From: Gemmatimonadota bacterium | GTDB lineage: Bacteria > Gemmatimonadota > Gemmatimonadetes > Gemmatimonadales > Gemmatimonadaceae | DNA length: 51,873 nt | Reading direction: 5' to 3' | NCBI GenBank assembly: GCA_003136975.1 | Contig: PLEG01000388.1 | Location: 507 to 52,379 of the forward strand | Shown: positions 1 to 51,873 of the stretch, piece after piece | Numbering within the stretch: position 1 is the stretch's first letter | Layout of the letters: every line of letters begins with the position of its first letter | The notes under the pieces: model-generated | The model's database searches: none | The model's input: the letters and a program-made list of their open reading frames with translations, nothing else | What the model was told of the DNA's origin: nothing | Program-made: the position numbers and the translations under genes

Positions 1-357
1 CAGAAGTGCTTCCTTGGCATTGCCCCGGAAGATTTAGAGTACAACTTCGAAGGGGAAACCGTACCGTGCGCGCTAATCGTGAATACCGAAGGCGACGGCA
101 TCCAGGCGTGCTTTGACGCTCAATCAGAGCATTGGGGGGAATACACGGGTGCACCTATGTTTCTCGCGGAGTTTAAGCCGGGAGAGCGGCGCAAGGTTGC
201 ACAGGTAGTTGCGGCCTACACGGATACGCTCGACATACTGCACGGCGTGAGCGCACTTCTCAAAGTACTGCCGGGCGCTGACTACACGCCACGTACGGAG
301 CGCGACGACCGGACGATGCGCGCCGGACTGCGAGATTTCACTGAGGAGTACGGATGA
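1..357 (+). CDS. 5'-partial CDS (C-terminal ~118 codons of an upstream gene), hypothetical
   Basis: Frame 1 is open from nt 1 to TGA 355-357, and the stop overlaps the next ATG (ATGA). Alternative internal starts are GTG 79 and ATG 157. No motif recognised. From recall, the gene before protein B in PRTRC cassettes is the ParB-family member, but that is order-based inference only. Confidence 0.3.
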   Translation, partial: QKCFLGIAPEDLEYNFEGETVPCALIVNTEGDGIQACFDAQSEHWGEYTGAPMFLAEFKPGERRKVAQVVAAYTDTLDILHGVSALLKVLPGADYTPRTERDDRTMRAGLRDFTEEYG

Positions 358-1067
358 TTCATACCGATCTTGGACAACAGCGTCAATACAAACTGCAGAA
401 CGTCGTTTGCCTTTACGGGGATGGATCACAAGCGTTTGCCACGCTACATGAGGTTGACCACCCGTTCAACGGCCAGGGACAGCCAAAGCTCCGCCCAGCA
501 CAGGCGTTGACTACTGCATTTCTTCACGGCCTGCAGGATCAGCTCGGGGTGCGACAGTCGGTCGAGATATTCACCGAGCAAGTACTCGCACGGACACCGG
601 AAATGGTTGCTTGGTACGTTCCAGCCGCACACCGGGCGATGTTCTTCAAGACTGGCGGGACTCCACTCGACGCGTACAGCGGTAAGCGATTCCCACATCC
701 CGGCCTGGTGTTCAAGCTCGCGAACAACATTCTCTCCGTACGAGCTGTGGCGACGAACGTTCGCCCAAGTGCTGCTACGAAGCTCTTTGCAGCCCCGTAC
801 TACAACATCTACGCGAATGGCTCAGTCTGCACAGGATCAATGCGGACCCCAGACCGCTCAACTGTGGATGTGTTGGACGCGTGGGTGGCAGGCTTCTTTG
901 CGAGCGCATTCAGCCATGTGGCCGGCGTCGTGAAGGTCACGACCGTGAAGGGCGGATACCCTGCACTCGTCAAGCTGATCGCCGGAAGCAAGTTTGCCTT
1001 TCCTGTGCGAACTCTGGTTGATGTGCGGCAGTCGTTAACGGAATTCCTACGCGATGGTGACTTATGA
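354..1067 (+). CDS. Prokaryotic E2-like (UBC-fold) protein, PRTRC system protein B-like
   Basis: 237 aa. PYYNIYANGSVC (Cys159, nt 828-830) mirrors the E2 HPN-x5-G-x-I-C active-site signature. It sits directly upstream of a ThiF/E1 gene as in PRTRC cassettes. GAGGAG RBS is present and the start overlaps the upstream stop. Family assigned from recall. Confidence 0.6.
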   Translation: MIHTDLGQQRQYKLQNVVCLYGDGSQAFATLHEVDHPFNGQGQPKLRPAQALTTAFLHGLQDQLGVRQSVEIFTEQVLARTPEMVAWYVPAAHRAMFFKTGGTPLDAYSGKRFPHPGLVFKLANNILSVRAVATNVRPSAATKLFAAPYYNIYANGSVCTGSMRTPDRSTVDVLDAWVAGFFASAFSHVAGVVKVTTVKGGYPALVKLIAGSKFAFPVRTLVDVRQSLTEFLRDGDL

Positions 1068-1068
1068 T

Positions 1069-1080
1069 CCGCGGGTGCAT
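1069..1080 (+). repeat. 12-mer start-proximal motif copy (CCGCGGGTGCAT, 1 mismatch to GCGCNGGTGCAT)
   Basis: Intergenic, 37 nt upstream of ATG 1118. Confidence 0.7.
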
Positions 1081-1117
1081 GTCGAACTATCCCTTCCATA
1101 CTTGCACTTGATCTCCA

Positions 1118-1900
1118 ATGCCCAAGATCCCAAAGCCATCACCAGCGCTTGAACATCAACTCGCTCCGCATCTTCTCGAGAAATCGATCAGCGTACTGGT
1201 TGTTGGGTGCGGTGGAACAGGGACTGCGATCGCGTCGGGTCTCATCCATTTACACAAGAGCCTACTCGCATACGGTCACCCGCATGGACTTCAAGTAACG
1301 TTGGCAGATGGGGATACGATTTCTCCGACCAACGTAGTGCGCCAACCATTCAGCGAATCAGAGATTGGACTTTATAAGTCTGAAGTCCTTGCCTCTAGGT
1401 ACAATCTGTTTTGGGGCGTCGAGTGGGAAGCTGTAACACGGCATCTGTCGAAGGGCGACAATATCTCGGCCGACATTGTGATCGGATGCGTCGATACGCG
1501 GCGCAGCCGACGCCTGATTCAGCAAGCAACCTCGAAGCACAGCGACACCACGTATTGGCTCGACCTGGGCAACAACGCAGCATCCGGTCAGTTCGTTCTC
1601 GGCCAGCCCTTAAATGCCCGGACGAAGGATATGGCTTGCCGCCTGCCGACCGTCGCGGAGTTGTACCCGGAAACCGTGGATGCCAAGCGAGATAAGGGCG
1701 ATACTCTCCCCTCGTGTAGCTCGCTGGAGGCTTTAGAGCGTCAGGAGCCGTTCGTCAACCAGACGCTCGCATTCAGCGCCCTTGCACTACTCGCCCGATT
1801 GTTCAGGTACGGTCGGATTTCGTACCATGTTGCTCTGATTGACTTTGCTGCAGGAGCAACGGGATACCGCTCAATTCCGAGCACTCAGGAGGCTGCATGA
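1118..1900 (+). CDS. ThiF/MoeB/E1-like adenylyltransferase (PRTRC ThiF-family)
   Basis: 260 aa. It has the N-terminal nucleotide loop VLVVGCGGTGTAIASGL, followed by DGDTISPTNVVRQ and IGCVDTRRSR segments typical of ThiF/E1 enzymes. Confidence 0.85.
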   Translation: MPKIPKPSPALEHQLAPHLLEKSISVLVVGCGGTGTAIASGLIHLHKSLLAYGHPHGLQVTLADGDTISPTNVVRQPFSESEIGLYKSEVLASRYNLFWGVEWEAVTRHLSKGDNISADIVIGCVDTRRSRRLIQQATSKHSDTTYWLDLGNNAASGQFVLGQPLNARTKDMACRLPTVAELYPETVDAKRDKGDTLPSCSSLEALERQEPFVNQTLAFSALALLARLFRYGRISYHVALIDFAAGATGYRSIPSTQEAA

Positions 1901-2115
1901 ATCCGTTCTACACTTACGTTCGCGAGAGTGGTGAAACAGTGGATTTCACCAGGACGCACGATGGGGTTGCCGTCACGATTGATGGTGACGAGTCTCGTGT
2001 GATTCCGGTACGCCAAGATGCGAACGTCGAACGTCGCTCGATGGACGTTGCAATCGCGTACGAGGTCTCGGACCGGGAGTCCTACCAGAAGGTCATCGCA
2101 AGCAACGGGTATTGA
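1897..2115 (+). CDS. small hypothetical protein translationally coupled to the E1-like gene
   Basis: 72 aa. Its ATG overlaps the E1 stop (ATGA). Strand-rich composition, ends SNGY (no GG). No family recognised. Confidence 0.45.
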   Translation: MNPFYTYVRESGETVDFTRTHDGVAVTIDGDESRVIPVRQDANVERRSMDVAIAYEVSDRESYQKVIASNGY

Positions 2116-2178
2116 TCGCGCTGTAGTAAGAGGACCATTCTGGGGCCGTCTTTAATGTCGGCCGTTCGTGTTGAGTGC

Positions 2179-2190
2179 GCGCGGGTGCAT
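2179..2190 (+). repeat. 12-mer start-proximal motif copy (GCGCGGGTGCAT)
   Basis: Intergenic, 31 nt upstream of ATG 2222. Confidence 0.75.
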
Positions 2191-2221
2191 AGCAATACGA
2201 ACCCTTTCCCAGGAGGTTGGT

Positions 2222-2518
2222 ATGCGTTTGCTGTCCTCTCATGGCGTTGTGCTCGCTGCTGTAGCTGCTATTTGCGTCACGGCAGTTCATCCCGACTCTG
2301 ACGGGCCTGCTACGCCAGTCACTCACCAGGCGGGATCTCTGAATCTCCCGCTCGCGGCCCCGAGATATTCGCTCCCGATCTTCAACGATCGGGACTCGAC
2401 ACGACCCCCGACACCCAAGCGAATCAATCGGCCTCGCACGAGGGTAACGCCGGCGAGAGCGACCAGGATCCGGAGAGCTCCGGCCTATGGAGACCGGTCA
2501 GCACGCGCGTTCCAGTAA
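2222..2518 (+). CDS. small secreted/exported hypothetical protein
   Basis: AGGAGG at 2211-2216 precedes ATG 2222. N-terminal signal-like segment LLSSHGVVLAAVAAICVTAV, then a Pro/Arg-rich tail. The ORF-track start at 2168 lies upstream of the RBS. Confidence 0.45.
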   Translation: MRLLSSHGVVLAAVAAICVTAVHPDSDGPATPVTHQAGSLNLPLAAPRYSLPIFNDRDSTRPPTPKRINRPRTRVTPARATRIRRAPAYGDRSARAFQ

Positions 2519-2612
2519 TTGTCGCCAGGGGTTTCGAGGTGGCGCGGGCTCATATCCCACGCGCCGCCTCGAGCGTGCTTCTCAGAACGTCCCTCAAGGG
2601 AGAGTCCGAGCA

Positions 2613-2936
2613 ATGCCAATCAATCCGTTCATTTCGGTGACAGTTCTGGTCTTTATTCCGTTGCTCGCTCTTGCGACATGCGGGAGCGTGGTGGTGTGCA
2701 TGAAGGCCGTCGCTGGTCGTGTATGGGATTCGGCTGCATTCGCGGGATTCTGCTCGGCATTTCTCCTTTCCCTCACCTTTGCTACCGCGGTCCAATGCAA
2801 GGTCGCCTACGAGGAGCAAGCGCCGCACATAGCTCCGATATCGGAGACGAGTGCCGCCAGTCTCGCCAAACGACCGATGATCATTGCGTTCGCGATCTGC
2901 AACGAACAGGGATTTAGCTGTCGTTCTGGAGAGTAA
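2613..2936 (+). CDS. small integral membrane protein, hypothetical
   Basis: From ATG 2613 there are hydrophobic helices ISVTVLVFIPLLALATCGSVVVC and AAFAGFCSAFLLSLTFATAV. The start is uncertain (ORF opens at 2487). Confidence 0.4.
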   Translation: MPINPFISVTVLVFIPLLALATCGSVVVCMKAVAGRVWDSAAFAGFCSAFLLSLTFATAVQCKVAYEEQAPHIAPISETSAASLAKRPMIIAFAICNEQGFSCRSGE

Positions 2937-3039
2937 TGAGCAACCGTAGCAAAAACGGGCAGGGCGGTCGGTGATTGTGGAGACTTCCATTGCACCAATG
3001 GTACGCCAATGCCCGAACAAATAGACATTCGGCACCCTC

Positions 3040-3051
3040 GCGCGGGTGCAT
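3040..3051 (+). repeat. 12-mer start-proximal motif copy (GCGCGGGTGCAT)
   Basis: Intergenic, 60 nt upstream of ATG 3112. Confidence 0.75.
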
Positions 3052-3111
3052 TACCACGCATCACTGATTGCCGAACGTCGGCATGACTCACTCTGTTTGA
3101 GGGCTTCACCA

Positions 3112-4347
3112 ATGGCTACCGCAACCGCTTCCGCGTCGTCAACCGTTACACTCACCAAGTCGGCGCTGCTCGCTGGCCTTTCGCGCGTTGCTGGCGCGAT
3201 TGTCAGCAAGACTACACTTCCTGTGCTGACCAACGTTCTTCTCGCTCCAGGCGAGAACGGTATGCTTCGCCTCGTCGCAAGTGATCTTGACGTAACCGTG
3301 CAGACGGTCGTCAACGCGTCGATCTCCGGCGACGGGAAGGGCGTTACTCTCCCAGGCAAGAAGTTCTCCGAGTTCGTAAAAGAGTGCGCCGACGCACCGA
3401 TAACGATCATGGTTCAGGGTGACACGCGCGCGACGGTCAAGGCTGGCGCTGCACGGATGAAGTTGACCGGCATTGCCGCCGATGAATTTCCGGACGTTGC
3501 TGGACAGATCGCTGAGGCTGTTGACCTGTTCACGATTCCGGCTGGTACGCTCATGGCGCTCGCCAAGCTAGTTGCGTCATGCGTCAGTACAGAGGAGAGC
3601 CGCCCGATTCTGAACGGTGTTCTGTTCGAGATTGGCAAGGCGGAAGGCTCGGGTGCCGACGCCAAGCGCACCGTTCGTATGGTCGCGACAAATGGGCATC
3701 GTCTGGGCGTCTCGGAAACAACGCTCACCGGGGATCAGGCTGGTGCGGTTAACCCTGATGCGGTTGAGCTGATTCTGACCTCTAAGGTTCTCGGTTTGGT
3801 GGCGGCTGTGTTCACGGGTGACGAGTCCGTGGCCATCGCAACCACGCCGGACAAGCATGCGATCGTTATCAAGGGCGCTACCACAACGCTCTCCGCTCGG
3901 ATCATCGAAGGACCGTATCCGAACTACCGTCAGGTATTGCCGGAAGGCTTCTCGGTCGTTGTCGTGGCTGACCGCCCGGCCATCATGCAGACAGTCAAGC
4001 GGGTGAACGTCATCGCTTCGGATCAGACGCACCGCGTGGCCTTCCGTGTCGCTGGCGCCAACGCAGAGGCAAGCGTTTGCATCAGTGCGGAAACTCCGGA
4101 TATGGGCGAGGCCGAGGATTCAACACCGATTCGTATCGAGTCGGGTGCCGTCGAGGGCGAGGATGGGTTTCGCATCGGATTCAACGCCGCTTACCTGCTG
4201 GACCTGCTCAAACTCACGCCGGGCGAGGAGGTTCGTATCTCGCTCCTTTCTCCCGAGCGAGCGACACGAATCGAGCCGGTCTACGGTGCGGAGAAGCCGG
4301 ACGTCACGAGCTTCCACGTTCTGATGCCATTGCGTCTGATGGATTAG
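3112..4347 (+). CDS. dnaN: DNA polymerase III beta subunit (sliding clamp)
   Basis: ~411 aa from ATG 3112. Hallmark beta-clamp segments are present: KTTLPVLTNVLL, SRPILNGVLF, VATNGHRL, IEGPYPNYRQVLP and C-terminal VLMPLRL. Confidence 0.85.
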   Translation: MATATASASSTVTLTKSALLAGLSRVAGAIVSKTTLPVLTNVLLAPGENGMLRLVASDLDVTVQTVVNASISGDGKGVTLPGKKFSEFVKECADAPITIMVQGDTRATVKAGAARMKLTGIAADEFPDVAGQIAEAVDLFTIPAGTLMALAKLVASCVSTEESRPILNGVLFEIGKAEGSGADAKRTVRMVATNGHRLGVSETTLTGDQAGAVNPDAVELILTSKVLGLVAAVFTGDESVAIATTPDKHAIVIKGATTTLSARIIEGPYPNYRQVLPEGFSVVVVADRPAIMQTVKRVNVIASDQTHRVAFRVAGANAEASVCISAETPDMGEAEDSTPIRIESGAVEGEDGFRIGFNAAYLLDLLKLTPGEEVRISLLSPERATRIEPVYGAEKPDVTSFHVLMPLRLMD

Positions 4348-4368
4348 TCAGAGTCGCGTAGGATGATA

Positions 4369-4410
4369 GAGAGCACGTTGCCGGCGTTATTGCGCGGGTG
4401 GCGTGCTCTC
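4369..4410 (+). terminator. hairpin downstream of dnaN (GAGAGCACG / CGTGCTCTC, 24-nt loop)
   Basis: Perfect 9-bp inverted repeat at 4369-4377 and 4402-4410. No T-tract follows. It is immediately followed by a 12-mer motif copy. Confidence 0.3.
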
Positions 4411-4422
4411 GCGTTGGTGCAT
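4411..4422 (+). repeat. 12-mer start-proximal motif copy (GCGTTGGTGCAT, 1 mismatch)
   Basis: Intergenic, 80 nt upstream of ATG 4503, directly after the hairpin at 4369-4410. Confidence 0.6.
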
Positions 4423-4502
4423 TTCACAGTATCACCGAATCGTAGAGACGATCTAATGCGCAGCTCATTTTTGATTGCACGGACCCGCAACGTGTTTGTG
4501 AT

Positions 4503-5333
4503 ATGCCTCGCTTTGTAGCTGGCGACCTCTGGAGCGCGTGGCCGTCGACTGGATTGCTCCTCGTCACGACGAATTCCATTGTTCGTCCTTCTGGCGCGCT
4601 AATCATGGGCGCCGGCGTTGCGCGCGACGCGCGCGATCGGTTCCCCGGCTTGGACGTGGCGCTCGGTAAGGCGATACGGCAACAGGGCTGCGTCGGCGGT
4701 CACTACGGCATCATGGTAAGTCCCAAGTGGCCCGAGAGGCGCATCGGTGCTTTCCAGACGAAGATCCGGCCGGGAGATAAATCGAGTCTCGAACTAATTC
4801 AGTTCGCATCGGATGCCCTGGCAGCGTGGTGTCTGGATCATCCCGCGATTCGTGTCGATCTTCCTTTCCCAGGCATTGGGTACGGTCATCTTAGACCCGA
4901 TGATGTACGCCCGATTCTCGATGCTACACTTCCGGATACCGTGAATGTATGGGCGCGGGAGGTTGATCTGCTCGATGGGGCGAGCTCGGTAGATAACTCA
5001 CAATGGCGGTTCTTCCGCTGGCGCGACATCGCCGCTGCAAAAGAGTGGGCTGATGCCGGGAACGTGGCGGTCCACGACACAGGGCGACCGTACCGTCGTT
5101 GGACGAATACAGCACACCTCATGGCGAAAGACGATGCCACGCTTCGCGCCGCAGCTCGTCGGATCGGCGTTCAACTTCGCTGGATACAGACTGATTCTCG
5201 ACGAACCCACTACGACATTTTCGGCGGACCGCTCGATCGCGCTCTCTCATTGGTGGACAATCGCAACGAGGAAGTGTGGCGCAAGCGATCGGCGCAGTCC
5301 GCGGGTGCATCGGAACTCACGGTAAAGGAGTGA
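4503..5333 (+). CDS. Macro-domain (ADP-ribose binding/hydrolase)-like N-terminus fused to a DUF4031-like C-terminus
   Basis: 276 aa. The N-terminus GDLW..LLLVTTNS..GALIMGAGVARDARDRFPGL resembles phage-type macro domains. The C-terminus AHLMAKDDATLRAAARRIGVQLRWIQ..THYDIFGGPLDRAL matches the DUF4031 H-L-x-AD...HYD pattern. Confidence 0.6.
   Translation: MPRFVAGDLWSAWPSTGLLLVTTNSIVRPSGALIMGAGVARDARDRFPGLDVALGKAIRQQGCVGGHYGIMVSPKWPERRIGAFQTKIRPGDKSSLELIQFASDALAAWCLDHPAIRVDLPFPGIGYGHLRPDDVRPILDATLPDTVNVWAREVDLLDGASSVDNSQWRFFRWRDIAAAKEWADAGNVAVHDTGRPYRRWTNTAHLMAKDDATLRAAARRIGVQLRWIQTDSRRTHYDIFGGPLDRALSLVDNRNEEVWRKRSAQSAGASELTVKE
5299..5310 (+). repeat. 12-mer start-proximal motif copy (CCGCGGGTGCAT, 1 mismatch)
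   Basis: Lies in the last codons of CDS 4503-5333, 27 nt upstream of ATG 5338. Confidence 0.7.
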
Positions 5334-5337
5334 TCCG

Positions 5338-6264
5338 ATGAAGAACACTATGCGTCCAAAGGGCCAGTCTGCTCAACTCACCTTGCTCACACCACAGTAT
5401 GACGAGATCGTGCTGACCGATGATGTGCGGAAGGCGTACGGTAGCTATTTCACGCCTGGTTACGTCGCCAGTGCGCTCTACGAACGCACGTTCCCTGATC
5501 TTGGAGAGCGCGATTGTGTCCTGGATCCCACTGCTGGCCTGGGGCATCTACTCGGGGCAGTGCCAAAGCAGGTTGGCGCAATTGGTGTTGAGATTCAGCC
5601 GGAGCTCGCAGCGCGTGCGCGCCAGGCAACCGGGAGACCGGTTGTCACTGGCGATATTCGCACCTACGATATCGAGCGCGCATGTGACGAACTGTGCGAT
5701 GGTCGACGAGTCACTGCTTGCTTCGCGAACCCGCCGTTCTCGATCGGGATTATTGAGGCGATTCTTGAGCGCGCTTACCACCTTTTGCCACAGGGCGGGC
5801 GCTTCGCCAGCATCCTGCCTGTTCATTTCTTCCATATCGCCTCGCGCACAGTACGGCACAACCGCCAATGGAGTATCGCTTGCGAGCTGCTACCGCGAGA
5901 TGTGTTTCCGCGACTGGCGCAATCAATTTGCTGGGCGGTGTTCGAGCGGGATACAAAGCGCGTTTTGGGCGGGTTTGCACTGTATGAAGACATCGCCGCT
6001 GCGCGGGCGCTCGCTGATCGTTACCGGCGCACGTTGCGGGATGTTGCAGTCGAGCCTTGGCGTGTGGTTGTCCTCGACGCGCTTCGCGACCTCGGCGGCC
6101 AGGCGCATCTCTCCGACGTGTACCGAGTGGTCGAATCCAAGCGATCGAACGCTGGACGGTTCTATCGTGAGAAGGTGCGTCAGCAACTCCAGCGGTACGC
6201 GGTCCGGATCGGGAAGGGAGAATATCGTTTGCCCGATCAACCCAATGCAGCATACGCTGCCTAA
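5338..6264 (+). CDS. N6-adenine DNA methyltransferase (gamma-type motif order), orphan
   Basis: 308 aa. It has GSYFTP, the AdoMet motif VLDPTAGLGHLL and the catalytic motif FANPPFS. AAGGAG RBS. No cognate nuclease is adjacent. Confidence 0.8.
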   Translation: MKNTMRPKGQSAQLTLLTPQYDEIVLTDDVRKAYGSYFTPGYVASALYERTFPDLGERDCVLDPTAGLGHLLGAVPKQVGAIGVEIQPELAARARQATGRPVVTGDIRTYDIERACDELCDGRRVTACFANPPFSIGIIEAILERAYHLLPQGGRFASILPVHFFHIASRTVRHNRQWSIACELLPRDVFPRLAQSICWAVFERDTKRVLGGFALYEDIAAARALADRYRRTLRDVAVEPWRVVVLDALRDLGGQAHLSDVYRVVESKRSNAGRFYREKVRQQLQRYAVRIGKGEYRLPDQPNAAYAA

Positions 6265-6280
6265 CTCAACGAGATGATCT

Positions 6281-6580
6281 ATGCGCGGTCCTAAAATTCC
6301 CGATTCAGTTCCCGGCGCTACAAACGGTCCACGAGTTGTGCATTGCAAGCACGAATCATACGACGTTTACGTTGGTCGCCCATCGCCGTACGGTAATCCA
6401 TTTGTGCTGGGGAAGGACAGCAACAGGGACGAGGTAATCGAGAAGTATCGGTCCTGGTTGCTCGGCCAACCGGAGCTTGTTGCGAGGGCAAAGATCGAGT
6501 TGCGCGGCAAGGTGCTCGCATGCTGGTGTGCTCCTAAGTCGTGTCACGCTGATGTCCTCATGGAGATCGCGAATGCGTAA
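6281..6580 (+). CDS. DUF4326-family protein
   Basis: 99 aa. VYVGRPSPYGNPF .. RDEVIEKYRSWL .. LRGKVLACWCAPKSCHADVL matches the recalled DUF4326 signature. Confidence 0.65.
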   Translation: MRGPKIPDSVPGATNGPRVVHCKHESYDVYVGRPSPYGNPFVLGKDSNRDEVIEKYRSWLLGQPELVARAKIELRGKVLACWCAPKSCHADVLMEIANA

Positions 6581-6802
6581 GCCGCCAGGGGGGCGTCGTG
6601 CTGCGACAGTACGCTGCGAGGGTTGCGGCGCCCGGAAACGTCGGCGCCGGCGCTGCCTGTTCTGCTCCTTGCTACTCTGCGATCGCTGCCTTCACCGACA
6701 ATCCGAGCACTGCCATGGGTGTGTTACCGCCCAGCAGGCCGTTGCCAAGGTCCTACCTAGTCGGTAGAGCTTCCGGACGGCTGGCCGTGGGTGCAGCCTC
6801 TC

Positions 6803-6847
6803 TTGACACGTCGTCGCAAATGAGACATCTTTAGAATAATCTCATTT
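6803..6847 (+). promoter_or_regulatory. candidate promoter/operator of the Xre-RES operon
   Basis: TTGACA at 6803-6808 and TAGAAT at 6832-6837, with non-canonical 23-nt spacing. A perfect 8-bp inverted repeat AAATGAGA/TCTCATTT (6818-6825 / 6840-6847) brackets the -10-like box. GGGGGA RBS precedes ATG 6868. Confidence 0.35.
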
Positions 6848-6867
6848 GATACAAAAAGGGGGATTCT

Positions 6868-7323
6868 ATGGCTACAATGACACTTCCCGAGTTCACGCCT
6901 CAGATTCTGCGGGCGCCGGACGGACGATTGGTCGCGGCCGGAATACGGGGCTTCATCAACATCGCCAAAGCGTGGAAGCTAAACGCGGGCGACGTGGCCA
7001 AGCTGCTCGGAGTATCGCGAGCTACTTACTACCGCCTACAGCAGACCGCCGTGAAGGAACGCGAGGCAGCCGCGAGCGGCAAGCCAGAGATCCGCGCACA
7101 GCTTGCAGACCCTGCACTACAGGAACGTCTGTCGCTACTCGTAGGGATATACGGTGATCTCCAGAGCTACTACGCGAAGAATCGCGACTTCGGAGAACTC
7201 TGGGTGACACTCCCGAACAGCAACCGTGTATTTGGCGGCCATGCACCGATCGAGCTAATGTTGAGTGGGAGTGTCGTTGCGCTGTGGACAGTGCGGCGAT
7301 TTACCCAAAACATGCTCGGCTAG
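6868..7323 (+). CDS. Xre-type antitoxin with DUF2384 (MbcA/ParS-like) toxin-binding domain
   Basis: 151 aa. HTH segment AGDVAKLLGVSRATYYRLQQ, then C-terminal ERLSLLVGIYGDL..WVTLPN..FGGHAPIELMLSG typical of DUF2384. Directly followed by a RES gene. Confidence 0.75.
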   Translation: MATMTLPEFTPQILRAPDGRLVAAGIRGFINIAKAWKLNAGDVAKLLGVSRATYYRLQQTAVKEREAAASGKPEIRAQLADPALQERLSLLVGIYGDLQSYYAKNRDFGELWVTLPNSNRVFGGHAPIELMLSGSVVALWTVRRFTQNMLG

Positions 7324-7361
7324 CACGCTGGCATTCTTCCTGATTGCTGTCGGGTGCTTCT

Positions 7362-7373
7362 GCGCTGGTGCAT
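7362..7373 (+). repeat. 12-mer start-proximal motif copy (GCGCTGGTGCAT)
   Basis: 27 nt upstream of ATG 7401. Confidence 0.7.
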
Positions 7374-7400
7374 CCGGGAGAACACTACAACCACTCCCGT

Positions 7401-8120
7401 ATGCGCTCCTCAGACCCGGCTCGTGACTCATCTCCAGGCATACCAACCTCGTTGCTTTACTGGCCCGAGGCTGTTCGGATAGTCTCCGCTTTGCTGCCAC
7501 CGATTATGGAGTTCGAACGCGTTGCGGATCCCGATGATATGGTTGCCTTTGCGGAACTCGCAGCGCTTTCTAGCGCGGGTGGTGTTTCACCGTTCGGCAA
7601 TCTGAGCCTGGTCCCGAATGAGATGTGGATGCTTGGTGAGGGTGCCCGGTTTGCCATGCCTACTTTCACGTTTCCATCTGATGAAGGTTCACGTTTTGCT
7701 CCTCCTGGCGCGTACGGTGTGTTCTACGCGAGTCACGATCGCGAGACGGCGATCGCCGAATCTTCATACCACTTTCTTCGCCGGCAGAAAGAGTACACAA
7801 TGCAGGTTAAGGTCGAAGCCGACATGCGCGTTTTGGTGGCGAATATAGAAGCGACAGTCACAGACCTTCGTGGCCGTCGTGCGACGTTTCCGGCACTGTA
7901 CGATCTGCGCGACTATGAGTCAGCGCAAGCACTTGGCGTGAAGACTCGTGCAACTGGTGGGAGCGGAATCGCATACGACAGTGTGCGCCGTGCCGCTGGT
8001 GAATGCGTTGCTGTTTTTCATCCCGTGTGCATCCGTTCCTGCATCGACGTGGGGACGATCACCTACGAGTGGGACGGACGTCACTTGAATGTGACCTCGC
8101 CGCCGACTAGCGGACGCTGA
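7401..8120 (+). CDS. RES-domain toxin (NAD+-consuming, MbcT/ParT family)
   Basis: N-terminal AVRIVSALLPPIMEFERVADPDD, then GSRFAPPGAYGVFYASHDRETAIAES (R, E) and IAYDSVRRAAGECVAVFHP (S). The start could also be TTG 7344. ATG 7401 was chosen because the conserved N-terminal block lies downstream of it and the 12-mer upstream. Confidence 0.8.
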   Translation: MRSSDPARDSSPGIPTSLLYWPEAVRIVSALLPPIMEFERVADPDDMVAFAELAALSSAGGVSPFGNLSLVPNEMWMLGEGARFAMPTFTFPSDEGSRFAPPGAYGVFYASHDRETAIAESSYHFLRRQKEYTMQVKVEADMRVLVANIEATVTDLRGRRATFPALYDLRDYESAQALGVKTRATGGSGIAYDSVRRAAGECVAVFHPVCIRSCIDVGTITYEWDGRHLNVTSPPTSGR

Positions 8121-8171
8121 GCCGGTCTCGCGCGGGCGCACCTCAGACAATCACCAATTGTCGGGGGTTCC

Positions 8172-8699
8172 GTGGGCGCTTCAAATTCAACATTCGTTCG
8201 ACATACCACACTCCGGTCGTGGTCGCCCGTTTCGGAACAGCCACCCGCTGGTCCCTTTCGCGCCTCCTTTGTGATCGACGTGACCGCGTTGGAAGGACAT
8301 CCTACCGCGTTGCGACGTGCCGTCGGTGTAGCCATGCGCGAGTTGCTTACTCGAGGCACCGCGATCGCATTTGAGCGGAACGGTGCGATGCTCACCATCC
8401 GGCGCTTCGATGCTCGGGCGTCCTTCCATCTCCAGAACGAGACCGTCGCTGAATACCCCCTCGCTTTCGGTCTCGCTTTACGGGATACCGTTACCCGGAT
8501 GGTGGGGATGGACCCGGCAGAATTTCACAACATTGCTGTCACAAGCACAGAAGGCTCTCTCAGACATGTGGCTCCACTCCTCACGGGTGATTTTGGTGTT
8601 TGCATGACTCGTGTTCGGGCTGGGATTGCGACAGCTCGGCAGCCAGGTCGGCCCGTCCGGAGGGCGCTCGTCATACGACCACTGCCGTGCACGAGCTGA
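8172..8699 (+). CDS. hypothetical protein
   Basis: 175-aa ORF (GTG start), co-directional. No motif recognised. Confidence 0.4.
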   Translation: MGASNSTFVRHTTLRSWSPVSEQPPAGPFRASFVIDVTALEGHPTALRRAVGVAMRELLTRGTAIAFERNGAMLTIRRFDARASFHLQNETVAEYPLAFGLALRDTVTRMVGMDPAEFHNIAVTSTEGSLRHVAPLLTGDFGVCMTRVRAGIATARQPGRPVRRALVIRPLPCTS

Positions 8700-8703
8700 G
8701 GCG

Positions 8704-9231
8704 ATGAGTTCTGATAACGCCGTTGGGATCCACCCAATCCGTACCCTGGTAGCCCGGGCGATAGCGGAATCGGGCCCGTACGCCCATTTCACCCTTGCCG
8801 ACACCGTAGGGAACCTAGCGCCCGATAGTTCGGGCAGGCACGTTGTCTTGGCCGCATACAACGATCCGACGACTGGTGAAAAAAGCACCGTCCGCCTCGA
8901 TTACTGGACCGCTGGACTCCGGGTCCGGCCCTTCTGTTCCCACTGCCTATCGCGGACCTGTGGCCATGCCCTCAGAGTAGCGACAGTGTTTCGGGCCGCG
9001 ATGACCGGGGACTTGGCGACCCTCACCCGGTATCTCCGGACAGACGCCACCGATAGAGTAACGGATGCCGACCTTTCATCTCGGTGGCGGGATCACGAAC
9101 TGGCGCGGGAGGCTGAGATCCGGACGTCACGAGAAGCCGCGGTTGACGCCGAACGGAAGGAGGTGCAGGCGGCCAAGGCCAGCCAGATTGCCAGCGGCGC
9201 TGATCTTCCTCTGTTCGCCAGCACAGAGTAG
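8704..9231 (+). CDS. hypothetical protein with SWIM-like Cys/His cluster
   Basis: ATG 8704 comes just after the previous stop. FCSHCLSRTCGHALRV resembles a SWIM-type zinc finger (CxxC-x4-CxH rather than the exact CxC). Charged helical C-terminus. Confidence 0.45.
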   Translation: MSSDNAVGIHPIRTLVARAIAESGPYAHFTLADTVGNLAPDSSGRHVVLAAYNDPTTGEKSTVRLDYWTAGLRVRPFCSHCLSRTCGHALRVATVFRAAMTGDLATLTRYLRTDATDRVTDADLSSRWRDHELAREAEIRTSREAAVDAERKEVQAAKASQIASGADLPLFASTE

Positions 9232-9375
9232 TGACCGAATGCCCATTCACAGGGTCTGCTGCCCGAAGCGGGTCGCGGGCCGGCCACTAAGTTTGCGACC
9301 ACCGCTAGCTGTTGATGCCGCGCTAAGATACCATAAAGCGGACGGAAGTCGCCTGTTTATGCTTTCGGAGTAAAA

Positions 9376-10464
9376 TTGAGGCCGCACCTTTCCCCTGCTG
9401 GCAGATCGTCTCCAATCGAAGTGAAAACAGATCCATCATCGCTTGCATCGCTCACCACTAGAGGGGCTGCAAGGGAAGCCGAACGGTACCAGGATGTGGT
9501 TATCCAGGCGAGCCGATGTTCAAGCCCGGGCCACGCGGTAGTTAGCGCGGCCTTTGGCGTTGAGCGCGTGGGCGATGCCCTCCGACAGGCTACGAGAGCT
9601 GCTCTTGGTGCGAAGCTCATTGACGGATCGGACCCCTGGATTCATGGCTACCGTAACGCCCTCGATTCGCTGGAATGCGCGGTTCGGGCCGGAATCGAAA
9701 CCAGGGGCGTCGCCGAAGTCATCATTGCCCGCTTCCTGGGTGGCGGTCCGCGGTCGCCAGGGTCTGTAAATCCCGCTCTTCCTGCCGTGGACCCTCAAGA
9801 TTACGGGGTTCAACCAACGGCAGCGCTCCGTACTCTCATGGATGCCGCAGATGGTCTCCTGGCTGATTTATTGTCAGCTCGCCAGGTGCTCGATGTACCA
9901 GAGGGGTTAGGGCGGATCAGACGTTCTGCAGTGACTCGTGTGAAAGCTGCGGCGAGAGCCGCGGACGGACATGCTCGACGCGCTGAACGACTCGCTCACT
10001 GCTTGGTCGCTGTGTGTCCAGAAAATCCAGCGTTCGCGCGCGCTCATGCGCAACTCGCCCGAGCGGAAATCGAACACAGCAATGCACTCCTCTCAGGTGC
10101 GAGCCGCGACCAGCGCGAGTCGAAGATTCGCGCTGGATTCCGGGCTGCGCTGGCGGAGGCGTATGAGCAAGTAGCGCGCACATGCGCAGCGGTTACGGGT
10201 GCACGGTTCGCCGCGGAGCGTGTAGCTCTCGAGAACATGAACACTGCAATCGGCGTTCGTGACCAGGCCATCGAGCTCATAGAAGAATGCGCCGGTCTCT
10301 CCGGTGAGGCCGAGGCTGGGGGAATGAGCGCAATCGATACGATCCGCCTGCGAGCCGGACAGACAGAGCGACTTGAAGATGAGCTGATTGCAATGTTGCA
10401 CTCGGATCCGCAAGAACGGACCGCGTTGCACGGCGCTGGCGGGTATGCGCTGCTAATGTCGTAG
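9376..10464 (+). CDS. hypothetical Ala/Arg-rich helical protein
   Basis: 362-aa ORF opening at TTG 9376. Start uncertain. No motif recognised. Confidence 0.4.
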   Translation: MRPHLSPAGRSSPIEVKTDPSSLASLTTRGAAREAERYQDVVIQASRCSSPGHAVVSAAFGVERVGDALRQATRAALGAKLIDGSDPWIHGYRNALDSLECAVRAGIETRGVAEVIIARFLGGGPRSPGSVNPALPAVDPQDYGVQPTAALRTLMDAADGLLADLLSARQVLDVPEGLGRIRRSAVTRVKAAARAADGHARRAERLAHCLVAVCPENPAFARAHAQLARAEIEHSNALLSGASRDQRESKIRAGFRAALAEAYEQVARTCAAVTGARFAAERVALENMNTAIGVRDQAIELIEECAGLSGEAEAGGMSAIDTIRLRAGQTERLEDELIAMLHSDPQERTALHGAGGYALLMS

Positions 10465-10503
10465 GAGTGAGATACTCGGTTCGCGCGAGCGCACCGTAGT
10501 GTC

Positions 10504-11100
10504 ATGACCCAACCTTTACGCAATGCAACTGAGATACGCACGTCCGTCGGATTTCCCAGCGGATCGCGCATCGGCGTTACAGGGCATCGCCCCTCCAAGA
10601 TCATCCTCGACGGCCGTCCCGCTTACCACCTTGACGTTTTCGCGCGCGTTGTGGATCTGGCTGTCGCGGCACTCCAGCAGTTCCAACCGTCTCATGTACG
10701 GACAGGAATGGCTCAAGGCTGGGATCAGGCCGTTGCCGAAGCGTGTGTCCGTCTCGATATCCCATTCACAGCAGTAATCCCGCACGAGGCGTTCCCGTCA
10801 CGGTGGCCAGCGGCGGCCAGGGCCAAGTACAACGACCTGCTGATGGCCGCGGACGACATCGTCGTTGTGGGGACCGGTGATTTCCATCTCGGGCTGTTGC
10901 AGCGCAGGAACGAGCGAATCGTCGATGATGTTGCCGACGAGGGCGGCTACCTACTGGCCCTCTGGGACATGAAACCACGCGGTGGCACCTTTAACTGCAT
11001 CCAGTACGCAGGCGAACACGGGGTTAACTGCCACAATCTCTGGCCCACGTGGCTTCGCCACCGGGCGGCTCGGTCTCGGCACCAATCGGCAGCAGAATAA
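10504..11100 (+). CDS. SLOG-superfamily protein, DUF1273/YpsA-like
   Basis: 198 aa. IGVTGHRPSKI, TGMAQGWDQAVAEAC, PFTAVIPHEAFPSRW..KYNDLLMAADDIVVV and RRNERIVD..GYLLALWD line up block by block with B. subtilis YpsA (recall). Confidence 0.7.
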   Translation: MTQPLRNATEIRTSVGFPSGSRIGVTGHRPSKIILDGRPAYHLDVFARVVDLAVAALQQFQPSHVRTGMAQGWDQAVAEACVRLDIPFTAVIPHEAFPSRWPAAARAKYNDLLMAADDIVVVGTGDFHLGLLQRRNERIVDDVADEGGYLLALWDMKPRGGTFNCIQYAGEHGVNCHNLWPTWLRHRAARSRHQSAAE

Positions 11101-11200
11101 TGAAGTCTGCATAGGGACGTTGTGCGGAAAGGGGGTGGTGGGGCTGTATTGTCTGAAGAGAGTGGATTTTCGGCTCTCGTGCCCGATTTCGGAGAACAGC

Positions 11201-11665
11201 ATGCCTTTCAACTCTTCCGTCACGCAGTCTATCACCGCCGCGCTTACTCCTACCGGCAATACCCGCATCTTCGTGTACGGCACTCTCCGCGATGGACAGC
11301 GCAATCATCAACAGCTTTCAGAGGCTCGCTTTATCGGTACTGGCGAGACCGTGTCACACTTTACACTCCGTGTCGACAATCTCCTCCCGTATCTCGATGC
11401 AAGCAATCCTCTCTACCCCGTTCGCGGGGAAGTCTATGAGGTTGATTCGTCTGGACTGCGGGCGATCGACCATCTTGAAGGCCATCCTCGCTGGTATCGA
11501 CGTCGCGTCATCTCGATTCGGCTGGACAAGCGTCCCGGTGCTGCAGTGAAAGATGTCGTTGAGGCATTTGCTTACTTCCATTCGGATGCCCTGGGTCAGA
11601 TTCACCCAACTGGCGACTATACAGTTCCGATCACCACATCACTACCGAAAGAGGTAGCAGTATGA
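11201..11665 (+). CDS. gamma-glutamylcyclotransferase (GGCT/AIG2-like) family protein
   Basis: From ATG 11201: RIFVYGTLRDGQRNH .. VRGEVYEV .. LRAIDHLEGHP..YRR is the AIG2/GGACT signature. Its stop overlaps the next ATG. Confidence 0.7.
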   Translation: MPFNSSVTQSITAALTPTGNTRIFVYGTLRDGQRNHQQLSEARFIGTGETVSHFTLRVDNLLPYLDASNPLYPVRGEVYEVDSSGLRAIDHLEGHPRWYRRRVISIRLDKRPGAAVKDVVEAFAYFHSDALGQIHPTGDYTVPITTSLPKEVAV

Positions 11666-12048
11666 CGGACCCAGTGCGCAAGCGAACACTCAAGTGGCGC
11701 GACGGCCACGATAGAACTCCACTCGATGCAACATCTGAGGCGGAGCTCGTCGCTGTGATGCGCAAGCGATCACACTACGCCAACGTTGCGGACGACGCGG
11801 GATACATGCACGCGGTTGCGCGGCGCTTCCGTGAACTGGACGGAGTTACCGTTCGTTCCGACAGTCCTGCCAACTTTGTCGAGGATCTCGTCGCGGTCGG
11901 ACACATCGAAGCGGTATGGGTTGATGAAACCGGTGGCGAGACGCGCATTACGCCCGACGGATACAGACTCTCGCGCCTTCGCGCCAGCGGCATCCCTGTT
12001 CTGGATTCAGAGGATATGGATGCCGGGACACATGGTGGTGCCGTATGA
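11662..12048 (+). CDS. hypothetical protein (middle gene of the GGCT-amidoligase operon)
   Basis: 128 aa. ATGA overlaps at both ends (11662-11665, 12045-12048). AGAGG RBS. Confidence 0.5.
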   Translation: MTDPVRKRTLKWRDGHDRTPLDATSEAELVAVMRKRSHYANVADDAGYMHAVARRFRELDGVTVRSDSPANFVEDLVAVGHIEAVWVDETGGETRITPDGYRLSRLRASGIPVLDSEDMDAGTHGGAV

Positions 12049-13631
12049 CTGCGCCGATGTTCCCGACATCTTCAGCGGGATGGCTCGTCAACGGGACCGT
12101 TGATCCTGCACTCGCGGAAAGACTTGATCATTCCGCTCTTGTTGCTTCAATGCGGAGCGTTATTGAACGGCCCGGCGGTTTCGCACCCGACGAGCGTCGC
12201 GCAGTTGCGCAGGTAATTCGTGCGCAGGGACGGTTCGCTGCCAGTGGGTTGATTACCCCACCCGCAGAGAACACTTTCGCGCCGTATCAGTTTTCGCCGG
12301 TACTCAACGATCCTGCTGCATGCGAACGGATCGCAGTTGCGATCGAGCGTGGTCATGTAAATGATCTCGAGATTGTGAATGCTGTCCTCGCCTTTCCGCG
12401 TGCGGTAGCAGCTACCGACGCATTGACTGAGTCAGTTCGCATCCAGTTAGTACGGGACGCGCTGGGTGAGTCGCTGATAAGCGATGCGACCTTGGACGAG
12501 TTCGACGACATTGGCGCCGTCCCTCCGATCACGCCTGATCCCACTCCTTCGCGCGCAACGATCGTCCGTGAAGCATACGCGGCCGCCGTGAAGGCAGCGA
12601 CTCAGGATCGGGAGTCAGTCGCGCCCTACGTTGGGGACTCTGCGATGAGCCACCGCACATTTGGGGTCGAACTCGAAGGGTTCTTGTACGGTGGTGAGCC
12701 TTTGGACCTGCAGGCGCGTCGCGCGCGACGGGAACTCGACGCCGCGGGCCTCCTCGAGTGGGGGGTTGGTGTTGACTCGACAGTGATTGACGATTCGCGC
12801 CAGGAGCGGACTGGACTTGAGGTAAGGTCGCCAGTGCTTCGGGGTGACGATGGATTGGCCGAGTGCATCCGTGCGGTCCAGGCATTGAGTCGCGCGGGAT
12901 TCGTGACCAACGATTCGTGTGGGATCCATGTACACATCGGGGTCACGTCTGAGTCGTTGGCTGAAATGAAGACCATGGCCGCGACACTGACCGCGCAGGA
13001 GCTGAGTCTTGATGCTTTCACCACTCCACAACGGAGAGGCGAGGGTAGCCGGTATGCGATGCCAGCCGGAGTGACGCGCGAATACATCGGCGTATCCGAG
13101 CGTGGGAAGACGTTGATGGGACCAACCCCGGATATCACGCCGGAGAGTCTTGGAGATCGGTTGGTTGCGGCGCAGACGTTCCGCGGCGTCTTGGACACTC
13201 TCAACGTGAACGGTGACGAAACCCGTTTCCACAAGATCAATTACCGCTCGATTATGAAGCGTGGTACGGTGGAGTTCAGAGGCCGCGACGCATATCTGTC
13301 CACACCGCAGGAATTGTCTGACTACATCCGCCTCTGCGATAGGCTGGTGGACCGCGCGATGGATGGAGAATGTGTCCTGCCGGTTCAGCGCGAGCGGTTT
13401 GCAGCTTTCGCTGGAGCAATCACTCTCGCTCGTGCGGCAGCGTATCCAGGTGCTGCAACCGATTCCGTCCGCGTAGCTGACAGCGGGTCGTCAATGACGG
13501 ATGCCTTAGCACGTTTGGCGAACGCGAGAGTCCATGACATAGCGAAGTTGCCTATCCCGGCATCACTGGTTGTCCTGGATAACGGGAAGGATGGAGAAGT
13601 AGAAATCCACCCTCCGCAGGCAGGACGGTAA
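12045..13631 (+). CDS. Amidoligase_2 (glutamine synthetase-like COOH-NH2 ligase) family protein with long N-terminal extension
   Basis: 528 aa. TFGVELEGFLYGG .. GVGVDSTV..TGLEVRSPVLRGDDGL .. NDSCGIHVHIGV matches the recalled PF12224 core. Confidence 0.7.
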   Translation: MTAPMFPTSSAGWLVNGTVDPALAERLDHSALVASMRSVIERPGGFAPDERRAVAQVIRAQGRFAASGLITPPAENTFAPYQFSPVLNDPAACERIAVAIERGHVNDLEIVNAVLAFPRAVAATDALTESVRIQLVRDALGESLISDATLDEFDDIGAVPPITPDPTPSRATIVREAYAAAVKAATQDRESVAPYVGDSAMSHRTFGVELEGFLYGGEPLDLQARRARRELDAAGLLEWGVGVDSTVIDDSRQERTGLEVRSPVLRGDDGLAECIRAVQALSRAGFVTNDSCGIHVHIGVTSESLAEMKTMAATLTAQELSLDAFTTPQRRGEGSRYAMPAGVTREYIGVSERGKTLMGPTPDITPESLGDRLVAAQTFRGVLDTLNVNGDETRFHKINYRSIMKRGTVEFRGRDAYLSTPQELSDYIRLCDRLVDRAMDGECVLPVQRERFAAFAGAITLARAAAYPGAATDSVRVADSGSSMTDALARLANARVHDIAKLPIPASLVVLDNGKDGEVEIHPPQAGR

Positions 13632-13675
13632 AATCGTGTCGGCTAACTCAACCCTCTCACCAGCGGGCGACTACA

Positions 13676-13687
13676 GCGCGGGTGCAT
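13676..13687 (+). repeat. 12-mer start-proximal motif copy (GCGCGGGTGCAT)
   Basis: Intergenic, 44 nt upstream of ATG 13732. Confidence 0.75.
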
Positions 13688-13731
13688 TCCTTCACATCTG
13701 ATACTGTTTCCCTTTCACAGGATGTGAAGCA

Positions 13732-14382
13732 ATGCCAACGATTTTCTCTCTCGCTGATTTCCAGAGCGACATCGACGTAGCACTTATTGAGAGTTGCGGC
13801 GATGTCACGCCCGCAATACAGGCAATGCTCGACGTCCATGAGAAGTTGGAGTCGGACAAGATCGATGCGTATGGGATCGTGTACCGCGACCACATGGACA
13901 GGGCAGCATCGTGCAGGAAATTGGCCGAGGAGTTAGAGGCTCGTGCTAAACAGCATGAGGCAACAGCCGATGGTCGCCGCCGACTGATGCAGTGGTACAT
14001 GGAGCGTCGCGGTATGCGCGAACTCTCCGGCTCCTTTGCGCGATTCTCGATTGCAAAGAACGGCGGTAACCAAAAAATCGAGTTGAAAGTCCCGGAGGCC
14101 GATGTCCCCGACTCGTTTCGGAAGCCACTTCCAGCGCAGCCGACGCGGGGTGATGTGGATACCAACGCGATCCGCGCGGCTATCGCCGCTGGAAGCGAGG
14201 AAGCCGCTGCAATTGCGATACTTCTTCCGCGTACTGAACGCGTAGATATTTCTTTCGGCCCACGGAAGCGCAATGCTGAAAAGCCGGAGGTCGCAGTCAA
14301 CCTTTCGGTGCTCGACGGTCAGGTTGGCCCCACTGTTGAGCCAGTAGCGGAACCATCCGTTGCTGAACCGATCGCAGCGTAG
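13732..14382 (+). CDS. Siphovirus Gp157-like protein
   Basis: 216 aa. Its layout fits the recalled Sipho_Gp157 family: an N-terminal helix, a central coiled segment ending in RRRLMQWYMERRGM, then FARFSIAKNGG..IELKVPEADVPDSF. Confidence 0.5.
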   Translation: MPTIFSLADFQSDIDVALIESCGDVTPAIQAMLDVHEKLESDKIDAYGIVYRDHMDRAASCRKLAEELEARAKQHEATADGRRRLMQWYMERRGMRELSGSFARFSIAKNGGNQKIELKVPEADVPDSFRKPLPAQPTRGDVDTNAIRAAIAAGSEEAAAIAILLPRTERVDISFGPRKRNAEKPEVAVNLSVLDGQVGPTVEPVAEPSVAEPIAA

Positions 14383-14392
14383 TGCCCCTCCA

Positions 14393-15301
14393 ATGTCCAC
14401 CGCTCTCGCTGATGCACCACTTTGTGGACCGGAATGGTCCACACGGTGCGCGTCATCTACAACGGCGGAATGCCGGTGTCGGTGCGGTGGTGCCAATCAC
14501 GGCACCGCCGTCACGCGGACGCCCAACATCCAGCTCGCACTCGATGTTGACGGAGGGCGGCGGATCTCACTGATGACAAAGAGTCGCGTAGCTGCGTCGG
14601 CACTCACCGATCCAGGGAAAGCAATTCGGGCCGCTCCTATCACCGGTCGGTCTGTTCCAGCCAAGTGGCCTGATCAGGAAAGCGCACCAATACACATCGC
14701 GTTCTACGGCGAGGCGCCTGGTCGTTACGGTGCTGACCGAACCCTTTGCCCATTCTGGGGAGACAAGGTCGCCAGGGTACTCTACCGCGCACTACGCGGA
14801 GCAGGGGTCGCATCGTGGGAGGGCGGTAGTGAAGTCCTCGGCCTGCTTGGGATGGAGCTCGTGGAACGAGGGCTCATCCCGACATTCAACGGCATCATGC
14901 TGTCGAATGCGTTTGATCGTTGTCCTGCAGCCAGCCCAACCCGGATACGTCCGCCTTCTAAGGCTGAACTCAACAGCAACGAGAACCAGACGCGCGTGCT
15001 CGGGGAGTTGCGGGCTGCGCAAGCGCGTGGATGTAGAACGATTATCGCCCTGGGGAAGGTCGCGGGTGACATGCTCGGGCACCTCACTAAAGCCGAACTG
15101 TCCCAGGCTGATCAGCCAAAGATGGAAGTGATCGTTCGGCCGCACCCATCCGCATTGGGACTTATGCAATCCAACCGCCATCGTGCACCTGGCTACAAGC
15201 TTGTGGAACTCGAGGATGATTGGGTAAACACGACTGTTGCCATCATTCGCTCGGTGCTCGCGCGGGCGCAAGACAGAGCAACCACCACAACCATCGTTTA
15301 G
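14393..15301 (+). CDS. uracil-DNA glycosylase superfamily (family 4/5-like) protein with Cys-rich N-terminal extension
   Basis: Motif A FYGEAPGRYGAD..CPFWGDKVARVL and motif B VRPHPSALGL. The N-terminus has CGPEWSTRC..AECRCRCGGANHG. The start is ambiguous (14360, 14393 or 14573). Confidence 0.6.
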   Translation: MSTALADAPLCGPEWSTRCASSTTAECRCRCGGANHGTAVTRTPNIQLALDVDGGRRISLMTKSRVAASALTDPGKAIRAAPITGRSVPAKWPDQESAPIHIAFYGEAPGRYGADRTLCPFWGDKVARVLYRALRGAGVASWEGGSEVLGLLGMELVERGLIPTFNGIMLSNAFDRCPAASPTRIRPPSKAELNSNENQTRVLGELRAAQARGCRTIIALGKVAGDMLGHLTKAELSQADQPKMEVIVRPHPSALGLMQSNRHRAPGYKLVELEDDWVNTTVAIIRSVLARAQDRATTTTIV

Positions 15302-15334
15302 GCGCAAACCCGTCTTTCTCAAATAGGAGCACCT

Positions 15335-15685
15335 GTGTCCACACAATCCGCCACTCCAACACCGCCAGTCGTGAGTGCGTTCCGCGCGGCTTACGCCGCC
15401 GGCAAGGAAATGCCGCGAACGGGTGTTGCGTTACCGCCATCGTGGAATGACGAGGCGCGCGAGCTGTTCGAGGAACGTGCTGCGTTACTTGAATACGGTG
15501 CAGGGCACACTCGAGAGGAGGCGGAGCAGCAAGCGTTAACCGACGTCTGCCTTACACTCGGCGTTGACGGATTGCCGAAGGCCCAACCATCAAAGCCCGC
15601 TCAACTCGAAGACGACGGACTCACAGATCTCTTTGGGGATGTGCTCCCGAGCGTGGCGACTGACGCAATTGCGTCCGGGCATTAA
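15335..15685 (+). CDS. hypothetical protein
   Basis: 116 aa, GTG start after AGGAG. Contains FEERAALLEYGAGHTREEAEQQAL, a motif I recall from MGE replication-associated proteins (unverified). Confidence 0.45.
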   Translation: MSTQSATPTPPVVSAFRAAYAAGKEMPRTGVALPPSWNDEARELFEERAALLEYGAGHTREEAEQQALTDVCLTLGVDGLPKAQPSKPAQLEDDGLTDLFGDVLPSVATDAIASGH

Positions 15686-15687
15686 CG

Positions 15688-15831
15688 ATGAGCCTGCCGC
15701 CGTTCGTGCTCGATGTTGCGCTATTCCTCCTGGCGGCATTTGCAATTCGTCGAATGATGGGATGCGTGATGCGGCTGGCGGTGTTCGTCGTAGTCATTCT
15801 GTTGGTGTTGTATCTCCCTCAAATCCACTAG
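15688..15831 (+). CDS. 47-aa two-helix membrane peptide (below the ORF-track cutoff)
   Basis: ATG 15688 is 2 nt after the previous stop. Product MSLPPFVLDVALFLLAAFAIRRMMGCVMRLAVFVVVILLVLYLPQIH, stop TAG 15829-15831. Confidence 0.3.
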   Translation: MSLPPFVLDVALFLLAAFAIRRMMGCVMRLAVFVVVILLVLYLPQIH

Positions 15832-15857
15832 GCGAGTAGCCGCAGACCAGAGGAGCA

Positions 15858-16124
15858 ATGGCCAAGTCAGCAGATGAGACGCTTCTGCGGTTGCGGTACT
15901 TTGCGCGTGGCGGGCGGGCTGACGCCGGAAAGCAATCTGTTGTGCGCGACGACATGCGTGCGGTATTGGATCGTATCGATTCACTTCGAGTCGCACTAAA
16001 GGGCTGTGGTCAATTGCAGCAGATCGGGTGGGTATGTGGCCCAGAAAGCCTCTGCTGGAAGTGCGAAACAAAAAACAGGAACGCTACTTCCATGCTTGTT
16101 ACTGGAATTCAGGGTGAGGAATAA
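15858..16124 (+). CDS. hypothetical protein
   Basis: 88 aa. GAGGAG RBS precedes ATG 15858. Confidence 0.45.
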   Translation: MAKSADETLLRLRYFARGGRADAGKQSVVRDDMRAVLDRIDSLRVALKGCGQLQQIGWVCGPESLCWKCETKNRNATSMLVTGIQGEE

Positions 16125-16377
16125 CACCAGGGCTCGCAGTCTCGTTGCTGTTGAGTTCGATGGCCTCGTGGAAGTACATCTACCACCGATCAGCGCTGGT
16201 GCATATGCAACTCTGTGTGGGATGGACGGCGACGACGAATGGAACGGACAGAAGCCGGCAGTACTACCCCATAATCCCAAAGTGACGTGCGCTCACTGCA
16301 TTGGCATCTGGCGCGCCGCGCGGGCGTATGGACCGAAGTATATCGATACCCAGCACCTGGAGAAGGATCATGAGTGA
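16114..16377 (+). CDS. hypothetical small protein (start uncertain)
   Basis: The ORF is open from 16006. GTG 16114 overlaps the previous stop. An alternative ATG at 16222 lies 17 nt after a 12-mer motif copy. Contains VTCAHCIGIW. Confidence 0.35.
   Translation: MRNNTRARSLVAVEFDGLVEVHLPPISAGAYATLCGMDGDDEWNGQKPAVLPHNPKVTCAHCIGIWRAARAYGPKYIDTQHLEKDHE
16193..16204 (+). repeat. 12-mer motif copy (GCGCTGGTGCAT)
   Basis: Inside ORF 16006-16377, 17 nt before in-frame ATG 16222. Confidence 0.55.
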
Positions 16378-16918
16378 GACGAGTCAAAAGTCGAGTAACT
16401 CATACCAACTGGCTGAGCGGATTGCAACGGATCTCGGAATTTACGGTCCGGAACTTCACCCGTCGCGTCATGCAGAGAAGATCTACGCCGCCTTCACGGC
16501 TCTACGTTCTCAACTGACAATCGCAGAGCACGAGTTGAATGCAATGCGTCCTGTTGTGGACTCAAGCCGCAGATGGTACTACGGTGCTAGTGAGCATAAC
16601 CTCGGCGTCACTGTTCCGATGTACGAGAACCTTATGTCACCAGAGCCGCTCGTGATTCAGTCGGAAAGCGCGTCCGCAGGAGATGCGACGAAGAAGGAAG
16701 AGTTGATGGACGAGAAACTACGTGAAGGGTGGACGTGGCTGACCAATTCCAATAAATGGCACTACTTCCGCGACGGACGCTCGCTATGCGGCAAGTTCGG
16801 ACTATTTCCGACGATGAACGGCGATTTCGAGGACGGATCGGGCGTGGATGATGAGGTGAAGTGTTCTGGCTGCAAAGCGAAACTTGTGCGTGAGAATGCA
16901 CGGAAGGCGCATGCCTAA
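16370..16918 (+). CDS. hypothetical protein with C-terminal zinc-ribbon-like motif
   Basis: ATG 16370 overlaps the previous stop and has a GGAGAAGGA RBS. C-terminus KWHYFRDGRSLCGK .. VKCSGCKAKL. Confidence 0.5.
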   Translation: MSETSQKSSNSYQLAERIATDLGIYGPELHPSRHAEKIYAAFTALRSQLTIAEHELNAMRPVVDSSRRWYYGASEHNLGVTVPMYENLMSPEPLVIQSESASAGDATKKEELMDEKLREGWTWLTNSNKWHYFRDGRSLCGKFGLFPTMNGDFEDGSGVDDEVKCSGCKAKLVRENARKAHA

Positions 16919-16928
16919 TAACACATCT

Positions 16929-17132
16929 ATGGGGAAACGAATGGCCAAGACCGCAGTCGAGGATTGCCGTGAGCTGTTCCCGCTTCGGGACAGGATAATG
17001 GATGCAGTCGCGGAGATCATGAAAGATCGTCCGTATAACGGCAGCTTTGGAATAGGCGTGCGTCGCATGCCGAAGGGAGTCGTGTACAAGGATGAGACCA
17101 ACCCCGGATCCGTTGAGGACAACGGTGGTTGA
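16929..17132 (+). CDS. hypothetical small protein
   Basis: First ATG after the previous stop (alternative ATG 16941). No motif recognised. Confidence 0.3.
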   Translation: MGKRMAKTAVEDCRELFPLRDRIMDAVAEIMKDRPYNGSFGIGVRRMPKGVVYKDETNPGSVEDNGG

Positions 17133-17442
17133 GCCTGGTATCGTCGAAGGCGCGCGGCTCGATCTACTTCGGATGCTGGCATGCATGGATGACTTTGCGC
17201 GCGACAAAGGTCCTCACTTCCCAAAGTTCTTCCCTTTGTTCGAGGATGAATGGGACCACAGTGACGATGACATCCTCTTGGCGGCACGGGAAGCCAGGGC
17301 GCTCGGGCAGGTTGAGTTCTACGCCGAGTCTGAGATGGCAAAGATTACACCCTATGGATACGCTTTCATCAGAGCGCATGATGTAATCACCGCTTCTGCT
17401 TGCGGAGTTCAGAGCGACACCACGCAGCAGCACGGCAGCTAA
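17092..17442 (+). CDS. hypothetical acidic protein (start uncertain, GTG 17125 possible)
   Basis: 116-aa ORF with acidic stretch FEDEWDHSDDDI. No motif recognised. Confidence 0.35.
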   Translation: MRPTPDPLRTTVVEPGIVEGARLDLLRMLACMDDFARDKGPHFPKFFPLFEDEWDHSDDDILLAAREARALGQVEFYAESEMAKITPYGYAFIRAHDVITASACGVQSDTTQQHGS

Positions 17443-17534
17443 TAGGCACTGTCAATATTGATCGGGACAGTCGAGCGGTAGCTTCTCGCGCGAGCGCATT
17501 TCGGAGCAGTTCCACCTCTCAATACGAGGCTCCG

Positions 17535-18116
17535 ATGCGCAGTAACCCAGCCGATCAGACTCCCCCCACCACACCGAAGCGAACAAGCCCACCGGTTGAC
17601 CCCAAAGGCCGTGTGAAGCTCACAGCTTACCACGAACACAAGGGACTCTCGGAAGAGACTATTGCGTTCGACTGTTCAATCACGCTCGACGGAAAGAAAG
17701 TGGCAGCCGCCACGAACACTGGCCAAGGTGGACCGAATCGGTACCATTTCTTTTCGCGGGATGCAGAGGCAACGGTTACGCGTCTCGCCGCTGAGTGGGC
17801 GCGCGATACAGGTCGCCGAACGTTCGAGACGCTCGATGCGTTTCTCAGCTACATCTCCACCGGGATGTCTGATCAGAAGATCGCGCGTTCGTTGTTCAGA
17901 CGCGCATCCAAGGTTGATCCGGCCTATGCCGGAGTCGTCGTTGTGGAGAAGGATCCGCTAACACTCACGCGCCCAGAGGGCGGTGACGTGATCGTCGACT
18001 TTCTCGCCCACGAATACATCCTCGTGCGGAGCATCGACGATGTGACGACTCTCGCAGTGGCGAAGGGTGCTGGGGCATGGTGCTTCCATGTGCTTCCTGC
18101 TGAAACCCTCAAATAA
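17535..18116 (+). CDS. hypothetical protein
   Basis: ATG 17535 follows GAGG. The Pro/Thr-rich N-terminus is followed by FDCSITLDGKKVAAATNTGQGGPNRYHF. No family assigned. Confidence 0.45.
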   Translation: MRSNPADQTPPTTPKRTSPPVDPKGRVKLTAYHEHKGLSEETIAFDCSITLDGKKVAAATNTGQGGPNRYHFFSRDAEATVTRLAAEWARDTGRRTFETLDAFLSYISTGMSDQKIARSLFRRASKVDPAYAGVVVVEKDPLTLTRPEGGDVIVDFLAHEYILVRSIDDVTTLAVAKGAGAWCFHVLPAETLK

Positions 18117-18273
18117 CCCGTTTCGACCCGCGCCCAGGCTTTCACCCCCCCCGAACCACAGTGGTACCGAAAGGGGGTGGTAGAACCTGGGCTGGTAGTG
18201 CCGTCTGTAAATGAGGGCATTCCTCGCCGTGCGATTTGTTCGGCGGGGCTCAGCCCAACAACAATGAGAGCGC

Positions 18274-18822
18274 ATGCCAATTCCAGAGAACATGCCACGC
18301 GATGTACGACCACAAAGATTGAGCGTAGATCGACTTTTGAAGCTCGCGAAACGAACGGTCTACTTCCCGTACGATTATCAGAGCACTTCCGGCCGTCATT
18401 ACAAGAGCGATGTTCGAGCCGCTCTGGCCCATGGGCTTGCAGTCGAACTCGAGCGCGAGCAGCAAGAGCGACAGCACGAGATGGAGATGACGACGTTGCA
18501 GCAGGAGATCGCAACGCTCACCGCAACCCTCGAAGCTGCACGAGGCCCCATGAATGCGGCACGGATCAGTGATGCAGGAATCAGTGACCCGACGTTGGAC
18601 GAAGCTGCCGAAAACGTTGCACGAGTCACTGATACAGAACTTCCGGTGCGACAGGAGAGCAGCGGCCCGATCTCAGAGGCGGCAGCTATTGAGCGCCTAC
18701 GCAGGATCGCGCAGTCCGAGGTTGAAGACGATGAGTTCGCCAAGGAAGACATGGCGGGATTGGAAGACGACGGGATTCTGAACAACGACTCGCATTTGCC
18801 GGACGGAGGAAACACTCGATGA
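18274..18822 (+). CDS. hypothetical acidic coiled-coil protein
   Basis: 182 aa with a strongly acidic C-terminal half. Its stop overlaps the next ATG. Confidence 0.45.
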   Translation: MPIPENMPRDVRPQRLSVDRLLKLAKRTVYFPYDYQSTSGRHYKSDVRAALAHGLAVELEREQQERQHEMEMTTLQQEIATLTATLEAARGPMNAARISDAGISDPTLDEAAENVARVTDTELPVRQESSGPISEAAAIERLRRIAQSEVEDDEFAKEDMAGLEDDGILNNDSHLPDGGNTR

Positions 18823-19310
18823 CACAGCACTCTACAACTGGACGCTCGAGCGGTAACAACATCTCTCGATATTCCGCGCTGGAGCCGGCTTCGCCGGAAA
18901 CGCAGTCAATCAGAACGCTGGTCGCAGAGCAGATTAACGGCCCACTCCCTGGCGGGCGGCCTTTGACTGATGATGAAATCGATCGGTTGCTCATGGGGAT
19001 AGCCGAAGTTGATGGCGTTTCGGATGAGCGGTTCACCGCGGGGGATTATGCGATCGACGATGAGCCTGATGCAGTCGCGAAGTGTCCGAGCCTGGATGAA
19101 CTCCGCGATATCGCCGCGGCAGCCGAGCGCGAGGATCTGACGCCAGATGAGATTGCGGCGCACTCACGCCTGCTTTGGAATGCGATCGCGTACTTCCAGC
19201 GACGGGCGCGCGACTATGACGAGGCGACGAAGAGAGAGGCTCGGGAGCGTGAGGTCCTGCGGACAATTCGCGACGGCCTCAAGAGCCAGGTAGATGAGTT
19301 AGCGGCCTGA
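18819..19310 (+). CDS. hypothetical acidic protein
   Basis: 163 aa. GGAGGA RBS, ATGA overlap with the previous gene, D/E-rich. Confidence 0.45.
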   Translation: MTQHSTTGRSSGNNISRYSALEPASPETQSIRTLVAEQINGPLPGGRPLTDDEIDRLLMGIAEVDGVSDERFTAGDYAIDDEPDAVAKCPSLDELRDIAAAAEREDLTPDEIAAHSRLLWNAIAYFQRRARDYDEATKREAREREVLRTIRDGLKSQVDELAA

Positions 19311-19338
19311 CCGAGTCCTGTGGTTCCGTGGCGCACCG

Positions 19339-19375
19339 AACGGGCAGCCTTCAATGGTTGCCCGTTTCGTGTTTC
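19339..19375 (+). terminator. rho-independent terminator
   Basis: Stem AACGGGCA(GCC) / (GGT)TGCCCGTT at 19339-19366, followed by TCGTGTTT. It lies 28 nt after stop 19310. Confidence 0.6.
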
Positions 19376-19560
19376 CGGGAGAATCGAGCCCGGCGGACGA
19401 CCGCGCAGGTGCAAATGGGCTTATGACCAGATCACTCAACCACGTGCTCCCAGAGCCAAAACATCACGAGGCCGACATGCATCCGCAGTCGAATAGCGCT
19501 TAGCGCACCGCGGGCGGCGGCGCCATCCGGTGTAGTCGCTCGCACTTCCCAGGAGATCCT

Positions 19561-19890
19561 ATGCAGCTCGCTACCACGCTCTTGCCACACGACCCCTATG
19601 CCGACTATGGAGACGATCCTGACGGTCTGCCCGACGGAGTCGCGTCCGACATCTGTCCGCGGTGTGGGCCGGTGATCATCACGACGAGCGACGGCCGTCT
19701 CGTGACTGAGCGCCGCGACGGACATGGCCTTTGCCTCTGCACGCCCGAAGAGCGCCAGGCTGCCGAGGCTGCACAGGATCGGAAAAGACGTCAGTGCATT
19801 GATGATCGTGCGCGACGAGCTCGTAAGAATACCGCGCTCGCCACAGAATCCTCGTTAGCTGCTCGGATCGCGAGTGGCAGGAAGCAGTAG
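19561..19890 (+). CDS. hypothetical protein
   Basis: 109 aa. AGGAG RBS. Contains CPRCG .. CLC cysteines and a basic C-terminus. Confidence 0.45.
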   Translation: MQLATTLLPHDPYADYGDDPDGLPDGVASDICPRCGPVIITTSDGRLVTERRDGHGLCLCTPEERQAAEAAQDRKRRQCIDDRARRARKNTALATESSLAARIASGRKQ

Positions 19891-19892
19891 TT

Positions 19893-20948
19893 ATGTCGAC
19901 AGATCAAGAAGCACGTTCTGCAGAGCAACCCGAGCCTGTGCAATCCGCGTCATCGTCGCCACATGAAGAAATGGTGCGCCAGGCGCTAGCGGTGCTCTCT
20001 GGCGATCCCAAGTATCGCGTGTTTCGTGCGCCTACTCGTAAGGTTTTCCAGGAGGAGGTCCCACCCGGGCTGCCTGTGGTGCGATGCCTGCTGGTCGATG
20101 CTCAGGCCAGCGGTGTTGATTCCGAACACGCCCCTCTCTTGGAGGTTGCGGCGCTGCCAGTCACAATCGGGCGCGTCGACGGCCATGTGTACAGAGTCGG
20201 ACGGCCGTGCGTGATGTTCAACGATGCGGGCACATCCGTGCCTGATGCAGTGGTCCGTCGCACAGGGATCACGGACCGAATGGTACGCGGGCATAAGCTA
20301 TCTCCCGCGCCGTTTGCAGCCATGATCGCGCAATGCGATGCTGTCGTTGCGTTTAACGCTGCGTTCGATCGGCCGCTGCTCGAGCGATACATCCCTCAGT
20401 TCGAGACGGTCCCGTGGCTCTGCGCATACAGCGAAATCGACTGGACCGCACATGGGTTACTCGATGGTTCACTGGAATCACTTTGCGCTCGACACGCGAA
20501 GGTCTATCTCCCGGTTCGTCGGTCCGTAGCTCATGTCGACGCGATGCTCGATCTCGTTACGGCACCTTGGCAAGATGGAACACTTCCCATCGTGTCTCTG
20601 TTCGACGCGGGTAGGAAGATGCGAGCTCTCATTTGGGCCCCTAATACTCGATTCGAAGCAAACGACGCCCTTCGAGATCGCCTGTATCGATTCCACCAGT
20701 GCAAGACGCTGGGTCGTGGGTGGTATGCTTACATCTCGCCGGCGGCGGTGACGGACGAGATGAAGTGGCTCGGTCAAACCATTTACGGTGGAAGACTGCC
20801 GACGAATGTGAGAGCGGTGCCAGTAGGAGCGCGGATCCGTCACGCCTCGCTCGCTCGCGTGCTTCGCGATGCGTCGACCACTTACCTGCAGTCGCATCAA
20901 CCCTCCCATGTACTGCCGGCCGCGGAGCATTCACCGGTGGCGGCGTAG
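19893..20948 (+). CDS. DnaQ-like DEDDh 3'-5' exonuclease domain protein (first motif D-x-Q)
   Basis: 351 aa. ExoI-like LLVDAQASGVD..LLEVAA, ExoII VVAFNAAFDRPLL, ExoIII VAHVDAMLDL. Confidence 0.6.
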   Translation: MSTDQEARSAEQPEPVQSASSSPHEEMVRQALAVLSGDPKYRVFRAPTRKVFQEEVPPGLPVVRCLLVDAQASGVDSEHAPLLEVAALPVTIGRVDGHVYRVGRPCVMFNDAGTSVPDAVVRRTGITDRMVRGHKLSPAPFAAMIAQCDAVVAFNAAFDRPLLERYIPQFETVPWLCAYSEIDWTAHGLLDGSLESLCARHAKVYLPVRRSVAHVDAMLDLVTAPWQDGTLPIVSLFDAGRKMRALIWAPNTRFEANDALRDRLYRFHQCKTLGRGWYAYISPAAVTDEMKWLGQTIYGGRLPTNVRAVPVGARIRHASLARVLRDASTTYLQSHQPSHVLPAAEHSPVAA

Positions 20949-21035
20949 CTCATGTCCCACCCATGTGACGCGAATTCACAGTGTCCCTTCCGGCCTGGCT
21001 CGGAATCCCCTTTAAGCAGCGAAACGGAGTCTCCA

Positions 21036-21509
21036 ATGCTCGATAGCACCTTTTCCACACCAAAAGCAGTCCCAAATCAGCTCGCCTTCTTTCTCGATGT
21101 CCTCTACGAGGGGCAAGGGATCCGGGCAACCCGGCTCGATCACGCCAACAACCTCAACGACGGGGCGATCCGGGTGACTCGCGAGGCACGCCGCCGAGGG
21201 ATTCCTTGCTTCGAGCTTCCGGTCTATAAATCCATCAACGAGGTGGTTCTCGAGGCGACAGCTATTGCCCGCCGGAAGCGGCCGCGGCCAGGGGCGCCAA
21301 CCCTCCCAGCCCTTGCCCTAGTATTCGGGATCGAGCCTCTTCGAGCTCATGGTCACCCACGGGGCGTCAAGAACCCCCGAGCCATGGTTCCTGGACATAG
21401 CGAGGCTGAGGCCGATATCCCCGCGTGGGACCTCTGCGCAAGATCCTACACGATCGTCCTCGTGGAAGCGGTCCCTGACAAGCCGACCAAGCGCGGTCCT
21501 ACCCGGTAA
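21036..21509 (+). CDS. hypothetical protein
   Basis: The ORF opens at 20952. ATG 21036 follows CGGAG. No motif recognised. Confidence 0.4.
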   Translation: MLDSTFSTPKAVPNQLAFFLDVLYEGQGIRATRLDHANNLNDGAIRVTREARRRGIPCFELPVYKSINEVVLEATAIARRKRPRPGAPTLPALALVFGIEPLRAHGHPRGVKNPRAMVPGHSEAEADIPAWDLCARSYTIVLVEAVPDKPTKRGPTR

Positions 21510-21628
21510 AGTGATGTAAATGCAGGGGTTGGGCGTGTTGTACGGCGCAGGTGCAGTGGGCAGTATCCAATAGGACGCCCTTGTTTCGACGGCGTTCACC
21601 GACTGCTTCCCGCTTGAGGATTGTAGCA

Positions 21629-24155
21629 ATGACCACCACCATGCCCCAGATCAATACCAGCCATTTCAGCAATGTCGATATCGGTCTTCCTGCTGCCACG
21701 CTGTCTTCAAATGCACTCACCGTGCTCAAGAAGCGTTATCTCATGAAAGACGCTGAGGGTAACCCGACCGAGCGGCCCGAGGACATGTTCAGCCGCGTTG
21801 CAACAACCCTGGCTGACGTCGGTATTCGGTATGGCGAGTCGAGGAAGGACGTGCGGGATCTTGCACGCCGATTCTACGATCTGATGACCAGCGGGCGGTT
21901 CGAACCCAATTCCCCGACACTCATGAATGCAGGGCGGCCGCTAGGCCAGCTCTCGGCCTGCTTCGTTCTCCCGGTTGAGGACTCACTGTCCAACGGGCAC
22001 GACGGCATCTACGACTCGCTTCGTGCCTGCGCGCTGATTCACCAGAGCGGCGGAGGAACGGGGATGAGCTTCTCCAGACTCCGCCCGAAAGGCGCGACGG
22101 TCAGGAGCACTACTGGCGTGGCGAGCGGTCCTGTCAGCTTCATGGAGCTCTACGATGCTTCAACCAATGCGGTAAAGCAGGGTGGGGACGCGTCGCGGTG
22201 CCAACATGGGCGTCCTCCGGATCGATCATCCAGACGTGATGGAGTTCATCACGTGCAAGGAGGATCTGTCCAAGATCACGAATTTCAACATCTCACTCGC
22301 GATCACCGATGAGTTCATGCTCGCCGTGCGCGAGGGCACAGACTACGCGCTTTACGATCCCAAGTCGAAGGCCGAGGTCGGCCGCCTGGATGCGCGGACC
22401 GTATGGGAGAAGATGATCGATGGCGCATGGCGCACTGGTGAGCCTGGCTGCTTGTTCATCGACGAAGCGAATCGCTACAACCCAGTTCCACATCTCGGCG
22501 ATTACGAGGCGAGCAACCCGTGTGGCGAGCAGTTTTTGCTGCCGTACGACGTCTGTAATCTCGGATCGATCAACATCGGTGCGTATGTAATCGAGGGTGA
22601 ACTTGGCGTTCCAACATTGGATTGGGATGCTCTCCGTGAGGATATCCACGTCGCCGTCCACTTCCTCGATAACGTCATCGACGCAAACAAGTTCCCGCTC
22701 CCAGAGATCGAGACACTGGCGAAGCGGATCCGTCGCATCGGCCTTGGCCTGATGGGGTTCGCCGATGCACTGATCAAGCTCGGAATTCCCTACAACAGCA
22801 CTGAGGGAGTAGGGTTCGGTCGAGAGTTGCAGGCATTCATAGACGAGGAGGCCAAGATTGCGAGCGAAATCCTGGCTGAGACTCGTGGCACGTTCCCGGA
22901 GTGGGCGCGTTCTATATGGGGTCCGGACGAGACGTGCGCGCGTGACACAGACGGCGATCGCATCCGTCCGATGCGTAGGCTTCGCAACTGTAACGTGACG
23001 ACCGTAGCACCGACTGGGACGATCTCCATAATCGCAGGATGCTCATCGGGCATCGAGCCGCTGTTCGCTGTTGCGTTCATGCGCAATCAGGCCGACACAA
23101 AGATGGCCGACGTCAACGAAGATTTCGTCCGCGTTGCGAAGGAGGAAGGCTGGTACACTCCCGAGCTGATGGCTAGGATTGCCCGGGCAGGACATATTCA
23201 TTTCGCCGAAGTTCCGGAGAACTGGCAGCGTGTATTCGTCACTGCTCATGACATCACGCCTGAATGGCACGTGCGCATGCAGGCGGCGTTTCAGGAACGC
23301 TGTGATAGCTCGATTAGCAAGACTACAAATTTTCCCCGGTCAACTACACGCGACGACGTTCGCGCCATTTACGAACTCGCACACGAGCTAAAGTGCAAGG
23401 GCGTAACTGTCTACCGGGATGGTTCGCGAGAGAACCAAGTCCTCTCAACGGGCGCAACAACGCACGCTGAGGATAGCGGGACCGTTGATCCCAACACGGC
23501 AGAGTTGAAGGCAGCGTTGGCCGAGTCCAAGATTGAGGTCGAACGCCTTACGGGCAAACTGCTCGCTGCTGAGTCGGAGCACGCGGTCATCCGAAGCAAG
23601 CGTGAACGCCCAGGCTTGCTGCGTGGTACAACGATTCGGAAGGAGACGCCTCTTGGAACGATGTTCGTTAACATCACCGAGGACGATAAGGGCAACCCAT
23701 TCGAAGTCTTCATCAATCTCGGGAAGGCGGGTGGCGCAGCAATGGCTGATGCCGAAGCAATGGGACGTATGATTTCGCTCGCGTTGCGGTCAGGTATACC
23801 TCTGCGTGAGGTGCACCAGCAGCTCCGCGGTATCAGCTCTGACCGTGCGGTAGGATTCGGCCCGCACAAAGTGCTCTCTGTTCCCGACGCGATTGGAATC
23901 GCGATTGAGGAATGGCTTAAGTCGAGAGACGGCGTCCAGCAGGAACTCCTTACAGCAGATACTCCGAGCGGTGACGCTGCCGTAGTGGCCGCCCTCATAT
24001 CAGAGAAGGCCCCGGCCCTTTTCGATCATTTCGCCGAGCGGACTCGTAGTGACTATGGACGCCCGTGTCCAGATTGCTTGCTACCAAACTCTGTCATCGA
24101 GAGTTCTGGGTGTGAGCATTGCACCGCACCGGGTTGCGGCTACTCGGCGTGTTAA
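21629..24155 (+). pseudogene. nrdJ: class II (adenosylcobalamin-dependent) ribonucleotide reductase NrdJ, interrupted by a 1-nt frameshift
   Basis: Two ORFs (21629-22312 and 22182-24155) together give a colinear NrdJ. They join as ..NAVKQGG | [21 protein letters not shown].. across the G4 run at 22184-22187. Other hallmark segments are NSPTLMNAG, SACFVL, NPCGEQ, TVAPTGT and the C-terminal Cys zinc ribbon. This may be a sequencing indel. Confidence 0.85.
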
Positions 24156-24160
24156 TTGTC

Positions 24161-24196
24161 AACGGGAGGATGAGAGATTTATGCCTTGTCCTCCCG
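24161..24196 (+). terminator. hairpin downstream of nrdJ (ACGGGAGGA / TCCTCCCGT)
   Basis: Perfect 9-bp inverted repeat at 24161-24169 and 24188-24196 with an 18-nt loop. No T-tract. Confidence 0.3.
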
Positions 24197-24232
24197 TAAT
24201 GTCAGAAACATCAAACCTTTCATCTCTCTGAG

Positions 24233-24526
24233 ATGCCATACAAAGCATTGTCCTTTACCGCTGCTGCTACACGCGCCAAACGTGGTGTGGTTGAAGTGCG
24301 GCCTGTCGTTAGCGGAATAGTCGAGGCGGGGAATGGATCAGTTGGGGTCGAGCTCGGCCTAATTGTGACCGAAGAGCGCCCAGCGCATTTCTGCGTCACA
24401 TTCCCTACAGCCAACTCACCGATGGGCATCGTTTACGAGATCGATGTCACTGACCTCCTTGAGAACCTAGTCAGATCTTACTTCGACGTGCATCCAGAGG
24501 ATGCCCCGATATCGTTGACGCGGTAA
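24233..24526 (+). CDS. hypothetical protein
   Basis: 97-aa ORF, co-directional. No motif recognised. Confidence 0.4.
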   Translation: MPYKALSFTAAATRAKRGVVEVRPVVSGIVEAGNGSVGVELGLIVTEERPAHFCVTFPTANSPMGIVYEIDVTDLLENLVRSYFDVHPEDAPISLTR

Positions 24527-24574
24527 ACACTCCTCCTCGTAAGACATCCAGGAAGTTGAGAGAAACCGTCACGC

Positions 24575-24586
24575 GCGCGGGTGCAT
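24575..24586 (+). repeat. 12-mer start-proximal motif copy (GCGCGGGTGCAT)
   Basis: Only 9 nt upstream of ATG 24596. Locally it forms the loop of CGCGG-GTGCAT-CCGCG. Confidence 0.75.
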
Positions 24587-24595
24587 CCGCGTTTT

Positions 24596-25735
24596 ATGAC
24601 TCCATCGTCTCACACTGCACTCGTTGCTCGACCTTCACAAGCGTTCGTTGCATGCGCTGATGCAGGAGAGGCCCTGCGTTCCTTACCGCTGGGTTGTGCG
24701 CGCCTCATCAGTACATCACCACGCTACCTTGACCTGATAAGGTACGACATTCCACCGAGAGTCTCTCGATCCTCAAAGGAGATTTGGAGAACATCACCAC
24801 GCGAATTGTTGAGCACTTGGACGATGGAGTTCCTTGAGCACGCGGCGTTGTGGTACGATGTGCTCGCTCAAGATGGTGTTGTTGCTCTCGAGATCGACGA
24901 CTATAGGGACCGCGAGTCGGGTGCCCTAATCCCACTACCGGATCTCGCTCGCGAAGCGCTCGTGGCTGTTGGCTTCAGCCTCCAGGAGCACATTCGCCTT
25001 GCGCGTCCGGCTTCATACGGACAAAAGTCCCGCTCTGGTCACTTCAAGCGTTACGGTGGTCGTGCAGGTTACTTCCTACCTGACAACATTTGCAGTACCC
25101 TGGTCATCGCATTCAAAAATCGTCCGTTAGAACGTCTGCGTGCGGAAGGCACTGAGCGCGATCGTGCAGATATCGTATCGAACGAACGGTTCCTTCGGAA
25201 CTTGTGGACATTGCGGCCAGCAATACATCGCAATGTCTCGATGGGACATCCTGTGCCGCAGGATCCGGACGTCGCCCGGGCAGTCATCACGCACTACACA
25301 CGGGTTGGTGATGTTGTGATTGATCCCTACAGTGGGTCCGGCACAACAGCACGCGAAGCGCTCCTTCTTTCCCGTGATGCGATCGCGATCGAGCGTGAGC
25401 CACACTATGCCGCGATGACCCGGACAACTATTTCACCATACGGTAGGGTTTTCGATCTAACAGCATTCGCAGGAGCTGCTCCTCACCGGCGAATCATCAT
25501 TCCTTCGTCGCAGCTACTTCTTCAAATGGGTACGGCTGCAACAGCACAGGCTCGTACCGCTTTTCTTCGGAGCAGCTCGGTTGGAGAAGTCACCGAACGT
25601 CTGAAACGTATGAGTGCGGCTGCTTCGACGACCTCTGGGGTCCAGATATCGCCTGAAATTGTCGGTTTGATCCTTCGAGCTGAACGGGAACTGTACTACA
25701 CGGGACGAAAATCCAAACGGAAGAAGGCTGCTTGA
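24596..25735 (+). CDS. beta-class N4/N6 DNA methyltransferase (PF01555-like), orphan, atypical SPRY catalytic motif
   Basis: Catalytic motif LISTSPRYLDLIRYD (SPRY at 24716-24727) comes first. The AdoMet region HPVPQDPDVARAVITHYTRVGDVVIDPYSGSGTTAREA follows. Alternative start GTG 24581. Confidence 0.75.
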   Translation: MTPSSHTALVARPSQAFVACADAGEALRSLPLGCARLISTSPRYLDLIRYDIPPRVSRSSKEIWRTSPRELLSTWTMEFLEHAALWYDVLAQDGVVALEIDDYRDRESGALIPLPDLAREALVAVGFSLQEHIRLARPASYGQKSRSGHFKRYGGRAGYFLPDNICSTLVIAFKNRPLERLRAEGTERDRADIVSNERFLRNLWTLRPAIHRNVSMGHPVPQDPDVARAVITHYTRVGDVVIDPYSGSGTTAREALLLSRDAIAIEREPHYAAMTRTTISPYGRVFDLTAFAGAAPHRRIIIPSSQLLLQMGTAATAQARTAFLRSSSVGEVTERLKRMSAAASTTSGVQISPEIVGLILRAERELYYTGRKSKRKKAA

Positions 25736-25784
25736 GCGATTCACTATCCCCTAGTGCCGATACTTTTGCTCAGATCCGAACCTT

Positions 25785-26318
25785 ATGACAACTCAAAATG
25801 ATGTACCCGAGCGTTCGACCGACGAGCCGATCAACGGCGTCCTGTCGTCTGACTCCCTCGCGTCTGACGAAGAGCGCCGAACTGCGCTTGCTCGCGGGGA
25901 AGCGCGGTGTGTGATTTGCCGACGTTCGGCCGATAGTTCAAATGTCGGTGCGATAACGTGGGCAGTAGTGAATCCTGCAATCTGCACGGCTTGTGTAGCC
26001 AGCGCGGTTGAGAAGGTCCAGTCGAATCCTGCTATTGCGATGCGCGTCGTTGGCCATTTGGGCGGGGTTCACTCGGCCCGTTGTGATGGAGATGGCGTGC
26101 TCGACATGACGCGCGGGCATAGCGGGACGTGCGACGGTTATCTCTATCCAGACGACATGTGTATTGAGGCGCGGTACGCGTTGAGCGGTACGATCGAAGA
26201 TAACCCGGCTGCAGTGGTGACAATGCGTTACTGTTTGGCGTGCTTTGCCAGGTTTCACGTACTGCCCGATGCGTCGATCGAAGGTGAGGACTCGCCAGAG
26301 CAAGCGGGCCTCGAGTAA
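25785..26318 (+). CDS. hypothetical Cys-rich protein
   Basis: 177 aa with several CxxC-like pairs (CVICRR, CTAC, CLAC). Confidence 0.4.
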   Translation: MTTQNDVPERSTDEPINGVLSSDSLASDEERRTALARGEARCVICRRSADSSNVGAITWAVVNPAICTACVASAVEKVQSNPAIAMRVVGHLGGVHSARCDGDGVLDMTRGHSGTCDGYLYPDDMCIEARYALSGTIEDNPAAVVTMRYCLACFARFHVLPDASIEGEDSPEQAGLE

Positions 26319-26323
26319 CCAGA

Positions 26324-27265
26324 CTACGCCTGCGTTGGTCTCTCTGCCTGCTCGATAATCATGCGAGTAGCACCAGTTACGGGATCTCGCGATACTCTGC
26401 AATGCATTCCGGATTCGATTGTCAGTTCAACGCCTGGTGCAAGATTGATCTTCGCACCGTTGATCTCGAGCACGTACGCCGGTATAGTCTCGGGGTTCGC
26501 GATAACTGACTGCAGTGGCGACCGTCTTTGTTCAAGCGAGACTGTTTCGATGGCCGTGATGAACCGGTATTGCGCTGTTTGGCCAGGTCGTTGGTTTCGC
26601 TGAAGAATACCGGCATCTACACAGGACTTGATCGCCTTCGTCACGCTACCAGACTCGAAGGCAAGTGGGTTAATGAATGCGTTCGCTGCAAGCGGAATCC
26701 ATTCACGATCTACAGCATCCGCTGCGAGTGCAGCGAGTACGAACCATACACCAGCTTTCCGTTCTCGTGATCCTCGCGTCGTCATTGGAATCACAGTGTC
26801 GAGCCGTGGAGATATCTCAGCGATGTCCAGCAGGTGCGTGAATATTTCGCGATCGGTGTCTTGGGGAGCGAGTTGCGAGAGAGATTCCCCCCCGAAAGTC
26901 ATTCGATCGGTTTCGTCACTCCAAAGGACCCCCGTCGCGCGGAGCGCGTCAACGGCACTTCGTGTTGCTTCGATCTTGAGACCGAGGATATCCAGCACAT
27001 CGGCACCGAGTGGATCGAATGCCAGTTCAGTAATTGGCCGGCGTCGAAACTCGAGGTGGCGGGGGAGTCGATTCGACAAAACGAATGCCAAGGCAATTGC
27101 GTGGCGAGCCACAACTTCAGAAGTCCGCCTCTCATCCACCAAAGCCCCGATCCGCTCCGCGAGAATCCCATACTGCAGGAGAGATCGAGGGTGGAAACCT
27201 CCCGCCTCAACTGAGCCGCCAGGGAGCGGCAGAATGTGGACAAGTCGCTGGGAAGGAATAGTCAT
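26324..27265 (-). CDS. hypothetical protein, possibly winged-helix DNA-binding; divergent from the rep gene
   Basis: The only - strand gene in the first 37 kb. Its composition is protein-like, whereas the + strand antisense ORF is Ser/Arg-rich. Start is ATG 27265 or GTG 27295. Upstream on the - strand there is TTGACA(27305-27300)-17 nt-GACATT(27282-27277). Confidence 0.5.
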   Translation of the reverse strand: MTIPSQRLVHILPLPGGSVEAGGFHPRSLLQYGILAERIGALVDERRTSEVVARHAIALAFVLSNRLPRHLEFRRRPITELAFDPLGADVLDILGLKIEATRSAVDALRATGVLWSDETDRMTFGGESLSQLAPQDTDREIFTHLLDIAEISPRLDTVIPMTTRGSRERKAGVWFVLAALAADAVDREWIPLAANAFINPLAFESGSVTKAIKSCVDAGILQRNQRPGQTAQYRFITAIETVSLEQRRSPLQSVIANPETIPAYVLEINGAKINLAPGVELTIESGMHCRVSRDPVTGATRMIIEQAERPTQA

Positions 27266-27295
27266 GGGACAGGGCGAATGTCGAGCCCAGAGCAC

Positions 27296-28038
27296 TGTGT
27301 GTCAATACTCAGGTAGAGTCACGGTACAGGGAGTGGGTCGATCCATCAAAGGCTTGTTGAATCTTCCAGTCCAAATTTCGGCTGATGAGAGCTTCACAGA
27401 AACTGAGTTAACTCATTTATTTCGACCCTCCCACAAGCTGAGATGCTGGCGAAGGGAAGTTGGGGTACAGGGGCTGGGACAGGTTGAGAGCGAAATTGCA
27501 GGATGTACCTAGGTAGCCCCACGGGTAACCCCATGGTTCCACCGCCGATGGTATCAGTTAAAGGGGCTGGTTGGTCATATGTGCTTATTTAGCATGGACT
27601 TACAGCCTTTTCGATAGAATTGGAGTTCTCGCTAGTGATGGCCACACCCACTGTACTCTGACTATACCTTGATCAATTCATGCCAATTGAAGGCTTCGGG
27701 ACTGGATTGAACCGAGCTACCAGCCTGTACCCTGACCCTACCAAATTTGACGGAGATGATTCCCTATCCATCGTTCAAAGCTACTTTGCTATGCTCATTT
27801 TGCCCTTGAGATAGCAAAATCAACGAGACAATTACGTAGTTAGTAGCAATGTTATCCACGTAGAGGCGTATCCATGTTGGTATGTATGCTTTTTCCCGTA
27901 TCTAAAAACACTCCACATCAACACATCAGTAATCCACACTTCGAAGTACCTTTGAGACCGAATGAGTATCGTCCTACGAACAGCCTTTGGTGCGGGATTG
28001 TGCAATACGCGTACGATACACCAGTTTTGTAGAGTCGC
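27296..28038. other. candidate replication origin / divergent control region
   Basis: 743-bp non-coding stretch, visibly lower in G+C. DnaA-box-like 9-mers: TTATCCACG 27852-27860 and TAATCCACA 27930-27938. The octamer GGTACAGG occurs three times (27323-27330 +, 27464-27471 +, 27724-27731 -). AGGGGCTGG occurs twice (27469-27477, 27562-27570). Inverted repeat TTTGCTAT/ATAGCAAA (27785-27792 / 27811-27818). AT-rich tract around 27887-27911. Confidence 0.5.
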
Positions 28039-29847
28039 ATGACTCTCTCCCGTCGCTCACTCGCCCACTACGAATTCTCGCCGCCTCTATCACGTGCGGA
28101 CGAGTTGTTGCTGCATCACTACGATGTTGATCATCTACCCGGGCATTATCCGATCGTGCAGCTCGTGCTTCCGATCGCATTGCTTAATCCTCGGGCGGGG
28201 TCTCGGCGGGATGCGACAGGGAGACTTAACCGTGCTGTTTGTGAGCGATACCACGTATTCCCCCTCGCGGATGGCTCTCACGCACTCGCGTGTATCAAAG
28301 GGGATCCACAACTTGGGCTGCCGAGGGGCCAGGACCCTGAAGTTGCATTTGCTGTCACCGCGTTAGTTCTCGCGCGCCGGCGTAACGGCGGAACTGGTGC
28401 AGATTTGTCCATCCGCGACATTCTCGCTGTACTTGGCGCCGCCGATGACACAGGAGGCAAGCGATACACTCGAGTGCGTGCCGCTCTTGATCGATACGCG
28501 AAAACCACGATCGAACTGATCCAGGTTCCTTACGGTGTTGATCATGACGATCTGCTTGCAACAGTCCAGTCTGGAGAAGACGCCGTAACCGCTGTTGTTC
28601 GACTTGCACGAGCGGTTGGGCGTGACGTAGCTCCCAACTCGCCTCGAATCCCTATGCCTCGGGAGCGACCAAGAACAGTAACACGGCGAGACCATAGGCG
28701 ACCGACATCGCAGCCGGGCATCATGCGAGAAGTCACGGGCGTTTTCAAGCATGGCACGTACACCCCGATTGATGCTCATGACGGGACGGGAGTCTATCTC
28801 CGTAACGTCAACCTCGATGACTCATGGGTTGAGCAAGTCGATACGGGGCGCATCGGCTGGCTCGATTTGGCACTGTACCTGGATCTCCCAACTCCGCTAT
28901 CACAAGCGTTGTACAGAGTCGCAGTGGCCGAGGCGTTCACGGATCAGCAGGGGCGTGTTGAATGGTCCCTCGATTATATCCGATCAGCTGTCGGCGCCGA
29001 ACTGCACATGAAGCCGAAGCAGTTCTTGTCAGCCGTTCGTGTAGCGATGGAAGAACTCCGAACTCGCGCTGTCATTCAGGATTTTGGTGACGTCATCATA
29101 GGTCGAGGCAAGTACAGGGTTTGGTACAAACCTGGCTCTCCGCTTGAGGTGTCACGGCTACTCAGTGGCGTTACACCACTCGATCCGCAGGATCACCGCG
29201 CGAAGATGTTATTGCTGAATCACTTTGGCATTTATGGTGATGAAGCTCGCGCGCTCATTGTGCAGAGTCCGACACATGTTCATCGCGCTCTTCTGTTCGT
29301 CATTTACGAGGAGCAGACGCGAGGAACGCGTGAAGAGATGGTCAAGCCAATAGGCCACGCTGGGAAGTGGATTACCAAGGCTGTTACCGAAGCATGGGAT
29401 TTCAGTTCGTACCGGGGTTTCATGAATTGGGTTGGACGACGTGAAGCAGCGCTCGATGCAAAGGCCACCGGTGCAGTCGCACCTCCACCGCAAACCCTAT
29501 TCTTGCCGCGTGCCACTGAGATCTCAGTCGTGCCAGTTACTGCTCCCAAGATTGGAGATGGACCGGAAGCGTCGCGGGCAAGGCGGATCTTCACAGAAGT
29601 TCTTGAGCGCGCTACGCTGCTGTCGCAACCTGTGAAACTCACCGTCAGCTCAATGTTCGCTGCCTGGGGGATAGAAGGTGACAGCATCGTGGTTGTTGGA
29701 GAGCCGGGGGAATCAGACTTCTATCGTGGCCGGCTCGCAGAGGCGACCACCGCCACGGAACTGGGCGCGTTGACAGCCGAGCTCACCGACGGCCAATGCA
29801 CACGCATCTCGGCCGTTCGGTTCGATCCCGCGATACACGGCTTGTAA
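28039..29847 (+). CDS. plasmid replication initiator, RPA (replication initiator protein A)-like
   Basis: 602 aa. GLPRGQDPEVAFAVTALV .. DLSIRDILAVLG .. GGKRYTRVRAALDRYAKTTIEL fits the recalled PF10134 pattern. It sits next to the origin-like region. Confidence 0.55.
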   Translation: MTLSRRSLAHYEFSPPLSRADELLLHHYDVDHLPGHYPIVQLVLPIALLNPRAGSRRDATGRLNRAVCERYHVFPLADGSHALACIKGDPQLGLPRGQDPEVAFAVTALVLARRRNGGTGADLSIRDILAVLGAADDTGGKRYTRVRAALDRYAKTTIELIQVPYGVDHDDLLATVQSGEDAVTAVVRLARAVGRDVAPNSPRIPMPRERPRTVTRRDHRRPTSQPGIMREVTGVFKHGTYTPIDAHDGTGVYLRNVNLDDSWVEQVDTGRIGWLDLALYLDLPTPLSQALYRVAVAEAFTDQQGRVEWSLDYIRSAVGAELHMKPKQFLSAVRVAMEELRTRAVIQDFGDVIIGRGKYRVWYKPGSPLEVSRLLSGVTPLDPQDHRAKMLLLNHFGIYGDEARALIVQSPTHVHRALLFVIYEEQTRGTREEMVKPIGHAGKWITKAVTEAWDFSSYRGFMNWVGRREAALDAKATGAVAPPPQTLFLPRATEISVVPVTAPKIGDGPEASRARRIFTEVLERATLLSQPVKLTVSSMFAAWGIEGDSIVVVGEPGESDFYRGRLAEATTATELGALTAELTDGQCTRISAVRFDPAIHGL

Positions 29848-30049
29848 GCGGCGCCAAAGCCGATACTTGTAGGTTACAGGCCGCAACGTATTGGATAGAG
29901 AAGTACCACAAATCGTAGGATCGACAACTCGTTTTCACTCGCGGCAATCCCAGCAGGTGTAAGCCAGCCTGGGGCAGGGCCGTCTCTTGTATAGGTACCT
30001 GATTTCCACTGCACGCTATCGGTGTGCACCAGTCTGAGAGTTGTTTCCA

Positions 30050-31843
30050 ATGGCGAGATCACCATCGCGTCGAACGTCAAAGTTTTCCTTATCTCCTGAG
30101 GAACGCGAGCAGCGTCTCAACGAGGCGTCAAATCGTATGGAGGAAGCAGTTAAGTCTTTGACGACGAGTGATCAATTCCGCGCGGCGCTACGTGTGTCGG
30201 CTTCGTTCCCAGAGTATTCGTTCGGCAACACGTTGATGATCTGGACTCAGAACCCGGAAGCAAGCATGGTGTGCGGGTTCGAAGCTTGGAAGAAACTTGG
30301 ACGGCACGTGAAGAAGGGTGGAAAAGCAATCCGCATCTTTGTTCCGATGACATTCCGAAATAAGCTTGTAGCCGAGAGCTCTGCTTCGGGATCGGACGAA
30401 ACGCCAGGTGAGGTGAGTAGTGAGTCGAGGAGAGTAGCATTCCGTCTCGGCAACGTGTTTGATATTTCGTCGACGGAAGGGGAACCCATCCTTGAACTCC
30501 CGCGGCCCAAGATTCTCGAGGGAGACAGTCCTCTCATCCGGGCGGCGATAGCGGGCCTCTGCGATTTCAACGCCACTCGCGGAGTACCGGTGTCGTTCAC
30601 CGACATCGCCGGCATGTCAAAGGATGTCAATGGGTTCTGGCACCCGATAAAGCGTCGGATTGAAGTGCGTGAATCCTTGTCTCCCCTGCAGCGCCTAAAA
30701 ACGCTCGCACATGAAACGGCTCACGCCCGACTCCATCTCGTGCCGCTGCACTCTGACCAAGAGCGAAGAACAGCGGAGCTCGAAGCTGAAGCATCCTCGT
30801 ACCTTGTGCTCGACTCCCTTGGTATTGATGGTGCTGAGGAATACTCGTTTCCATACCTAGCTGGTTACTCAACAACTCCAGAAAGCATATTGGGAGTTGG
30901 AGAACGGGCCCGTAAAGCAGCCGCGGTCATCATCGACTCGGCTTATTGCGCGATCAATCAGCAGCTCGGGACAGAATTCGTACGCGGAGTACCGCTCGAC
31001 GCGTTGGAGGCACGAGCAGATGCGGCGCGTGAGTCGAAAGCTGCGAGGGTGGCAGGGAAGAACTCACGCGACCATTATCGGCGTGTGTCTGATGCTGGAG
31101 AGACCGCGTCAGTGCAAGCCAAGGCAACCGGCCTCTTTATCGCGATAGAGGGAGTTGATGGGATAGGCAAATCAACCGTCCTACCAATCCTTGCAGAGAA
31201 GATTGAGAAAGTGCTGGGTCGAAAAGTTGTCTGCGTCCGGGAACCTGGTGGTACGCCGATCGGAGATGAAATCCGTACGGCACTCAAAGCCGGCGTAGGC
31301 TCGAGCGACCCCCATCACCAGCTTGCGATGTTCTGTACCGCACGTAAGGCGCTCATCGAGCAGGTCGTAAGGCCCGAGATTCAGGCCGGTAGCGTCGTGA
31401 TCGCTGATCGGCATAGTCTGAGTACGTACATCTACCAGGGCGGTTCTGGGGTGTCAGAGCGGCAGATTGCCGATGCTAATGCGGCTGCTGTGGGTGGAAC
31501 ACGTCCGGACGCTACCGTGGTCCTGTGGGCGACGCGCGAGGATCTCATCGCCCGCCGGCTCGCGAGGAACGCCGCGGCCGATGCCTTTGACGAGGTTACT
31601 GAGGATGGAACGATCAGAGCGCTCGAGCGGCAGGCTCGGTATGTAGCTCTAGCGAATCGAACACCTGGCGCCATGACAGTCGCAGTTCAGGCTACCCCGG
31701 AGGCGACGGCATCCGCAGTGGTAGAGCGATTGGCTCACGTCCTCGCTATAGCCCGTGGTGAGGCAGCTCCACAAGTTGAGACCAAGCCTCAATCGGTTCA
31801 GGAGGAAGACTCGGAGGAGGTCATCGCAGCCGCTGTTGCATAA
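30050..31843 (+). CDS. ArdC-like antirestriction protein (ssDNA-binding N-domain + HExxH metalloprotease) fused to thymidylate kinase
   Basis: N-domain EYSFGNTLMIWTQNP..GFEAWKKLGRHVKKGGKAIRIFVP. HETAH at nt 30710-30724. C-terminal Tmk: FIAIEGVDGIGKST (P-loop from nt 31151), REPGGTPIGDEIR, ADRHSLSTYIYQG, PDATVVL. The ORF opens at TTG 30041. Confidence 0.7.
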   Translation: MARSPSRRTSKFSLSPEEREQRLNEASNRMEEAVKSLTTSDQFRAALRVSASFPEYSFGNTLMIWTQNPEASMVCGFEAWKKLGRHVKKGGKAIRIFVPMTFRNKLVAESSASGSDETPGEVSSESRRVAFRLGNVFDISSTEGEPILELPRPKILEGDSPLIRAAIAGLCDFNATRGVPVSFTDIAGMSKDVNGFWHPIKRRIEVRESLSPLQRLKTLAHETAHARLHLVPLHSDQERRTAELEAEASSYLVLDSLGIDGAEEYSFPYLAGYSTTPESILGVGERARKAAAVIIDSAYCAINQQLGTEFVRGVPLDALEARADAARESKAARVAGKNSRDHYRRVSDAGETASVQAKATGLFIAIEGVDGIGKSTVLPILAEKIEKVLGRKVVCVREPGGTPIGDEIRTALKAGVGSSDPHHQLAMFCTARKALIEQVVRPEIQAGSVVIADRHSLSTYIYQGGSGVSERQIADANAAAVGGTRPDATVVLWATREDLIARRLARNAAADAFDEVTEDGTIRALERQARYVALANRTPGAMTVAVQATPEATASAVVERLAHVLAIARGEAAPQVETKPQSVQEEDSEEVIAAAVA

Positions 31844-31881
31844 CTCATCCGGATATGTCTCCGTCGCCACTGTGGGTCGTC

Positions 31882-31893
31882 GCGCAGGTGCAT
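31882..31893 (+). repeat. 12-mer start-proximal motif copy (GCGCAGGTGCAT)
   Basis: 45 nt upstream of ATG 31939. Confidence 0.7.
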
Positions 31894-31938
31894 ACGGCAG
31901 CAACGACCCATTTCGGGTCGATCTGTCGGAGAATCATC

Positions 31939-33213
31939 ATGTCCCGCTTAACTAGTCCTGCCCCCTCGATCTTTCAGTCGTCCAACTTCGCTTCCGCCGC
32001 CGGCGACGTACATCCCATGTACGGGCTCATTCGACGTCACGGGCGACTCCCGGCAAAGGATTTTGTTGCCTTGGTGGGCACCTTCCGTACTGGCGTGAGC
32101 GATGACGTGATATCGGAGCAATTGCTCGCGACTTACGTTCCGCTCCTCTCGGCGATGGTCCAGAGGAAAAGTCCGAAGGGTGACGCTGGTCTTCAGTTCC
32201 GGGAAGGAGCCGTTCCAGCCGCGATTGCGGCCTTCTTCGAGGCGATCGGGGATTCGAGTATCCCGCTCGCGCCCCGTGCGCTTCTCAAGGAAATCAATTC
32301 ACGTGTAACGAGGGCACTCGAGCAGGAATTACTCTCGGCTGAGCACGCCCTCGTTGTCTCCGCTCAATCCGCCTGGCGAGCTGGGAACGTCATTCGAACC
32401 GCTGGCGCTGTGTCCAACGCCGACGTTGACTGGCTCACACGGGATGAGGTCTACGCGATACTCGGCGATTCAATCCGCGTTGAGAGTATTCATCTGGTCC
32501 AGAATTCCAAGTTCGCCCTCGCTCTTGGATCAAGCTCTGGGAGCAGACGAGCAGAATTGGGCGAAGAGATGGTTACTGCTGAATCGATTCCAAACTTACG
32601 GGAGGAGACAACAGGTGCCGCGGCAGTAGCTGCCGAACGACTCGCGCGTGCCTTGGCGACCTTGCCGGCGGCGGATGCCCGCATGCTTGTGGACGCCCAT
32701 GGTCTCTTCGGTCGGAAACCAATTCTCGCAGCCGACGTTGCCGCGGAGCTCGATGTTCACCCGTCGACTTACAGGCGTATACTAAACCGTGCTGAGGCAC
32801 TCCTCCGGAGTGAGCTGATAGCTCAAGATTCGCCTGACCTGGGAGGGGTTGATGGTACCGGTGGTGCTCCGGTTCGAGGCGCTTGGTGCTCGGCGAACAG
32901 CTCACTTATGCGCAAAGGCTACCGAACTGAGCTTGAGCCAGGGATGGTCCGCTACGCCCGACACGTTGCTGGTGCAGTGCGGTGTTTCGCTGAGCACGAG
33001 GGGTGGAATCCGAAAGAGACTGAAGCAGCGGTTCGGAGGCTCGTTTCCTTCCGTACAGGCCGGACTGACGCATCCGATCACCCGTTGACCCTACAGATTG
33101 TGGACAGCCTGACGACATTTGCGCAGTCCTCGGCCGGTGGCACTGGTCGTTCGGCAGCCGAACCACCATCAGTGGCCACAGTAGAATCATCATTCGCAGA
33201 GTCCGCTGCGTAA
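31939..33213 (+). CDS. divergent sigma-70-family-like protein
   Basis: GGAGAA RBS precedes ATG 31939. Region-2-like LLATYVPLLSAMVQRK..FREGAVPAAIAAF and region-4-like HTH ILAADVAAELDVHPSTYRRILNRAEALLRSEL, with an extra ~140-aa C-terminal tail. Confidence 0.45.
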   Translation: MSRLTSPAPSIFQSSNFASAAGDVHPMYGLIRRHGRLPAKDFVALVGTFRTGVSDDVISEQLLATYVPLLSAMVQRKSPKGDAGLQFREGAVPAAIAAFFEAIGDSSIPLAPRALLKEINSRVTRALEQELLSAEHALVVSAQSAWRAGNVIRTAGAVSNADVDWLTRDEVYAILGDSIRVESIHLVQNSKFALALGSSSGSRRAELGEEMVTAESIPNLREETTGAAAVAAERLARALATLPAADARMLVDAHGLFGRKPILAADVAAELDVHPSTYRRILNRAEALLRSELIAQDSPDLGGVDGTGGAPVRGAWCSANSSLMRKGYRTELEPGMVRYARHVAGAVRCFAEHEGWNPKETEAAVRRLVSFRTGRTDASDHPLTLQIVDSLTTFAQSSAGGTGRSAAEPPSVATVESSFAESAA

Positions 33214-33356
33214 ATGTGATACTGTGGCTACATTTGTCGCAAAATCGCACATTTGGCGCGATTCTGCACAAGTTGGCTGGATTATGTACTACCATTTTCT
33301 GAAAATTCGATTATGAACTGGCGTTTGAGGGTAAGGCAACTGCTGGATGCGCATCG

Positions 33357-33920
33357 TTGACCGCTCCGATGCCAGGAGAGGCAGAGCATCCTCGCCCGCG
33401 ACGCGTGGGTCGGCACGAGCCGTTTACTTCGGCTCTCGAGAAAATTGGGACGAAAAGGAACCCGCTCTGGCAGGTGACGGCCGCCGGGCTGCTCCTGTGC
33501 AGATTCATGGACTCCTGGGCTCTGATGGGGCCGACCTTCATGCGCTGGCCGAGCGAGACTGCGAAGGAAAGACGTCAGGTCGTAGAGGAGGTCGGCGAAC
33601 AGTGGTCGGATCTCCGGGAATCTCTCCTGCTTGCGTTCGATACGCTCGCTCTCAAGGGTGTATCCCCCGAGGCCGAAATCTCCACTGCTACGACACGCGC
33701 GATCTGGTTGAAAGCTGTGTATGCCCTTGCAGACGCAGCGGATTCCTACCAGAAGCACGGGCTACCTGATCGTGCGAGTGACATGTATCAGCTTGTCCTC
33801 GATCGTCTTCCGCCTTCCGAAGGAAAGCGCGCTATCAGAAGATCCCTGGCAGTGGAGGAACTTGCAGAGCGCTGCAGGTCAGCCATTAGCCAACTCGAAG
33901 AGCAAAACGGCGATGTCTAG
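33357..33920 (+). CDS. hypothetical protein
   Basis: 187-aa ORF (TTG start; ATG 33369 possible), preceded by the AT-rich region 33214-33356 with short inverted repeats. Confidence 0.4.
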   Translation: MTAPMPGEAEHPRPRRVGRHEPFTSALEKIGTKRNPLWQVTAAGLLLCRFMDSWALMGPTFMRWPSETAKERRQVVEEVGEQWSDLRESLLLAFDTLALKGVSPEAEISTATTRAIWLKAVYALADAADSYQKHGLPDRASDMYQLVLDRLPPSEGKRAIRRSLAVEELAERCRSAISQLEEQNGDV

Positions 33921-33983
33921 AAAACGCAGCGCTTGTCATGAATTCGCTCTAGGCCGGATCGTGTATTAGCCGTACCTTGGCTG

Positions 33984-34292
33984 ATGGCAAGCAATCACCG
34001 CGGGACCAGTTTGCATTGGAAGCTTGTACAGGGTGCAAACGATCAGCTTGAGCTCGTTCTGATTCCAGATCCGCACATATTGGAAGATCCAGACTCAGTG
34101 AAAGCCATCGAAGTGATACGTGCAATGACACATGAGCGTGCACATGGTTGGCGCGAAATACCTAATGGGCCAACACCGACGCTCCCCTGGCATCCGGATC
34201 TCACGCCAATCGAGCATTCGTGGATGTGGATGAAACTCCTCAAGGCTTACGCGATCCAGCCGAATCTGACGGCGCCCAAAGCGATATCGTAG
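33984..34292 (+). CDS. hypothetical protein
   Basis: 102-aa ORF. No motif recognised. Confidence 0.4.
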   Translation: MASNHRGTSLHWKLVQGANDQLELVLIPDPHILEDPDSVKAIEVIRAMTHERAHGWREIPNGPTPTLPWHPDLTPIEHSWMWMKLLKAYAIQPNLTAPKAIS

Positions 34293-34294
34293 CA

Positions 34295-34639
34295 GTGCAG
34301 CCCTCAAGTGCCGCGGAGCCAACATACGATGCACATCGTCTTTCCGAGCTATTCCGAGCTGCAGGATTGTCCACTGGAGTTTGGCGCGTAGGAGGAACTA
34401 CCGTGCAGAACTCCGCCGAAGCCGTTCGTGTAGCTGCTGGCGCAGCCGGCGTACTCCAACGAATTGCAGTAGTGCTCCGCGAGTACACAGGCGCGTACAG
34501 ATTGCTGTTTGCGCCGACGCGAGAGGAAGCTGTTGCGATTGCCGAGCGCGAGATGAAGAAAGAGATGGGGCTGGTCGGCGTATTCGATCTTGAAGCCCGT
34601 AGGATGTTCTCAGCTCAGGTACGAATCGCCCTTCGTTAG
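34295..34639 (+). CDS. hypothetical protein
   Basis: The ORF opens at 34220. GTG 34295 is 2 nt after the previous stop. Confidence 0.35.
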   Translation: MQPSSAAEPTYDAHRLSELFRAAGLSTGVWRVGGTTVQNSAEAVRVAAGAAGVLQRIAVVLREYTGAYRLLFAPTREEAVAIAEREMKKEMGLVGVFDLEARRMFSAQVRIALR

Positions 34640-34748
34640 AGCAAGATTGCTCACTCCGCTCATCAACCTCAATTCTCAATTCGCGACGGCGATACTTATG
34701 TGACCGAGCAGCTCATGTAAGCGTCGAGTGGAATAGAGCGGAGGGTGG

Positions 34749-35528
34749 ATGGTAAAGCATAAATGGCGGAGCTGCAAAGCGGCACTTTCGAATCCTCGGA
34801 CGAGCAAATTGCGACTCGCAGGCTTGCGCGTGCTGGAACTAGCGCGGGATATGGAGGGTGGCGTGTTCCCGGAGAGTTTGAAGGACGCGGAGGGACGGTA
34901 CGTCGAACTCGATTGCGTAAACTGCGATGCGAAGTTGCAGAATGCGAAGCTATACTGCGGTGACTACTGTCAGCAATTCTCCGGTACGGTTCGTTATGCC
35001 CGGAAAGCCATTGATGAAGGGCGAATCGTCAAGGCCGAAGTCCAAGAGGGCATCGGGCAGCGCCTTTTGATGCTGAGTGGGGGAGGGTACCCGACCGATA
35101 GGCGCGCTCTTACAAAGCAGGAACGCGAGGCGATTCTAATACGCGACCATCGCAAATGCCAGGAGTGTGGTCGTAAGGCAACGGAAGTAGATCACATCCG
35201 AGGAGATTCAAGCGATACTCGCAACCTTCGCGCTTTGTGCAAGAATTGTAATCAAGGCGCTGCTGTTGAGAATGCCAGGATCATCACGCGAGAGGAAGAT
35301 CCAATTGAGTGGGAGCGTATTTTCGAGATGTACGAAGCCATGGCCCAGCGGATCGCCGCACCGCTACCTCTTCGGTTCTGCGACGACCATCTCAATTGGC
35401 GGAAAGCGCAGTATTCCATCCGCGCAGCAAGAAAGGCAATGTTGCGCGAGATCGAGGAGGAGGAGGAGGAAACCGACTTCGTAGACGTTGACGATTACCT
35501 ATACAACGCGATGCAGAAAAACGATTAG
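34749..35528 (+). CDS. HNH endonuclease
   Basis: 259 aa. GGAGGG RBS. Core IRDHRKCQECGRKATEVDHIRGDSSDTRNLRALCKNCNQ, with N-terminal CVNC..CGDYC cysteines. Confidence 0.75.
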   Translation: MVKHKWRSCKAALSNPRTSKLRLAGLRVLELARDMEGGVFPESLKDAEGRYVELDCVNCDAKLQNAKLYCGDYCQQFSGTVRYARKAIDEGRIVKAEVQEGIGQRLLMLSGGGYPTDRRALTKQEREAILIRDHRKCQECGRKATEVDHIRGDSSDTRNLRALCKNCNQGAAVENARIITREEDPIEWERIFEMYEAMAQRIAAPLPLRFCDDHLNWRKAQYSIRAARKAMLREIEEEEEETDFVDVDDYLYNAMQKND

Positions 35529-35613
35529 CCTGAAGGGTCGAGCCAGTTCAGTGCCGATGCTGCTTGGAAGGCCGCGCCGATCAGGGATGTGTTTGCTTGA
35601 GATCCCTCAAGCC

Positions 35614-35625
35614 GCGCTGGTGCAT
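35614..35625 (+). repeat. 12-mer start-proximal motif copy (GCGCTGGTGCAT)
   Basis: 8 nt upstream of ATG 35634, preceded by hairpin AGGGAT/ATCCCT (35583-35588 / 35602-35607). Confidence 0.7.
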
Positions 35626-35633
35626 GAGAGATT

Positions 35634-37016
35634 ATGCTCTCACATCAGAATCCGATCACTAGGATTGTCAGTCCCGCAGGCGACGGGCCTACAAGGTCAT
35701 TCTCCGAACGTGCGGAGGATCTGCTCGACCGGTTGCTAATTGCGGATTACGATACTGGCACGAGTACGGCATGGGCTGGTGCAGCGCCCTGGCACCTGTG
35801 TTCGGCGTTCAAGCCGACATTCAATCAGCTCGCGTTCGATCTTTTTCCCTCGCTCGATCCCAGCGACTTGAGCTGCGATCCCGATCACGCCGTCTTCATA
35901 AAGAGTGGGTTCAGCGTTCGCTTGATCGAGGGGAAAGGGAAAGCCACTGTGCTGGACGAATTTGTATCGCGTCATCATCACTCCCTCCGGGGTGGCGGGA
36001 TGAGTGGCCGAGCTTACGGGCTGTATGATCCAACCGCCGCTCTCGTTGGTCTCATTATCTTCGCGAGACCGACGAATGCAAAGACTGCTGCAGGGATGCA
36101 GGTCGTAGAAATAGGCGACGACCTACTCTCGCCAACCGAGCTGGCGCATGTTACGCACGGAGAAGGCGAGACATTGGATTGCACACGACTTTGTGTTGCT
36201 GATGTGACGCCATCTGGGTTCATTTTAGGTACTGGAGCAGAGTCGTTCCTGTTTGCAGCGGGGCTGCGTGATCTCGCAAGTCGAAACCGGTCTCTCTGGA
36301 GAGCGACCCGCATGGTAGAGAAGGGGATTCCGCTTACGCCGGACACGCGCCGGATCCTTGCCAGCGTTTCAAGTTGTAAATGTGTTCGCTCTTTTGCGAC
36401 TGTCGGGACGCGAGGGGTCTCCTATGCCGCGTCTGGGCTTTTCTATTGCGGCAGAGGGCGGTCCGAACAGGAATCAGTTGGCAGACGATCGGGGGAAGTT
36501 TGCGGACGCAGGTCGCTCTCGAAGCTCGAAAGCCTGCACTGTCACGGACATGACCATCAAGTGCTCCGCGCTGTTTGGGAGGGCGGCGAAGGCTGCGTGA
36601 CCGCTTTCGACTCGAGAGGAAACGTGATCACATCAATCGACCTATCGCCGATTCGCGCGATGGTAGGTGATGATCTCACACCTCTCGTCCGTCAGCGCGC
36701 ACTCAAGCGTGCGTACCGCGAACTCCGAGCTGATGCAGAGCGCGGAATTGCGCGAGTGGATATTACGTGGAGTCTCAGTGCGGATAGGGCGGGCTATGTA
36801 TTGCGGCATGCGAGCCCGAAGCATCGGTACGTCGGCTACTTGGGCGCCCCGTACTACGTCGTAGAGATGGCGCGGCGGTCAAAGTATCTCCGGGACAGTA
36901 TCCTGGCTGCCGAGCGTGCTTGGTTCGCGCCTGAGCGACGCTGGCCGCGTGGGATTGGCTTCGGTTGGAAGCGCCCCCCACAGAGACTTGGGATTCCTCC
37001 GATGCCGAGATCCTAG
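35634..37016 (+). CDS. hypothetical protein; N-terminal half resembles the HRHH-motif GNAT-fold family of phages/MGEs (Mom-like?)
   Basis: 460 aa. SRHHHSLRGGGMSGRAYGLYDPTAALVGLIIFARPTN .. LDCTRLCV resembles the recalled pattern HRHH-P-x-G..F..G....LVGV..GRP...EVTR-C. This is a low-certainty recall match. Confidence 0.4.
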   Translation: MLSHQNPITRIVSPAGDGPTRSFSERAEDLLDRLLIADYDTGTSTAWAGAAPWHLCSAFKPTFNQLAFDLFPSLDPSDLSCDPDHAVFIKSGFSVRLIEGKGKATVLDEFVSRHHHSLRGGGMSGRAYGLYDPTAALVGLIIFARPTNAKTAAGMQVVEIGDDLLSPTELAHVTHGEGETLDCTRLCVADVTPSGFILGTGAESFLFAAGLRDLASRNRSLWRATRMVEKGIPLTPDTRRILASVSSCKCVRSFATVGTRGVSYAASGLFYCGRGRSEQESVGRRSGEVCGRRSLSKLESLHCHGHDHQVLRAVWEGGEGCVTAFDSRGNVITSIDLSPIRAMVGDDLTPLVRQRALKRAYRELRADAERGIARVDITWSLSADRAGYVLRHASPKHRYVGYLGAPYYVVEMARRSKYLRDSILAAERAWFAPERRWPRGIGFGWKRPPQRLGIPPMPRS

Positions 37017-37264
37017 AAACGCAGGCGTTCCCGACCAATGTAGACAGTTTGCTCCTGAAGCGTGGGCGGGGAAGCGCTGTTAGAGGCTAAGTGTCGCACT
37101 CACAGGAGCTTACACGCGGCATAGGGCGAATGAAGTGAGCGTATTTCACGCCTGACGGGCGGGATTGCGGCCCCAGCGGCCTCGATCGAAGATGTTAGCA
37201 TAGACGCGATTAGCCGCTGTCCTTTTTCTTGATTTATGTAAGAAGGTAGGCCACTATTTCCTAC

Positions 37265-37963
37265 ATGAGAGCACATCCGTTACCAAACAGCACGATGCAG
37301 CTGGAGTTTCATTCAACGGTTTTGTTAAGAACTCTTAGCCTTCGGGCTCGGATGCTAGCGTCAGCAGCAAGCATTCTGGCTCTTGCGGTCACATCTACTG
37401 CGATGGGCCAGGCTGTTGGCACAAGCCAACATGCGAACCAGAGTGGTGCATTGCGCCACAAGGCGAGTGTAGACACGGCCGGCTTACTGATAACCGGCGC
37501 AATGTGGCATCCAGGTACGGATCAAGCCCCGATACCATTCGCTGGAAGAACCATATTCGCTGTTCCTTATGCGAAGGAGCGTGAAGTGTTAGGGGCGTAC
37601 TGTCGTTTGGACGAACAGCTGCATTCAGAGCTGATCGACTCGGCTCGCACAGCGGGGCGGCAGGCTTACGGTGCAGCAAGTATCCGCGGAGGTCAGCGAC
37701 TTCAACGTATGGCCGAGGCTATACTCTCAGATGCGTCTCTCGAGCACGCAACCACCGGAATCGACGGGCACTACACGCTTCGCATACCGACCAACCAGGT
37801 GGTAGTGGTTATGGCCATTGGTGTCTACAACATCGAACTTGGCAATGTTGGCGGCTTTCCATTGACATATGTCTGGGCCATGCCGATGTCGAGCATCACC
37901 GACCACGGCAAGAAGGAACTGAACCTGAATTCCGAGACACAACTCGATCCAGTGTGCAAATAG
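37265..37963 (+). CDS. exported hypothetical protein
   Basis: Signal-like MLASAASILALAVTSTAMGQA (ATG 37352 is a likely true start). GIDGHYTLRIP resembles a carboxypeptidase-regulatory-like beta-sandwich. Confidence 0.45.
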   Translation: MRAHPLPNSTMQLEFHSTVLLRTLSLRARMLASAASILALAVTSTAMGQAVGTSQHANQSGALRHKASVDTAGLLITGAMWHPGTDQAPIPFAGRTIFAVPYAKEREVLGAYCRLDEQLHSELIDSARTAGRQAYGAASIRGGQRLQRMAEAILSDASLEHATTGIDGHYTLRIPTNQVVVVMAIGVYNIELGNVGGFPLTYVWAMPMSSITDHGKKELNLNSETQLDPVCK

Positions 37964-38061
37964 CCTGGCTCGGGTAGCAACGCAAGCGGAAGCCACAGGG
38001 GCGGAAACAGGATCTAGCGAGACAATTGGACACCCAAGTAGGCATCACCGACCAGCTAGCA

Positions 38062-38105
38062 ACGAAAGCCCTGCATGAAGTTACGATGCAGGGCTTTCGT
38101 TTATC
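38062..38105. terminator. strong rho-independent terminator
   Basis: Perfect 15-bp stem ACGAAAGCCCTGCAT / ATGCAGGGCTTTCGT (38062-38076 / 38086-38100) with a 9-nt loop, followed by TTAT. Confidence 0.7.
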
Positions 38106-38259
38106 AGTCGGGATGGACGGATTTGTACTGGCGACCTTCTGCTCCCGCTGATCGAGAGGCTATCTCGACACGCTAACCATCGCGTGAACAATGCCAGGTA
38201 ACTCCCGCAGGCGCATTGGAATGTGTTCACATCATTCCGTTCATCATCTGTGAGGATGT

Positions 38260-39339
38260 ATGACCACAAGAAACGAGTTACCAGCAGCGCCGAGGGAATT
38301 GTCGTTCGGCGTCAACGAGACCCGCTTGCTGGGCGAAGTCGGCCTTTTCTTCAGCTCCGCAACCGCCGCATTCGCCGAGTGTGTGCAGAACGCTTACCGC
38401 GCCGGCGCCACAACGCTACGTGTGACCGCTGATCCATCAGCCCGGAAAGTCGTATTCCGAGATAACGGTTGTGGCTTGAGCGACCCAAGCAAGCTGCTGC
38501 AAATGGCGGAAAGTGGCTGGGACACAGCAGACGTGAAGCACGCCGCGGGTTTGGGCTCGCTCGCGCTGTTCGCGATCGCTACAGATGTTGAGATTATCTC
38601 GATGCCTGATGACGGTAGTGCCCCGTGGCGCATACACTTCACGGACGCTGCTCTTCGTCACGAGGCTCCGGTTGAGTGCTGGGATGCTATTTCACCATCC
38701 CTCTGGGCTGAGCACGGTGACGAGGCTCATGGTGTCGAGATTCGCGCAACACTCCGTGAGTCCGCGACATTCCCGACAATGACAGCCGAGGACAGTGGAA
38801 AGTGGCGGCATCGATTCCCTCTGGCGATCACGATCGAGGTCGCTGATTCCACCATTCCAGGCGGGGTTCTCCGTAGCGTTCACACCGTTGGGCCTCGTGA
38901 GGGCTATTCGATTGAAACATCGGCTGGGGCGCTACACGTTACCTCGCCGAACAAGCAGAGTGGCCACTTTTCTACTGCGATCTTCGTTGAATGGGAGCAT
39001 CGGCGTACCGGGACAGTCTCGATACCGGACGAGGTTCTTTCCGAAGAATTGTGCGTCGGTGTTCCTAACGCGGTTCGCGAGGAATTGATCAGGCGCCTTC
39101 GCCGTGACGTTGAGCTCGTCTGGGTTGTATCACCAAATGTGGCGGTCGAGGCAAAACTTCCCGATCGCGAAACGCTGGTGCGTGATGAAGGATTCAAGCG
39201 GGCGATGAGTGTCCTCGCAGCAACGTTGCTCGCGGAGTTTGATGTTGAAAACCTCCGCAAAACGTTCGTGGAGTTCACTAAGGGCGAAGCGATCGTCCAG
39301 CTTGACGATATTGAGCAGCTTGCGCGTGGTGTCAAATAG
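38260..39339 (+). CDS. GHKL/Bergerat-fold ATPase (HATPase_c_3 / MORC-sacsin-like); ORF ends at a TAG followed by 57 more in-frame sense codons
   Basis: GAGGA RBS. N-box FAECVQNAYRAGAT, G1 VFRDNGCGLSD, G2 AAGLGSLALFAIA. Frame 1 stays open from TAG 39337-39339 to TGA 39511-39513. Confidence 0.6.
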   Translation: MTTRNELPAAPRELSFGVNETRLLGEVGLFFSSATAAFAECVQNAYRAGATTLRVTADPSARKVVFRDNGCGLSDPSKLLQMAESGWDTADVKHAAGLGSLALFAIATDVEIISMPDDGSAPWRIHFTDAALRHEAPVECWDAISPSLWAEHGDEAHGVEIRATLRESATFPTMTAEDSGKWRHRFPLAITIEVADSTIPGGVLRSVHTVGPREGYSIETSAGALHVTSPNKQSGHFSTAIFVEWEHRRTGTVSIPDEVLSEELCVGVPNAVREELIRRLRRDVELVWVVSPNVAVEAKLPDRETLVRDEGFKRAMSVLAATLLAEFDVENLRKTFVEFTKGEAIVQLDDIEQLARGVK

Positions 39340-39531
39340 TTCCGACCCCGCTTCAAGGGAATCCCGCTTACCGCTTTCGACCCGATTCCGTTCCTTGCGA
39401 TAGCGGGGTATGGCATTCCCGAGGGTGGAAACGATCTGTCGGATGTGGATTGCAGCCTCATTCTAGACGGTGATGGTTCAGACTTCGAAGTGTCGTACAA
39501 TACGACGCGGTGACTCGTCAAGCCTCTGTAC

Positions 39532-40275
39532 GTGACACCATTCGCTCAACTTGCCGTTGATGCCGGGATTCCGGCGATCGGCCCAGCAAAAGCGAAGAAT
39601 CACGATGGACTAATTCCACTCAGCATCGTCGCCCGTGGCGAGTCGCTCTTTGTGGAGGAGATGCAGGCGATCTTCGCTCGTGGTCTTCAGTTCGTAACTC
39701 CCGATGGTGTAAAGGTCGCATCGGTGCCCGTAGCTGCGTTTGAGTCAGCCTGGGAAGAGCTCGATGATACCGACGTGGAGTTGCCCGTTTGGTTGAAGAA
39801 TCGAGAGCCAATTCAGGTAATCTTTGCCATGCCCGGAGATGACCCGACACCACTCCCGGATGCTGTTATGGCGTACGTCCTGGAATCCCAAGCGTTCAAC
39901 AACTACGCGACGATCATGGCCGGAGAGCGCGATGGTGGAGAATTCGCGCTCGACATTTGGGACTACACCGAGTCGAACAGTTCGGATTCCAACGACTCGT
40001 GGAGTGAGACGCGTCTCGCCGCTGATGCACGTCGGCTGGTAGCCAATGCGGTAGGTGGAAAGCACGTACTGCAGGCCGAACGGGTTGCCGTCCTGGCAGA
40101 ACTGAGCGACATGATGGATGTGACCTTCAACTACGGCGACCGCGTTGACGCGCTGGTTCAGCGCGGGAAGACTGCGGGGATTGAGCCGAAGCTGCTCGCG
40201 CGGATACTCAGATCCCGCAACACGCTCCGAGATGCACTCAAGGCAATCCGCCTTCAGCAATCCGATGCGCGGTAG
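39532..40275 (+). CDS. hypothetical protein, partner of the GHKL ATPase
   Basis: 247 aa, GTG start 18 nt after TGA 39511-39513. No motif recognised. Confidence 0.45.
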   Translation: MTPFAQLAVDAGIPAIGPAKAKNHDGLIPLSIVARGESLFVEEMQAIFARGLQFVTPDGVKVASVPVAAFESAWEELDDTDVELPVWLKNREPIQVIFAMPGDDPTPLPDAVMAYVLESQAFNNYATIMAGERDGGEFALDIWDYTESNSSDSNDSWSETRLAADARRLVANAVGGKHVLQAERVAVLAELSDMMDVTFNYGDRVDALVQRGKTAGIEPKLLARILRSRNTLRDALKAIRLQQSDAR

Positions 40276-40288
40276 TAGCAAAGGCAAC

Positions 40289-40317
40289 GGGGCGGCATCC
40301 TGAATCGATGTCGCCCC
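40289..40317. terminator. bidirectional terminator hairpin between convergent genes
   Basis: GGGGCGGCAT / ATGTCGCCCC (40289-40298 / 40308-40317), 1 mismatch, 9-nt loop. Confidence 0.55.
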
Positions 40318-40347
40318 GCAAGTGCATCAATCCAGGTGCAAGATAGC

Positions 40348-40977
40348 CTAACTTGGTTTCCTGTCCTCACCATCGGCGACGCGGCGAGCACTCAGCCAAA
40401 GGTGATCCCATCGCGGCTGTATTAGAGATGAGATGGCGACACCGCCGAGCGACGAAGATGAGTGGATGAAACGCCCGCCGCCGATATAGATGCCAACATG
40501 GCTTACTACACCGCGAATGCCGAAGAACAACAGATCGCCATCTTCGAGAGCGTCCGTCGAACGTGGTATTGGATTCCCGACTCGAGACTGCTCCTTCGAT
40601 GTGCGAGGGAGACGAATCCCAGCTCGACCTTCTGCCCACTGGACGAACGCGCTGCAATCCACAGCCGCCGCACTCTTTCCGTTGCCCCCGTACTGGTACG
40701 GGCGCCCGAGTTGCCTGTAAGCCTGCGCGATCGCCATGAGTCGCCTAGCCGAGCTGTGCTGACCTTTATCCCACAGCGTCCGCGCAGCGGCTGCCGCTTC
40801 TTCAGGAGTCGAGTATCGCGACGCCGGCGTTTCTGCACTCGGAGCGGCTCGACGTGATGACGCCGTCGTCGCGATCGGTGCTTGTGCGACGAGCGGCCTG
40901 GTTCCAGTGAACAGAGAAAGTGCGAGCGCCAGCAGAAGACGCGGATGGGCGCCGGCAATGATGACTCGATTAGGCAT
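40348..40977 (-). CDS. NlpC/P60 (C40) peptidoglycan endopeptidase with signal peptide
   Basis: 209 aa. Signal LLLALALSLFTGTRPLVAQA. Core GRPYQYGGNG..VDCSAFVQW .. GDLLFF .. VSHVGIYIGGGRFIHS. Confidence 0.8.
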   Translation of the reverse strand: MPNRVIIAGAHPRLLLALALSLFTGTRPLVAQAPIATTASSRRAAPSAETPASRYSTPEEAAAAARTLWDKGQHSSARRLMAIAQAYRQLGRPYQYGGNGKSAAAVDCSAFVQWAEGRAGIRLPRTSKEQSRVGNPIPRSTDALEDGDLLFFGIRGVVSHVGIYIGGGRFIHSSSSLGGVAISSLIQPRWDHLWLSARRVADGEDRKPS

Positions 40978-41081
40978 GTAGCTGGTGAGTATCGGCAGTC
41001 AATCCTGTTCTGTTCATCCAATTGGGTATCCCGGGTGCCGATACTCCGAGGAGGCACTCCCGAAGAGGATGAATAATCAGA

Positions 41082-41351
41082 ATGGCCCCAACCGCAGACT
41101 CGAAGTCGATTCCCAAGGTCATCAAAACTGGATTTGATGATGCTGCAACGATCAATGACATCTACGACCGGCTAGAACGGAGCGAAGATACTATTACGGT
41201 CGGATGCTTCCGCGGGCTTCTGAGACTACGCGAGATGAGCGGAAAGGAGGTGACGATGAAAGACCTCCGGATACTGCTTCATGTTGATGAGCCCAAGCCG
41301 ACACCCAAGCAAATAGCGACCACGGCGGTCGCGGTCGCTGTCGCTAGCTAG
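41082..41351 (+). CDS. hypothetical protein
   Basis: 89-aa ORF. A possible 52-aa membrane ORF follows (GTG 41352-TGA 41510), which I did not call. Confidence 0.35.
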   Translation: MAPTADSKSIPKVIKTGFDDAATINDIYDRLERSEDTITVGCFRGLLRLREMSGKEVTMKDLRILLHVDEPKPTPKQIATTAVAVAVAS

Positions 41352-41640
41352 GTGCTCCTTTCGATGGTCTTAGGGTTAGGCCAGGATGGATACTGGGCCG
41401 GCTTCGGCGTAGCCTGTTTCGGCCTTTGGATGGCCTACAGCATCGGCGTATCCGCTGGGTCGAAATTCTTCCCCAAGGGTTCCAAATCAGCCAATATCTT
41501 CGAACTGTGATGGTCGGCCAGGCTCGAGGTGGTGCGCGAGTTGGCGTTGGGGCTGTATCCTGTAATTAGGCATGGGGTTTCAGCGAGCTTTTGGGATTAG
41601 GCCGCACGCCTCACCGTGATTTCCTTCAACCTCTACATCC

Positions 41641-41895
41641 ATGTCGCAGTCAACTGTACAGCAGGAAGAGATCTTTGATGGCGCAGTGCTCGATCTTGAA
41701 CAGCTACCGGCGCCGATGACTGAGCACGAGCACGCGGTTCATTCCGTAGCTCGTGCGGAGTTCGCAGTTCTTGCCGACTTGCTGCAACGCCAGGATCGTG
41801 GCGAGACAGTGCCTGTTGACGAAATGCATGTGGCGGAAAGCGATGCGACGGAACTGTTGCTCGCATACAAGCGGCTGCTTTCCCGTCGGGTTTAG
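41641..41895 (+). CDS. hypothetical acidic protein
   Basis: 84-aa ORF. No motif recognised. Confidence 0.35.
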   Translation: MSQSTVQQEEIFDGAVLDLEQLPAPMTEHEHAVHSVARAEFAVLADLLQRQDRGETVPVDEMHVAESDATELLLAYKRLLSRRV

Positions 41896-41947
41896 TAGCC
41901 CGGACTCTCGATCGGTCGTGAATATCTCAGGAGGTCTCGGGAGGGGT

Positions 41948-42259
41948 ATGAGCATCGCCATGGACTCGCCTTCGCTAACAACTAATCGGATGGGCTTGGG
42001 ACGGAGCATGTCTCAGTTCATCAGGGTGGTCGCACGTCGCACGAGTCAGATTCTCTACCTCGGGGCTCTCGTGGTGGTGACTGCGTGGGGCTTACATGGC
42101 GCATGGTCGTTTACTCGGGTGGTAGCGTCCGAGATAATGGCACTGCGCCATCCTGACGTATTGGCCTCAGATCCGAGCTTGGAGCGCACGTTGAGGGCGG
42201 AAGCCCTTATCCGAGCCGGACACGGGCGTTCGAAAGCACGGCATGGGAGCCGATATTAA
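41948..42259 (+). CDS. hypothetical membrane protein
   Basis: GGGAGGGG RBS precedes ATG 41948. One TM helix, ILYLGALVVVTAWGL. Confidence 0.4.
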   Translation: MSIAMDSPSLTTNRMGLGRSMSQFIRVVARRTSQILYLGALVVVTAWGLHGAWSFTRVVASEIMALRHPDVLASDPSLERTLRAEALIRAGHGRSKARHGSRY

Positions 42260-42459
42260 TTTGTAGCAGGGTTTGGAGCTGCCGCCACCGCGGTGGCTCC
42301 GGACAGGCGTGACGGGAAACCGGCGCGCCACTTCGACTTGTAGGACGAACAACTCAACGACAGTGTGTGTGCAGCGGGGCCGGATCGTTTTCGGTGCCGG
42401 CTGCACGACCTGCGCATCAAGGCACGCTTATGCGTCTGATGTACGGATCTATGCATGGG

Positions 42460-42867
42460 ATGAACCGATCGCGTTCGAGAAGCGGATTCACTCTTCTCGA
42501 ATTGCTGATTGCGCTGATAATCATCAGCGTGGTGAGTGCGATCGCGTTCCCGGCATTTTTCGGTGCTGTCAGCGCGAATGACATAACGACCATGCGGACT
42601 GACGTTCAAAGGCTTCAGTTTCAGGCGCGATCCTATTACGACGCACACAGCGTATTTCCACAAACACCGGGGAATGGTTGGGTAACGGCTCCAATAGCCG
42701 GACTGGACTTCCGTCCCTCGCCCGGTATGGAGTTCTCGTTAGAGCGCAGTGCGGACGGACAGGGGGTCGTTGTGTCGATAGAGCCGCTCGCACCACCCCA
42801 CCAGTATTGCTCTCGACGTTTAGGTACCTCAGACATCGGGAATGGAATCGAATGCGTAACACAATGA
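42460..42867 (+). CDS. type IV pilin / pseudopilin-like protein (prepilin N-terminal methylation motif)
   Basis: Leader MNRSRSRSG then FTLLELLIALIIISVVSAIAFPAF. C-terminal Cys pair. Starts at 42430 or 42451 are also possible. Confidence 0.7.
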   Translation: MNRSRSRSGFTLLELLIALIIISVVSAIAFPAFFGAVSANDITTMRTDVQRLQFQARSYYDAHSVFPQTPGNGWVTAPIAGLDFRPSPGMEFSLERSADGQGVVVSIEPLAPPHQYCSRRLGTSDIGNGIECVTQ

Positions 42868-43274
42868 CTGTGGAGAGATCAAGTTCACATCGATCCGGCT
42901 TCACGCTGGTGGAGATATTGGTTGCTCTCGTGATCGTGGCGATCTTATCTGCTTCGTTCCTCATGTGGAATGACAACGCTACGACCCTGGCAGATGACAC
43001 GAACGCCCACGCGGATCTGTCCCGGCTCGTCGCGGCGTTGCAAGAAGCGCGAGCCGAGACTGGGAAGTACCCCGTTACAGGATCCTTCACGACGACACCG
43101 GTTGCCGGACTTCCATTCCAGCCCAGCCAGGGCATGCAGTACCGGGTCTATGGGTCGGCGGATCAACTCTCGGTCTATGCCGTAATGGGCCCAACTCGCG
43201 CCACCACGAAGACATGTACAATCGCCCTCGGAACCTATGATACGGGGGCCGGGATGGTCTGTACCGTCTTTTAG
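42864..43274 (+). CDS. type IV pilin / pseudopilin-like protein, paralog of the preceding gene
   Basis: Leader MTVERSSSHRSG then FTLVEILVALVIVAILSASF. The ATG overlaps the previous stop. The C-terminal region is colinear with the paralog (GLPFQPSQGMQY vs GLDFRPSPGMEF). Confidence 0.7.
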   Translation: MTVERSSSHRSGFTLVEILVALVIVAILSASFLMWNDNATTLADDTNAHADLSRLVAALQEARAETGKYPVTGSFTTTPVAGLPFQPSQGMQYRVYGSADQLSVYAVMGPTRATTKTCTIALGTYDTGAGMVCTVF

Positions 43275-43396
43275 GGTGCGTCCGCAATCACCATCCATAG
43301 GAATTCCGATGGCCGGCGCGTAAACCAGCCTGATCCTGTGCTGTCTGTTCAATAGGAGGCTTCCATGCCTCGTCGCCGACCCAGAGAGAGTCTCAA

Positions 43397-43777
43397 ATGA
43401 ACATTGATCAATCACCAACACTCCGTCCGACTCGTGAACCCTCATATGAGGGCAACACTTCGGATACAGACACCCTTGTAACCTCCTCTGTGGTGGACGT
43501 CCTCACGATCGTAACGCAGGAGCGGAACCAGAAGCTTGCCAAGGGACAGTCTCTGCGTGACATCAATGACGAATTTGTGCAGGAGTACAGCCACTATCTC
43601 GCGTCGATAACTCACGATGATGAGCGCGTCATTCACGACCAGGTTTCCAAGTCACTGATCCGTTCTGGAAAGGAAGCAAGCGCGACATTACTGCAGCTCG
43701 TAGTTAGCGTGCGCGTATATCAGCGACTCGGCATGGTGCCGACCGCCGGCGTCTTTAGCACTGGAGGCGCATCGTGA
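43397..43777 (+). CDS. hypothetical protein
   Basis: 126 aa. It has no SD of its own, and its ATG overlaps the stop of an 11-codon uORF (43365-43400) that carries an AGGAGG RBS. Confidence 0.4.
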   Translation: MNIDQSPTLRPTREPSYEGNTSDTDTLVTSSVVDVLTIVTQERNQKLAKGQSLRDINDEFVQEYSHYLASITHDDERVIHDQVSKSLIRSGKEASATLLQLVVSVRVYQRLGMVPTAGVFSTGGAS

Positions 43778-44715
43778 GTAATCCGTCTGGTGATCACTAC
43801 ATTCGGGACTTCCTGCGCGACTTGGATCAGCGAGCGCCGCAAGGTGCCGCCCTGCTCGCGTTTATCGCTGTAGCTGCTGTTGCGCCTTCACAGGTCCGTG
43901 CCAGTGATATTCAGTCACTTCATGCGCGCCACCCAATAACACGTCGGGTGAGTGCAGATGTTGTGCGCGGGATCGTCGATCCACCAGGTGCCCATGATCC
44001 TACTCGTGGACAGTGCCTCGGCTCTGTTCGACCGACTGGTCAGCCGGCGGATGCCCTGGTTTACGATCGGAGACTCGGGATTCTGTCCTGGGTGGATGAC
44101 GCAGGCTGGCCGACCTATGCGCCGCCGGACTATCGTGATACACCCGTCGTTATTCTCGGTGGGCCCGAAGAACATGGGCCGGTCGAGACAGTGTACTACG
44201 CGTTCGCAGAGCGTCAGCGTGCAAGCGTTGTGCGCCGTACGCTCGAGCATGTGCAGAACCAACTGACCCCGGAAGCGGTAGCAGGCTCGCGGACCCAAAT
44301 CTCTCCCTTCGACAAGTGCCGGACTCAAGATGTTGATCTGGTTCGACAGGAGCGAGCTGCAACGGAGCTCGCCTCACGAGCGATCGTTGCCAGGGCGGCG
44401 CACGAAGCGCGCATCTCTGTGGAATCGTCGAGACAGCAAGCCGCGGACTCAACTGTGGACCCGGTAAGCGCTGCTGCTACGAAAGCGGCGCAGCACACTC
44501 GTGCCACAGTTGTAGAAGGAACAAGGCAAGCAACAACCGATGTCATGTATGACGCCAGGTCACGTGTGGAGCAGGGCGTGTACAGCACTGTCTCTAATAT
44601 CGAGCGCGGGGCGATTGGCCAAGTACTGAGTCGCGGTGGTCCGAGTGCGGACGAAGATCAAGTCGAAGGTGCGGGCGTAGAAGAAGCCCAGGAGCCACCA
44701 ACCATTCAGCCGTAA
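43774..44715 (+). CDS. hypothetical protein
   Basis: 313 aa. GTG start overlaps the previous stop. GGAGG RBS. Confidence 0.45.
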   Translation: MSNPSGDHYIRDFLRDLDQRAPQGAALLAFIAVAAVAPSQVRASDIQSLHARHPITRRVSADVVRGIVDPPGAHDPTRGQCLGSVRPTGQPADALVYDRRLGILSWVDDAGWPTYAPPDYRDTPVVILGGPEEHGPVETVYYAFAERQRASVVRRTLEHVQNQLTPEAVAGSRTQISPFDKCRTQDVDLVRQERAATELASRAIVARAAHEARISVESSRQQAADSTVDPVSAAATKAAQHTRATVVEGTRQATTDVMYDARSRVEQGVYSTVSNIERGAIGQVLSRGGPSADEDQVEGAGVEEAQEPPTIQP

Positions 44716-44897
44716 AGGATGGTGGTGAAATACGGAATGGTGGTCGAGGCAAGTTCGCGCGAGTGCATCAACCATCGTTCCCAGGTGCTGTCGGTCGATC
44801 GAGATCGGCTTGCAGGCACCGATTACCAAAGCCCGTCGCGTCCGATTGAGACGCGAGAGCTAACCCAAAGATGCGAATCGGATCGCAGGAGAGTCGT

Positions 44898-45506
44898 ATG
44901 AGCCGCAGTCTGAACAAAGCCGAGTTGATAGGGAATGTTGGTCAGGATCCAGAAGTCCGTTCCACCTCGAATGGCGGCAGAGTGGCCACGTTCTCACTTG
45001 CTACTTCTCGCACATGGAATGGCCCGACCGGCGATCGACAGGAGAAGACGGAGTGGCATCGCGTCGTCGTGTGGAATGGGAGCAAGGGTCAGGGTGAAGG
45101 GCTCGCTGACGTCGTCGAGAAGTACGTGAAGAAAGGCGACAAGATATACATTTCCGGCCCCATCGAATACCCACCGCTTCATCGAAAATTGTTACCTGTC
45201 CATCAATCTCGTGCGGTCGGATCGTATTCGACATGTCGATTCCCTGTTGATCGCCCCTCTCGCGTTGAGCGAGAAGCGGGCGGGTTTGTGTATCTACGGC
45301 CACGATACATCCCCACTCGCAATGCGCGCATTTCGAGTGAATCACTGGCCCGGAGTGGGCGTCGTTTACCACGAGCCCAACGCCTTCGGAGAGAGGATAC
45401 TCCCGCCCGTTTTAAACGCGCATCACAGATTGTAAATCGCCACTGTGCTAGCGACGCCAACCAGCGCGCTGCGACGCTCGGAGGAGGCCATGAAGGCTTC
45501 CGATAA
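44898..45506 (+). pseudogene. ssb: single-stranded DNA-binding protein, 3'-truncated/derailed after ~91 codons
   Basis: GGAGAG RBS. MSRSLNKAELIGNVGQDPEVR..GGRVATFSLATSR..EKTEWHRVVVW..KKGDKIYISGPIEY is a typical SSB OB-fold N-terminus. After about nt 45170 the frame reads low-complexity Arg-rich sequence, and there is no acidic DDD-I-P-F tail. Confidence 0.65.
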
Positions 45507-45858
45507 GAAATCAGGATTACGGCCCGCGCTTACTCTGCAGGTGAGAGTCGCATATGAGTCTGATGGAACGTCATCCAAGGCTGAATGCGATAACCAGGCG
45601 CTGATGGCGGGCAGCCATGCAGCCGCTCTAGCCGAATGGGCACGGATATTCGCGAGAGTCTTGATCCGCGCTGATCGTGCTGGCCAGCTAGCGGCTCATC
45701 CGAAGCGGAATGATTTCGCTGCTGCGAGCCCTATGAGCTCCATACCAGACGCGAATGATGTTGGCTGTAGTCGGCGCATCCGGGTGCGAACTTCACATCG
45801 TCAGCCGTATTGCGCATTGGAAGGCGCGAAAGCCACTAGTCGAGGAGAATTCCAATGA
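45490..45858 (+). CDS. hypothetical protein
   Basis: GGAGGAGG RBS precedes ATG 45490. 122 aa. No resolvase motifs. Confidence 0.3.
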   Translation: MKASDKKSGLRPALTLQVRVAYESDGTSSKAECDNQALMAGSHAAALAEWARIFARVLIRADRAGQLAAHPKRNDFAAASPMSSIPDANDVGCSRRIRVRTSHRQPYCALEGAKATSRGEFQ

Positions 45859-47132
45859 GACAGCGAACCAAACGTCGTGAGGGGAAGACAACTAATCCAC
45901 AGAGCAATGCAGCGCGCGGATCGTACGCTGCAGCCGCACGTGGTCACTGGCAGGGGGTGGCTCCGGTCGGCTATCGGCGACTTGCTATGAAGGACGGACA
46001 CGCATCCCAAATGCTTGAGAATGGAATTGCCAAACCGAAGGGGTACTATTGTATCCTCACGCCAGCGAATCAGAGTGAGCAGGAACTTGTGCGTTCTCTA
46101 TTCGGCCATTATCTCGAGGTCGGCGCGACGATCGAGTCGACCCTTCGCTATGCGAACGATCTCCGAGCAGGACCTGTGTCCGCTAGGGACGACGTCATGC
46201 TCAGAGATGATCTTGTATGGAGTGAGCCGGCGATCCGTAACATCCTTATGAATCCCGTCTACGTGGGAACGGTCTGTTATGGCCGGAAGCCTCGGCAGGG
46301 TAGAGGCGGAGGTCGCGGGTTTGCCGTTAACAGCACACCTACCATAACTCTTGGGGCGCACACGGCGCTCGTGTCCAAGGCACTCTTCGAGCGTGTGCAA
46401 GGCAAGCTTCAGCAGAATCGGAGCTACCAATGCGGTGTCCGGACGGCCTACGCCTTCAGTGGCGTCGTGACGTGTGCGAGTTGTGGTTCATCCATGGTTG
46501 GTGGTGGTGGGATGTCGTTGCTGTCTCAAGGAAGGCGCAGCGATGCTGCATATCGCTGCGCTGGCGGGGCCCGGAGGCCCCGCGGCGGCCACCGAGGCCG
46601 GACGGCTAATTGTCGCCCGCCGCGTACTACGGTAAGGCGGCAGCATCTTGAGGGGCCAATCATCGATGCGGTGGCGCGCACACTTGGCCGGCCGGACGTT
46701 GTTGCGGCTGTAAGGACTGCACTTGAATGTGAGTTGGCGTCATCGACCGCGGATGAGGTCGGCGCAAGTTTAAAGCGTATGGCTCGGCTCCTCGCCAGCA
46801 TCGAGCGCCAGCAGGCCAACATCATCCGCGCGATTGCGAACGACATTGTTAGCGGGGAGGATGCCAAGACCGAACTCACGCATCTTGGCGAGCGGCACGG
46901 CGCTGCACAGCGTCGGTTAGCAGAGATCTCTCTACTGCATGCGGGTGATGAAATCCATCATTGTGGTGCTGATCAGTTATCGAGGTGGACGCAAGACATC
47001 TTGGCGCTCACAAATCGTTTAGACGGCGAGCTAGTTCGCGCAGTGATAGCGCCTTGGATTGCATCAGCCGTATTCGATAAGCGTGATCGATCTATTTCGA
47101 TACTGGTCCGTTCATCGCCGGTTATGGGGTAA
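45855..47132 (+). CDS. large serine recombinase C-terminal portion (recombinase domain + zinc ribbon + coiled coil) lacking the catalytic resolvase domain
   Basis: It begins about at GVAPVGYRR. Also present: LVRSLFGHYLE, WSEPAIRNILMNPVYVGT, and the zinc ribbon FSGVVTCASCGSSMVGG..YRCAG. All three upstream frames contain stops, and no S-R catalytic motif was seen. Confidence 0.6.
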   Translation: MRQRTKRREGKTTNPQSNAARGSYAAAARGHWQGVAPVGYRRLAMKDGHASQMLENGIAKPKGYYCILTPANQSEQELVRSLFGHYLEVGATIESTLRYANDLRAGPVSARDDVMLRDDLVWSEPAIRNILMNPVYVGTVCYGRKPRQGRGGGRGFAVNSTPTITLGAHTALVSKALFERVQGKLQQNRSYQCGVRTAYAFSGVVTCASCGSSMVGGGGMSLLSQGRRSDAAYRCAGGARRPRGGHRGRTANCRPPRTTVRRQHLEGPIIDAVARTLGRPDVVAAVRTALECELASSTADEVGASLKRMARLLASIERQQANIIRAIANDIVSGEDAKTELTHLGERHGAAQRRLAEISLLHAGDEIHHCGADQLSRWTQDILALTNRLDGELVRAVIAPWIASAVFDKRDRSISILVRSSPVMG

Positions 47133-47347
47133 GCAAGCCGAGATCACGCCGAGGGTCAGCAATGCGTGCCGGACGCTCCGACCGGCCGCATCGATTCGGG
47201 TCGTTTAGCAGACGGCCGTTTTAGAGAGAACGCGAGCCTAGTTCCGCGAGAGCGCCGATCCATCAAATTCTGGCAGCATGCAGGTAAGTCCTTATGCCCA
47301 AGTGCCTTGGATACAGGGAGTCCTGTGGCTCCGTCATGAGCCAATTC

Positions 47348-47382
47348 ATGTTTTGGGCTTTGGCTGACGATGTTTTGGGCTT
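47348..47382 (+). repeat. perfect 13-bp direct repeat ATGTTTTGGGCTT x2 abutting a start codon
   Basis: Copies at 47348-47360 and 47370-47382. The next base begins ATG 47383. Confidence 0.7.
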
Positions 47383-49044
47383 ATGCCGGACTGTTTGCCG
47401 CCTCGCGTCTATCTCGGTTCGTCTGCCCCCGTAATTTTCGGACCGCGGAGATCTGAGCAGGCGTCGTATGCGCTTATGGAGGCTGCAGAACTGATTCCGT
47501 CCCATCGCTGGACTACGCTTCAGCCAGATGCTCGGTATCCTTCAGCGCTCCAGGGGCGGGCCTATTCCGGCAGGTTTGGCCGTACCGCCGCGGAGATGCT
47601 CGCGACTCAGATTCTCGAGCCGATGTACGTGGTCGACCCCACGCAATTCCCTTGGGGTGGGCCGCCAATCTGTACGAGCCTTGGCCATGTAATCGCCGGG
47701 AACCATCGGGCGATTCTAATCCAGCGGGCTGCGTTGCGTAGCGATGACCGTCACGTCAAAGCATACGCACGGTATCGGGAGGACTTGTTTGCAACAGCGC
47801 GTCTCACGGGGGTGAGTACCGCTGTACTGCTTACACTCAACGCACCGATTCTTGTGCGGATCCTCGATGAGTCCAAATGGACGTCTATTGATGCAAGTAG
47901 CCGGGACAACCGGCTGCGCCGGCTTAATGTGCTCTCCGACCGACCACCGACGAAGGCATATGACGTTCTATCGGATGGGTTCGCTATGGCGACGTCGCTT
48001 CTAGATGTCCAAGAGCACAACTCCGGTGATGCGATAGGCACGCTTATAGATTTGCTTCAAGGTTCGTCGCTCGACGCAATTCTGCGAGGTGCTGGTGGTT
48101 ATAAACTCGTCGGTGAGCTGACTAGCCTTGGCGCTCTAACCGTTGCGGAACATCCTGCGCTCATTAACGCGAGCGCGGAACGGCTTTCGGCAGGCGGCCG
48201 ATCTCGTATTACATGGATGGTGAGAGCCCTTGTCCTTGATGATCGTGGTGTACTTGCTTCAGCGTCCGACGCCGTTCTCAGCAAGCTAGACGGGTGCTCG
48301 CTCACGCTCCTGGCTTCCTTAGGGTGCGTGTTTCGCGATGCGATGCGGCAACGAATCTGCGAGGCAATCGATCTGTTGGCGGCGGCTAAATCCGAGGGAC
48401 TCAGCGTCCATTCGTATGCTTCGACTGAGTCAATGCTCGAACATCTTCCGGGGACTCCCTCGCGCCTCCTTGCTTGCTGTATTGAAGGGCTCCGCGCGCG
48501 CGATCTAGTTGAGCTTGTCAATCGCTGGGTTGCGACACTTGGGCCGAGCGATTTCGGCAAGGATGCGGAACCGATGTTAGCGGGGTTTGGGAACTGCGTT
48601 GCACGAGGTAAGGAAGCCGAGCTTGCTGTCTTAGAGGAGGGCGCCGCTCACGCTGTTCAGATGCTGTCCAAGCGAGTGGGGCGGCCAAATGTTCCACCGG
48701 ATGAGTATCTGTCGCCAACAGAGTGGGCGCAGCTAGAACCGTTGATCCCGGAGCCGACTGCTCGTCGTTCAGGTGCGCACTTGGGTGGGAGGCCGGTACT
48801 TAGCAATAAATCGCTTGCTGCAGGGTTGGTATGCGCGTTTGAGATGGGAGCCACACCTGACACGATCTTCGCCACGTGGCGTAGACTGCCAAGTGTTTGG
48901 GTCGAACGAAAGCTTGTGTGTCGCCGGACGACGCTGCAGCGACGTCTCAAACAACTCGATTCGGCGCTTGGTGGTCGTGCCGCACTTCTCGGAGCTGTGG
49001 CGGAAATTGCTGTGGTGCGGAGGCGTGCGCTCATTGGTATTTAG
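47383..49044 (+). CDS. ParB/Srx-fold N-terminal domain protein with C-terminal DUF4096-like (IS5-type) HTH
   Basis: N-terminus AELIPSH..YPSALQGR..LEPMYVVDP..GGPPIC..GHVIAGNHRAILIQRA resembles the ParB-like domain of MGE polyvalent proteins. C-terminus LSPTEWAQLEPLIPEP..GGRPVLSNKSLAAGLV resembles the L-T-D-x-x-W-x-x-I-E-P-L-L-P..GRP HTH of IS5-family transposases. Confidence 0.5.
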   Translation: MPDCLPPRVYLGSSAPVIFGPRRSEQASYALMEAAELIPSHRWTTLQPDARYPSALQGRAYSGRFGRTAAEMLATQILEPMYVVDPTQFPWGGPPICTSLGHVIAGNHRAILIQRAALRSDDRHVKAYARYREDLFATARLTGVSTAVLLTLNAPILVRILDESKWTSIDASSRDNRLRRLNVLSDRPPTKAYDVLSDGFAMATSLLDVQEHNSGDAIGTLIDLLQGSSLDAILRGAGGYKLVGELTSLGALTVAEHPALINASAERLSAGGRSRITWMVRALVLDDRGVLASASDAVLSKLDGCSLTLLASLGCVFRDAMRQRICEAIDLLAAAKSEGLSVHSYASTESMLEHLPGTPSRLLACCIEGLRARDLVELVNRWVATLGPSDFGKDAEPMLAGFGNCVARGKEAELAVLEEGAAHAVQMLSKRVGRPNVPPDEYLSPTEWAQLEPLIPEPTARRSGAHLGGRPVLSNKSLAAGLVCAFEMGATPDTIFATWRRLPSVWVERKLVCRRTTLQRRLKQLDSALGGRAALLGAVAEIAVVRRRALIGI

Positions 49045-49369
49045 GCTTTGACTGACCGTTGATTGCAGCGATGAAGTGATTTAGTATGTGGTGCGAGCAG
49101 CGCACGGTTATGGCAGGCGATCGCTTATCTGGGCTATAGGTGCTGGAGACTGATGGACAAGTGAGCCCGGCGAGAATCGCGAACAAGTCACGGACGCAAC
49201 AGAGTGTGCCCTGTCTATACGGGGTGCCGGGTAGCCGTCCATTGTAGAAGAGGGCTCGTTAGTGATCGTCCTTCGGATCTTCGGTAGGAGGATCAACGAC
49301 TTGATACGATGGGTGCGTGTACCCTGTCGCGACTTCAACGGCGAGCTCGATCCACCACCGTGATTTGAG

Positions 49370-49828
49370 ATGGCAAAGCGCCCTGGGAACGAGAAGAACG
49401 CCGGCTTTGGATCCGCAGAGAACTCACCAACACACCACTACCCAGTCGTCCCTGGCCTTGACCCGTTGGCGCACCGGTTCCGCGAGGCATTCGCACAACC
49501 GGAGACGGCATTTACGGTGGCTGTGGAGTGGGGGCTGACCGACCTCGAATGCGCGCGCGCATTGGGCTTTCCTGATCCGGTGGCGGATTATTGGCGGGAC
49601 GGATTGCCGGTGCCGTTCGGCGGCTGCAACATGGCGAGGGCGGCGTATCTGATCAGCATTCACCAGTCAGCTGCAATTGTATCGCAACCCGCGGACTTCG
49701 CGGAATGGTGCAGGAGCCCTATGACGCTCGGGCGATTTGCAGGACGCACTGTAGTTGAGATGGTCACAAGTGGTGACGTCCGTGACATGGAGCATGTCTG
49801 TCGGTTGTTCATATCGCTGTGCTTTTGA
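49370..49828 (+). CDS. DUF2384 (MbcA/ParS-like) antitoxin-domain protein, orphan
   Basis: 152 aa. RAAYLISIHQSAAIV..DFAEWCRSPMTLGRFAGRTVVEMVTSGDVRDMEHV fits the DUF2384 C-terminal pattern. No RES gene follows. Confidence 0.5.
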   Translation: MAKRPGNEKNAGFGSAENSPTHHYPVVPGLDPLAHRFREAFAQPETAFTVAVEWGLTDLECARALGFPDPVADYWRDGLPVPFGGCNMARAAYLISIHQSAAIVSQPADFAEWCRSPMTLGRFAGRTVVEMVTSGDVRDMEHVCRLFISLCF

Positions 49829-49936
49829 TCGCATCGTCAGACGAGTTAGTGCTCCTCTGATTCAAATAGTAGCGTTCGGCGATGCAAAGGCGGATAACCA
49901 CTCAGTAAGCACGTAGGGTGGGAGCATTCGTCTGCA

Positions 49937-50722
49937 TCAAACTGATCGCCCATTGAGCTTTGCTTGAGTACTCATCGCGCTCGAAAGCCAGCAAACTGCT
50001 TCTGAACGACGTGGTTCTTCGACGTTTGATAGATCTTTGAGAAGCTGTCTGCGTATGGCCCGCTGTGCCCGTTGGAACCGGCGTTTAGCAGCGCCAGCTT
50101 GGATATGCATCCAACCGCCGATTTCACTCCAAGTATCTCGTTCGATCACTCGACGATAGAGTAGTTCCTGTGTGTCGGGTGGCAGGCATCGTTGCGCTTG
50201 GACAATGAGAGAAGCAAGCATCGGTACCACGGTGGTCGCCGCGGTTTCCACCTGAGCACCTGGTGAACTTTCAACAACCGAGATATCTGTGATGCTTTTA
50301 GTCAACTCGTCGTCAATTCCTGCGACGTGATCCTGGATAGTTGGCTGCTCGGCGGCACGGTGATAACGCTCGGTCAATATCTCAAGCGATGTACTGCGCA
50401 ACGCAACCTGGTTAGAGCGGTTGTAGTCGAGGATGACACGCCGAGCAACCGCAAATACCCAAGCCCGTACACCAGCGTCGGTATCTGCGCGACAGGATTC
50501 AATCCGAAGCAGGACGTGCAGTAGGGTCTCCTGAGTAAAATCATCCAGTTGGTCCAAGTCCACTTTGGGGGCGAGCCGGGCGAGGAATCGTCTAACCTGT
50601 CCTTGCAGAGTCGCGGCAAGCGGATCCAGTGCTGGAGGATTACCTGCGGCGGGTCGCAGCAACTCAATTAGGGATGGTGCGCCATCTCTTGCGTTCTGGG
50701 ACTTTCTCGGAAGGACAGGCAT
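49937..50722 (-). CDS. ECF-type sigma-70 family RNA polymerase sigma factor
   Basis: Region 2 DDFTQETLLHVLLRIE..VRAWVFAVARRVILDYNR and region 4 DTQELLYRRVIERDTWSEIGGWMHIQAGAAKRRFQRAQRAIRRQL. Confidence 0.7.
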   Translation of the reverse strand: MPVLPRKSQNARDGAPSLIELLRPAAGNPPALDPLAATLQGQVRRFLARLAPKVDLDQLDDFTQETLLHVLLRIESCRADTDAGVRAWVFAVARRVILDYNRSNQVALRSTSLEILTERYHRAAEQPTIQDHVAGIDDELTKSITDISVVESSPGAQVETAATTVVPMLASLIVQAQRCLPPDTQELLYRRVIERDTWSEIGGWMHIQAGAAKRRFQRAQRAIRRQLLKDLSNVEEPRRSEAVCWLSSAMSTQAKLNGRSV

Positions 50723-50821
50723 AGGGCCGTGCCAGCGTCAGAGTATAAAATGGATTGCCCGGTAAATAGTGTCTCTGTATATGCTGTAGATGTAGACACG
50801 GCACCCCACCACTCTTGAGCG

Positions 50822-51073
50822 GTGCCAGACATTGCTCGACGACTTCGGGAAACAGTGCGCCGGTTACGGAAAGAGAGAGGAATCTCCCAGGAAGCATTTG
50901 CGCACCAAATTGGGGTCCATCGCACGTTTATGGGCGTGGTCGAACGGGGCGAGACGAACTTGTCTTTCTCAAATCTGGTTCGTATTGCTCACGGCCTGGG
51001 AGTACGCCCGGGGGACTTACTTAATCAAGCGATCCCGGAGGAGCAATCTCAACAAGCGGTGCGAGGCGCGTAA
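50822..51073 (+). CDS. XRE-family HTH transcriptional regulator
   Basis: 83 aa. LRKERGISQEAFAHQIGVHRTFMGVVERGETNLSFSNLVRIAHGLG. It is divergent from the sigma gene, with inverted repeat GTGTCT/AGACAC (50769-50774 / 50794-50799) in the spacer. Confidence 0.75.
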   Translation: MPDIARRLRETVRRLRKERGISQEAFAHQIGVHRTFMGVVERGETNLSFSNLVRIAHGLGVRPGDLLNQAIPEEQSQQAVRGA

Positions 51074-51084
51074 CTGCCTATGGC

Positions 51085-51867
51085 AAAGCCGCGGAATCTG
51101 CTGCTGTTAGCGATCTCGTGAATTTCAAACGATTTAAGACGAAGATCGGTGAAGAGGAATCTCCATAGGCGGGACTGGTTCCTGCGACACGCAAGGCACT
51201 CACGCGCATCCTCACGGATGCTGGAGTCTGCGTGATCGAGATCAACAGGCCGAATCGCGCATGACGTAGACTGCGCGGCAAGAGTGATTTGACCGATGCG
51301 GAGAGTGCTACTCTCGCAGTGCTCGCTGGTAACGCCCAAGCACATCCGAAAGCGCAGAATGGCGTAGTCGAGGCGCTGGCGTCCTCACGGTGGCAAGACG
51401 CAGTGCAGTAAAAACGCGCACACAGGCATCGAATCAGCTTAAGAGCAGCACTTGTAAGTGCGCCTGCTGTGCTTTTCGACGACCTTTACAAGCTCGCGTT
51501 TGTCGACCGCATCGAGTGGTGTGCTCGATTACGTCTGTCGCACACCAACGATCTCGTCCAGTCGACTAAGCGCACCCTACACATCCTTTCCCAACGATGG
51601 GAATTACTTGCCGCATCACGGCTAGAGATAACCCCAGAGCGACTGTTCAACGAGGCAGCACTCGCAGCGCTGTGCGGGGTCAAGTCCACTCGAGGCATCT
51701 TCAGGACGGATCACGTGGCACCGGCTGAATCGTGATACCAATCACAGGGCAAACAATGCGCTCTGGACGATCACACTCGTGCGATCTCGGGGTGAGTCCG
51801 TACGAAAGCGCACCTGGTCTGAAGAACAGCTGATAACGGTCACGCAAAAGTTGTCAATGATCTCGTG
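51085..51867 (+). pseudogene. IS110-family transposase relic (5'-truncated, multiple frameshifts and in-frame stops)
   Basis: Across three frames: GTGS, ALTRILTDAGVCVIEINRPNRA*RRLRGKSDLTDAESATLAVLAGNA, VARRSAVKTRTQASNQLKS, and HRLNRDTNHRANNALWTITLVRSR. These are colinear with recalled IS110 transposase blocks. The DEDD N-terminal start is missing. Confidence 0.65.
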
Positions 51868-51873
51868 AAATTG

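Follow-up and report, generated by a model that had tools for sequence, protein, structure and literature searches.

Phage sigma factors with promoter sets of their own include T4 gp55, whose late promoters (TATAAATA) have no -35 element, SPO1 gp28 together with gp33/34, and phiEco32 gp36. The KorA/KorB operators of IncP plasmids are palindromes for dimeric repressors, which act in either orientation and at a distance. The start-associated sequences (SAS) of cluster K mycobacteriophages lie close to the start codon, at an almost constant distance from it, and take in the ribosome-binding region. In promoters of the sigma-70 family A-11 is flipped out, and bacterial RNA polymerase prefers a pyrimidine at -1 and a purine at +1. 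ECF promoters have two parts, a -10 element and, approximately 16-17 bp upstream of it, a -35 element; group-3 sigma factors normally use a -35 element too. According to PMC12784957 (citing Koo et al. 2009), sigma-28 promoters carry (-15)GCCGATAA(-8), in which GC is read as duplex and A-11 is flipped. Sigma WhiG belongs to the sigma-28 family (PMC7005675, PMC13595943).

The window is the whole stretch of DNA that was analysed, 51,873 nucleotides of the Gemmatimonadota contig PLEG01000388.1. Its one-directional array of predicted PRTRC, DNA-metabolism and anti-restriction genes looks like part of an integrated mobile element of a (soil) Gemmatimonadota, probably conjugative or plasmid-like. No phage structural genes were present in the window, and phage collections gave no match. 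A word of 12 bases, GCGCNGGTGCAT, recurs through the array and is likely to form the core of a composite extended -10 promoter that is specific to the element. The sites and associated features are listed in Table 1.

Table 1. Motif sites, hairpin, sigma-like gene and ECF sigma gene in the window, with predicted transcription start sites (TSS) and corresponding sites in related elements.
Feature	Position	Strand	Predicted TSS	Context	Sites in related elements
Motif CCGCGGGTGCAT	1069..1080	+	1089	Upstream of PRTRC ThiF/E1 gene, ATG 1118	
Motif GCGCGGGTGCAT	2179..2190	+	~2199	Upstream of small ORF, SD and ATG 2222	
Motif GCGCGGGTGCAT	3040..3051	+	3060	Top score, 25.7 bits; upstream of beta-clamp gene, ATG 3112	Orthologous: L010 1380, L012 3701; weaker, two mismatches: L011 9925
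Hairpin	4369..4410	+		-34 kcal/mol, z -6.3; directly abuts motif copy 4411	
Motif GCGTTGGTGCAT	4411..4422	+	4431	Upstream of macro/DarG-like gene, ATG 4503	
Motif CCGCGGGTGCAT	5299..5310	+	5319	In last 35 nt of preceding gene; upstream of gene 5338-6264	Orthologous: L010 3541, identical 39-nt distance
Motif GCGCTGGTGCAT	7362..7373	+		Upstream of RES-domain gene, ATG 7401	Orthologous: L010 5247
Motif GCGCGGGTGCAT	13676..13687	+	13696	Upstream of Gam-like/Sipho_Gp157 gene, ATG 13732	Orthologous: L010 11000, L011 13241
Motif GCGCTGGTGCAT	16193..16204	+		Candidate downstream starts ATG 16222 or TTG 16301	
Motif variant GCGCAGGTGCAA	19403..19414	+		Upstream of ORF 19561 and exonuclease gene at 19893	
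Motif variant GCGCAGGTGCAG	21545..21556	+		Upstream of ribonucleotide reductase gene, SD and ATG 21629	
Motif GCGCGGGTGCAT	24575..24586	+		DNA methyltransferase ATG 24596 is motif position 21	
Motif GCGCAGGTGCAT	31882..31893	+		Upstream of sigma-like gene 31939-33213	Before orthologs: L006 2488, L007 2835, L011 18865
Divergent sigma-70-family-like protein, 424 aa	31939..33213	+		Region 2-3-like and region 4-like parts, C-terminal extension	
Motif GCGCTGGTGCAT	35614..35625	+		Mom-like gene ATG 35634 is exactly motif position 20	Ortholog: L006 (4757/4777), 8-nt motif-ATG gap retained
Motif variant GCGCGAGTGCAT	44757..44768	+		Upstream of SSB gene 44871-45506	L006 12740, likewise before an SSB gene; variant used at orthologous sites
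ECF-type sigma factor, bona fide, 261 aa	49937..50722	-		Near element end; Sigma70_r2 8.7e-9, TIGR02937 2.5e-14	

Eight exact copies of GCGCNGGTGCAT were present against 0.10 expected from dinucleotide shuffles, none of which reached eight, and allowing up to one mismatch gave 14 copies, where 2.25 were expected and the highest shuffle count was 6. All 14 are on the + strand. Intergenic gaps of that strand, approximately 17% of the window, hold 13 of them; the fourteenth lies within the last 35 nt of a gene. Four further + strand copies were located in the 6.9 kb preceding window position 1, and a position-weight scan of 58.8 kb returned 18 + strand sites of at least 17 bits, the top - strand site scoring 11.1 bits. 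GCTGGTG occurs in some copies, and an SD-like GGTG lies within the motif. The initial annotation had listed 11 copies, with start codons 8-80 nt away; its coordinates, sequences and spacings were all correct, and three copies are added here (19403, 21545 and 44757). The last of these, a one-mismatch copy, lies past position 35,625, beyond which none had been reported, a statement that holds only for exact copies. The reported absence of a full copy from the - strand extends to copies with one mismatch. The pattern is real and stronger than first described.

The motif was compared across the contig sets of four related elements, with protein identities of 52-73%. Intergenic DNA has diverged among these elements, and the motif forms a conserved island within it at gene starts, kept upstream of orthologous genes for the sigma-like, Mom-like, clamp, ThiF, RES, Gam-like and SSB proteins. 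The relatives share gene order and motif positions, no cassette shuffling was evident, and the consensus across the element family is about GCGCNRGYGCAY. In 1.26 Mb of Gemmatimonadota chromosome two exact copies were found, a density approximately 97-fold lower than in the element, and the chromosomal flank L009 contained none. With the degenerate family consensus, host loci had no strand bias and element copies were nearly all on the + strand. A search of the other intergenic regions for a second shared motif found none. The flanks of the motif carry no conserved sequence or secondary structure, no attC-like inverted repeats were found at it, and no Rfam family was found.

Outside the 12-mer, information content was confined to positions 19-21, where a second signal, Y-A-T, lies 8-10 nt past the motif end (Y in 20/22 sites; A in 16/22, p = 3e-7; T in 13/22). 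Position 20 was a purine in 14 of 15 independent sites, which had not been used in finding the signal (p = 5e-4). We infer that the A at position 20 is the transcription start. Among 39 sites, no start codon lies before this A, four lie exactly on it and one is located 1 nt after it; the motif-to-start-codon distance is never below 20, a value that occurs four times and in three non-orthologous genes, and the next values are 21, 27 and at least 39. Start codons on the A, or 1 nt past it, imply leaderless mRNAs. The fixed signal and the distribution of start codons together would place the motif at -20 to -9 of a promoter. The gap from motif end to start codon ranges between 8 and 146 nt, whereas the predicted transcription start is always equally far from the motif.

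No conserved block that could represent a -35 element was found upstream of the motif sites, as the initial annotation had also observed for a -35-like hexamer. Promoters of the sigma-70 consensus are depleted, with 1 in 20 kb against 6.8 expected. The strong hairpin that abuts motif copy 4411 is probably where a transcription unit has its 3' end, and in the related element L010 a hairpin with a different stem sequence occupies the equivalent position after the clamp gene, also abutting the motif. Two such hairpin-then-motif arrangements had been proposed in the window; the second (~35595-35612) folds no better than shuffled sequence (z -1.1).

The -10-type or TSS-proximal promoter element, one of three options previously put forward for this motif beside an operator and an SAS analogue, is supported by the fixed-distance Y-A-T, by start codons that cluster exactly at the predicted +1 and never precede it, by orthologous conservation, by the array's lack of sigma-70-type promoters, and by the hairpin-then-motif boundary, which is conserved in position. 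The other two options did not hold. Transcription would start 9 nt past the last motif base, with Y at -1 and A at +1, from a promoter with a long composite extended -10 architecture and no -35 element. The upstream GCGCNGGTG may be read as duplex DNA, and the 3' CAT would begin the melted -10 region, its A standing in for the flipped-out A-11; all of these contacts between bases and sigma regions are predicted. Some features count against this reading: with the A of CAT taken as A-11, the start would fall one base nearer than in canonical promoters, the -10 region is rich in G+C and has no T at the equivalent of -7, and the -35 element that group-3 sigmas normally use is not seen. With no fewer than 14 of these promoters in the window, or 18 and more once the 6.9 kb upstream is included, the array would be divided into many short transcription units. 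The mRNA of the Mom-like gene would be leaderless and that of the methyltransferase nearly so, with a 1-nt leader.

These promoters are probably read by the 424-aa protein together with host core RNA polymerase, as judged from profile matches and gene position. The N-terminal part of its family matches sigma WhiG over regions 2.1-3.1 (E = 0.003) and also region 2 of sigma-E, and seven of the eight profile matches of this part are sigma factors. A full-length family profile matches SigE, SigA, RpoS and RpoH through the region-4 part. These matches are weak (E = 0.003 and 0.02), as is the support that they lend to the earlier description of 31939-33213 as sigma-like, and Pfam and NCBIfam gave no family-level match above threshold. 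The AlphaFold model (pLDDT 47) was too low in confidence for use. The protein has a C-terminal extension of approximately 130 aa, and its family comprises seven relatives among 1.8 billion representative proteins, making it as rare as the motif. Positive feedback is proposed because the 424-aa gene carries the same promoter. The ECF sigma, overlooked when a single sigma-like gene was named, is a candidate alternative reader or upstream regulator; when its family was aligned to that of the 424-aa protein with hhalign, region 4 alone aligned, at 7% probability.

That the promoter is as proposed and something else reads it, such as the ECF sigma, a host alternative sigma or a polymerase from a part of the element beyond the analysed DNA, with the 424-aa protein as a regulon member or co-factor, is considered unlikely. 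Among the window's proteins only the ECF protein is unambiguously a sigma; for the 424-aa protein that assignment is weak. The ECF gene stands apart from the array on the opposite strand with no motif copy in front, as might be expected of a master regulator, and the ECF protein's linker between regions 2 and 4 is unusually long. An ECF reader is nevertheless at odds with the missing -35 block, and distant homologs of this ECF sigma have unrelated surroundings that lack the motif. The 1.26 Mb of host-phylum DNA gives no support to a regulon under a host sigma. The 424-aa gene belongs to the syntenic core, next to ArdC-Tmk, and has the motif before it in each of the four elements for which that region is available.

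Readings in which the motif is no promoter fared less well. An operator for a repressor or activator, lying over promoters set by weaker signals, was judged quite improbable: many copies do occur upstream of genes across a mobile element that offers candidate DNA-binding proteins (the - strand gene 26324-27295, Xre-like HTH proteins and ParB-like proteins), but every copy is oriented with transcription, whereas dimeric operators function in both orientations, and each keeps a fixed spacing to the Y-A start signal and to leaderless ATGs. Around the copies no further promoter elements were detected or are conserved, and -20 to -9 is where sigma itself binds. The KorA/KorB operator analogy was rejected because the site is non-palindromic and strictly oriented. 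Action in RNA was held to be highly improbable, whether as a site for an endoribonuclease or RNA-binding protein with a cut in long polycistronic transcripts 8-9 nt downstream (Y^A) that yields monocistronic and leaderless mRNAs, or as a translation or stability signal. Strand specificity and the 5' untranslated location suit it equally well, the fixed-distance Y-A could be a cleavage site, and the SD-like GGTG lies within the motif; most start codons, however, lie 27-146 nt from the motif and have their own SD, so that it is not a ribosome-binding site. The absence of conserved structure, flanks or an Rfam family also counts against an RNA signal, as do the strong hairpins just upstream of the motif in two elements, which suggest that transcripts end before it, and the pyrimidine -1/purine +1 pair, which matches the standard initiation preference of bacterial RNA polymerase. 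A polar DNA signal apart from expression (an oriented Chi- or KOPS-like oligomer, a site where the transferred strand is primed, or one for recombination at gene-cassette boundaries) is hardly credible. In its favour, polarity is strict, the array runs one way and may be a leading region, Gam-like and SSB proteins are encoded by the element, and GCTGGTG is similar to Chi of E. coli, GCTGGTGG. Words of the Chi and KOPS type are nevertheless scattered over coding DNA, whereas all but one of the copies are intergenic and tied to gene starts; conserved synteny without cassette shuffling, and the lack of attC-like repeats and conserved flanks, argue likewise.

Compared with known systems, the proposed promoter most resembles those of group-3 sigma factors (sigma-28/FliA/WhiG, GCCGATAA; sigma-32), in which a contiguous G+C-containing block directly precedes an A-T step at approximately -15 to -10. 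GTGCAT here and GCCGAT share the layout S-N-S-S-A-T, and the N-terminal half of the 424-aa protein best matches sigma WhiG. The conserved block is longer here, 12 bp reaching to -20, with no -35 element; the second half of the -10 hexamer is unconserved and the predicted start is one base nearer. The 424-aa protein is extremely divergent and carries the C-terminal extension, and the genes concerned are those of a mobile element, not flagellar or heat-shock genes. As in IncP plasmids, a short sequence occurs about a dozen times upstream of backbone genes under what may be coordinated control, but unlike KorA/KorB sites it is asymmetric, points strictly in the direction of transcription and keeps a set position relative to the predicted start. 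With SAS it shares an asymmetric, coding-strand-only motif of approximately 13 nt just upstream of a subset of genes in one mobile-element family; this analogy was rejected, since the distance to the start codon varies while that to the predicted start is fixed. The phage sigmas offer a parallel in strategy, with an element-borne divergent sigma that would redirect host core polymerase to a short, element-specific consensus repeated before many genes, for which a -35 element can be dispensable; here the carrier looks like an integrated PRTRC element and not a phage, the consensus is G+C-rich and the host phylum is Gemmatimonadota. A mobile element with its own sigma and its own promoter set would be a fresh example of a known strategy and not a new kind of system.

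The 12-mer GCGCNGGTGCAT was found in exact form eight times in the window, on the + strand only, against 0.10 copies expected from dinucleotide shuffles. With up to one mismatch allowed, 14 copies were counted (2.25 expected, shuffle maximum 6), none of them on the − strand. Thirteen of the 14 lie in + strand intergenic gaps, which make up approximately 17% of the sequence; the remaining copy lies within the final 35 nt of a gene. All eleven coordinates of the initial annotation were correct on re-checking, and the list was extended by three variants that it had overlooked (Table). Four further copies, also on the + strand, were found in L001, the 6.9 kb directly upstream of the window. A weight-matrix scan of the window plus L001 (58.8 kb) returned 18 + strand sites of at least 17 bits, and the top − strand score was 11.1 bits. 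Among the weaker candidates, the match at 38205 lies in the gap preceding the gene at 38260, and that at 40316 would point antisense into an NlpC/P60 gene (40348-40977, − strand). Cumulative GC skew climbs near-monotonically over 1-51873, consistent with a one-directional gene array.

Related elements were found via homologs of two window proteins. The closest, represented by loci L006 and L010 of one Gemmatimonadaceae MAG, encodes proteins 67-73% identical to those of the window. Locus L012 encodes a clamp 62% identical, L011 is 57% identical, and the sigma-like protein of L007 is 52% identical. The motif is present in all five loci, and copies with up to one mismatch are all on the + strand except for a single coding-region match in L006. 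The initial annotation had asked whether related elements keep the motif at gene starts, and they do: it stands upstream of orthologous genes in each of the five loci. In alignments of orthologous upstream regions the motif forms a conserved island within diverged intergenic DNA, with an element-family consensus of approximately GCGCNRGYGCAY. Scans of genome contigs with the sigma-like alignment, and of metagenome contigs, found no related loci.

A genome scan with the clamp alignment returned chromosomal dnaN loci only, and these were used as the host control. The 80 Gemmatimonadota loci (1.26 Mb) contain two exact copies, a density 97-fold lower than that of the element. Matches to the degenerate consensus are equally frequent on both strands in the host, whereas those in the element are nearly all on the + strand. 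The motif was not above chance in the chromosomal flank L009 or in the Gemmatirosa locus L014.

Coordinates of the motif copies, hairpins and genes under discussion. Empty cells, no entry.
Feature	Sequence	Position	Strand	Remarks
Motif variant ..GCAA	window	19403	+	intergenic
Motif variant ..GCAG	window	21545	+	intergenic
Motif variant GCGCGAGTGCAT	window	44757	+	intergenic
Weaker motif candidates	window	15260, 17488, 38205, 40316	+	12-13 bits, two mismatches
Motif before clamp gene	L010; L012	1380; 3701
Motif before clamp gene	L011	9925		weaker, two mismatches
Motif before ThiF gene	L012	1888
Motif before PRTRC_E gene	L011	5199
Motif before Prok_Ub gene	L011	5958
Motif before RES gene	L010	5247
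Motif before Gam-like gene	L010; L011	11000; 13241
Motif before Mom-like gene	L006	4757
Motif before SSB gene	L006	12740
Motif before sigma-like gene	L006; L007; L011	2488; 2835; 18865
Hairpin after clamp gene	window	4369-4410		−34 kcal/mol, z −6.3; ends exactly at next motif
Hairpin after clamp gene	L010	about 2705-2747		−39 kcal/mol, z −4.7; same position, other sequence
Beta sliding clamp gene	window	3112-4347		kept in all four related element contig sets
Ribonucleotide reductase ORF 1	window	21551-22312		all-alpha domain and beginning of barrel
Ribonucleotide reductase ORF 2	window	22182-24155		remainder of protein
RPA-like replication initiator gene	window	28039-29847
ArdC-N/thymidylate-kinase-like fusion gene	window; L006; L011	30041-31843; 582-2450; 16947-18791
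Sigma-like (424-aa) protein gene	window	31939-33213	+
ddrB-ParB (ParB-related) gene	window	47383-49044
ECF sigma gene	window	49937-50722	−
ISL3 transposase gene	L008; L009	14529-16244; 6462-8177		beyond window end

Twenty-two motif sites were aligned, and information content was confined to the 12-mer and positions 19 to 21, counted from the motif start. After a fixed gap of 8 nt, 20 of the 22 sites have a pyrimidine at position 19, 16 have A at position 20 (p = 3e-7) and 13 have T at position 21. Between −45 and −1 relative to the motif start no position in the 22 sites exceeds 0.4 bits, and a −35 element is thus absent. Of 15 independent sites from L011, L012 and L007, not used in the discovery, 14 carry a purine at position 20 (p = 5e-4), and 9 carry A there.

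The distance from motif start to start codon was measured at 39 sites and ranges from 20 to 158 nt, never below 20. It is exactly 20 at four sites (35614 and its ortholog L006 4757, L011 7058, and L012 1888 before ThiF) and 21 once (24575), followed by 27 and then by values of at least 39. A transcription start at position 20 would produce just such a strict minimum, with start codons accumulating exactly at the Y-A step, and would place the motif at −20 to −9. Position 20 is accordingly a predicted, sequence-based primary 5′ end. Four genes would be leaderless and a fifth would have a 1-nt leader; for the remaining genes the predicted 5′ UTRs measure 7-138 nt, and an SD is visible in many of them. 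The enrichment and polarity of the motif, its conservation, the fixed start signature and the distribution of start codons were all computed, and on the same computational footing the sites have the make-up of a sigma-70-family promoter, namely a conserved −10-region element at a fixed distance to the start and co-oriented with the gene.

Consensus sigma-70 promoters are depleted in the first 20 kb of the array (1 against 6.8 expected). A search of the 22 + strand intergenic regions lacking the motif gave no second shared motif above shuffles. The position of the hairpin after the clamp gene is conserved between the window and L010, its sequence is not, and neither copy has a U-tract; a non-canonical terminator is one possible role, a stabiliser of mRNA 3′ ends another. 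A stable hairpin ending at a motif was read as the end of a transcription unit followed by re-initiation. The second hairpin of the initial annotation (about 35595-35612) was not significant.

The window forms the final ~52 kb of metagenome contigs of 185-239 kb. NCBIfam matches above cut-off were obtained for PRTRC_B/E2 (TIGR03737, 4.7e-48) and PRTRC ThiF/E1 (TIGR03736, 1e-76), and the PRTRC_E and Prok_Ub genes lie just upstream of the window. These four genes are clustered with a ParB-related gene, as in a PRTRC-bearing mobile element. The array further encodes a beta clamp, a macro/DarG-like protein, an Xre-like HTH and RES pair, GGACT and amidoligase proteins, Gam-like protein, exonuclease, ribonucleotide reductase, DNA methyltransferases, an RPA-like replication initiator, an ArdC-thymidylate-kinase fusion, Mom-like and HNH proteins, SSB, a large serine recombinase and ddrB-ParB. 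Directly beyond the window end lies an ISL3 transposase gene followed by chromosomal-looking genes, from which the window was taken to cover the right-hand portion of a PRTRC-type mobile element that has integrated. The genes past the transposase (HAD hydrolase, radical-SAM and NRPS) are probably chromosomal. PHROG matches are present, yet by its genes the element is of the PRTRC, integrative or conjugative type, and a phage identity was rejected. Megablast of both window halves against phages, and of 1-25,000 against plasmids, gave zero matches. IMG/VR held no relative of either sigma gene; its clamps were at most 36% identical and brought along no members of the element family. No tRNAs and no Rfam families were found anywhere in the window.

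Among proteins not encoded by elements, those nearest to the clamp are the chromosomal DnaN of Gemmatimonadaceae and Gemmatimonadales, at 39-42% identity, pointing to an old capture from the host phylum. These relatives, together with the Gemmatimonadaceae origin of the closest related element, identify that phylum as Gemmatimonadota. The ribonucleotide reductase gene (21551-24155) is split over two overlapping frames, which could be due to a frameshift, programmed or otherwise, or to a sequencing error, or could mark a pseudogene. A gene-free gap of 740 nt (27296-28038) separates a − strand gene (26324-27295) from the replication initiator gene. It contains iteron-like repeats GGTACAGGG(R)(S)TGGG, with direct copies at 27323, 27464 and 27559 and inverted partners at 27651-27670 and 27724-27742, and could be a replication origin or operator region. 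No copy of GCGCNGGTGCAT lies in this gap, so the replication initiator gene uses another promoter.

Two sigma-like products of the element were considered as readers of the motif. The family of the 424-aa protein is small, with seven relatives in a set of 1.8 billion representative proteins. A profile restricted to its N-terminal part matched sigma WhiG (6pfv/6pfj) over regions 2.1-3.1 at E = 0.003, followed by sigma-E region-2 domains; sigmas accounted for seven of the eight matches, all below curated thresholds. 6PFV is the RsiG-WhiG structure, and WhiG falls within the sigma-28 family (PMC7005675, PMC13595943). The full-length family profile matched best over region 4 (SigE, SigA, RpoS and RpoH, E = 0.02 or weaker), and sigma factors dominate the 51 matches listed, again all below curated thresholds. 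Pfam Sigma70_r4 or r4_2 gave weak, sub-threshold matches in four of six family members. An hhalign comparison with the ECF family aligned region 4 alone, at 7% probability. The AlphaFold model (mean pLDDT 47) was set aside. With moderate confidence, the 424-aa protein may be regarded as a sigma-2/3/4 (group-3-like) factor that has diverged very far and carries a C-terminal extension. Its gene belongs to the syntenic core, following ArdC-Tmk, and the motif stands upstream of it in all four elements for which the region is available, which suggests positive autoregulation. The adjoining upstream gene in every such element is a fusion of ArdC-N anti-restriction, metalloprotease-like and thymidylate-kinase-like segments. 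The second product is a clear ECF factor in which the linker joining regions 2 and 4 is unusually long. Its gene lies at the far end of the element with no motif in front, and its homologs are few, distant and on short unrelated contigs. Of the two candidate readers, the 424-aa protein would be the favoured one.

The 12-mer probably acts as a long composite extended −10 element. Sigma-28 promoters carry (−15)GCCGATAA(−8), where the GC serves as an extended −10 read in the duplex, while sigma region 2 takes up the flipped A-11 (PMC12784957, citing Koo et al. 2009). As at group-3 promoters, the extended −10 of the motif is contiguous with a core −10 holding an A-T step, GGTGCAT occupying −15 to −9 in the layout of the sigma-28 element GCCGAT (PMC12784957). 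The motif GTGCAT and sigma-28 GCCGAT have an S-N-S-S-A-T layout in common, and the additional GCGCNG of the motif would lengthen the duplex contacts as far as −20, so that a −35 contact could become unnecessary. The −35 is likewise dispensable at extended −10 promoters and at T4 late promoters. With a start at position 20, the A of CAT would lie at −10, one base nearer than canonical, and a start closer by one base falls inside the known range of start-site selection. Assignments of motif bases to sigma regions are made by analogy and are provisional.

The reader of the same promoter might instead be the ECF sigma, a host sigma or a polymerase encoded elsewhere in the element, which is unlikely but deserves some weight. 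ECF promoters consist of an AAC-type −35 and a CGT-type −10 with approximately 16-17 bp between; the motif is a single contiguous 12-mer with no upstream partner block, and such bipartite promoters do not fit it. An operator superimposed on the promoters is improbable, because the motif is asymmetric, strictly oriented and placed at −20 to −9, with no other promoter signal present. The initial annotation had drawn an analogy to KorA/KorB operators, which are palindromic and work in both orientations. This analogy fails: the motif is not self-complementary, none of the 14 copies is on the − strand, and no − strand site scores above 11.1 bits, compared with at least 17 for the + strand sites.

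An RNA-level processing or translation signal is a little less probable again, given that a hairpin precedes the motif at a unit boundary, that structure is lacking and that the Y(−1)/R(+1) signature is the standard one for initiation. GGTG as an SD was rejected, most copies lying 27-146 nt from start codons that have their own SD. A strand-specific single-strand signal was also given a low probability. It would be read either on the incoming conjugative strand, launching immediate expression or priming of genes for anti-defence and establishment in the leading region (ArdC, SSB, Gam-like, methyltransferases, PRTRC), or in RNA, as a processing signal cutting the array into leaderless mRNAs. 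Structured single-strand promoters of the Frpo type are found on enterobacterial plasmids, and single-strand reading here, if true, would be a sequence-defined alternative to them. A Chi-like, KOPS-like, priming or cassette-recombination site is scarcely credible in view of the intergenic restriction and conserved synteny. Chi and KOPS words are oriented and over-represented, and are spread over the replicon regardless of gene boundaries; 13 of the 14 copies of the motif are confined to intergenic DNA.

If the reading as a promoter core for an element-encoded sigma is correct, a large PRTRC-type element can transcribe its DNA-metabolism and anti-restriction array without relying on host promoters, as many short co-regulated units and likely in a positive-feedback loop. 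To our knowledge, the Gemmatimonadota, a phylum abundant in soil, have almost no genetic tools or characterised promoters. A complete, directly testable sigma-promoter pair would then be available for them as a possible genetic tool, comprising a 12-bp promoter core, a predicted +1, a naturally leaderless gene set and a candidate orthogonal sigma.

A limited literature search gave no precedent for the motif and nothing relevant on Gemmatimonadota element sigmas. The start-associated sequences of cluster K mycobacteriophages, to which the motif had been likened, stand at a fixed short distance to the start codon; the likeness was dropped on account of the 20 to 158 nt spread. Sigma-54 promoters have GG at −24 and GC at −12 with 10 bp between. 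TGCAT as a −12 element was rejected, there being no conserved GG 10 bp upstream and no conservation at positions −4 to −1. Architecturally closest are the group-3 composite −10 promoters, whose −35 partner is TAAA (sigma-28) or CTTGAAA (sigma-32). The absence of any such −35 element at the 22 motif sites, together with the different consensus, places the motif outside the sigma-28 and sigma-32 promoter classes. New here are the candidate sigma family and the consensus, both from a mobile element that is not a phage, in a phylum that is essentially unstudied. Alternative sigmas encoded by an element and served by their own promoter sets are known from phages T4, SPO1 and phiEco32, and the motif would work like such a set, taking an established principle beyond phages and into a new phylum.

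Follow-up and report, generated by a model that had tools for sequence, protein, structure and literature searches.

The gene at positions 30050..31843 of the forward strand fuses an ArdC-type protein with a thymidylate kinase (Tmk), and this fusion is genuine and conserved, and very rare. The window, i.e., the whole stretch of DNA that was analysed, is 51,873 nucleotides long. The gene and the parts of its product are located in it as follows.

30050..31843, forward strand: ArdC-Tmk fusion gene, 597 codons and stop (ORF call, profile matches, homologue alignment)
30050..30115, forward strand: N-terminal peptide, aa 1-22, MARSPSRRTSKFSLSPEEREQR, near-invariant in all five homologues (alignment)
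30086..30499, forward strand: predicted ArdC-N ssDNA-binding domain, aa ~13-150 (Pfam PF08401, model)
30215-30340, forward strand: ArdC-N block Y56-F97 (motif)
30362-30430, forward strand: disordered Ser/acidic loop in ArdC-N, aa 105-127, of variable length among the five homologues
30500..30979, forward strand: gluzincin metalloprotease domain, the ArdC C-terminal domain, aa ~151-310 (Peptidase_M78, R388 ArdC alignment)
30710-30724, forward strand: HETAH, H221-H225 (protease motif)
30776-30778, forward strand: Glu243, metal ligand by alignment (to R388 ArdC E229)
30854-30856, forward strand: Tyr269 (aligned to R388 ArdC Y255)
30995..31129, forward strand: Ala/Arg-rich helix, aa 316-335, then disordered, poorly conserved linker, aa 336-358 (pLDDT, identity)
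31130..31759, forward strand: type-II dTMP kinase domain, aa 361-570 (TIGR00041, 4TMK alignment, Foldseek)
31151-31177, forward strand: P-loop GVDGIGKST (Tmk motif)
31238-31255, forward strand: REPGGT (Tmk motif)
31406-31414, forward strand: DRH (Tmk motif)
31433-31444, forward strand: YQGG (Tmk motif)
31553-31567, forward strand: LID Arg502/Arg506 (Tmk motif)
31760..31840, forward strand: disordered C-terminal tail with conserved acidic patch EED..EE (pLDDT ~35; E589 and E590 invariant in five homologues)

The original prediction described one uninterrupted ORF of 597 codons, which combines an ArdC-N-like block, an HExxH protease and a complete Tmk. The ORF is intact, every profile and structure test agrees with this domain content, and the motif positions given at that time (ArdC-N block, HETAH, P-loop, REPGGT, DRH, YQG) are those found here. 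Two starts are possible, TTG 30041 or ATG 30050, with the end at 31843 on the forward strand; since the alignment shows MAR(S/L)PS at the N-terminus of all five fusion-family members, ATG 30050 is taken as the start of a 597-aa protein. Exactly this protein recurs in the gene calls of 12 contigs, its cluster drawing on NCBI, Logan, ENA and JGI, and the architecture is kept in four homologues of 98, 73, 71 and 60% identity, which come from syntenic loci in different samples. The junction between ArdC and Tmk is in frame in each of the four, both halves are conserved and the sequence of the linker drifts. A gene-fusion artefact had also been considered, i.e., an assembly or sequencing error merging two genes. 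The window does hold at least two disrupted genes (a ribonucleotide reductase (RNR) gene with a frameshift, which has a G-run at 22180-22186, and a HATPase gene with in-frame stops), but neither the identical protein on 12 contigs from several sources nor the in-frame fusion in four diverged homologues fits such an error. This explanation is refuted by syntenic loci in which the fusion is conserved at identities as low as 60%, and its probability is practically negligible.

By sequence, the first 335 residues make up a full ArdC-type protein with complete protease motifs. The ArdC-N profile (PF08401, ArdcN) matches aa 40-137 with 44.3 bits against a cut-off of 22.6, and the domain is modelled as a helical bundle with a nested beta-hairpin, preceded by residues 1-12, which are predicted to be disordered (pLDDT < 50 in the AF2 model). 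Pfam Peptidase_M78 scores 32.0 bits against a cut-off of 22, and PHROG 7245, "anti-restriction protein", spans aa 45-296 as a single unit (E=6e-17). The family profile aligns with both domains of R388 ArdC (6SNA/6I89, E=6e-7), placing H221/E222/H225 on R388 H201/E202/H205, E243 on E229 and Y269 on Y255; none of these residues varies among 14 relatives or among the five fusions. Reaching the ArdC structure needed a profile of 14 sequences, and phmmer with the single N-terminal-half sequence gave only chance matches in the PDB. As Foldseek with the full-length model was swamped by Tmk entries, the N-terminal half was folded separately. Its model matches 6I89 with E=1.2e-8, probability 1.00 and TM 0.44/0.51 over 266 columns, and ArdC chains are the only PDB entries below E=1e-3. 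The moderate TM is compatible with a differing domain orientation and with disordered loops.

The protein had been proposed to be a fusion of three modules. All three domains are present, but they make up two units, because ArdC-N and the metalloprotease together are the standard ArdC body, as in R388 ArdC (PDB 6I89). The ArdC of R388/pSa (IncW; 6I89, 6SNA; PMC7213743) likewise consists of an N-terminal ArdC-N domain, which binds ssDNA, and a gluzincin protease at the C-terminus, is carried by a mobile element, and has an HExxH motif, a glutamate-helix Glu and a conserved Tyr that align with those of the fusion protein. Its protection of ssDNA from restriction has been demonstrated, and its protease is dispensable for anti-restriction and has no known substrate (PMC7213743). 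The two proteins differ in sequence, with ~18-19% identity that is detectable by profile or structure only, and in extent. R388 ArdC has 297 aa and ends after the protease, whereas the fusion adds a linker and a dTMP kinase of 210 aa, and its ArdC-N hairpin is extended by a long insert, which is disordered (aa 105-127).

The Tmk half is a canonical type-II dTMP kinase and, judging from its residues, apparently active (dTMP + ATP -> dTDP). It scores 96.8 bits with Pfam Thymidylate_kin (PF02223; cut-off 27) and 107.3 bits with the NCBIfam dTMP kinase equivalog TIGR00041 (cut-off 83.25), and matches E. coli Tmk 4TMK with E=2.7e-25. The best 50 Foldseek matches are all thymidylate kinases (target-normalised TM 0.73-0.89; 0.81-0.89 against solved Tmks), and aa 361-560 are modelled with pLDDT ~90. 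The P-loop Lys and the Arg of REPGGT are present, as are, in the 4TMK alignment, Phe428 and Arg432 (E. coli F74 and R78), DRH Arg454 (R100), Tyr462 and Gln463 (Y108 and Q109), and LID Arg502 and Arg506 (R149 and R153). All positions that are invariant in ten free Tmks are kept in the fusion Tmk, and are also invariant in the five fusions. The roles of these residues, catalytic or in thymine/dTMP contacts, are presumably those that they have in the E. coli Tmk structure, from which they are assigned. E. coli Tmk (4TMK; TIGR00041) and the fusion Tmk are 33-35% identical, have a common fold (TM 0.81) and share every catalytic and dTMP-binding motif, among them the LID arginines and a Gly-type P-loop; the closest free Tmks are 35-45% identical to the fusion Tmk. 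What sets the fusion Tmk apart from the bacterial type-II enzymes is its place behind ArdC, its acidic disordered tail and its coding on a mobile element. Stand-alone tmk genes are found on mobile replicons such as Vibrio, Klebsiella and Pseudomonas jumbo phages and the Rickettsia felis plasmid pRF (gene pRF13). Large mobile replicons are thus known to have a dTMP kinase of their own, as here, but their tmk genes are not fused to ArdC.

A domain of this kind could act in DNA hypermodification instead, on a modified nucleotide or on a DNA base, in the manner of 5-hmdU DNA kinases. The window contains Mom-like, amidoligase/GGACT and methylase genes, and fusion to a DNA-binding domain would suit a DNA-directed kinase. 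However, the dTMP-specific residues are canonical, the score exceeds the dTMP-kinase equivalog threshold, and inspection of ~65 kb gave no dUMP hydroxymethylase/ThyA-like gene and none for base exchange. The phage kinases of 5-hmdU DNA or modified dNMPs are divergent P-loop kinases co-encoded with a dUMP hydroxymethylase and base modifiers; the fusion has a canonical Tmk, and the genes called in the window and its flanks include no ThyA-like hydroxymethylase. A role in hypermodification is therefore extremely improbable. The related suggestion of the original prediction, phosphorylation of a modified dNMP, finds no support, as the residues contacting thymine/dTMP are all canonical and the window has no homologue of dUMP hydroxymethylase or thymidylate synthase.

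The two halves are joined by what had been called an Ala/Arg linker. The Ala/Arg-rich helix is present at aa 316-335, but the disordered stretch comes after it, at aa 336-358 (~25 residues, pLDDT < 50 in the AF2 model). In the linker, 45% and 19% of the amino acids are identical, versus 66-80% in the domains. Synonymous sites are saturated (pS 0.7-0.8), and pN is 0.13-0.27 in the domains versus 0.42-0.55 in the linker and tail; in this comparison, the best-conserved module is Tmk. The linker keeps a similar length among the aligned homologues although its sequence drifts, and the alignment of the five shows no conserved internal Met or other start able to give a free Tmk. The AF2 model has two confident modules and a disordered linker (pTM 0.53) with no predicted interface between the modules, i.e., ArdC and Tmk are modelled as folding independently. 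A neutral origin, in which adjacent unrelated genes were merged by the loss of a stop and the halves keep their own jobs with no adaptive meaning, would agree with the unconstrained linker sequence, the structurally independent modules and the rarity of the family. Such a merger is quite unlikely as the whole explanation, since the searches gave no relative in which ardC and tmk are separate neighbours, and since the fusion has lasted to 60% identity without coming apart in any of five lineages. Sequence alone cannot separate neutral read-through from the model of an establishment protein set out below.

The fusion is confined to a very small family. In a profile scan of 1.84 billion representatives of protein clusters, the full-length architecture is limited, among the best 150 matches, to this family, which comprises five distinct metagenomic sequences, some of them from samples labelled forest or wood. 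P0111, which alone among the remaining proteins of that scan was matched in two stretches, is without a Tmk domain, and the sole candidate from a JGI metagenome scan is an ordinary chromosomal tmk without ArdC. No ArdC-Tmk fusion is present in PLSDB plasmids or INPHARED phages, where no record covers at least 80% of the query, blastn of positions 28000-34000 against phage and plasmid collections gives no match, and IMG/VR viral contigs and GTDB representative genomes hold no further members. Public records name the fusion proteins "dTMP kinase" only, which makes the ArdC half invisible to annotation-based anti-defence surveys. The original prediction knew of no described ArdC-Tmk fusion, and this holds for the literature searched, in which nothing mentions both ArdC and thymidylate kinase, and for the main text of the survey of polyvalent proteins, which is silent on it.

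Polyvalent proteins are described in the main text of that survey as polypeptides of plasmids, ICEs or phages with at least two disparate activities each, typically with N-terminal ArdC-N and MPTase (Iyer et al. 2017; PMC5512222). The fusion belongs to this class by its composition, with ArdC-N, MPTase and an unrelated enzyme in a mobile-element context. An example of the same order is the RP4 TraC1 primase (ArdC-N, MPTase and Toprim primase; main text of PMC5512222), in which an unrelated enzyme needed early in the new host likewise follows, and TraC1-like ArdC-primase fusions occur among the homologues of the fusion. As kinases, the survey describes in its main text protein kinases of the Ser/Thr type and zeta-toxin-like ones, whereas the fused enzyme here is a nucleotide kinase with a housekeeping role; "thymidylate" and "nucleotide kinase" have 0 occurrences in that text (PMC5512222). 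The fusion also differs from polyvalent proteins in having two functional units only and in its small size (597 aa). Tmk is, therefore, an undescribed partner within a class of mobile-element proteins already known to combine several domains.

The fusion gene is flanked by two genes of the same strand.

28039..29847, forward strand: upstream gene, product of 602 aa in which one region is weakly RepA-like (Pfam RPA, PF10134, 28.8 bits)
31855..33213, forward strand: downstream gene of a 452-aa protein with a weak sigma-70 region-4/HTH-like segment (sub-threshold profile matches)

The RepA-like gene is kept upstream of the fusion in the homologous loci L003, L004 and L005, and the 452-aa gene is syntenic in L002 and L003. 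The host contigs (JGI 3300037104 Ga0395706_000045 and Logan SRR11593519_8507) are 184-239 kb long, of which ~65 kb (the window and its flanks) were inspected. The context includes a PRTRC cassette, a RES-Xre toxin-antitoxin pair, a beta-clamp, a class II RNR, the RepA-like gene, an orphan N6/N4 methylase, a Mom-like gene, HNH, SSB, a serine recombinase and ddrB-ParB, and this gene set matches plasmid establishment/anti-defence islands (PMC11541004). The neighbours Sipho_Gp157, Mom-like and ddrB-ParB are more phage-typical, and an ISL3 transposase adjoins the 3′ end of the window. The host is best read as a large plasmid- or ICE-like element (184-239 kb) of soil bacteria. A huge phage is the other candidate, as ArdC homologues are reported from huge phages (preprint 10.1101/2025.02.27.640493); this origin is not favoured, because no virion genes were seen, IMG/VR holds no relative, and a plasmid or ICE is indicated by the PRTRC, RepA-like and toxin-antitoxin genes. 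The ~65 kb showed no relaxase, T4SS or oriT, and conjugative transfer and a position in the leading region are thus not established. Scanning the window for tRNAs and Rfam families gave nothing. The upstream region 29848-30049 has no sigma-70-like promoter, and neither of its strands folds as ssDNA with unusual stability (z = 0.14 and 1.04), which leaves an Frpo-like ssDNA promoter unsupported. T4SS ATPases, a coupling protein and SSB adjoin the closest ArdC relatives that stand alone; none of three such contexts has a tmk beside ArdC, and genomic association thus gives no independent evidence linking the two activities.

The fusion is probably a bifunctional establishment protein of the polyvalent type, which would combine the protection of ssDNA with a dTTP-synthesis step owned by the element. 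One polypeptide would be made, and possibly transferred, when the element enters the cell or its replication starts there. The ArdC half would coat the ssDNA of the element and shield it from restriction, as R388 ArdC does, and the Tmk half would provide the element with its own step of dTTP synthesis, feeding complementary-strand synthesis and the replication of a very large replicon. The fusion would guarantee 1:1 co-expression of both activities, the kinase would probably be positioned near the ssDNA under copying, and the embedded protease may release it. Such autoprocessing is speculative; the R388 protease is dispensable for anti-restriction and without known substrate (PMC7213743), and neither a delivery signal nor a cleavage site is recognisable in the sequence of the fusion. 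Enzymatic activity, expression timing, a dTDP supply localised at ssDNA and autoprocessing are what we infer from the sequence. The same replicon encodes a beta-clamp, SSB and a class II ribonucleotide reductase; the gene of the latter is frameshifted, as noted above, which makes it less convincing that the element encodes a coherent dNTP supply.

A more specific coupling may be envisaged, in which ArdC-N tethers Tmk to the ssDNA of the element, dTDP/dTTP is made where the complementary strand is synthesized, and the fusion itself is under selection. The T4 dNTP-synthetase complex associates with gp32-coated DNA, and the fusion would be its covalent analogue. The long retention of the fusion (dS is saturated between members), the similar length of a linker that drifts in sequence, the lack of a conserved internal start for a free Tmk in the alignment, and the clamp, SSB and RNR of the element would suit this arrangement. 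On the other hand, dTDP diffuses freely and still needs the host NDP kinase, the model predicts no interface between the modules (pTM 0.53, disordered linker), and the fusion is found in one tiny family among the best 150 matches from 1.84e9 cluster representatives, which argues against a large general advantage. Specific coupling is, therefore, unlikely. It is equally doubtful that the dTMP kinase tethered on an ssDNA-binding module is an adaptive establishment or anti-defence device, which would travel with the incoming strand, or assemble on it, and supply thymidine nucleotides locally.

The Tmk half might also act as an anti-defence effector, countering nucleotide-pool immunity or a host thymidylate shut-off and delivered or expressed along with ArdC in an anti-defence package. 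Together with ArdC, the neighbouring orphan methylase, toxin-antitoxin pair, SSB and Mom-like gene have the look of an anti-defence/establishment island, nucleotide-depleting defences are known, and the logic of polyvalent proteins fits this role too. Nevertheless, it is distinctly unlikely: the known depletion systems found hit dCTP or dGTP, not dTMP/dTDP, and thymidylate kinase is unmentioned in the top-ranked literature on nucleotide-depleting defence. The match of the Tmk half to the PADLOC candidate family PDC-M51B is weak (52 bits versus 107 bits for TIGR00041), and it is not read as membership of a defence system.

ArdC-N with the metalloprotease is a known hub, which mobile elements fuse to enzymes needed within the first minutes after arrival in a new host, such as primases, methylases and toxins. 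The conserved fusion to Tmk suggests that very large plasmids can be limited in their establishment or replication by the supply of thymidine nucleotides, at least in this lineage; its general importance is unproven, because the family is tiny, with five distinct sequences. The fusion also offers a simple construct with which a physical coupling of dNTP synthesis to incoming ssDNA can be tested. If the tethering device were true, the establishment of a ~200-kb element would be partly independent of the thymidylate supply of the recipient, or resistant to its manipulation, a housekeeping nucleotide kinase would represent a new class of "polyvalent" effector, and bacterial plasmids would possess a covalent analogue of the coupling between the T4 dNTP synthetase and gp32.

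The fusion gene runs without interruption on the + strand from 30041 (TTG) or 30050 (ATG) to 31843. Since all homologues begin with MAR(S/L)PS, the ATG at 30050 is taken as the start, which gives a protein of 597 aa; JGI starts the gene at Met30 (568 aa). The three modules that the original prediction named in one ORF each score above the curated threshold, and the HETAH motif lies exactly at the predicted 30710-30724. Family members are named 'dTMP kinase' alone in the databases (NCBI MGI8548643.1; JGI), with the ArdC half unannotated.

Domain matches of the fusion protein (+ strand)
aa 40-137, Pfam ArdcN, 44.3 bits (cut-off 22.6)
aa 177-241, Pfam Peptidase_M78, 32.0 bits (cut-off 22)
aa 366-519, Pfam Thymidylate_kin, 96.8 bits (cut-off 27)
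NCBIfam TIGR00041, 'dTMP kinase' equivalog, 107.3 bits (cut-off 83.25)

A single match to PHROG 7245 ('anti-restriction protein') covers aa 45-296. The profile of the N-terminal half and 13 stand-alone ArdC relatives (14 sequences) matches the anti-restriction protein ArdC of the IncW plasmid R388 (6SNA/6I89; E ~6e-7) over residues 75-290 of its 297 aa, and thus spans both ArdC domains. In the profile alignment, H221, E222 and H225 of the fusion correspond to H201, E202 and H205 of R388 ArdC, E243 to the metal ligand E229 and Y269 to Y255, residues defined in the structure paper (PMC7213743). All five fusion residues are invariant across the 14 sequences. Among PDB entries, R388 ArdC alone is a significant neighbour of the AlphaFold model of aa 1-330 (E=1.2e-8; TM 0.44/0.51). 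Therefore, the three predicted modules are all present but form two units, the ArdC-N and the HExxH protease being together a complete ArdC.

The Tmk half is likewise canonical. The E. coli enzyme (4TMK) aligns with aa 363-563 (E=2.7e-25). In the alignments to 4TMK and to ten free Tmks, the P-loop GVDGIGKST (Lys374) and REPGGT are intact, and Phe428, Arg432, the DRH Arg454, Tyr462, Gln463 and the LID arginines Arg502 and Arg506 correspond to F74, R78, R100, Y108, Q109, R149 and R153 of E. coli Tmk, the enzyme from which the roles of these residues are taken. Gly, not Arg, follows the Asp of the P-loop, as in type-II (LID-arginine) Tmks. The full-length model has a pLDDT of ~90 over aa 361-560, and its best 50 Foldseek matches are all thymidylate kinases (target-normalised TM 0.73-0.89). 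Nothing in the sequence or the model suggests an inactive or re-specialised kinase. Phosphorylation of a modified dNMP, the other role considered originally, is unsupported, since the kinase has a canonical dTMP pocket and the window and its flanks yielded no hydroxymethylase.

Two parts of the full-length model (mean pLDDT 76, pTM 0.53) fold with confidence, aa 13-335 and aa 361-570; the segment between them (336-358) is disordered, and the model indicates no fixed packing between the ArdC and Tmk modules. Disorder is also found at both termini and in the loop 105-127 at the tip of the ArdC-N hairpin, which is variable in length. Residues 1-22 (MARSPSRRTSKFSLSPEEREQR, window 30050-30115) are almost invariant in homologues down to 60% identity, despite the predicted disorder of residues 1-12. 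The disordered C-terminal tail (31760-31840) has a conserved acidic patch and in this resembles the tails, likewise acidic, of SSB, gp32 and gp2.5. The N-terminal peptide and this tail may serve as short linear motifs for interaction or translocation.

The identical protein occurs on 12 contigs, the longest of 238,978 bp, and its cluster draws on NCBI, Logan, ENA and JGI. Four homologues share the full architecture: P0001 (98% identity, NCBI), P0002 (73%, JGI), P0003 (71%, an NCBI Gemmatimonadaceae MAG) and P0004 (60%, ENA, sample labelled forest). The relatives' loci with sufficient flanks (L001-L003) are syntenic with the window. In the five-way alignment, invariant columns are dense in both halves, while aa ~320-360 and the last ~30 residues are variable, and no internal Met able to yield a separate Tmk is conserved. 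The codon comparison with L002 and L001 shows saturation at synonymous sites (pS 0.7-0.8), with a pN of 0.13-0.27 across the three domains versus 0.42-0.55 in the linker and tail; of the modules, the Tmk is conserved best (80% and 69% amino-acid identity, respectively). On these sequence grounds, an artefact of assembly or gene fusion, which the original prediction had left open, is rejected: the recurrence on 12 contigs, four diverged homologues, synteny, codon constraint and lack of a conserved internal Met all argue against it.

The architecture is extremely rare. When the five-sequence profile was run exhaustively (hmmsearch) against the representatives of 1.84 billion clusters at 50% identity, the best 150 matches included one of full length, the family representative P0004 (1099 bits); a fusion so divergent that its total score fell below ~166 bits would lie outside this reach. 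The next matches listed (at most 204 bits) cover the ArdC half alone, or in one case the Tmk half alone. P0111, the only other listed protein with two matched stretches, lacks a Tmk domain. With tblastn, 2,474 of 72,556 PLSDB plasmids and 274 of 50,697 phage records were matched, none covering at least 80% of the query. The ArdC-like halves lie mainly on plasmids (1,149 of those predicted conjugative), and the Tmk halves, among the phage matches listed, mainly on jumbo phages. In agreement with the claim that no such fusion had been described, no publication in the literature searched names both 'ArdC' and 'thymidylate kinase', and the latter is absent from the main text of the polyvalent-protein survey (PMC5512222).

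The window is the terminal ~52 kb of 184-198 kb contigs (Logan SRR11593519_8507; JGI 3300037104 Ga0395706_000045), and a 239-kb contig likewise carries the fusion protein.

Gene context in the window and ~10 kb upstream (nearly all window genes on the + strand)
354-1900 and ~3 kb upstream (7046-11547 of locus L009), across the window start: PRTRC cassette (PRTRC_E, Prok_Ub, Prok-E2_D, ThiF/E1-like)
4503-5333: DUF4031-containing gene
~6868-8120: RES-Xre toxin-antitoxin pair (Xre-like HTH gene and RES-domain gene), DUF4326 gene upstream
11201-13631: conserved trio of GGACT (gamma-glutamyl cyclotransferase-like), small ORF and 528-aa Amidoligase_2
13732-14382: Sipho_Gp157-like gene, after the trio
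21629-24155: class II RNR
Directly upstream of the fusion: RepA-like protein
Directly downstream of the fusion: sigma/HTH-like protein
35634-37016 and 34749-35528: 460-aa Mom-like protein (Mom similarity weak, sub-threshold) adjoining an HNH endonuclease
38260-40275: HATPase_c_3 (GHKL-type ATPase)
45855-47132: large-serine-recombinase-like protein (Recombinase and Zn-ribbon domains only)
Elsewhere in this region: DNA polymerase III beta clamp; orphan N6/N4 methylase; NlpC/P60; prepilin-type N_methyl protein; SSB; ddrB-ParB protein; sigma-70 family protein

Ubiquitin-like conjugation modules such as the PRTRC cassette are typical of large plasmids and ICEs, and PRTRC cassettes have been reported on large plasmids (PMC7466150). 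An anti-restriction gene together with an orphan methylase, a toxin-antitoxin pair and SSB is a combination that matches plasmid anti-defence/establishment islands (PMC11541004). The closest stand-alone ArdC relatives adjoin T4SS ATPases, a coupling-protein-like gene, SLT/NlpC-P60 and SSB, and none has a tmk neighbour. No virion, T4SS or relaxase genes were found in the window and ~10 kb upstream, tRNA and Rfam scans of the window gave no matches, and IMG/VR yielded no relatives. A phage-plasmid or huge phage is the less favoured alternative, for which the reported ArdC homologues of huge phages speak (preprint 10.1101/2025.02.27.640493). Because of the PRTRC cassette, the establishment-type gene mix, the contexts of the ArdC relatives and the lack of virion genes, the element is regarded as plasmid- or ICE-like. 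The HNH and Mom-like genes, kept downstream of the fusion in L002 and L003, may form a DNA-modification module.

At least two genes of this element are disrupted. The class II (B12-type, TSCPD-containing) RNR gene is split by a +1 frameshift at ~22180-22186, an extra G in GGTGGGGAC, where the close relative L003 reads GGT-GGGAC and encodes all 841 aa in an unbroken frame. As the Logan and JGI gene calls show this split too (227 + 612 aa), the frameshift is probably real, and the gene could be a pseudogene or contain a slippage site. The second disrupted gene, HATPase_c_3, has two in-frame stops (TAG at 39337, TGA at 39511) and is intact in L003 (668 aa) and L002 (678 aa). The serine-recombinase-like protein aligns with positions 225-546 of 651 of PHROG 95, gives no match to the Resolvase catalytic domain, and the start of its gene is overlapped by a 122-aa ORF; the gene may be truncated or split. 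Past the 3′ end of the window (14529-16244 of locus L018; 6462-13595 of locus L019), the contig break falls at an ISL3-family transposase. One assembly runs on into HAD hydrolase, B12-radical-SAM and NRPS genes, which could be cargo carried by a plasmid or could belong to the chromosome beside an integrated element.

R388 ArdC binds ssDNA and is required in the recipient against Type I restriction, and its gluzincin protease is dispensable for overcoming restriction (PMC7213743). According to the polyvalent-protein survey, ArdC-N with the MPTase is the main hub for enzyme fusions in conjugative elements, e.g., with the TraC1 primase, and the MPTase is proposed to free partner domains following delivery (PMC5512222). 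TraC1-like ArdC-primase fusions are also present among the homologues found here. Large mobile replicons, such as jumbo phages and Rickettsia felis pRF, at times carry their own tmk. We infer that the fusion is probably a small polyvalent-type establishment protein, in which the ArdC half would protect ssDNA and the Tmk half would supply an element-owned dTMP-to-dTDP step for the copying of the ~200-kb replicon. The fusion guarantees co-expression of both activities and may place the kinase at the ssDNA, and the embedded protease may cleave it. A strong functional coupling of ArdC and Tmk is less probable, since dTDP is diffusible, no interface is predicted between the modules, the architecture is so rare and ardC-tmk gene neighbourhoods are absent elsewhere.

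The fusion is restricted to one small family, known only from metagenomes, and its proposed functional significance is putative. Judged by its domains, it adds a new partner, Tmk, to the ArdC-type polyvalent proteins already known. As a clean and conserved fusion that had gone unannotated, it offers a testable hypothesis on nucleotide supply during plasmid establishment.

Follow-up and report, generated by a model that had tools for sequence, protein, structure and literature searches.

The DNA stretch analysed in this work (51,873 nucleotides, hereafter the window) very probably carries, at positions 38260-40275, a single gene for a mobile-element Hsp90-like ATPase of about 671 amino acids, which was interrupted by two nonsense mutations and became a pseudogene very recently. 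An earlier sequence-only reading had described this locus as a two-gene cassette composed of a GHKL ATPase and a separate partner or effector. Our data did not agree with this organisation: 'gene 1', the following 57-codon stretch, the 18-nt 'spacer' and 'gene 2' form one reading frame, the translation of which yields 671 codons with TAG 39337 and TGA 39511 as its only internal stops, and the two presumed products correspond to one polypeptide in every homologue. The locus is a single gene, and what had been read as its partner corresponds to the last 253 residues of the encoded protein. Features of the gene and of its flanks are the following.

38061-38101, plus strand: upstream hairpin, perfect 16-bp arms (38061-38076 and 38086-38101) and 9-nt loop
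38206-38219, plus strand: degenerate copy CGCAGGCGCATTGG of the element-wide upstream motif CGCGGGTGCAT, 54 nt 5' of the ATG
38252-38256, plus strand: Shine-Dalgarno-like GAGGA, 4 nt 5' of the ATG (GAGG invariant in 6/6 loci)
38260-40275, plus strand: whole ancestral gene, Hsp90-like GHKL ATPase, 671 codons with 2 nonsense codons (from translation and homologues)
38260-39336, plus strand: segment 1, codons 1-359, GHKL N-domain and conserved middle domain
38377-38391, plus strand: N box E40-N44, in segment 1
38461-38475, plus strand: G1 box D68-G72, in segment 1
38548-38556, plus strand: G2 box G97-G99, in segment 1
39154-39171, plus strand: KLPDRE loop, nearly invariant, in segment 1
39337-39339, plus strand: first in-frame stop, TAG, codon 360 (from homologue alignment)
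39340-39510, plus strand: segment 2, codons 361-417, 57 codons alignable to homologues
39511-39513, plus strand: second in-frame stop, TGA, codon 418 (from homologue alignment)
39514-40275, plus strand: segment 3, codons 419-671 and natural TAG stop, beta-rich domain and long-helix C-terminal domain
40289-40317, no strand assigned: downstream hairpin, 11-bp GC-rich stem (40289-40299 and 40307-40317; folding, z -4.6)

ORF 38260-39339 encodes 359 aa and, as had been noted earlier, its TAG (39337-39339) is followed by 57 open, protein-like codons up to TGA 39511-39513. The claim that these 57 codons contain no canonical start held for ATG, which is absent, but GTG triplets are found in frame at 39445 and 39490. 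Likewise, an ORF of 247 aa does begin 18 nt after the TGA, at GTG 39532, but it lies in the same frame and equals segment 3 minus its first six codons; the 'spacer' itself encodes LVKPLY, which falls in the alignment on the MVKPxY conserved in the homologues, where P422 and Y424 are invariant. The ancestral length of the protein is about 671 aa, and the former estimate of about 417 aa arose from taking TGA 39511, the second stop, for the true end of the gene.

Five homologues (669-678 aa, 51-58% identity, 98-100% coverage of the joined frame) are single uninterrupted proteins, and sense codons occupy both stop sites in 5/5 of these close relatives. The residue at codon 360 is Q (CAA or CAG), P or T, in accordance with the previous suspicion that the TAG arose secondarily by a nonsense change and does not mark the natural end, and that at codon 418 is Y, R (CGG) or A. 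TAG 39337 and TGA 39511 can be reached by a single C-to-T change from CAG and CGA, respectively. A word-index protein search of the stop region for closer intact relatives returned only the window ORF and a 613-nt fragment ending short of the stops; the ancestral codons at both sites were therefore deduced.

A profile search among 1.8 billion representative proteins (E up to 1e-3) recovered 1366 relatives, of which the distant full-length ones are single proteins of ~510-700 aa. Among the shorter relatives, those that were traced comprised the ORF of the window itself, one copy with a frameshift and two fragments at contig ends. One family member (L020) appears in the gene calls as a pair of ORFs (308 and 335 aa), the split resulting from an overlapping frameshift, and no clean two-gene arrangement was encountered among the relatives examined. 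The expected co-conservation of a gene pair elsewhere was not observed, both parts being one protein, so that no pair exists. Scans of GTDB species-representative genomes and of IMG/VR gave no relatives, and a metagenome scan gave one locus, the contig carrying homologue P0003.

Decay was not apparent beyond the stops. The segments that follow them share 42-52% identity with homologues, compared with 37-48% among intact homologues over the same columns; segment 2 alone (57 codons) reaches 42-51%, similar to the homologues among themselves, and no frameshifts have accumulated 3' of the stops in the ATPase frame. Among syntenic genes compared with five related loci, internal stops were confined to the ATPase gene: ArdC-Tmk, ORFs of 452 and 187 aa, the Mom-like gene, NlpC/P60, the pilins, an ORF of 313 aa and SSB all aligned stop-free.

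The double-stop allele was reproducible. Among contigs of 50 kb or longer, 11 carry the exact 359-aa product as a called protein; the exact 247-aa product is called in 15 contigs, and the five sequencing samples that were traced include JGI 3300037104, Logan SRR7151680 and SRR11593519, and two WOOD18-1 biosamples. In four loci the DNA is identical across both stops, the sole SNP lying elsewhere in the gene (V266I, L007), and no other allele was seen in samples containing the strain. Reassignment of a stop codon was considered and ruled out, since all three stops are in normal use (TAG 11, TAA 9 and TGA 6 among window terminators, a tally including two contested ORFs) and no tRNA genes were found in the window. 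The stops are thus premature relative to intact orthologues, reproducible in DNA and unaccompanied by recoding machinery, as is expected of a pseudogene.

The assignment of gene 1 to the Bergerat/GHKL ATPases, already proposed from its motifs, was borne out. Segment 1 matches Pfam HATPase_c_3 with 27.6 bits (cutoff 25), the N, G1 and G2 boxes of the family occur in the right order, and residues E40, N44, D68, G70, G72, G97 and G99 are invariant in the homologue alignment; across 66 diverse relatives, conservation in the GHKL motif columns is 90% or higher, up to full invariance. A further nearly invariant residue, R303 (window numbering), lies in the middle-domain loop KLPDRE, which we take to resemble the Hsp90 catalytic loop NLSRE. 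Outside the N-terminal GHKL domain, nothing was recognised by Pfam, NCBIfam, PHROGs or PADLOC in the window pieces, in the 58%-identical homologue P0001 or in the 66 relatives. The C-terminal half varies across the family, and many relatives align only at profile positions 14-340.

A structure was predicted with AlphaFold2 from an alignment of 66 sequences, for P0001 in place of the window protein (pLDDT 88.4, pTM 0.82). Comparison of this model with PDB by Foldseek gave Hsp90, HtpG, GRP94 or TRAP1 as all of the top 50 matches (E 1e-12 to 1e-10), most of them covering 410-450 columns and a few the full length (TM 0.38-0.47), and long C-terminal helices were predicted. At the sequence level, alignment of the family profile to E. 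coli HtpG by hhalign (97.4% probability, E 1.6e-11) covered 136 columns and stopped at the N-domain, the middle and C-terminal parts not being alignable. Among solved structures, HtpG/Hsp90 N-domains were the best sequence matches of this profile (9e-9 to 1e-6), ahead of MutL (2e-5); a PDB search with a shallow profile returned nothing, and Pfam PF00183 (HSP90) matched neither the 66 relatives nor the window pieces. From the fold and the genomic context we infer that the intact family protein may be an Hsp90-like ATP clamp. In the P0001 model, the position of the TAG (residue 362 of P0001) falls in a lower-confidence linker past the middle domain, and codons 361-417 are predicted to belong to a folded third domain.

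The placement of the locus within mobile-element DNA was supported. The ATPase gene lies in a plasmid- or ICE-like element close to ArdC, a Mom-like gene, SSB and methylases, and family hosts are soil bacteria including Gemmatimonadota, Deinococcus, sphingomonads, Burkholderia and Methylomonas, in which the genes are found on plasmids and ICE-like elements. The upstream Mom-like gene was considered as a conserved functional partner, but the two genes adjoin each other in the close clade alone; the neighbours of distant relatives are unrelated, and the Mom-like gene was therefore rejected as evidence of a two-component system. No other partner gene was conserved beyond this clade either. Elsewhere in the window, the ribonucleotide reductase gene displays a +1 frameshift in the G-run GGTGGGG, a typical error site.

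Expression signals were found only at the 5' end of the long frame. The GAGGA preceding ATG 38260 has no counterpart before GTG 39532, where no Shine-Dalgarno sequence was detected. The motif copy CGCAGGCGCATTGG keeps its position 5' of the ATPase gene in 6/6 loci, and the core CGCGGGTGCAT is enriched in the window; the longer form GGYGCATTGGRR, tested for repetition in the window, showed no enrichment. The copy 5' of the ATPase gene is presumed to be a promoter or an operator.

Hairpins are present on both sides of the locus, as previously reported, but their interpretation as insulation of a cassette did not survive comparison with related loci. The upstream hairpin (dG -31.8 kcal/mol, z -6.0, with A-tract and U-tract flanks) lies 3' of ORF 37265-37963 (ORF232), which is missing from all homologous loci, and folding of three of these loci revealed nothing comparable. 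There, the ATPase gene is located ~85-130 nt after the Mom-like gene, with other small genes in between in one case (L005). The upstream hairpin probably serves the inserted ORF as its intrinsic terminator, and the ancestral ATPase locus did not include it. Its downstream counterpart is situated between two convergent genes, the ATPase gene and NlpC/P60 (40348-40977, minus strand), and probably serves both as a shared terminator. Stems at the same position 3' of the ATPase gene are strong and perfect in two related loci (L001 and L002) and weaker but GC-rich in a third (z -2.0, L004); therefore, this 'insulation' is ordinary.

The following course of events would be consistent with these observations. 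Two point mutations, each a single C-to-T transition, would have turned codon 360 into TAG and codon 418 into TGA. Because both stops are in frame, translation from the conserved ATG with its Shine-Dalgarno sequence should end after 359 residues, and the product would comprise the N and middle domains without the C-terminal half. The other 311 codons would be an untranslated remnant, partly rescued by gene callers as the 247-aa GTG ORF. In its intact form, the protein may have acted as an ATP-driven, dimeric Hsp90-type clamp in element establishment or host conflict, and the truncated product would presumably be inactive because the C-terminus thought to mediate dimerisation is missing, although the N-plus-middle fragment could retain some activity. 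Two stops without any frameshift or excess divergence are slightly unusual for neutral decay, and this pattern would also fit a selected knock-out or a continued use of the pieces.

Continued use could take the form of a functional split, in which the ATPase is reduced to a 359-aa N-plus-middle protein, and a C-terminal protein of 247 aa, translated on its own, joins it again or acts alone. Both pieces are indeed open, and their divergence does not exceed that among intact homologues, the TAG sits in the linker where the conserved N-M module gives way to the variable C-terminal half, L020 is likewise called as two ORFs, and only this allele was seen in several samples. However, we regard such a split as unlikely: GTG 39532 lacks the Shine-Dalgarno sequence that is conserved at the ATG, a break at the TAG leaves 57 conserved codons of the modelled third domain unexpressed, the L020 case is an overlapping frameshift and no relative examined has two clean genes, and the missing extra divergence is explained equally well by a recent event. 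Leakiness of both stops, which would yield some full-length protein and possibly a low dose of a costly one, is less probable still. The frame is open for 311 codons 3' of the first stop, with no visible decay, and the second stop is a TGA with C as the next base, a context reported to terminate weakly in E. coli, so that this site might allow low-level read-through. Nevertheless, two different stop codons would need suppression, no suppressor tRNA is encoded in the window, TAG is the commonest genuine terminator in the element, with TAG-T also terminating genes at 4347, 14382 and 40275, and the joint yield of two independent leaky stops would be very small. Since no homologue carries a stop at either site, there is also no hint of a conserved programmed event.

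That the real genome carries an intact gene, the stops being sequencing or assembly artefacts, has an almost negligible probability. The frameshift in ribonucleotide reductase, at a typical error site, would speak for this reading, but the two stops are substitutions outside homopolymers, and assemblies from several independent runs and sources contain identical DNA with both of them, which argues against an assembly error and against the sequencing error formerly suspected at the TAG. A two-gene conflict or defence system, with a paraMORC-like GHKL ATPase, now damaged, and an effector, is just as implausible. It would accord with the HATPase_c_3 match, this Pfam family being common to MORC and paraMORC proteins, and with a mobile element rich in conflict genes. 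However, what was taken for the 'effector' forms the C-terminus of the ATPase itself in every homologue, neighbours vary among distant relatives, and the top 50 fold matches among solved structures all belong to the Hsp90 family and not to MORC, MutL or topoisomerase VI. The candidacy as a defence system was also checked with PADLOC: gene 1 gave marginal matches limited to the N-domain (REase_II, E 0.0025; MzaB, E 0.0087), no match was obtained for gene 2, the 57-aa stretch or P0001, and 8/66 relatives showed a weak N-domain match to TmtA. No PADLOC defence-system model fits either piece, P0001 or the close clade.

The interpretation as a recent pseudogene bears on annotation, as the two called genes of 359 and 247 aa, both represented in public protein collections, ought to be joined into a single entry marked as a pseudogene, and the cluster of 247-aa 'hypothetical proteins' is an artefact of the split. 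It also draws attention to an unnamed and fairly large family, the 1366 members of which are annotated at most as 'ATP-binding protein'; our literature search on GHKL/Hsp90-like proteins in conjugative elements or leading regions yielded no description of it. The copy in the window is broken and unusable as it stands. A bolder proposal, which we consider rather doubtful, is that intact members form an unrecognised class of Hsp90-like ATP clamps, which conjugative plasmids and ICEs carry in their establishment or anti-defence regions next to ArdC, Mom-like, SSB and methylase genes, with a role in counter-defence or host reprogramming that would make them the conjugative-element counterpart of phage rIIA; the double knock-out would then have been selected because the factor was costly or host-toxic after the element had settled in the lineage. 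If an intact member does aid element establishment or counter host defence, the family would represent a new type of player in plasmid-host conflicts.

Several known systems share features with this family. MORC/paraMORC, MutL and BbrUII/HgiDII GHKL ATPases, known from restriction and from defence systems, have an N-domain of the HATPase_c_3 type in common with it. Weak N-terminal matches to NCBIfam BbrUII/HgiDII were found in 44/66 relatives (best E 3.5e-9, for a cutoff of 550 bits), as were others to sacsin and MutL, but the MORC, MutL and BbrUII matches span only ~100 N-terminal residues and remain far below family cutoffs, and no nuclease or S5-type transducer was detected in the family.

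Phage T4 rIIA is the 'protector from prophage-induced early lysis'. Like the family, it is a protein of ~700 aa encoded by a mobile genome, with a GHKL ATPase at the N-terminus and a C-terminal part that varies, and RIIA proteins were the top matches of the P0001 model in a library of predicted viral structures (E down to 1.4e-13). By sequence, the family profile matched T4 rIIA in the N-domain alone (hhalign, 13% probability, E 0.002), and the rIIA PHROG matched none of the 66 relatives, in which only phrog_6203, of unknown function, was hit. The similarity is at the level of fold only, and to predicted RIIA models; no rIIB-like partner was seen. rIIA itself is regarded in PMC7824862 as a poorly understood counter-defence factor.

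Hsp90/HtpG resembles the family in length (~620-680 aa) and three-part layout, and its N-domain is the closest by sequence among solved structures, with the E-x-x-x-N, D-x-G-x-G and G-x-G motifs in common. The P0001 model matches the fold of its N and middle domains and, in few cases, that of the full length. In contrast, the lid region is shorter in the family, and Hsp90/HtpG is a housekeeping gene whereas the members of this family are encoded on plasmids and ICE-like elements.

Translation of 38260-40275 (plus strand) gave one frame of 671 codons with just two internal stops. The sequence-only reading had described a HATPase_c_3-type GHKL ATPase gene, interrupted by an in-frame TAG and followed, after a short open tail and a spacer, by a separate partner gene. 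The features involved are all present:

38260-39339, plus strand: 359-aa ORF matching Pfam HATPase_c_3 (27.6 bits, cutoff 25), with N, G1 and G2 boxes
39337, plus strand: first internal stop, TAG, with 57 open codons beyond it, up to a TGA
39511, plus strand: second internal stop, the TGA ending the 57-codon stretch
39532 (start), plus strand: GTG ORF of 247 aa, 18 nt past the TGA

Both ORFs, the 57-codon tail and the 18-nt 'spacer' all lie in the same frame. The natural TAG (40273-40275) is adjoined by a second in-frame TAG at 40276-40278.

Against a collection of 5.8 billion proteins, the joined translation, with X at both stops, retrieved five proteins of 669-678 aa at 98-100% query coverage and 51-58% identity. 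One bears a hypothetical-protein label naming a metagenome-assembled genome of Gemmatimonadaceae as its origin, and all five align across both stop positions without interruption. At the TAG column, just 5' of a conserved (L/F)RxR(F/L) motif, three homologues carry CAA or CAG (Gln), and at the TGA column TAC or TAT, CGG and GCG are found. The six 'spacer' codons (LVKPLY) match the conserved MVKPxY of the homologues, in which P422 and Y424 are invariant. A two-gene cassette was thus rejected, as the supposed second gene shares the frame of the first and the homologues are single polypeptides; the view of TAG as a secondary nonsense codon was borne out, since homologues read through it with sense codons. 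Single C-to-T transitions would suffice for both changes (CAG to TAG, CGA to TGA); we infer these ancestral codons, because searches yielded no closer intact relative. The window copy is very probably one double-nonsense pseudogene, from an unnamed family of Hsp90-like ATPases that mobile elements carry.

When 1.84 billion representative proteins were searched with a profile HMM, this family grew to 1366 relatives with E no higher than 1e-3, of which 168 had E no higher than 1e-10; the full-length ones are single proteins of roughly 510-700 aa. Short relatives, tallied for traced cases alone, were the window's own 247-aa ORF (P0006), two contig-end fragments and one disrupted copy. The latter, on a Logan contig (L020, 984-2859), is called as overlapping ORFs of 308 and 335 aa, an overlap indicative of a frameshift towards the end of the conserved N-middle module, close to the window's first-stop site. 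In many relatives the alignment is confined to profile positions 14-340, so that the conserved core consists of the N-terminal and middle parts, and the C-terminal half varies. The first stop falls exactly at the boundary between the two.

Sequencing or assembly error was rejected as the origin of the stops, because the same allele occurs on many contigs and its DNA is identical in four loci. Gene calls identical to the 359-aa product occur on 11 contigs (each at least 50 kb long), and calls identical to the 247-aa product on 15; among the five sequencing samples traced are JGI 3300037104, Logan SRR7151680 and SRR11593519, and two WOOD18-1 biosamples. At these four loci both stops and their surroundings match the window, the only deviations being one SNP elsewhere in the gene (G39055A, V266I, in L007) and a run of Ns (L008). 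Recoding was likewise rejected: no tRNA genes were found in the window, and all three stop codons end other genes there (TAG 11, TAA 9, TGA 6, a tally including the two contested ORFs), TAG-T contexts occurring among ordinary gene ends.

Less probable readings are a functional split of the gene into working pieces and a low level of read-through at the stops. GAGGA lies four nt 5' of the ATG at 38260, its GAGG invariant in six of six loci, and nothing comparable precedes the GTG at 39532; the downstream piece thus displays no sequence sign of independent expression. Post-stop segments share 42-52% identity with the homologues, against 37-48% among the intact homologues over the same columns, and no frameshifts have accumulated in them. 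Such preservation indicates a recent inactivation event. Among syntenic genes compared with five related loci, internal stops were confined to the ATPase gene. It was concluded that this gene has, by all appearances, been recently inactivated, and that its disrupted allele is the sole one seen in the sampled population.

The surroundings had been read as insulating the cassette with terminators. Both hairpins exist:

38061-38076 and 38086-38101: upstream hairpin, perfect 16-bp inverted repeat (-31.8 kcal/mol, z -6.0 against shuffles)
40289-40299 and 40307-40317: downstream hairpin, 11-bp GC-rich stem (z -4.6)

However, the first belongs to an apparent insertion, and the second is probably a shared terminator of an ordinary kind. 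Between the Mom-like and ATPase genes, some 1.1 kb of sequence (37017-38259) has no counterpart in related loci and so appears to be a small insertion. It holds ORF 37265-37963 (232 aa, hydrophobic N-terminus, no family match), with the upstream hairpin located 3' of it. In four homologue loci (L001, L002, L004 and L006) the corresponding spacer is only roughly 85-130 nt; in L005, other small genes separate the two genes. Because the ORF is missing from all related loci and the three of those spacers that were folded had no comparable hairpin, the upstream hairpin is part of the insertion. The downstream one lies between two convergent genes (ATPase and NlpC/P60), and the same position holds strong perfect stems of 18-20 bp in L001 and L002 and a weaker GC-rich stem in L004 (z -2.0).

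Upstream of the ATPase gene, CGCAGGCGCATTGG (38206) is kept in all related loci. It is a degenerate copy of CGCGGGTGCAT, presumably the 'array motif' of the sequence-only reading; at least twelve of the window's plus-strand genes have CGCGGGTGCAT in front of them. With up to 3 mismatches, CGCGGGTGCATTGG had 20 matches against 8.4 expected, a number reached in 0 of 100 shuffles. Plus-strand copies of the motif CGC[G/A/T]GGTGCAT were located at 1070, 2180, 3041, 5300, 7363, 13677, 16194, 21546, 24576, 31883, 35615 and 38206, mostly about 30-110 nt 5' of likely gene starts and with an exact core in six copies. Its likely role is that of a promoter or operator specific to the element.

The placement of the locus in mobile-element DNA held, the window being plasmid- or ICE-like. 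It encodes a Prok-E2_D and ThiF (E1-like) pair (354-1900), DnaN, an Xre/RES toxin-antitoxin pair, an amidoligase, a ribonucleotide reductase, an N6/N4 methylase, an RPA-type replication initiator, an ArdC-M78-thymidylate kinase fusion, an HNH endonuclease, the Mom-like protein, the ATPase with its convergent NlpC/P60 gene, two pilin-like genes, SSB, a truncated serine recombinase and a ddrB-ParB protein. The order ArdC-Tmk, 450-aa ORF, 185-aa ORF, Mom-like, ATPase, NlpC/P60 (reverse strand), pilins, SSB is common to the window and the five close-homologue loci, as far as each contig extends. In all five distinct homologue contigs the ATPase gene has the Mom-like gene upstream, and in four the two are immediate neighbours. 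The 460-aa Mom-like product (35634-37016) resembles Mom-type DNA-modification proteins in two separate, weak matches (Pfam Mom, 22.3 bits, below the 27.1 cutoff; PHROG 1384, E 1e-6) and may be a DNA-modification enzyme that counters restriction and has a large additional region.

Several other genes of the element were unusual. The 600-aa fusion at 30041-31843 joins an ArdC N-terminal domain, an M78/IrrE-like peptidase and a thymidylate kinase, with 69% identity in L002. A +1 frameshift within a G-run (GGTGGGG, junction 22184-22187) divides the ribonucleotide reductase gene (21551-24155) inside the conserved KQGG(T/M)RRGANMG motif, and reflects either a second pseudogene or a homopolymer sequencing error. 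A related element (L012) has this gene intact (851 aa), and a Prok-E2_D and ThiF pair (7281-8949) just upstream of a distant ATPase relative, P0008. The large serine recombinase ORF (45855-47132) retains Recombinase and zinc-ribbon domains and looks like a 5'-truncated remnant, the N-terminal catalytic resolvase domain being missing from it and from the three forward frames just upstream. The ddrB-like ParB domain protein (47383-49044) has a C-terminal match, below the Pfam cutoff, to DUF4096 (IS4/IS5 transposase N-terminus), which may be a fusion or the scar of an insertion-sequence fragment.

Distant relatives, labelled 'ATP-binding protein' or 'hypothetical protein', are carried by large plasmids from Deinococcus, sphingomonads, Burkholderia, Methylomonas and others. 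Their neighbours are unrelated (one examined plasmid has ssb, topA and uvrD nearby), and no conserved partner gene was found among the neighbourhoods examined; family members behave like accessory genes that stand alone on mobile elements. PADLOC returned no meaningful match for the window pieces, the close homologue P0001 or relatives, and PHROGs a single one, phrog_6203, whose function is not annotated. The GHKL ATPase, the secondary nonsense codon and the mobile setting stood; the two-gene cassette and its candidacy as a conflict system did not, there being no recognisable defence system. Low interest attaches to the window copy, and moderate interest to the family, as an accessory function, so far uncharacterised, on plasmids and ICEs.

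Sequence libraries recognised the N-terminal GHKL domain alone, with no match for the remaining ~500 residues among 66 relatives; HATPase_c_3 was detected in 60 of these, and BbrUII/HgiDII, sacsin and MutL models matched the N-terminus weakly. An AlphaFold2 model of P0001, built on the 66-sequence alignment, was confident (pLDDT 88.4, pTM 0.82). On this model the TAG corresponds to residue 362, in a lower-confidence linker after the middle domain, and the TGA to residue 420, in a strand of the next beta-rich domain; the 359-aa product would lack this domain and the long C-terminal helices.

In Foldseek searches of the PDB, the best 50 matches of the model were all Hsp90-family chaperones (HtpG, Hsp90-beta, Hsc82, GRP94, TRAP1; E 1e-12 to 1e-10). 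Most alignments spanned 410-450 columns, i.e. the N and middle domains, and a few covered the whole chain (TM 0.38-0.47). The middle domain contains a KLPDRE loop, nearly invariant, that is reminiscent of the Hsp90 catalytic-loop motif. Against a viral predicted-structure library, phage RIIA proteins ranked on top, followed by viral Hsp90 and topoisomerase II; T4 rIIA matched the family profile with only 13% probability, and the rIIA likeness is therefore at fold level only. Profile and PDB sequence comparisons agreed with the Hsp90 fold: E. coli HtpG matched the family profile with 97.4% probability (E 1.6e-11, N-domain alone), and the best PDB sequence matches were HtpG and Hsp90 N-domains, ahead of MutL.
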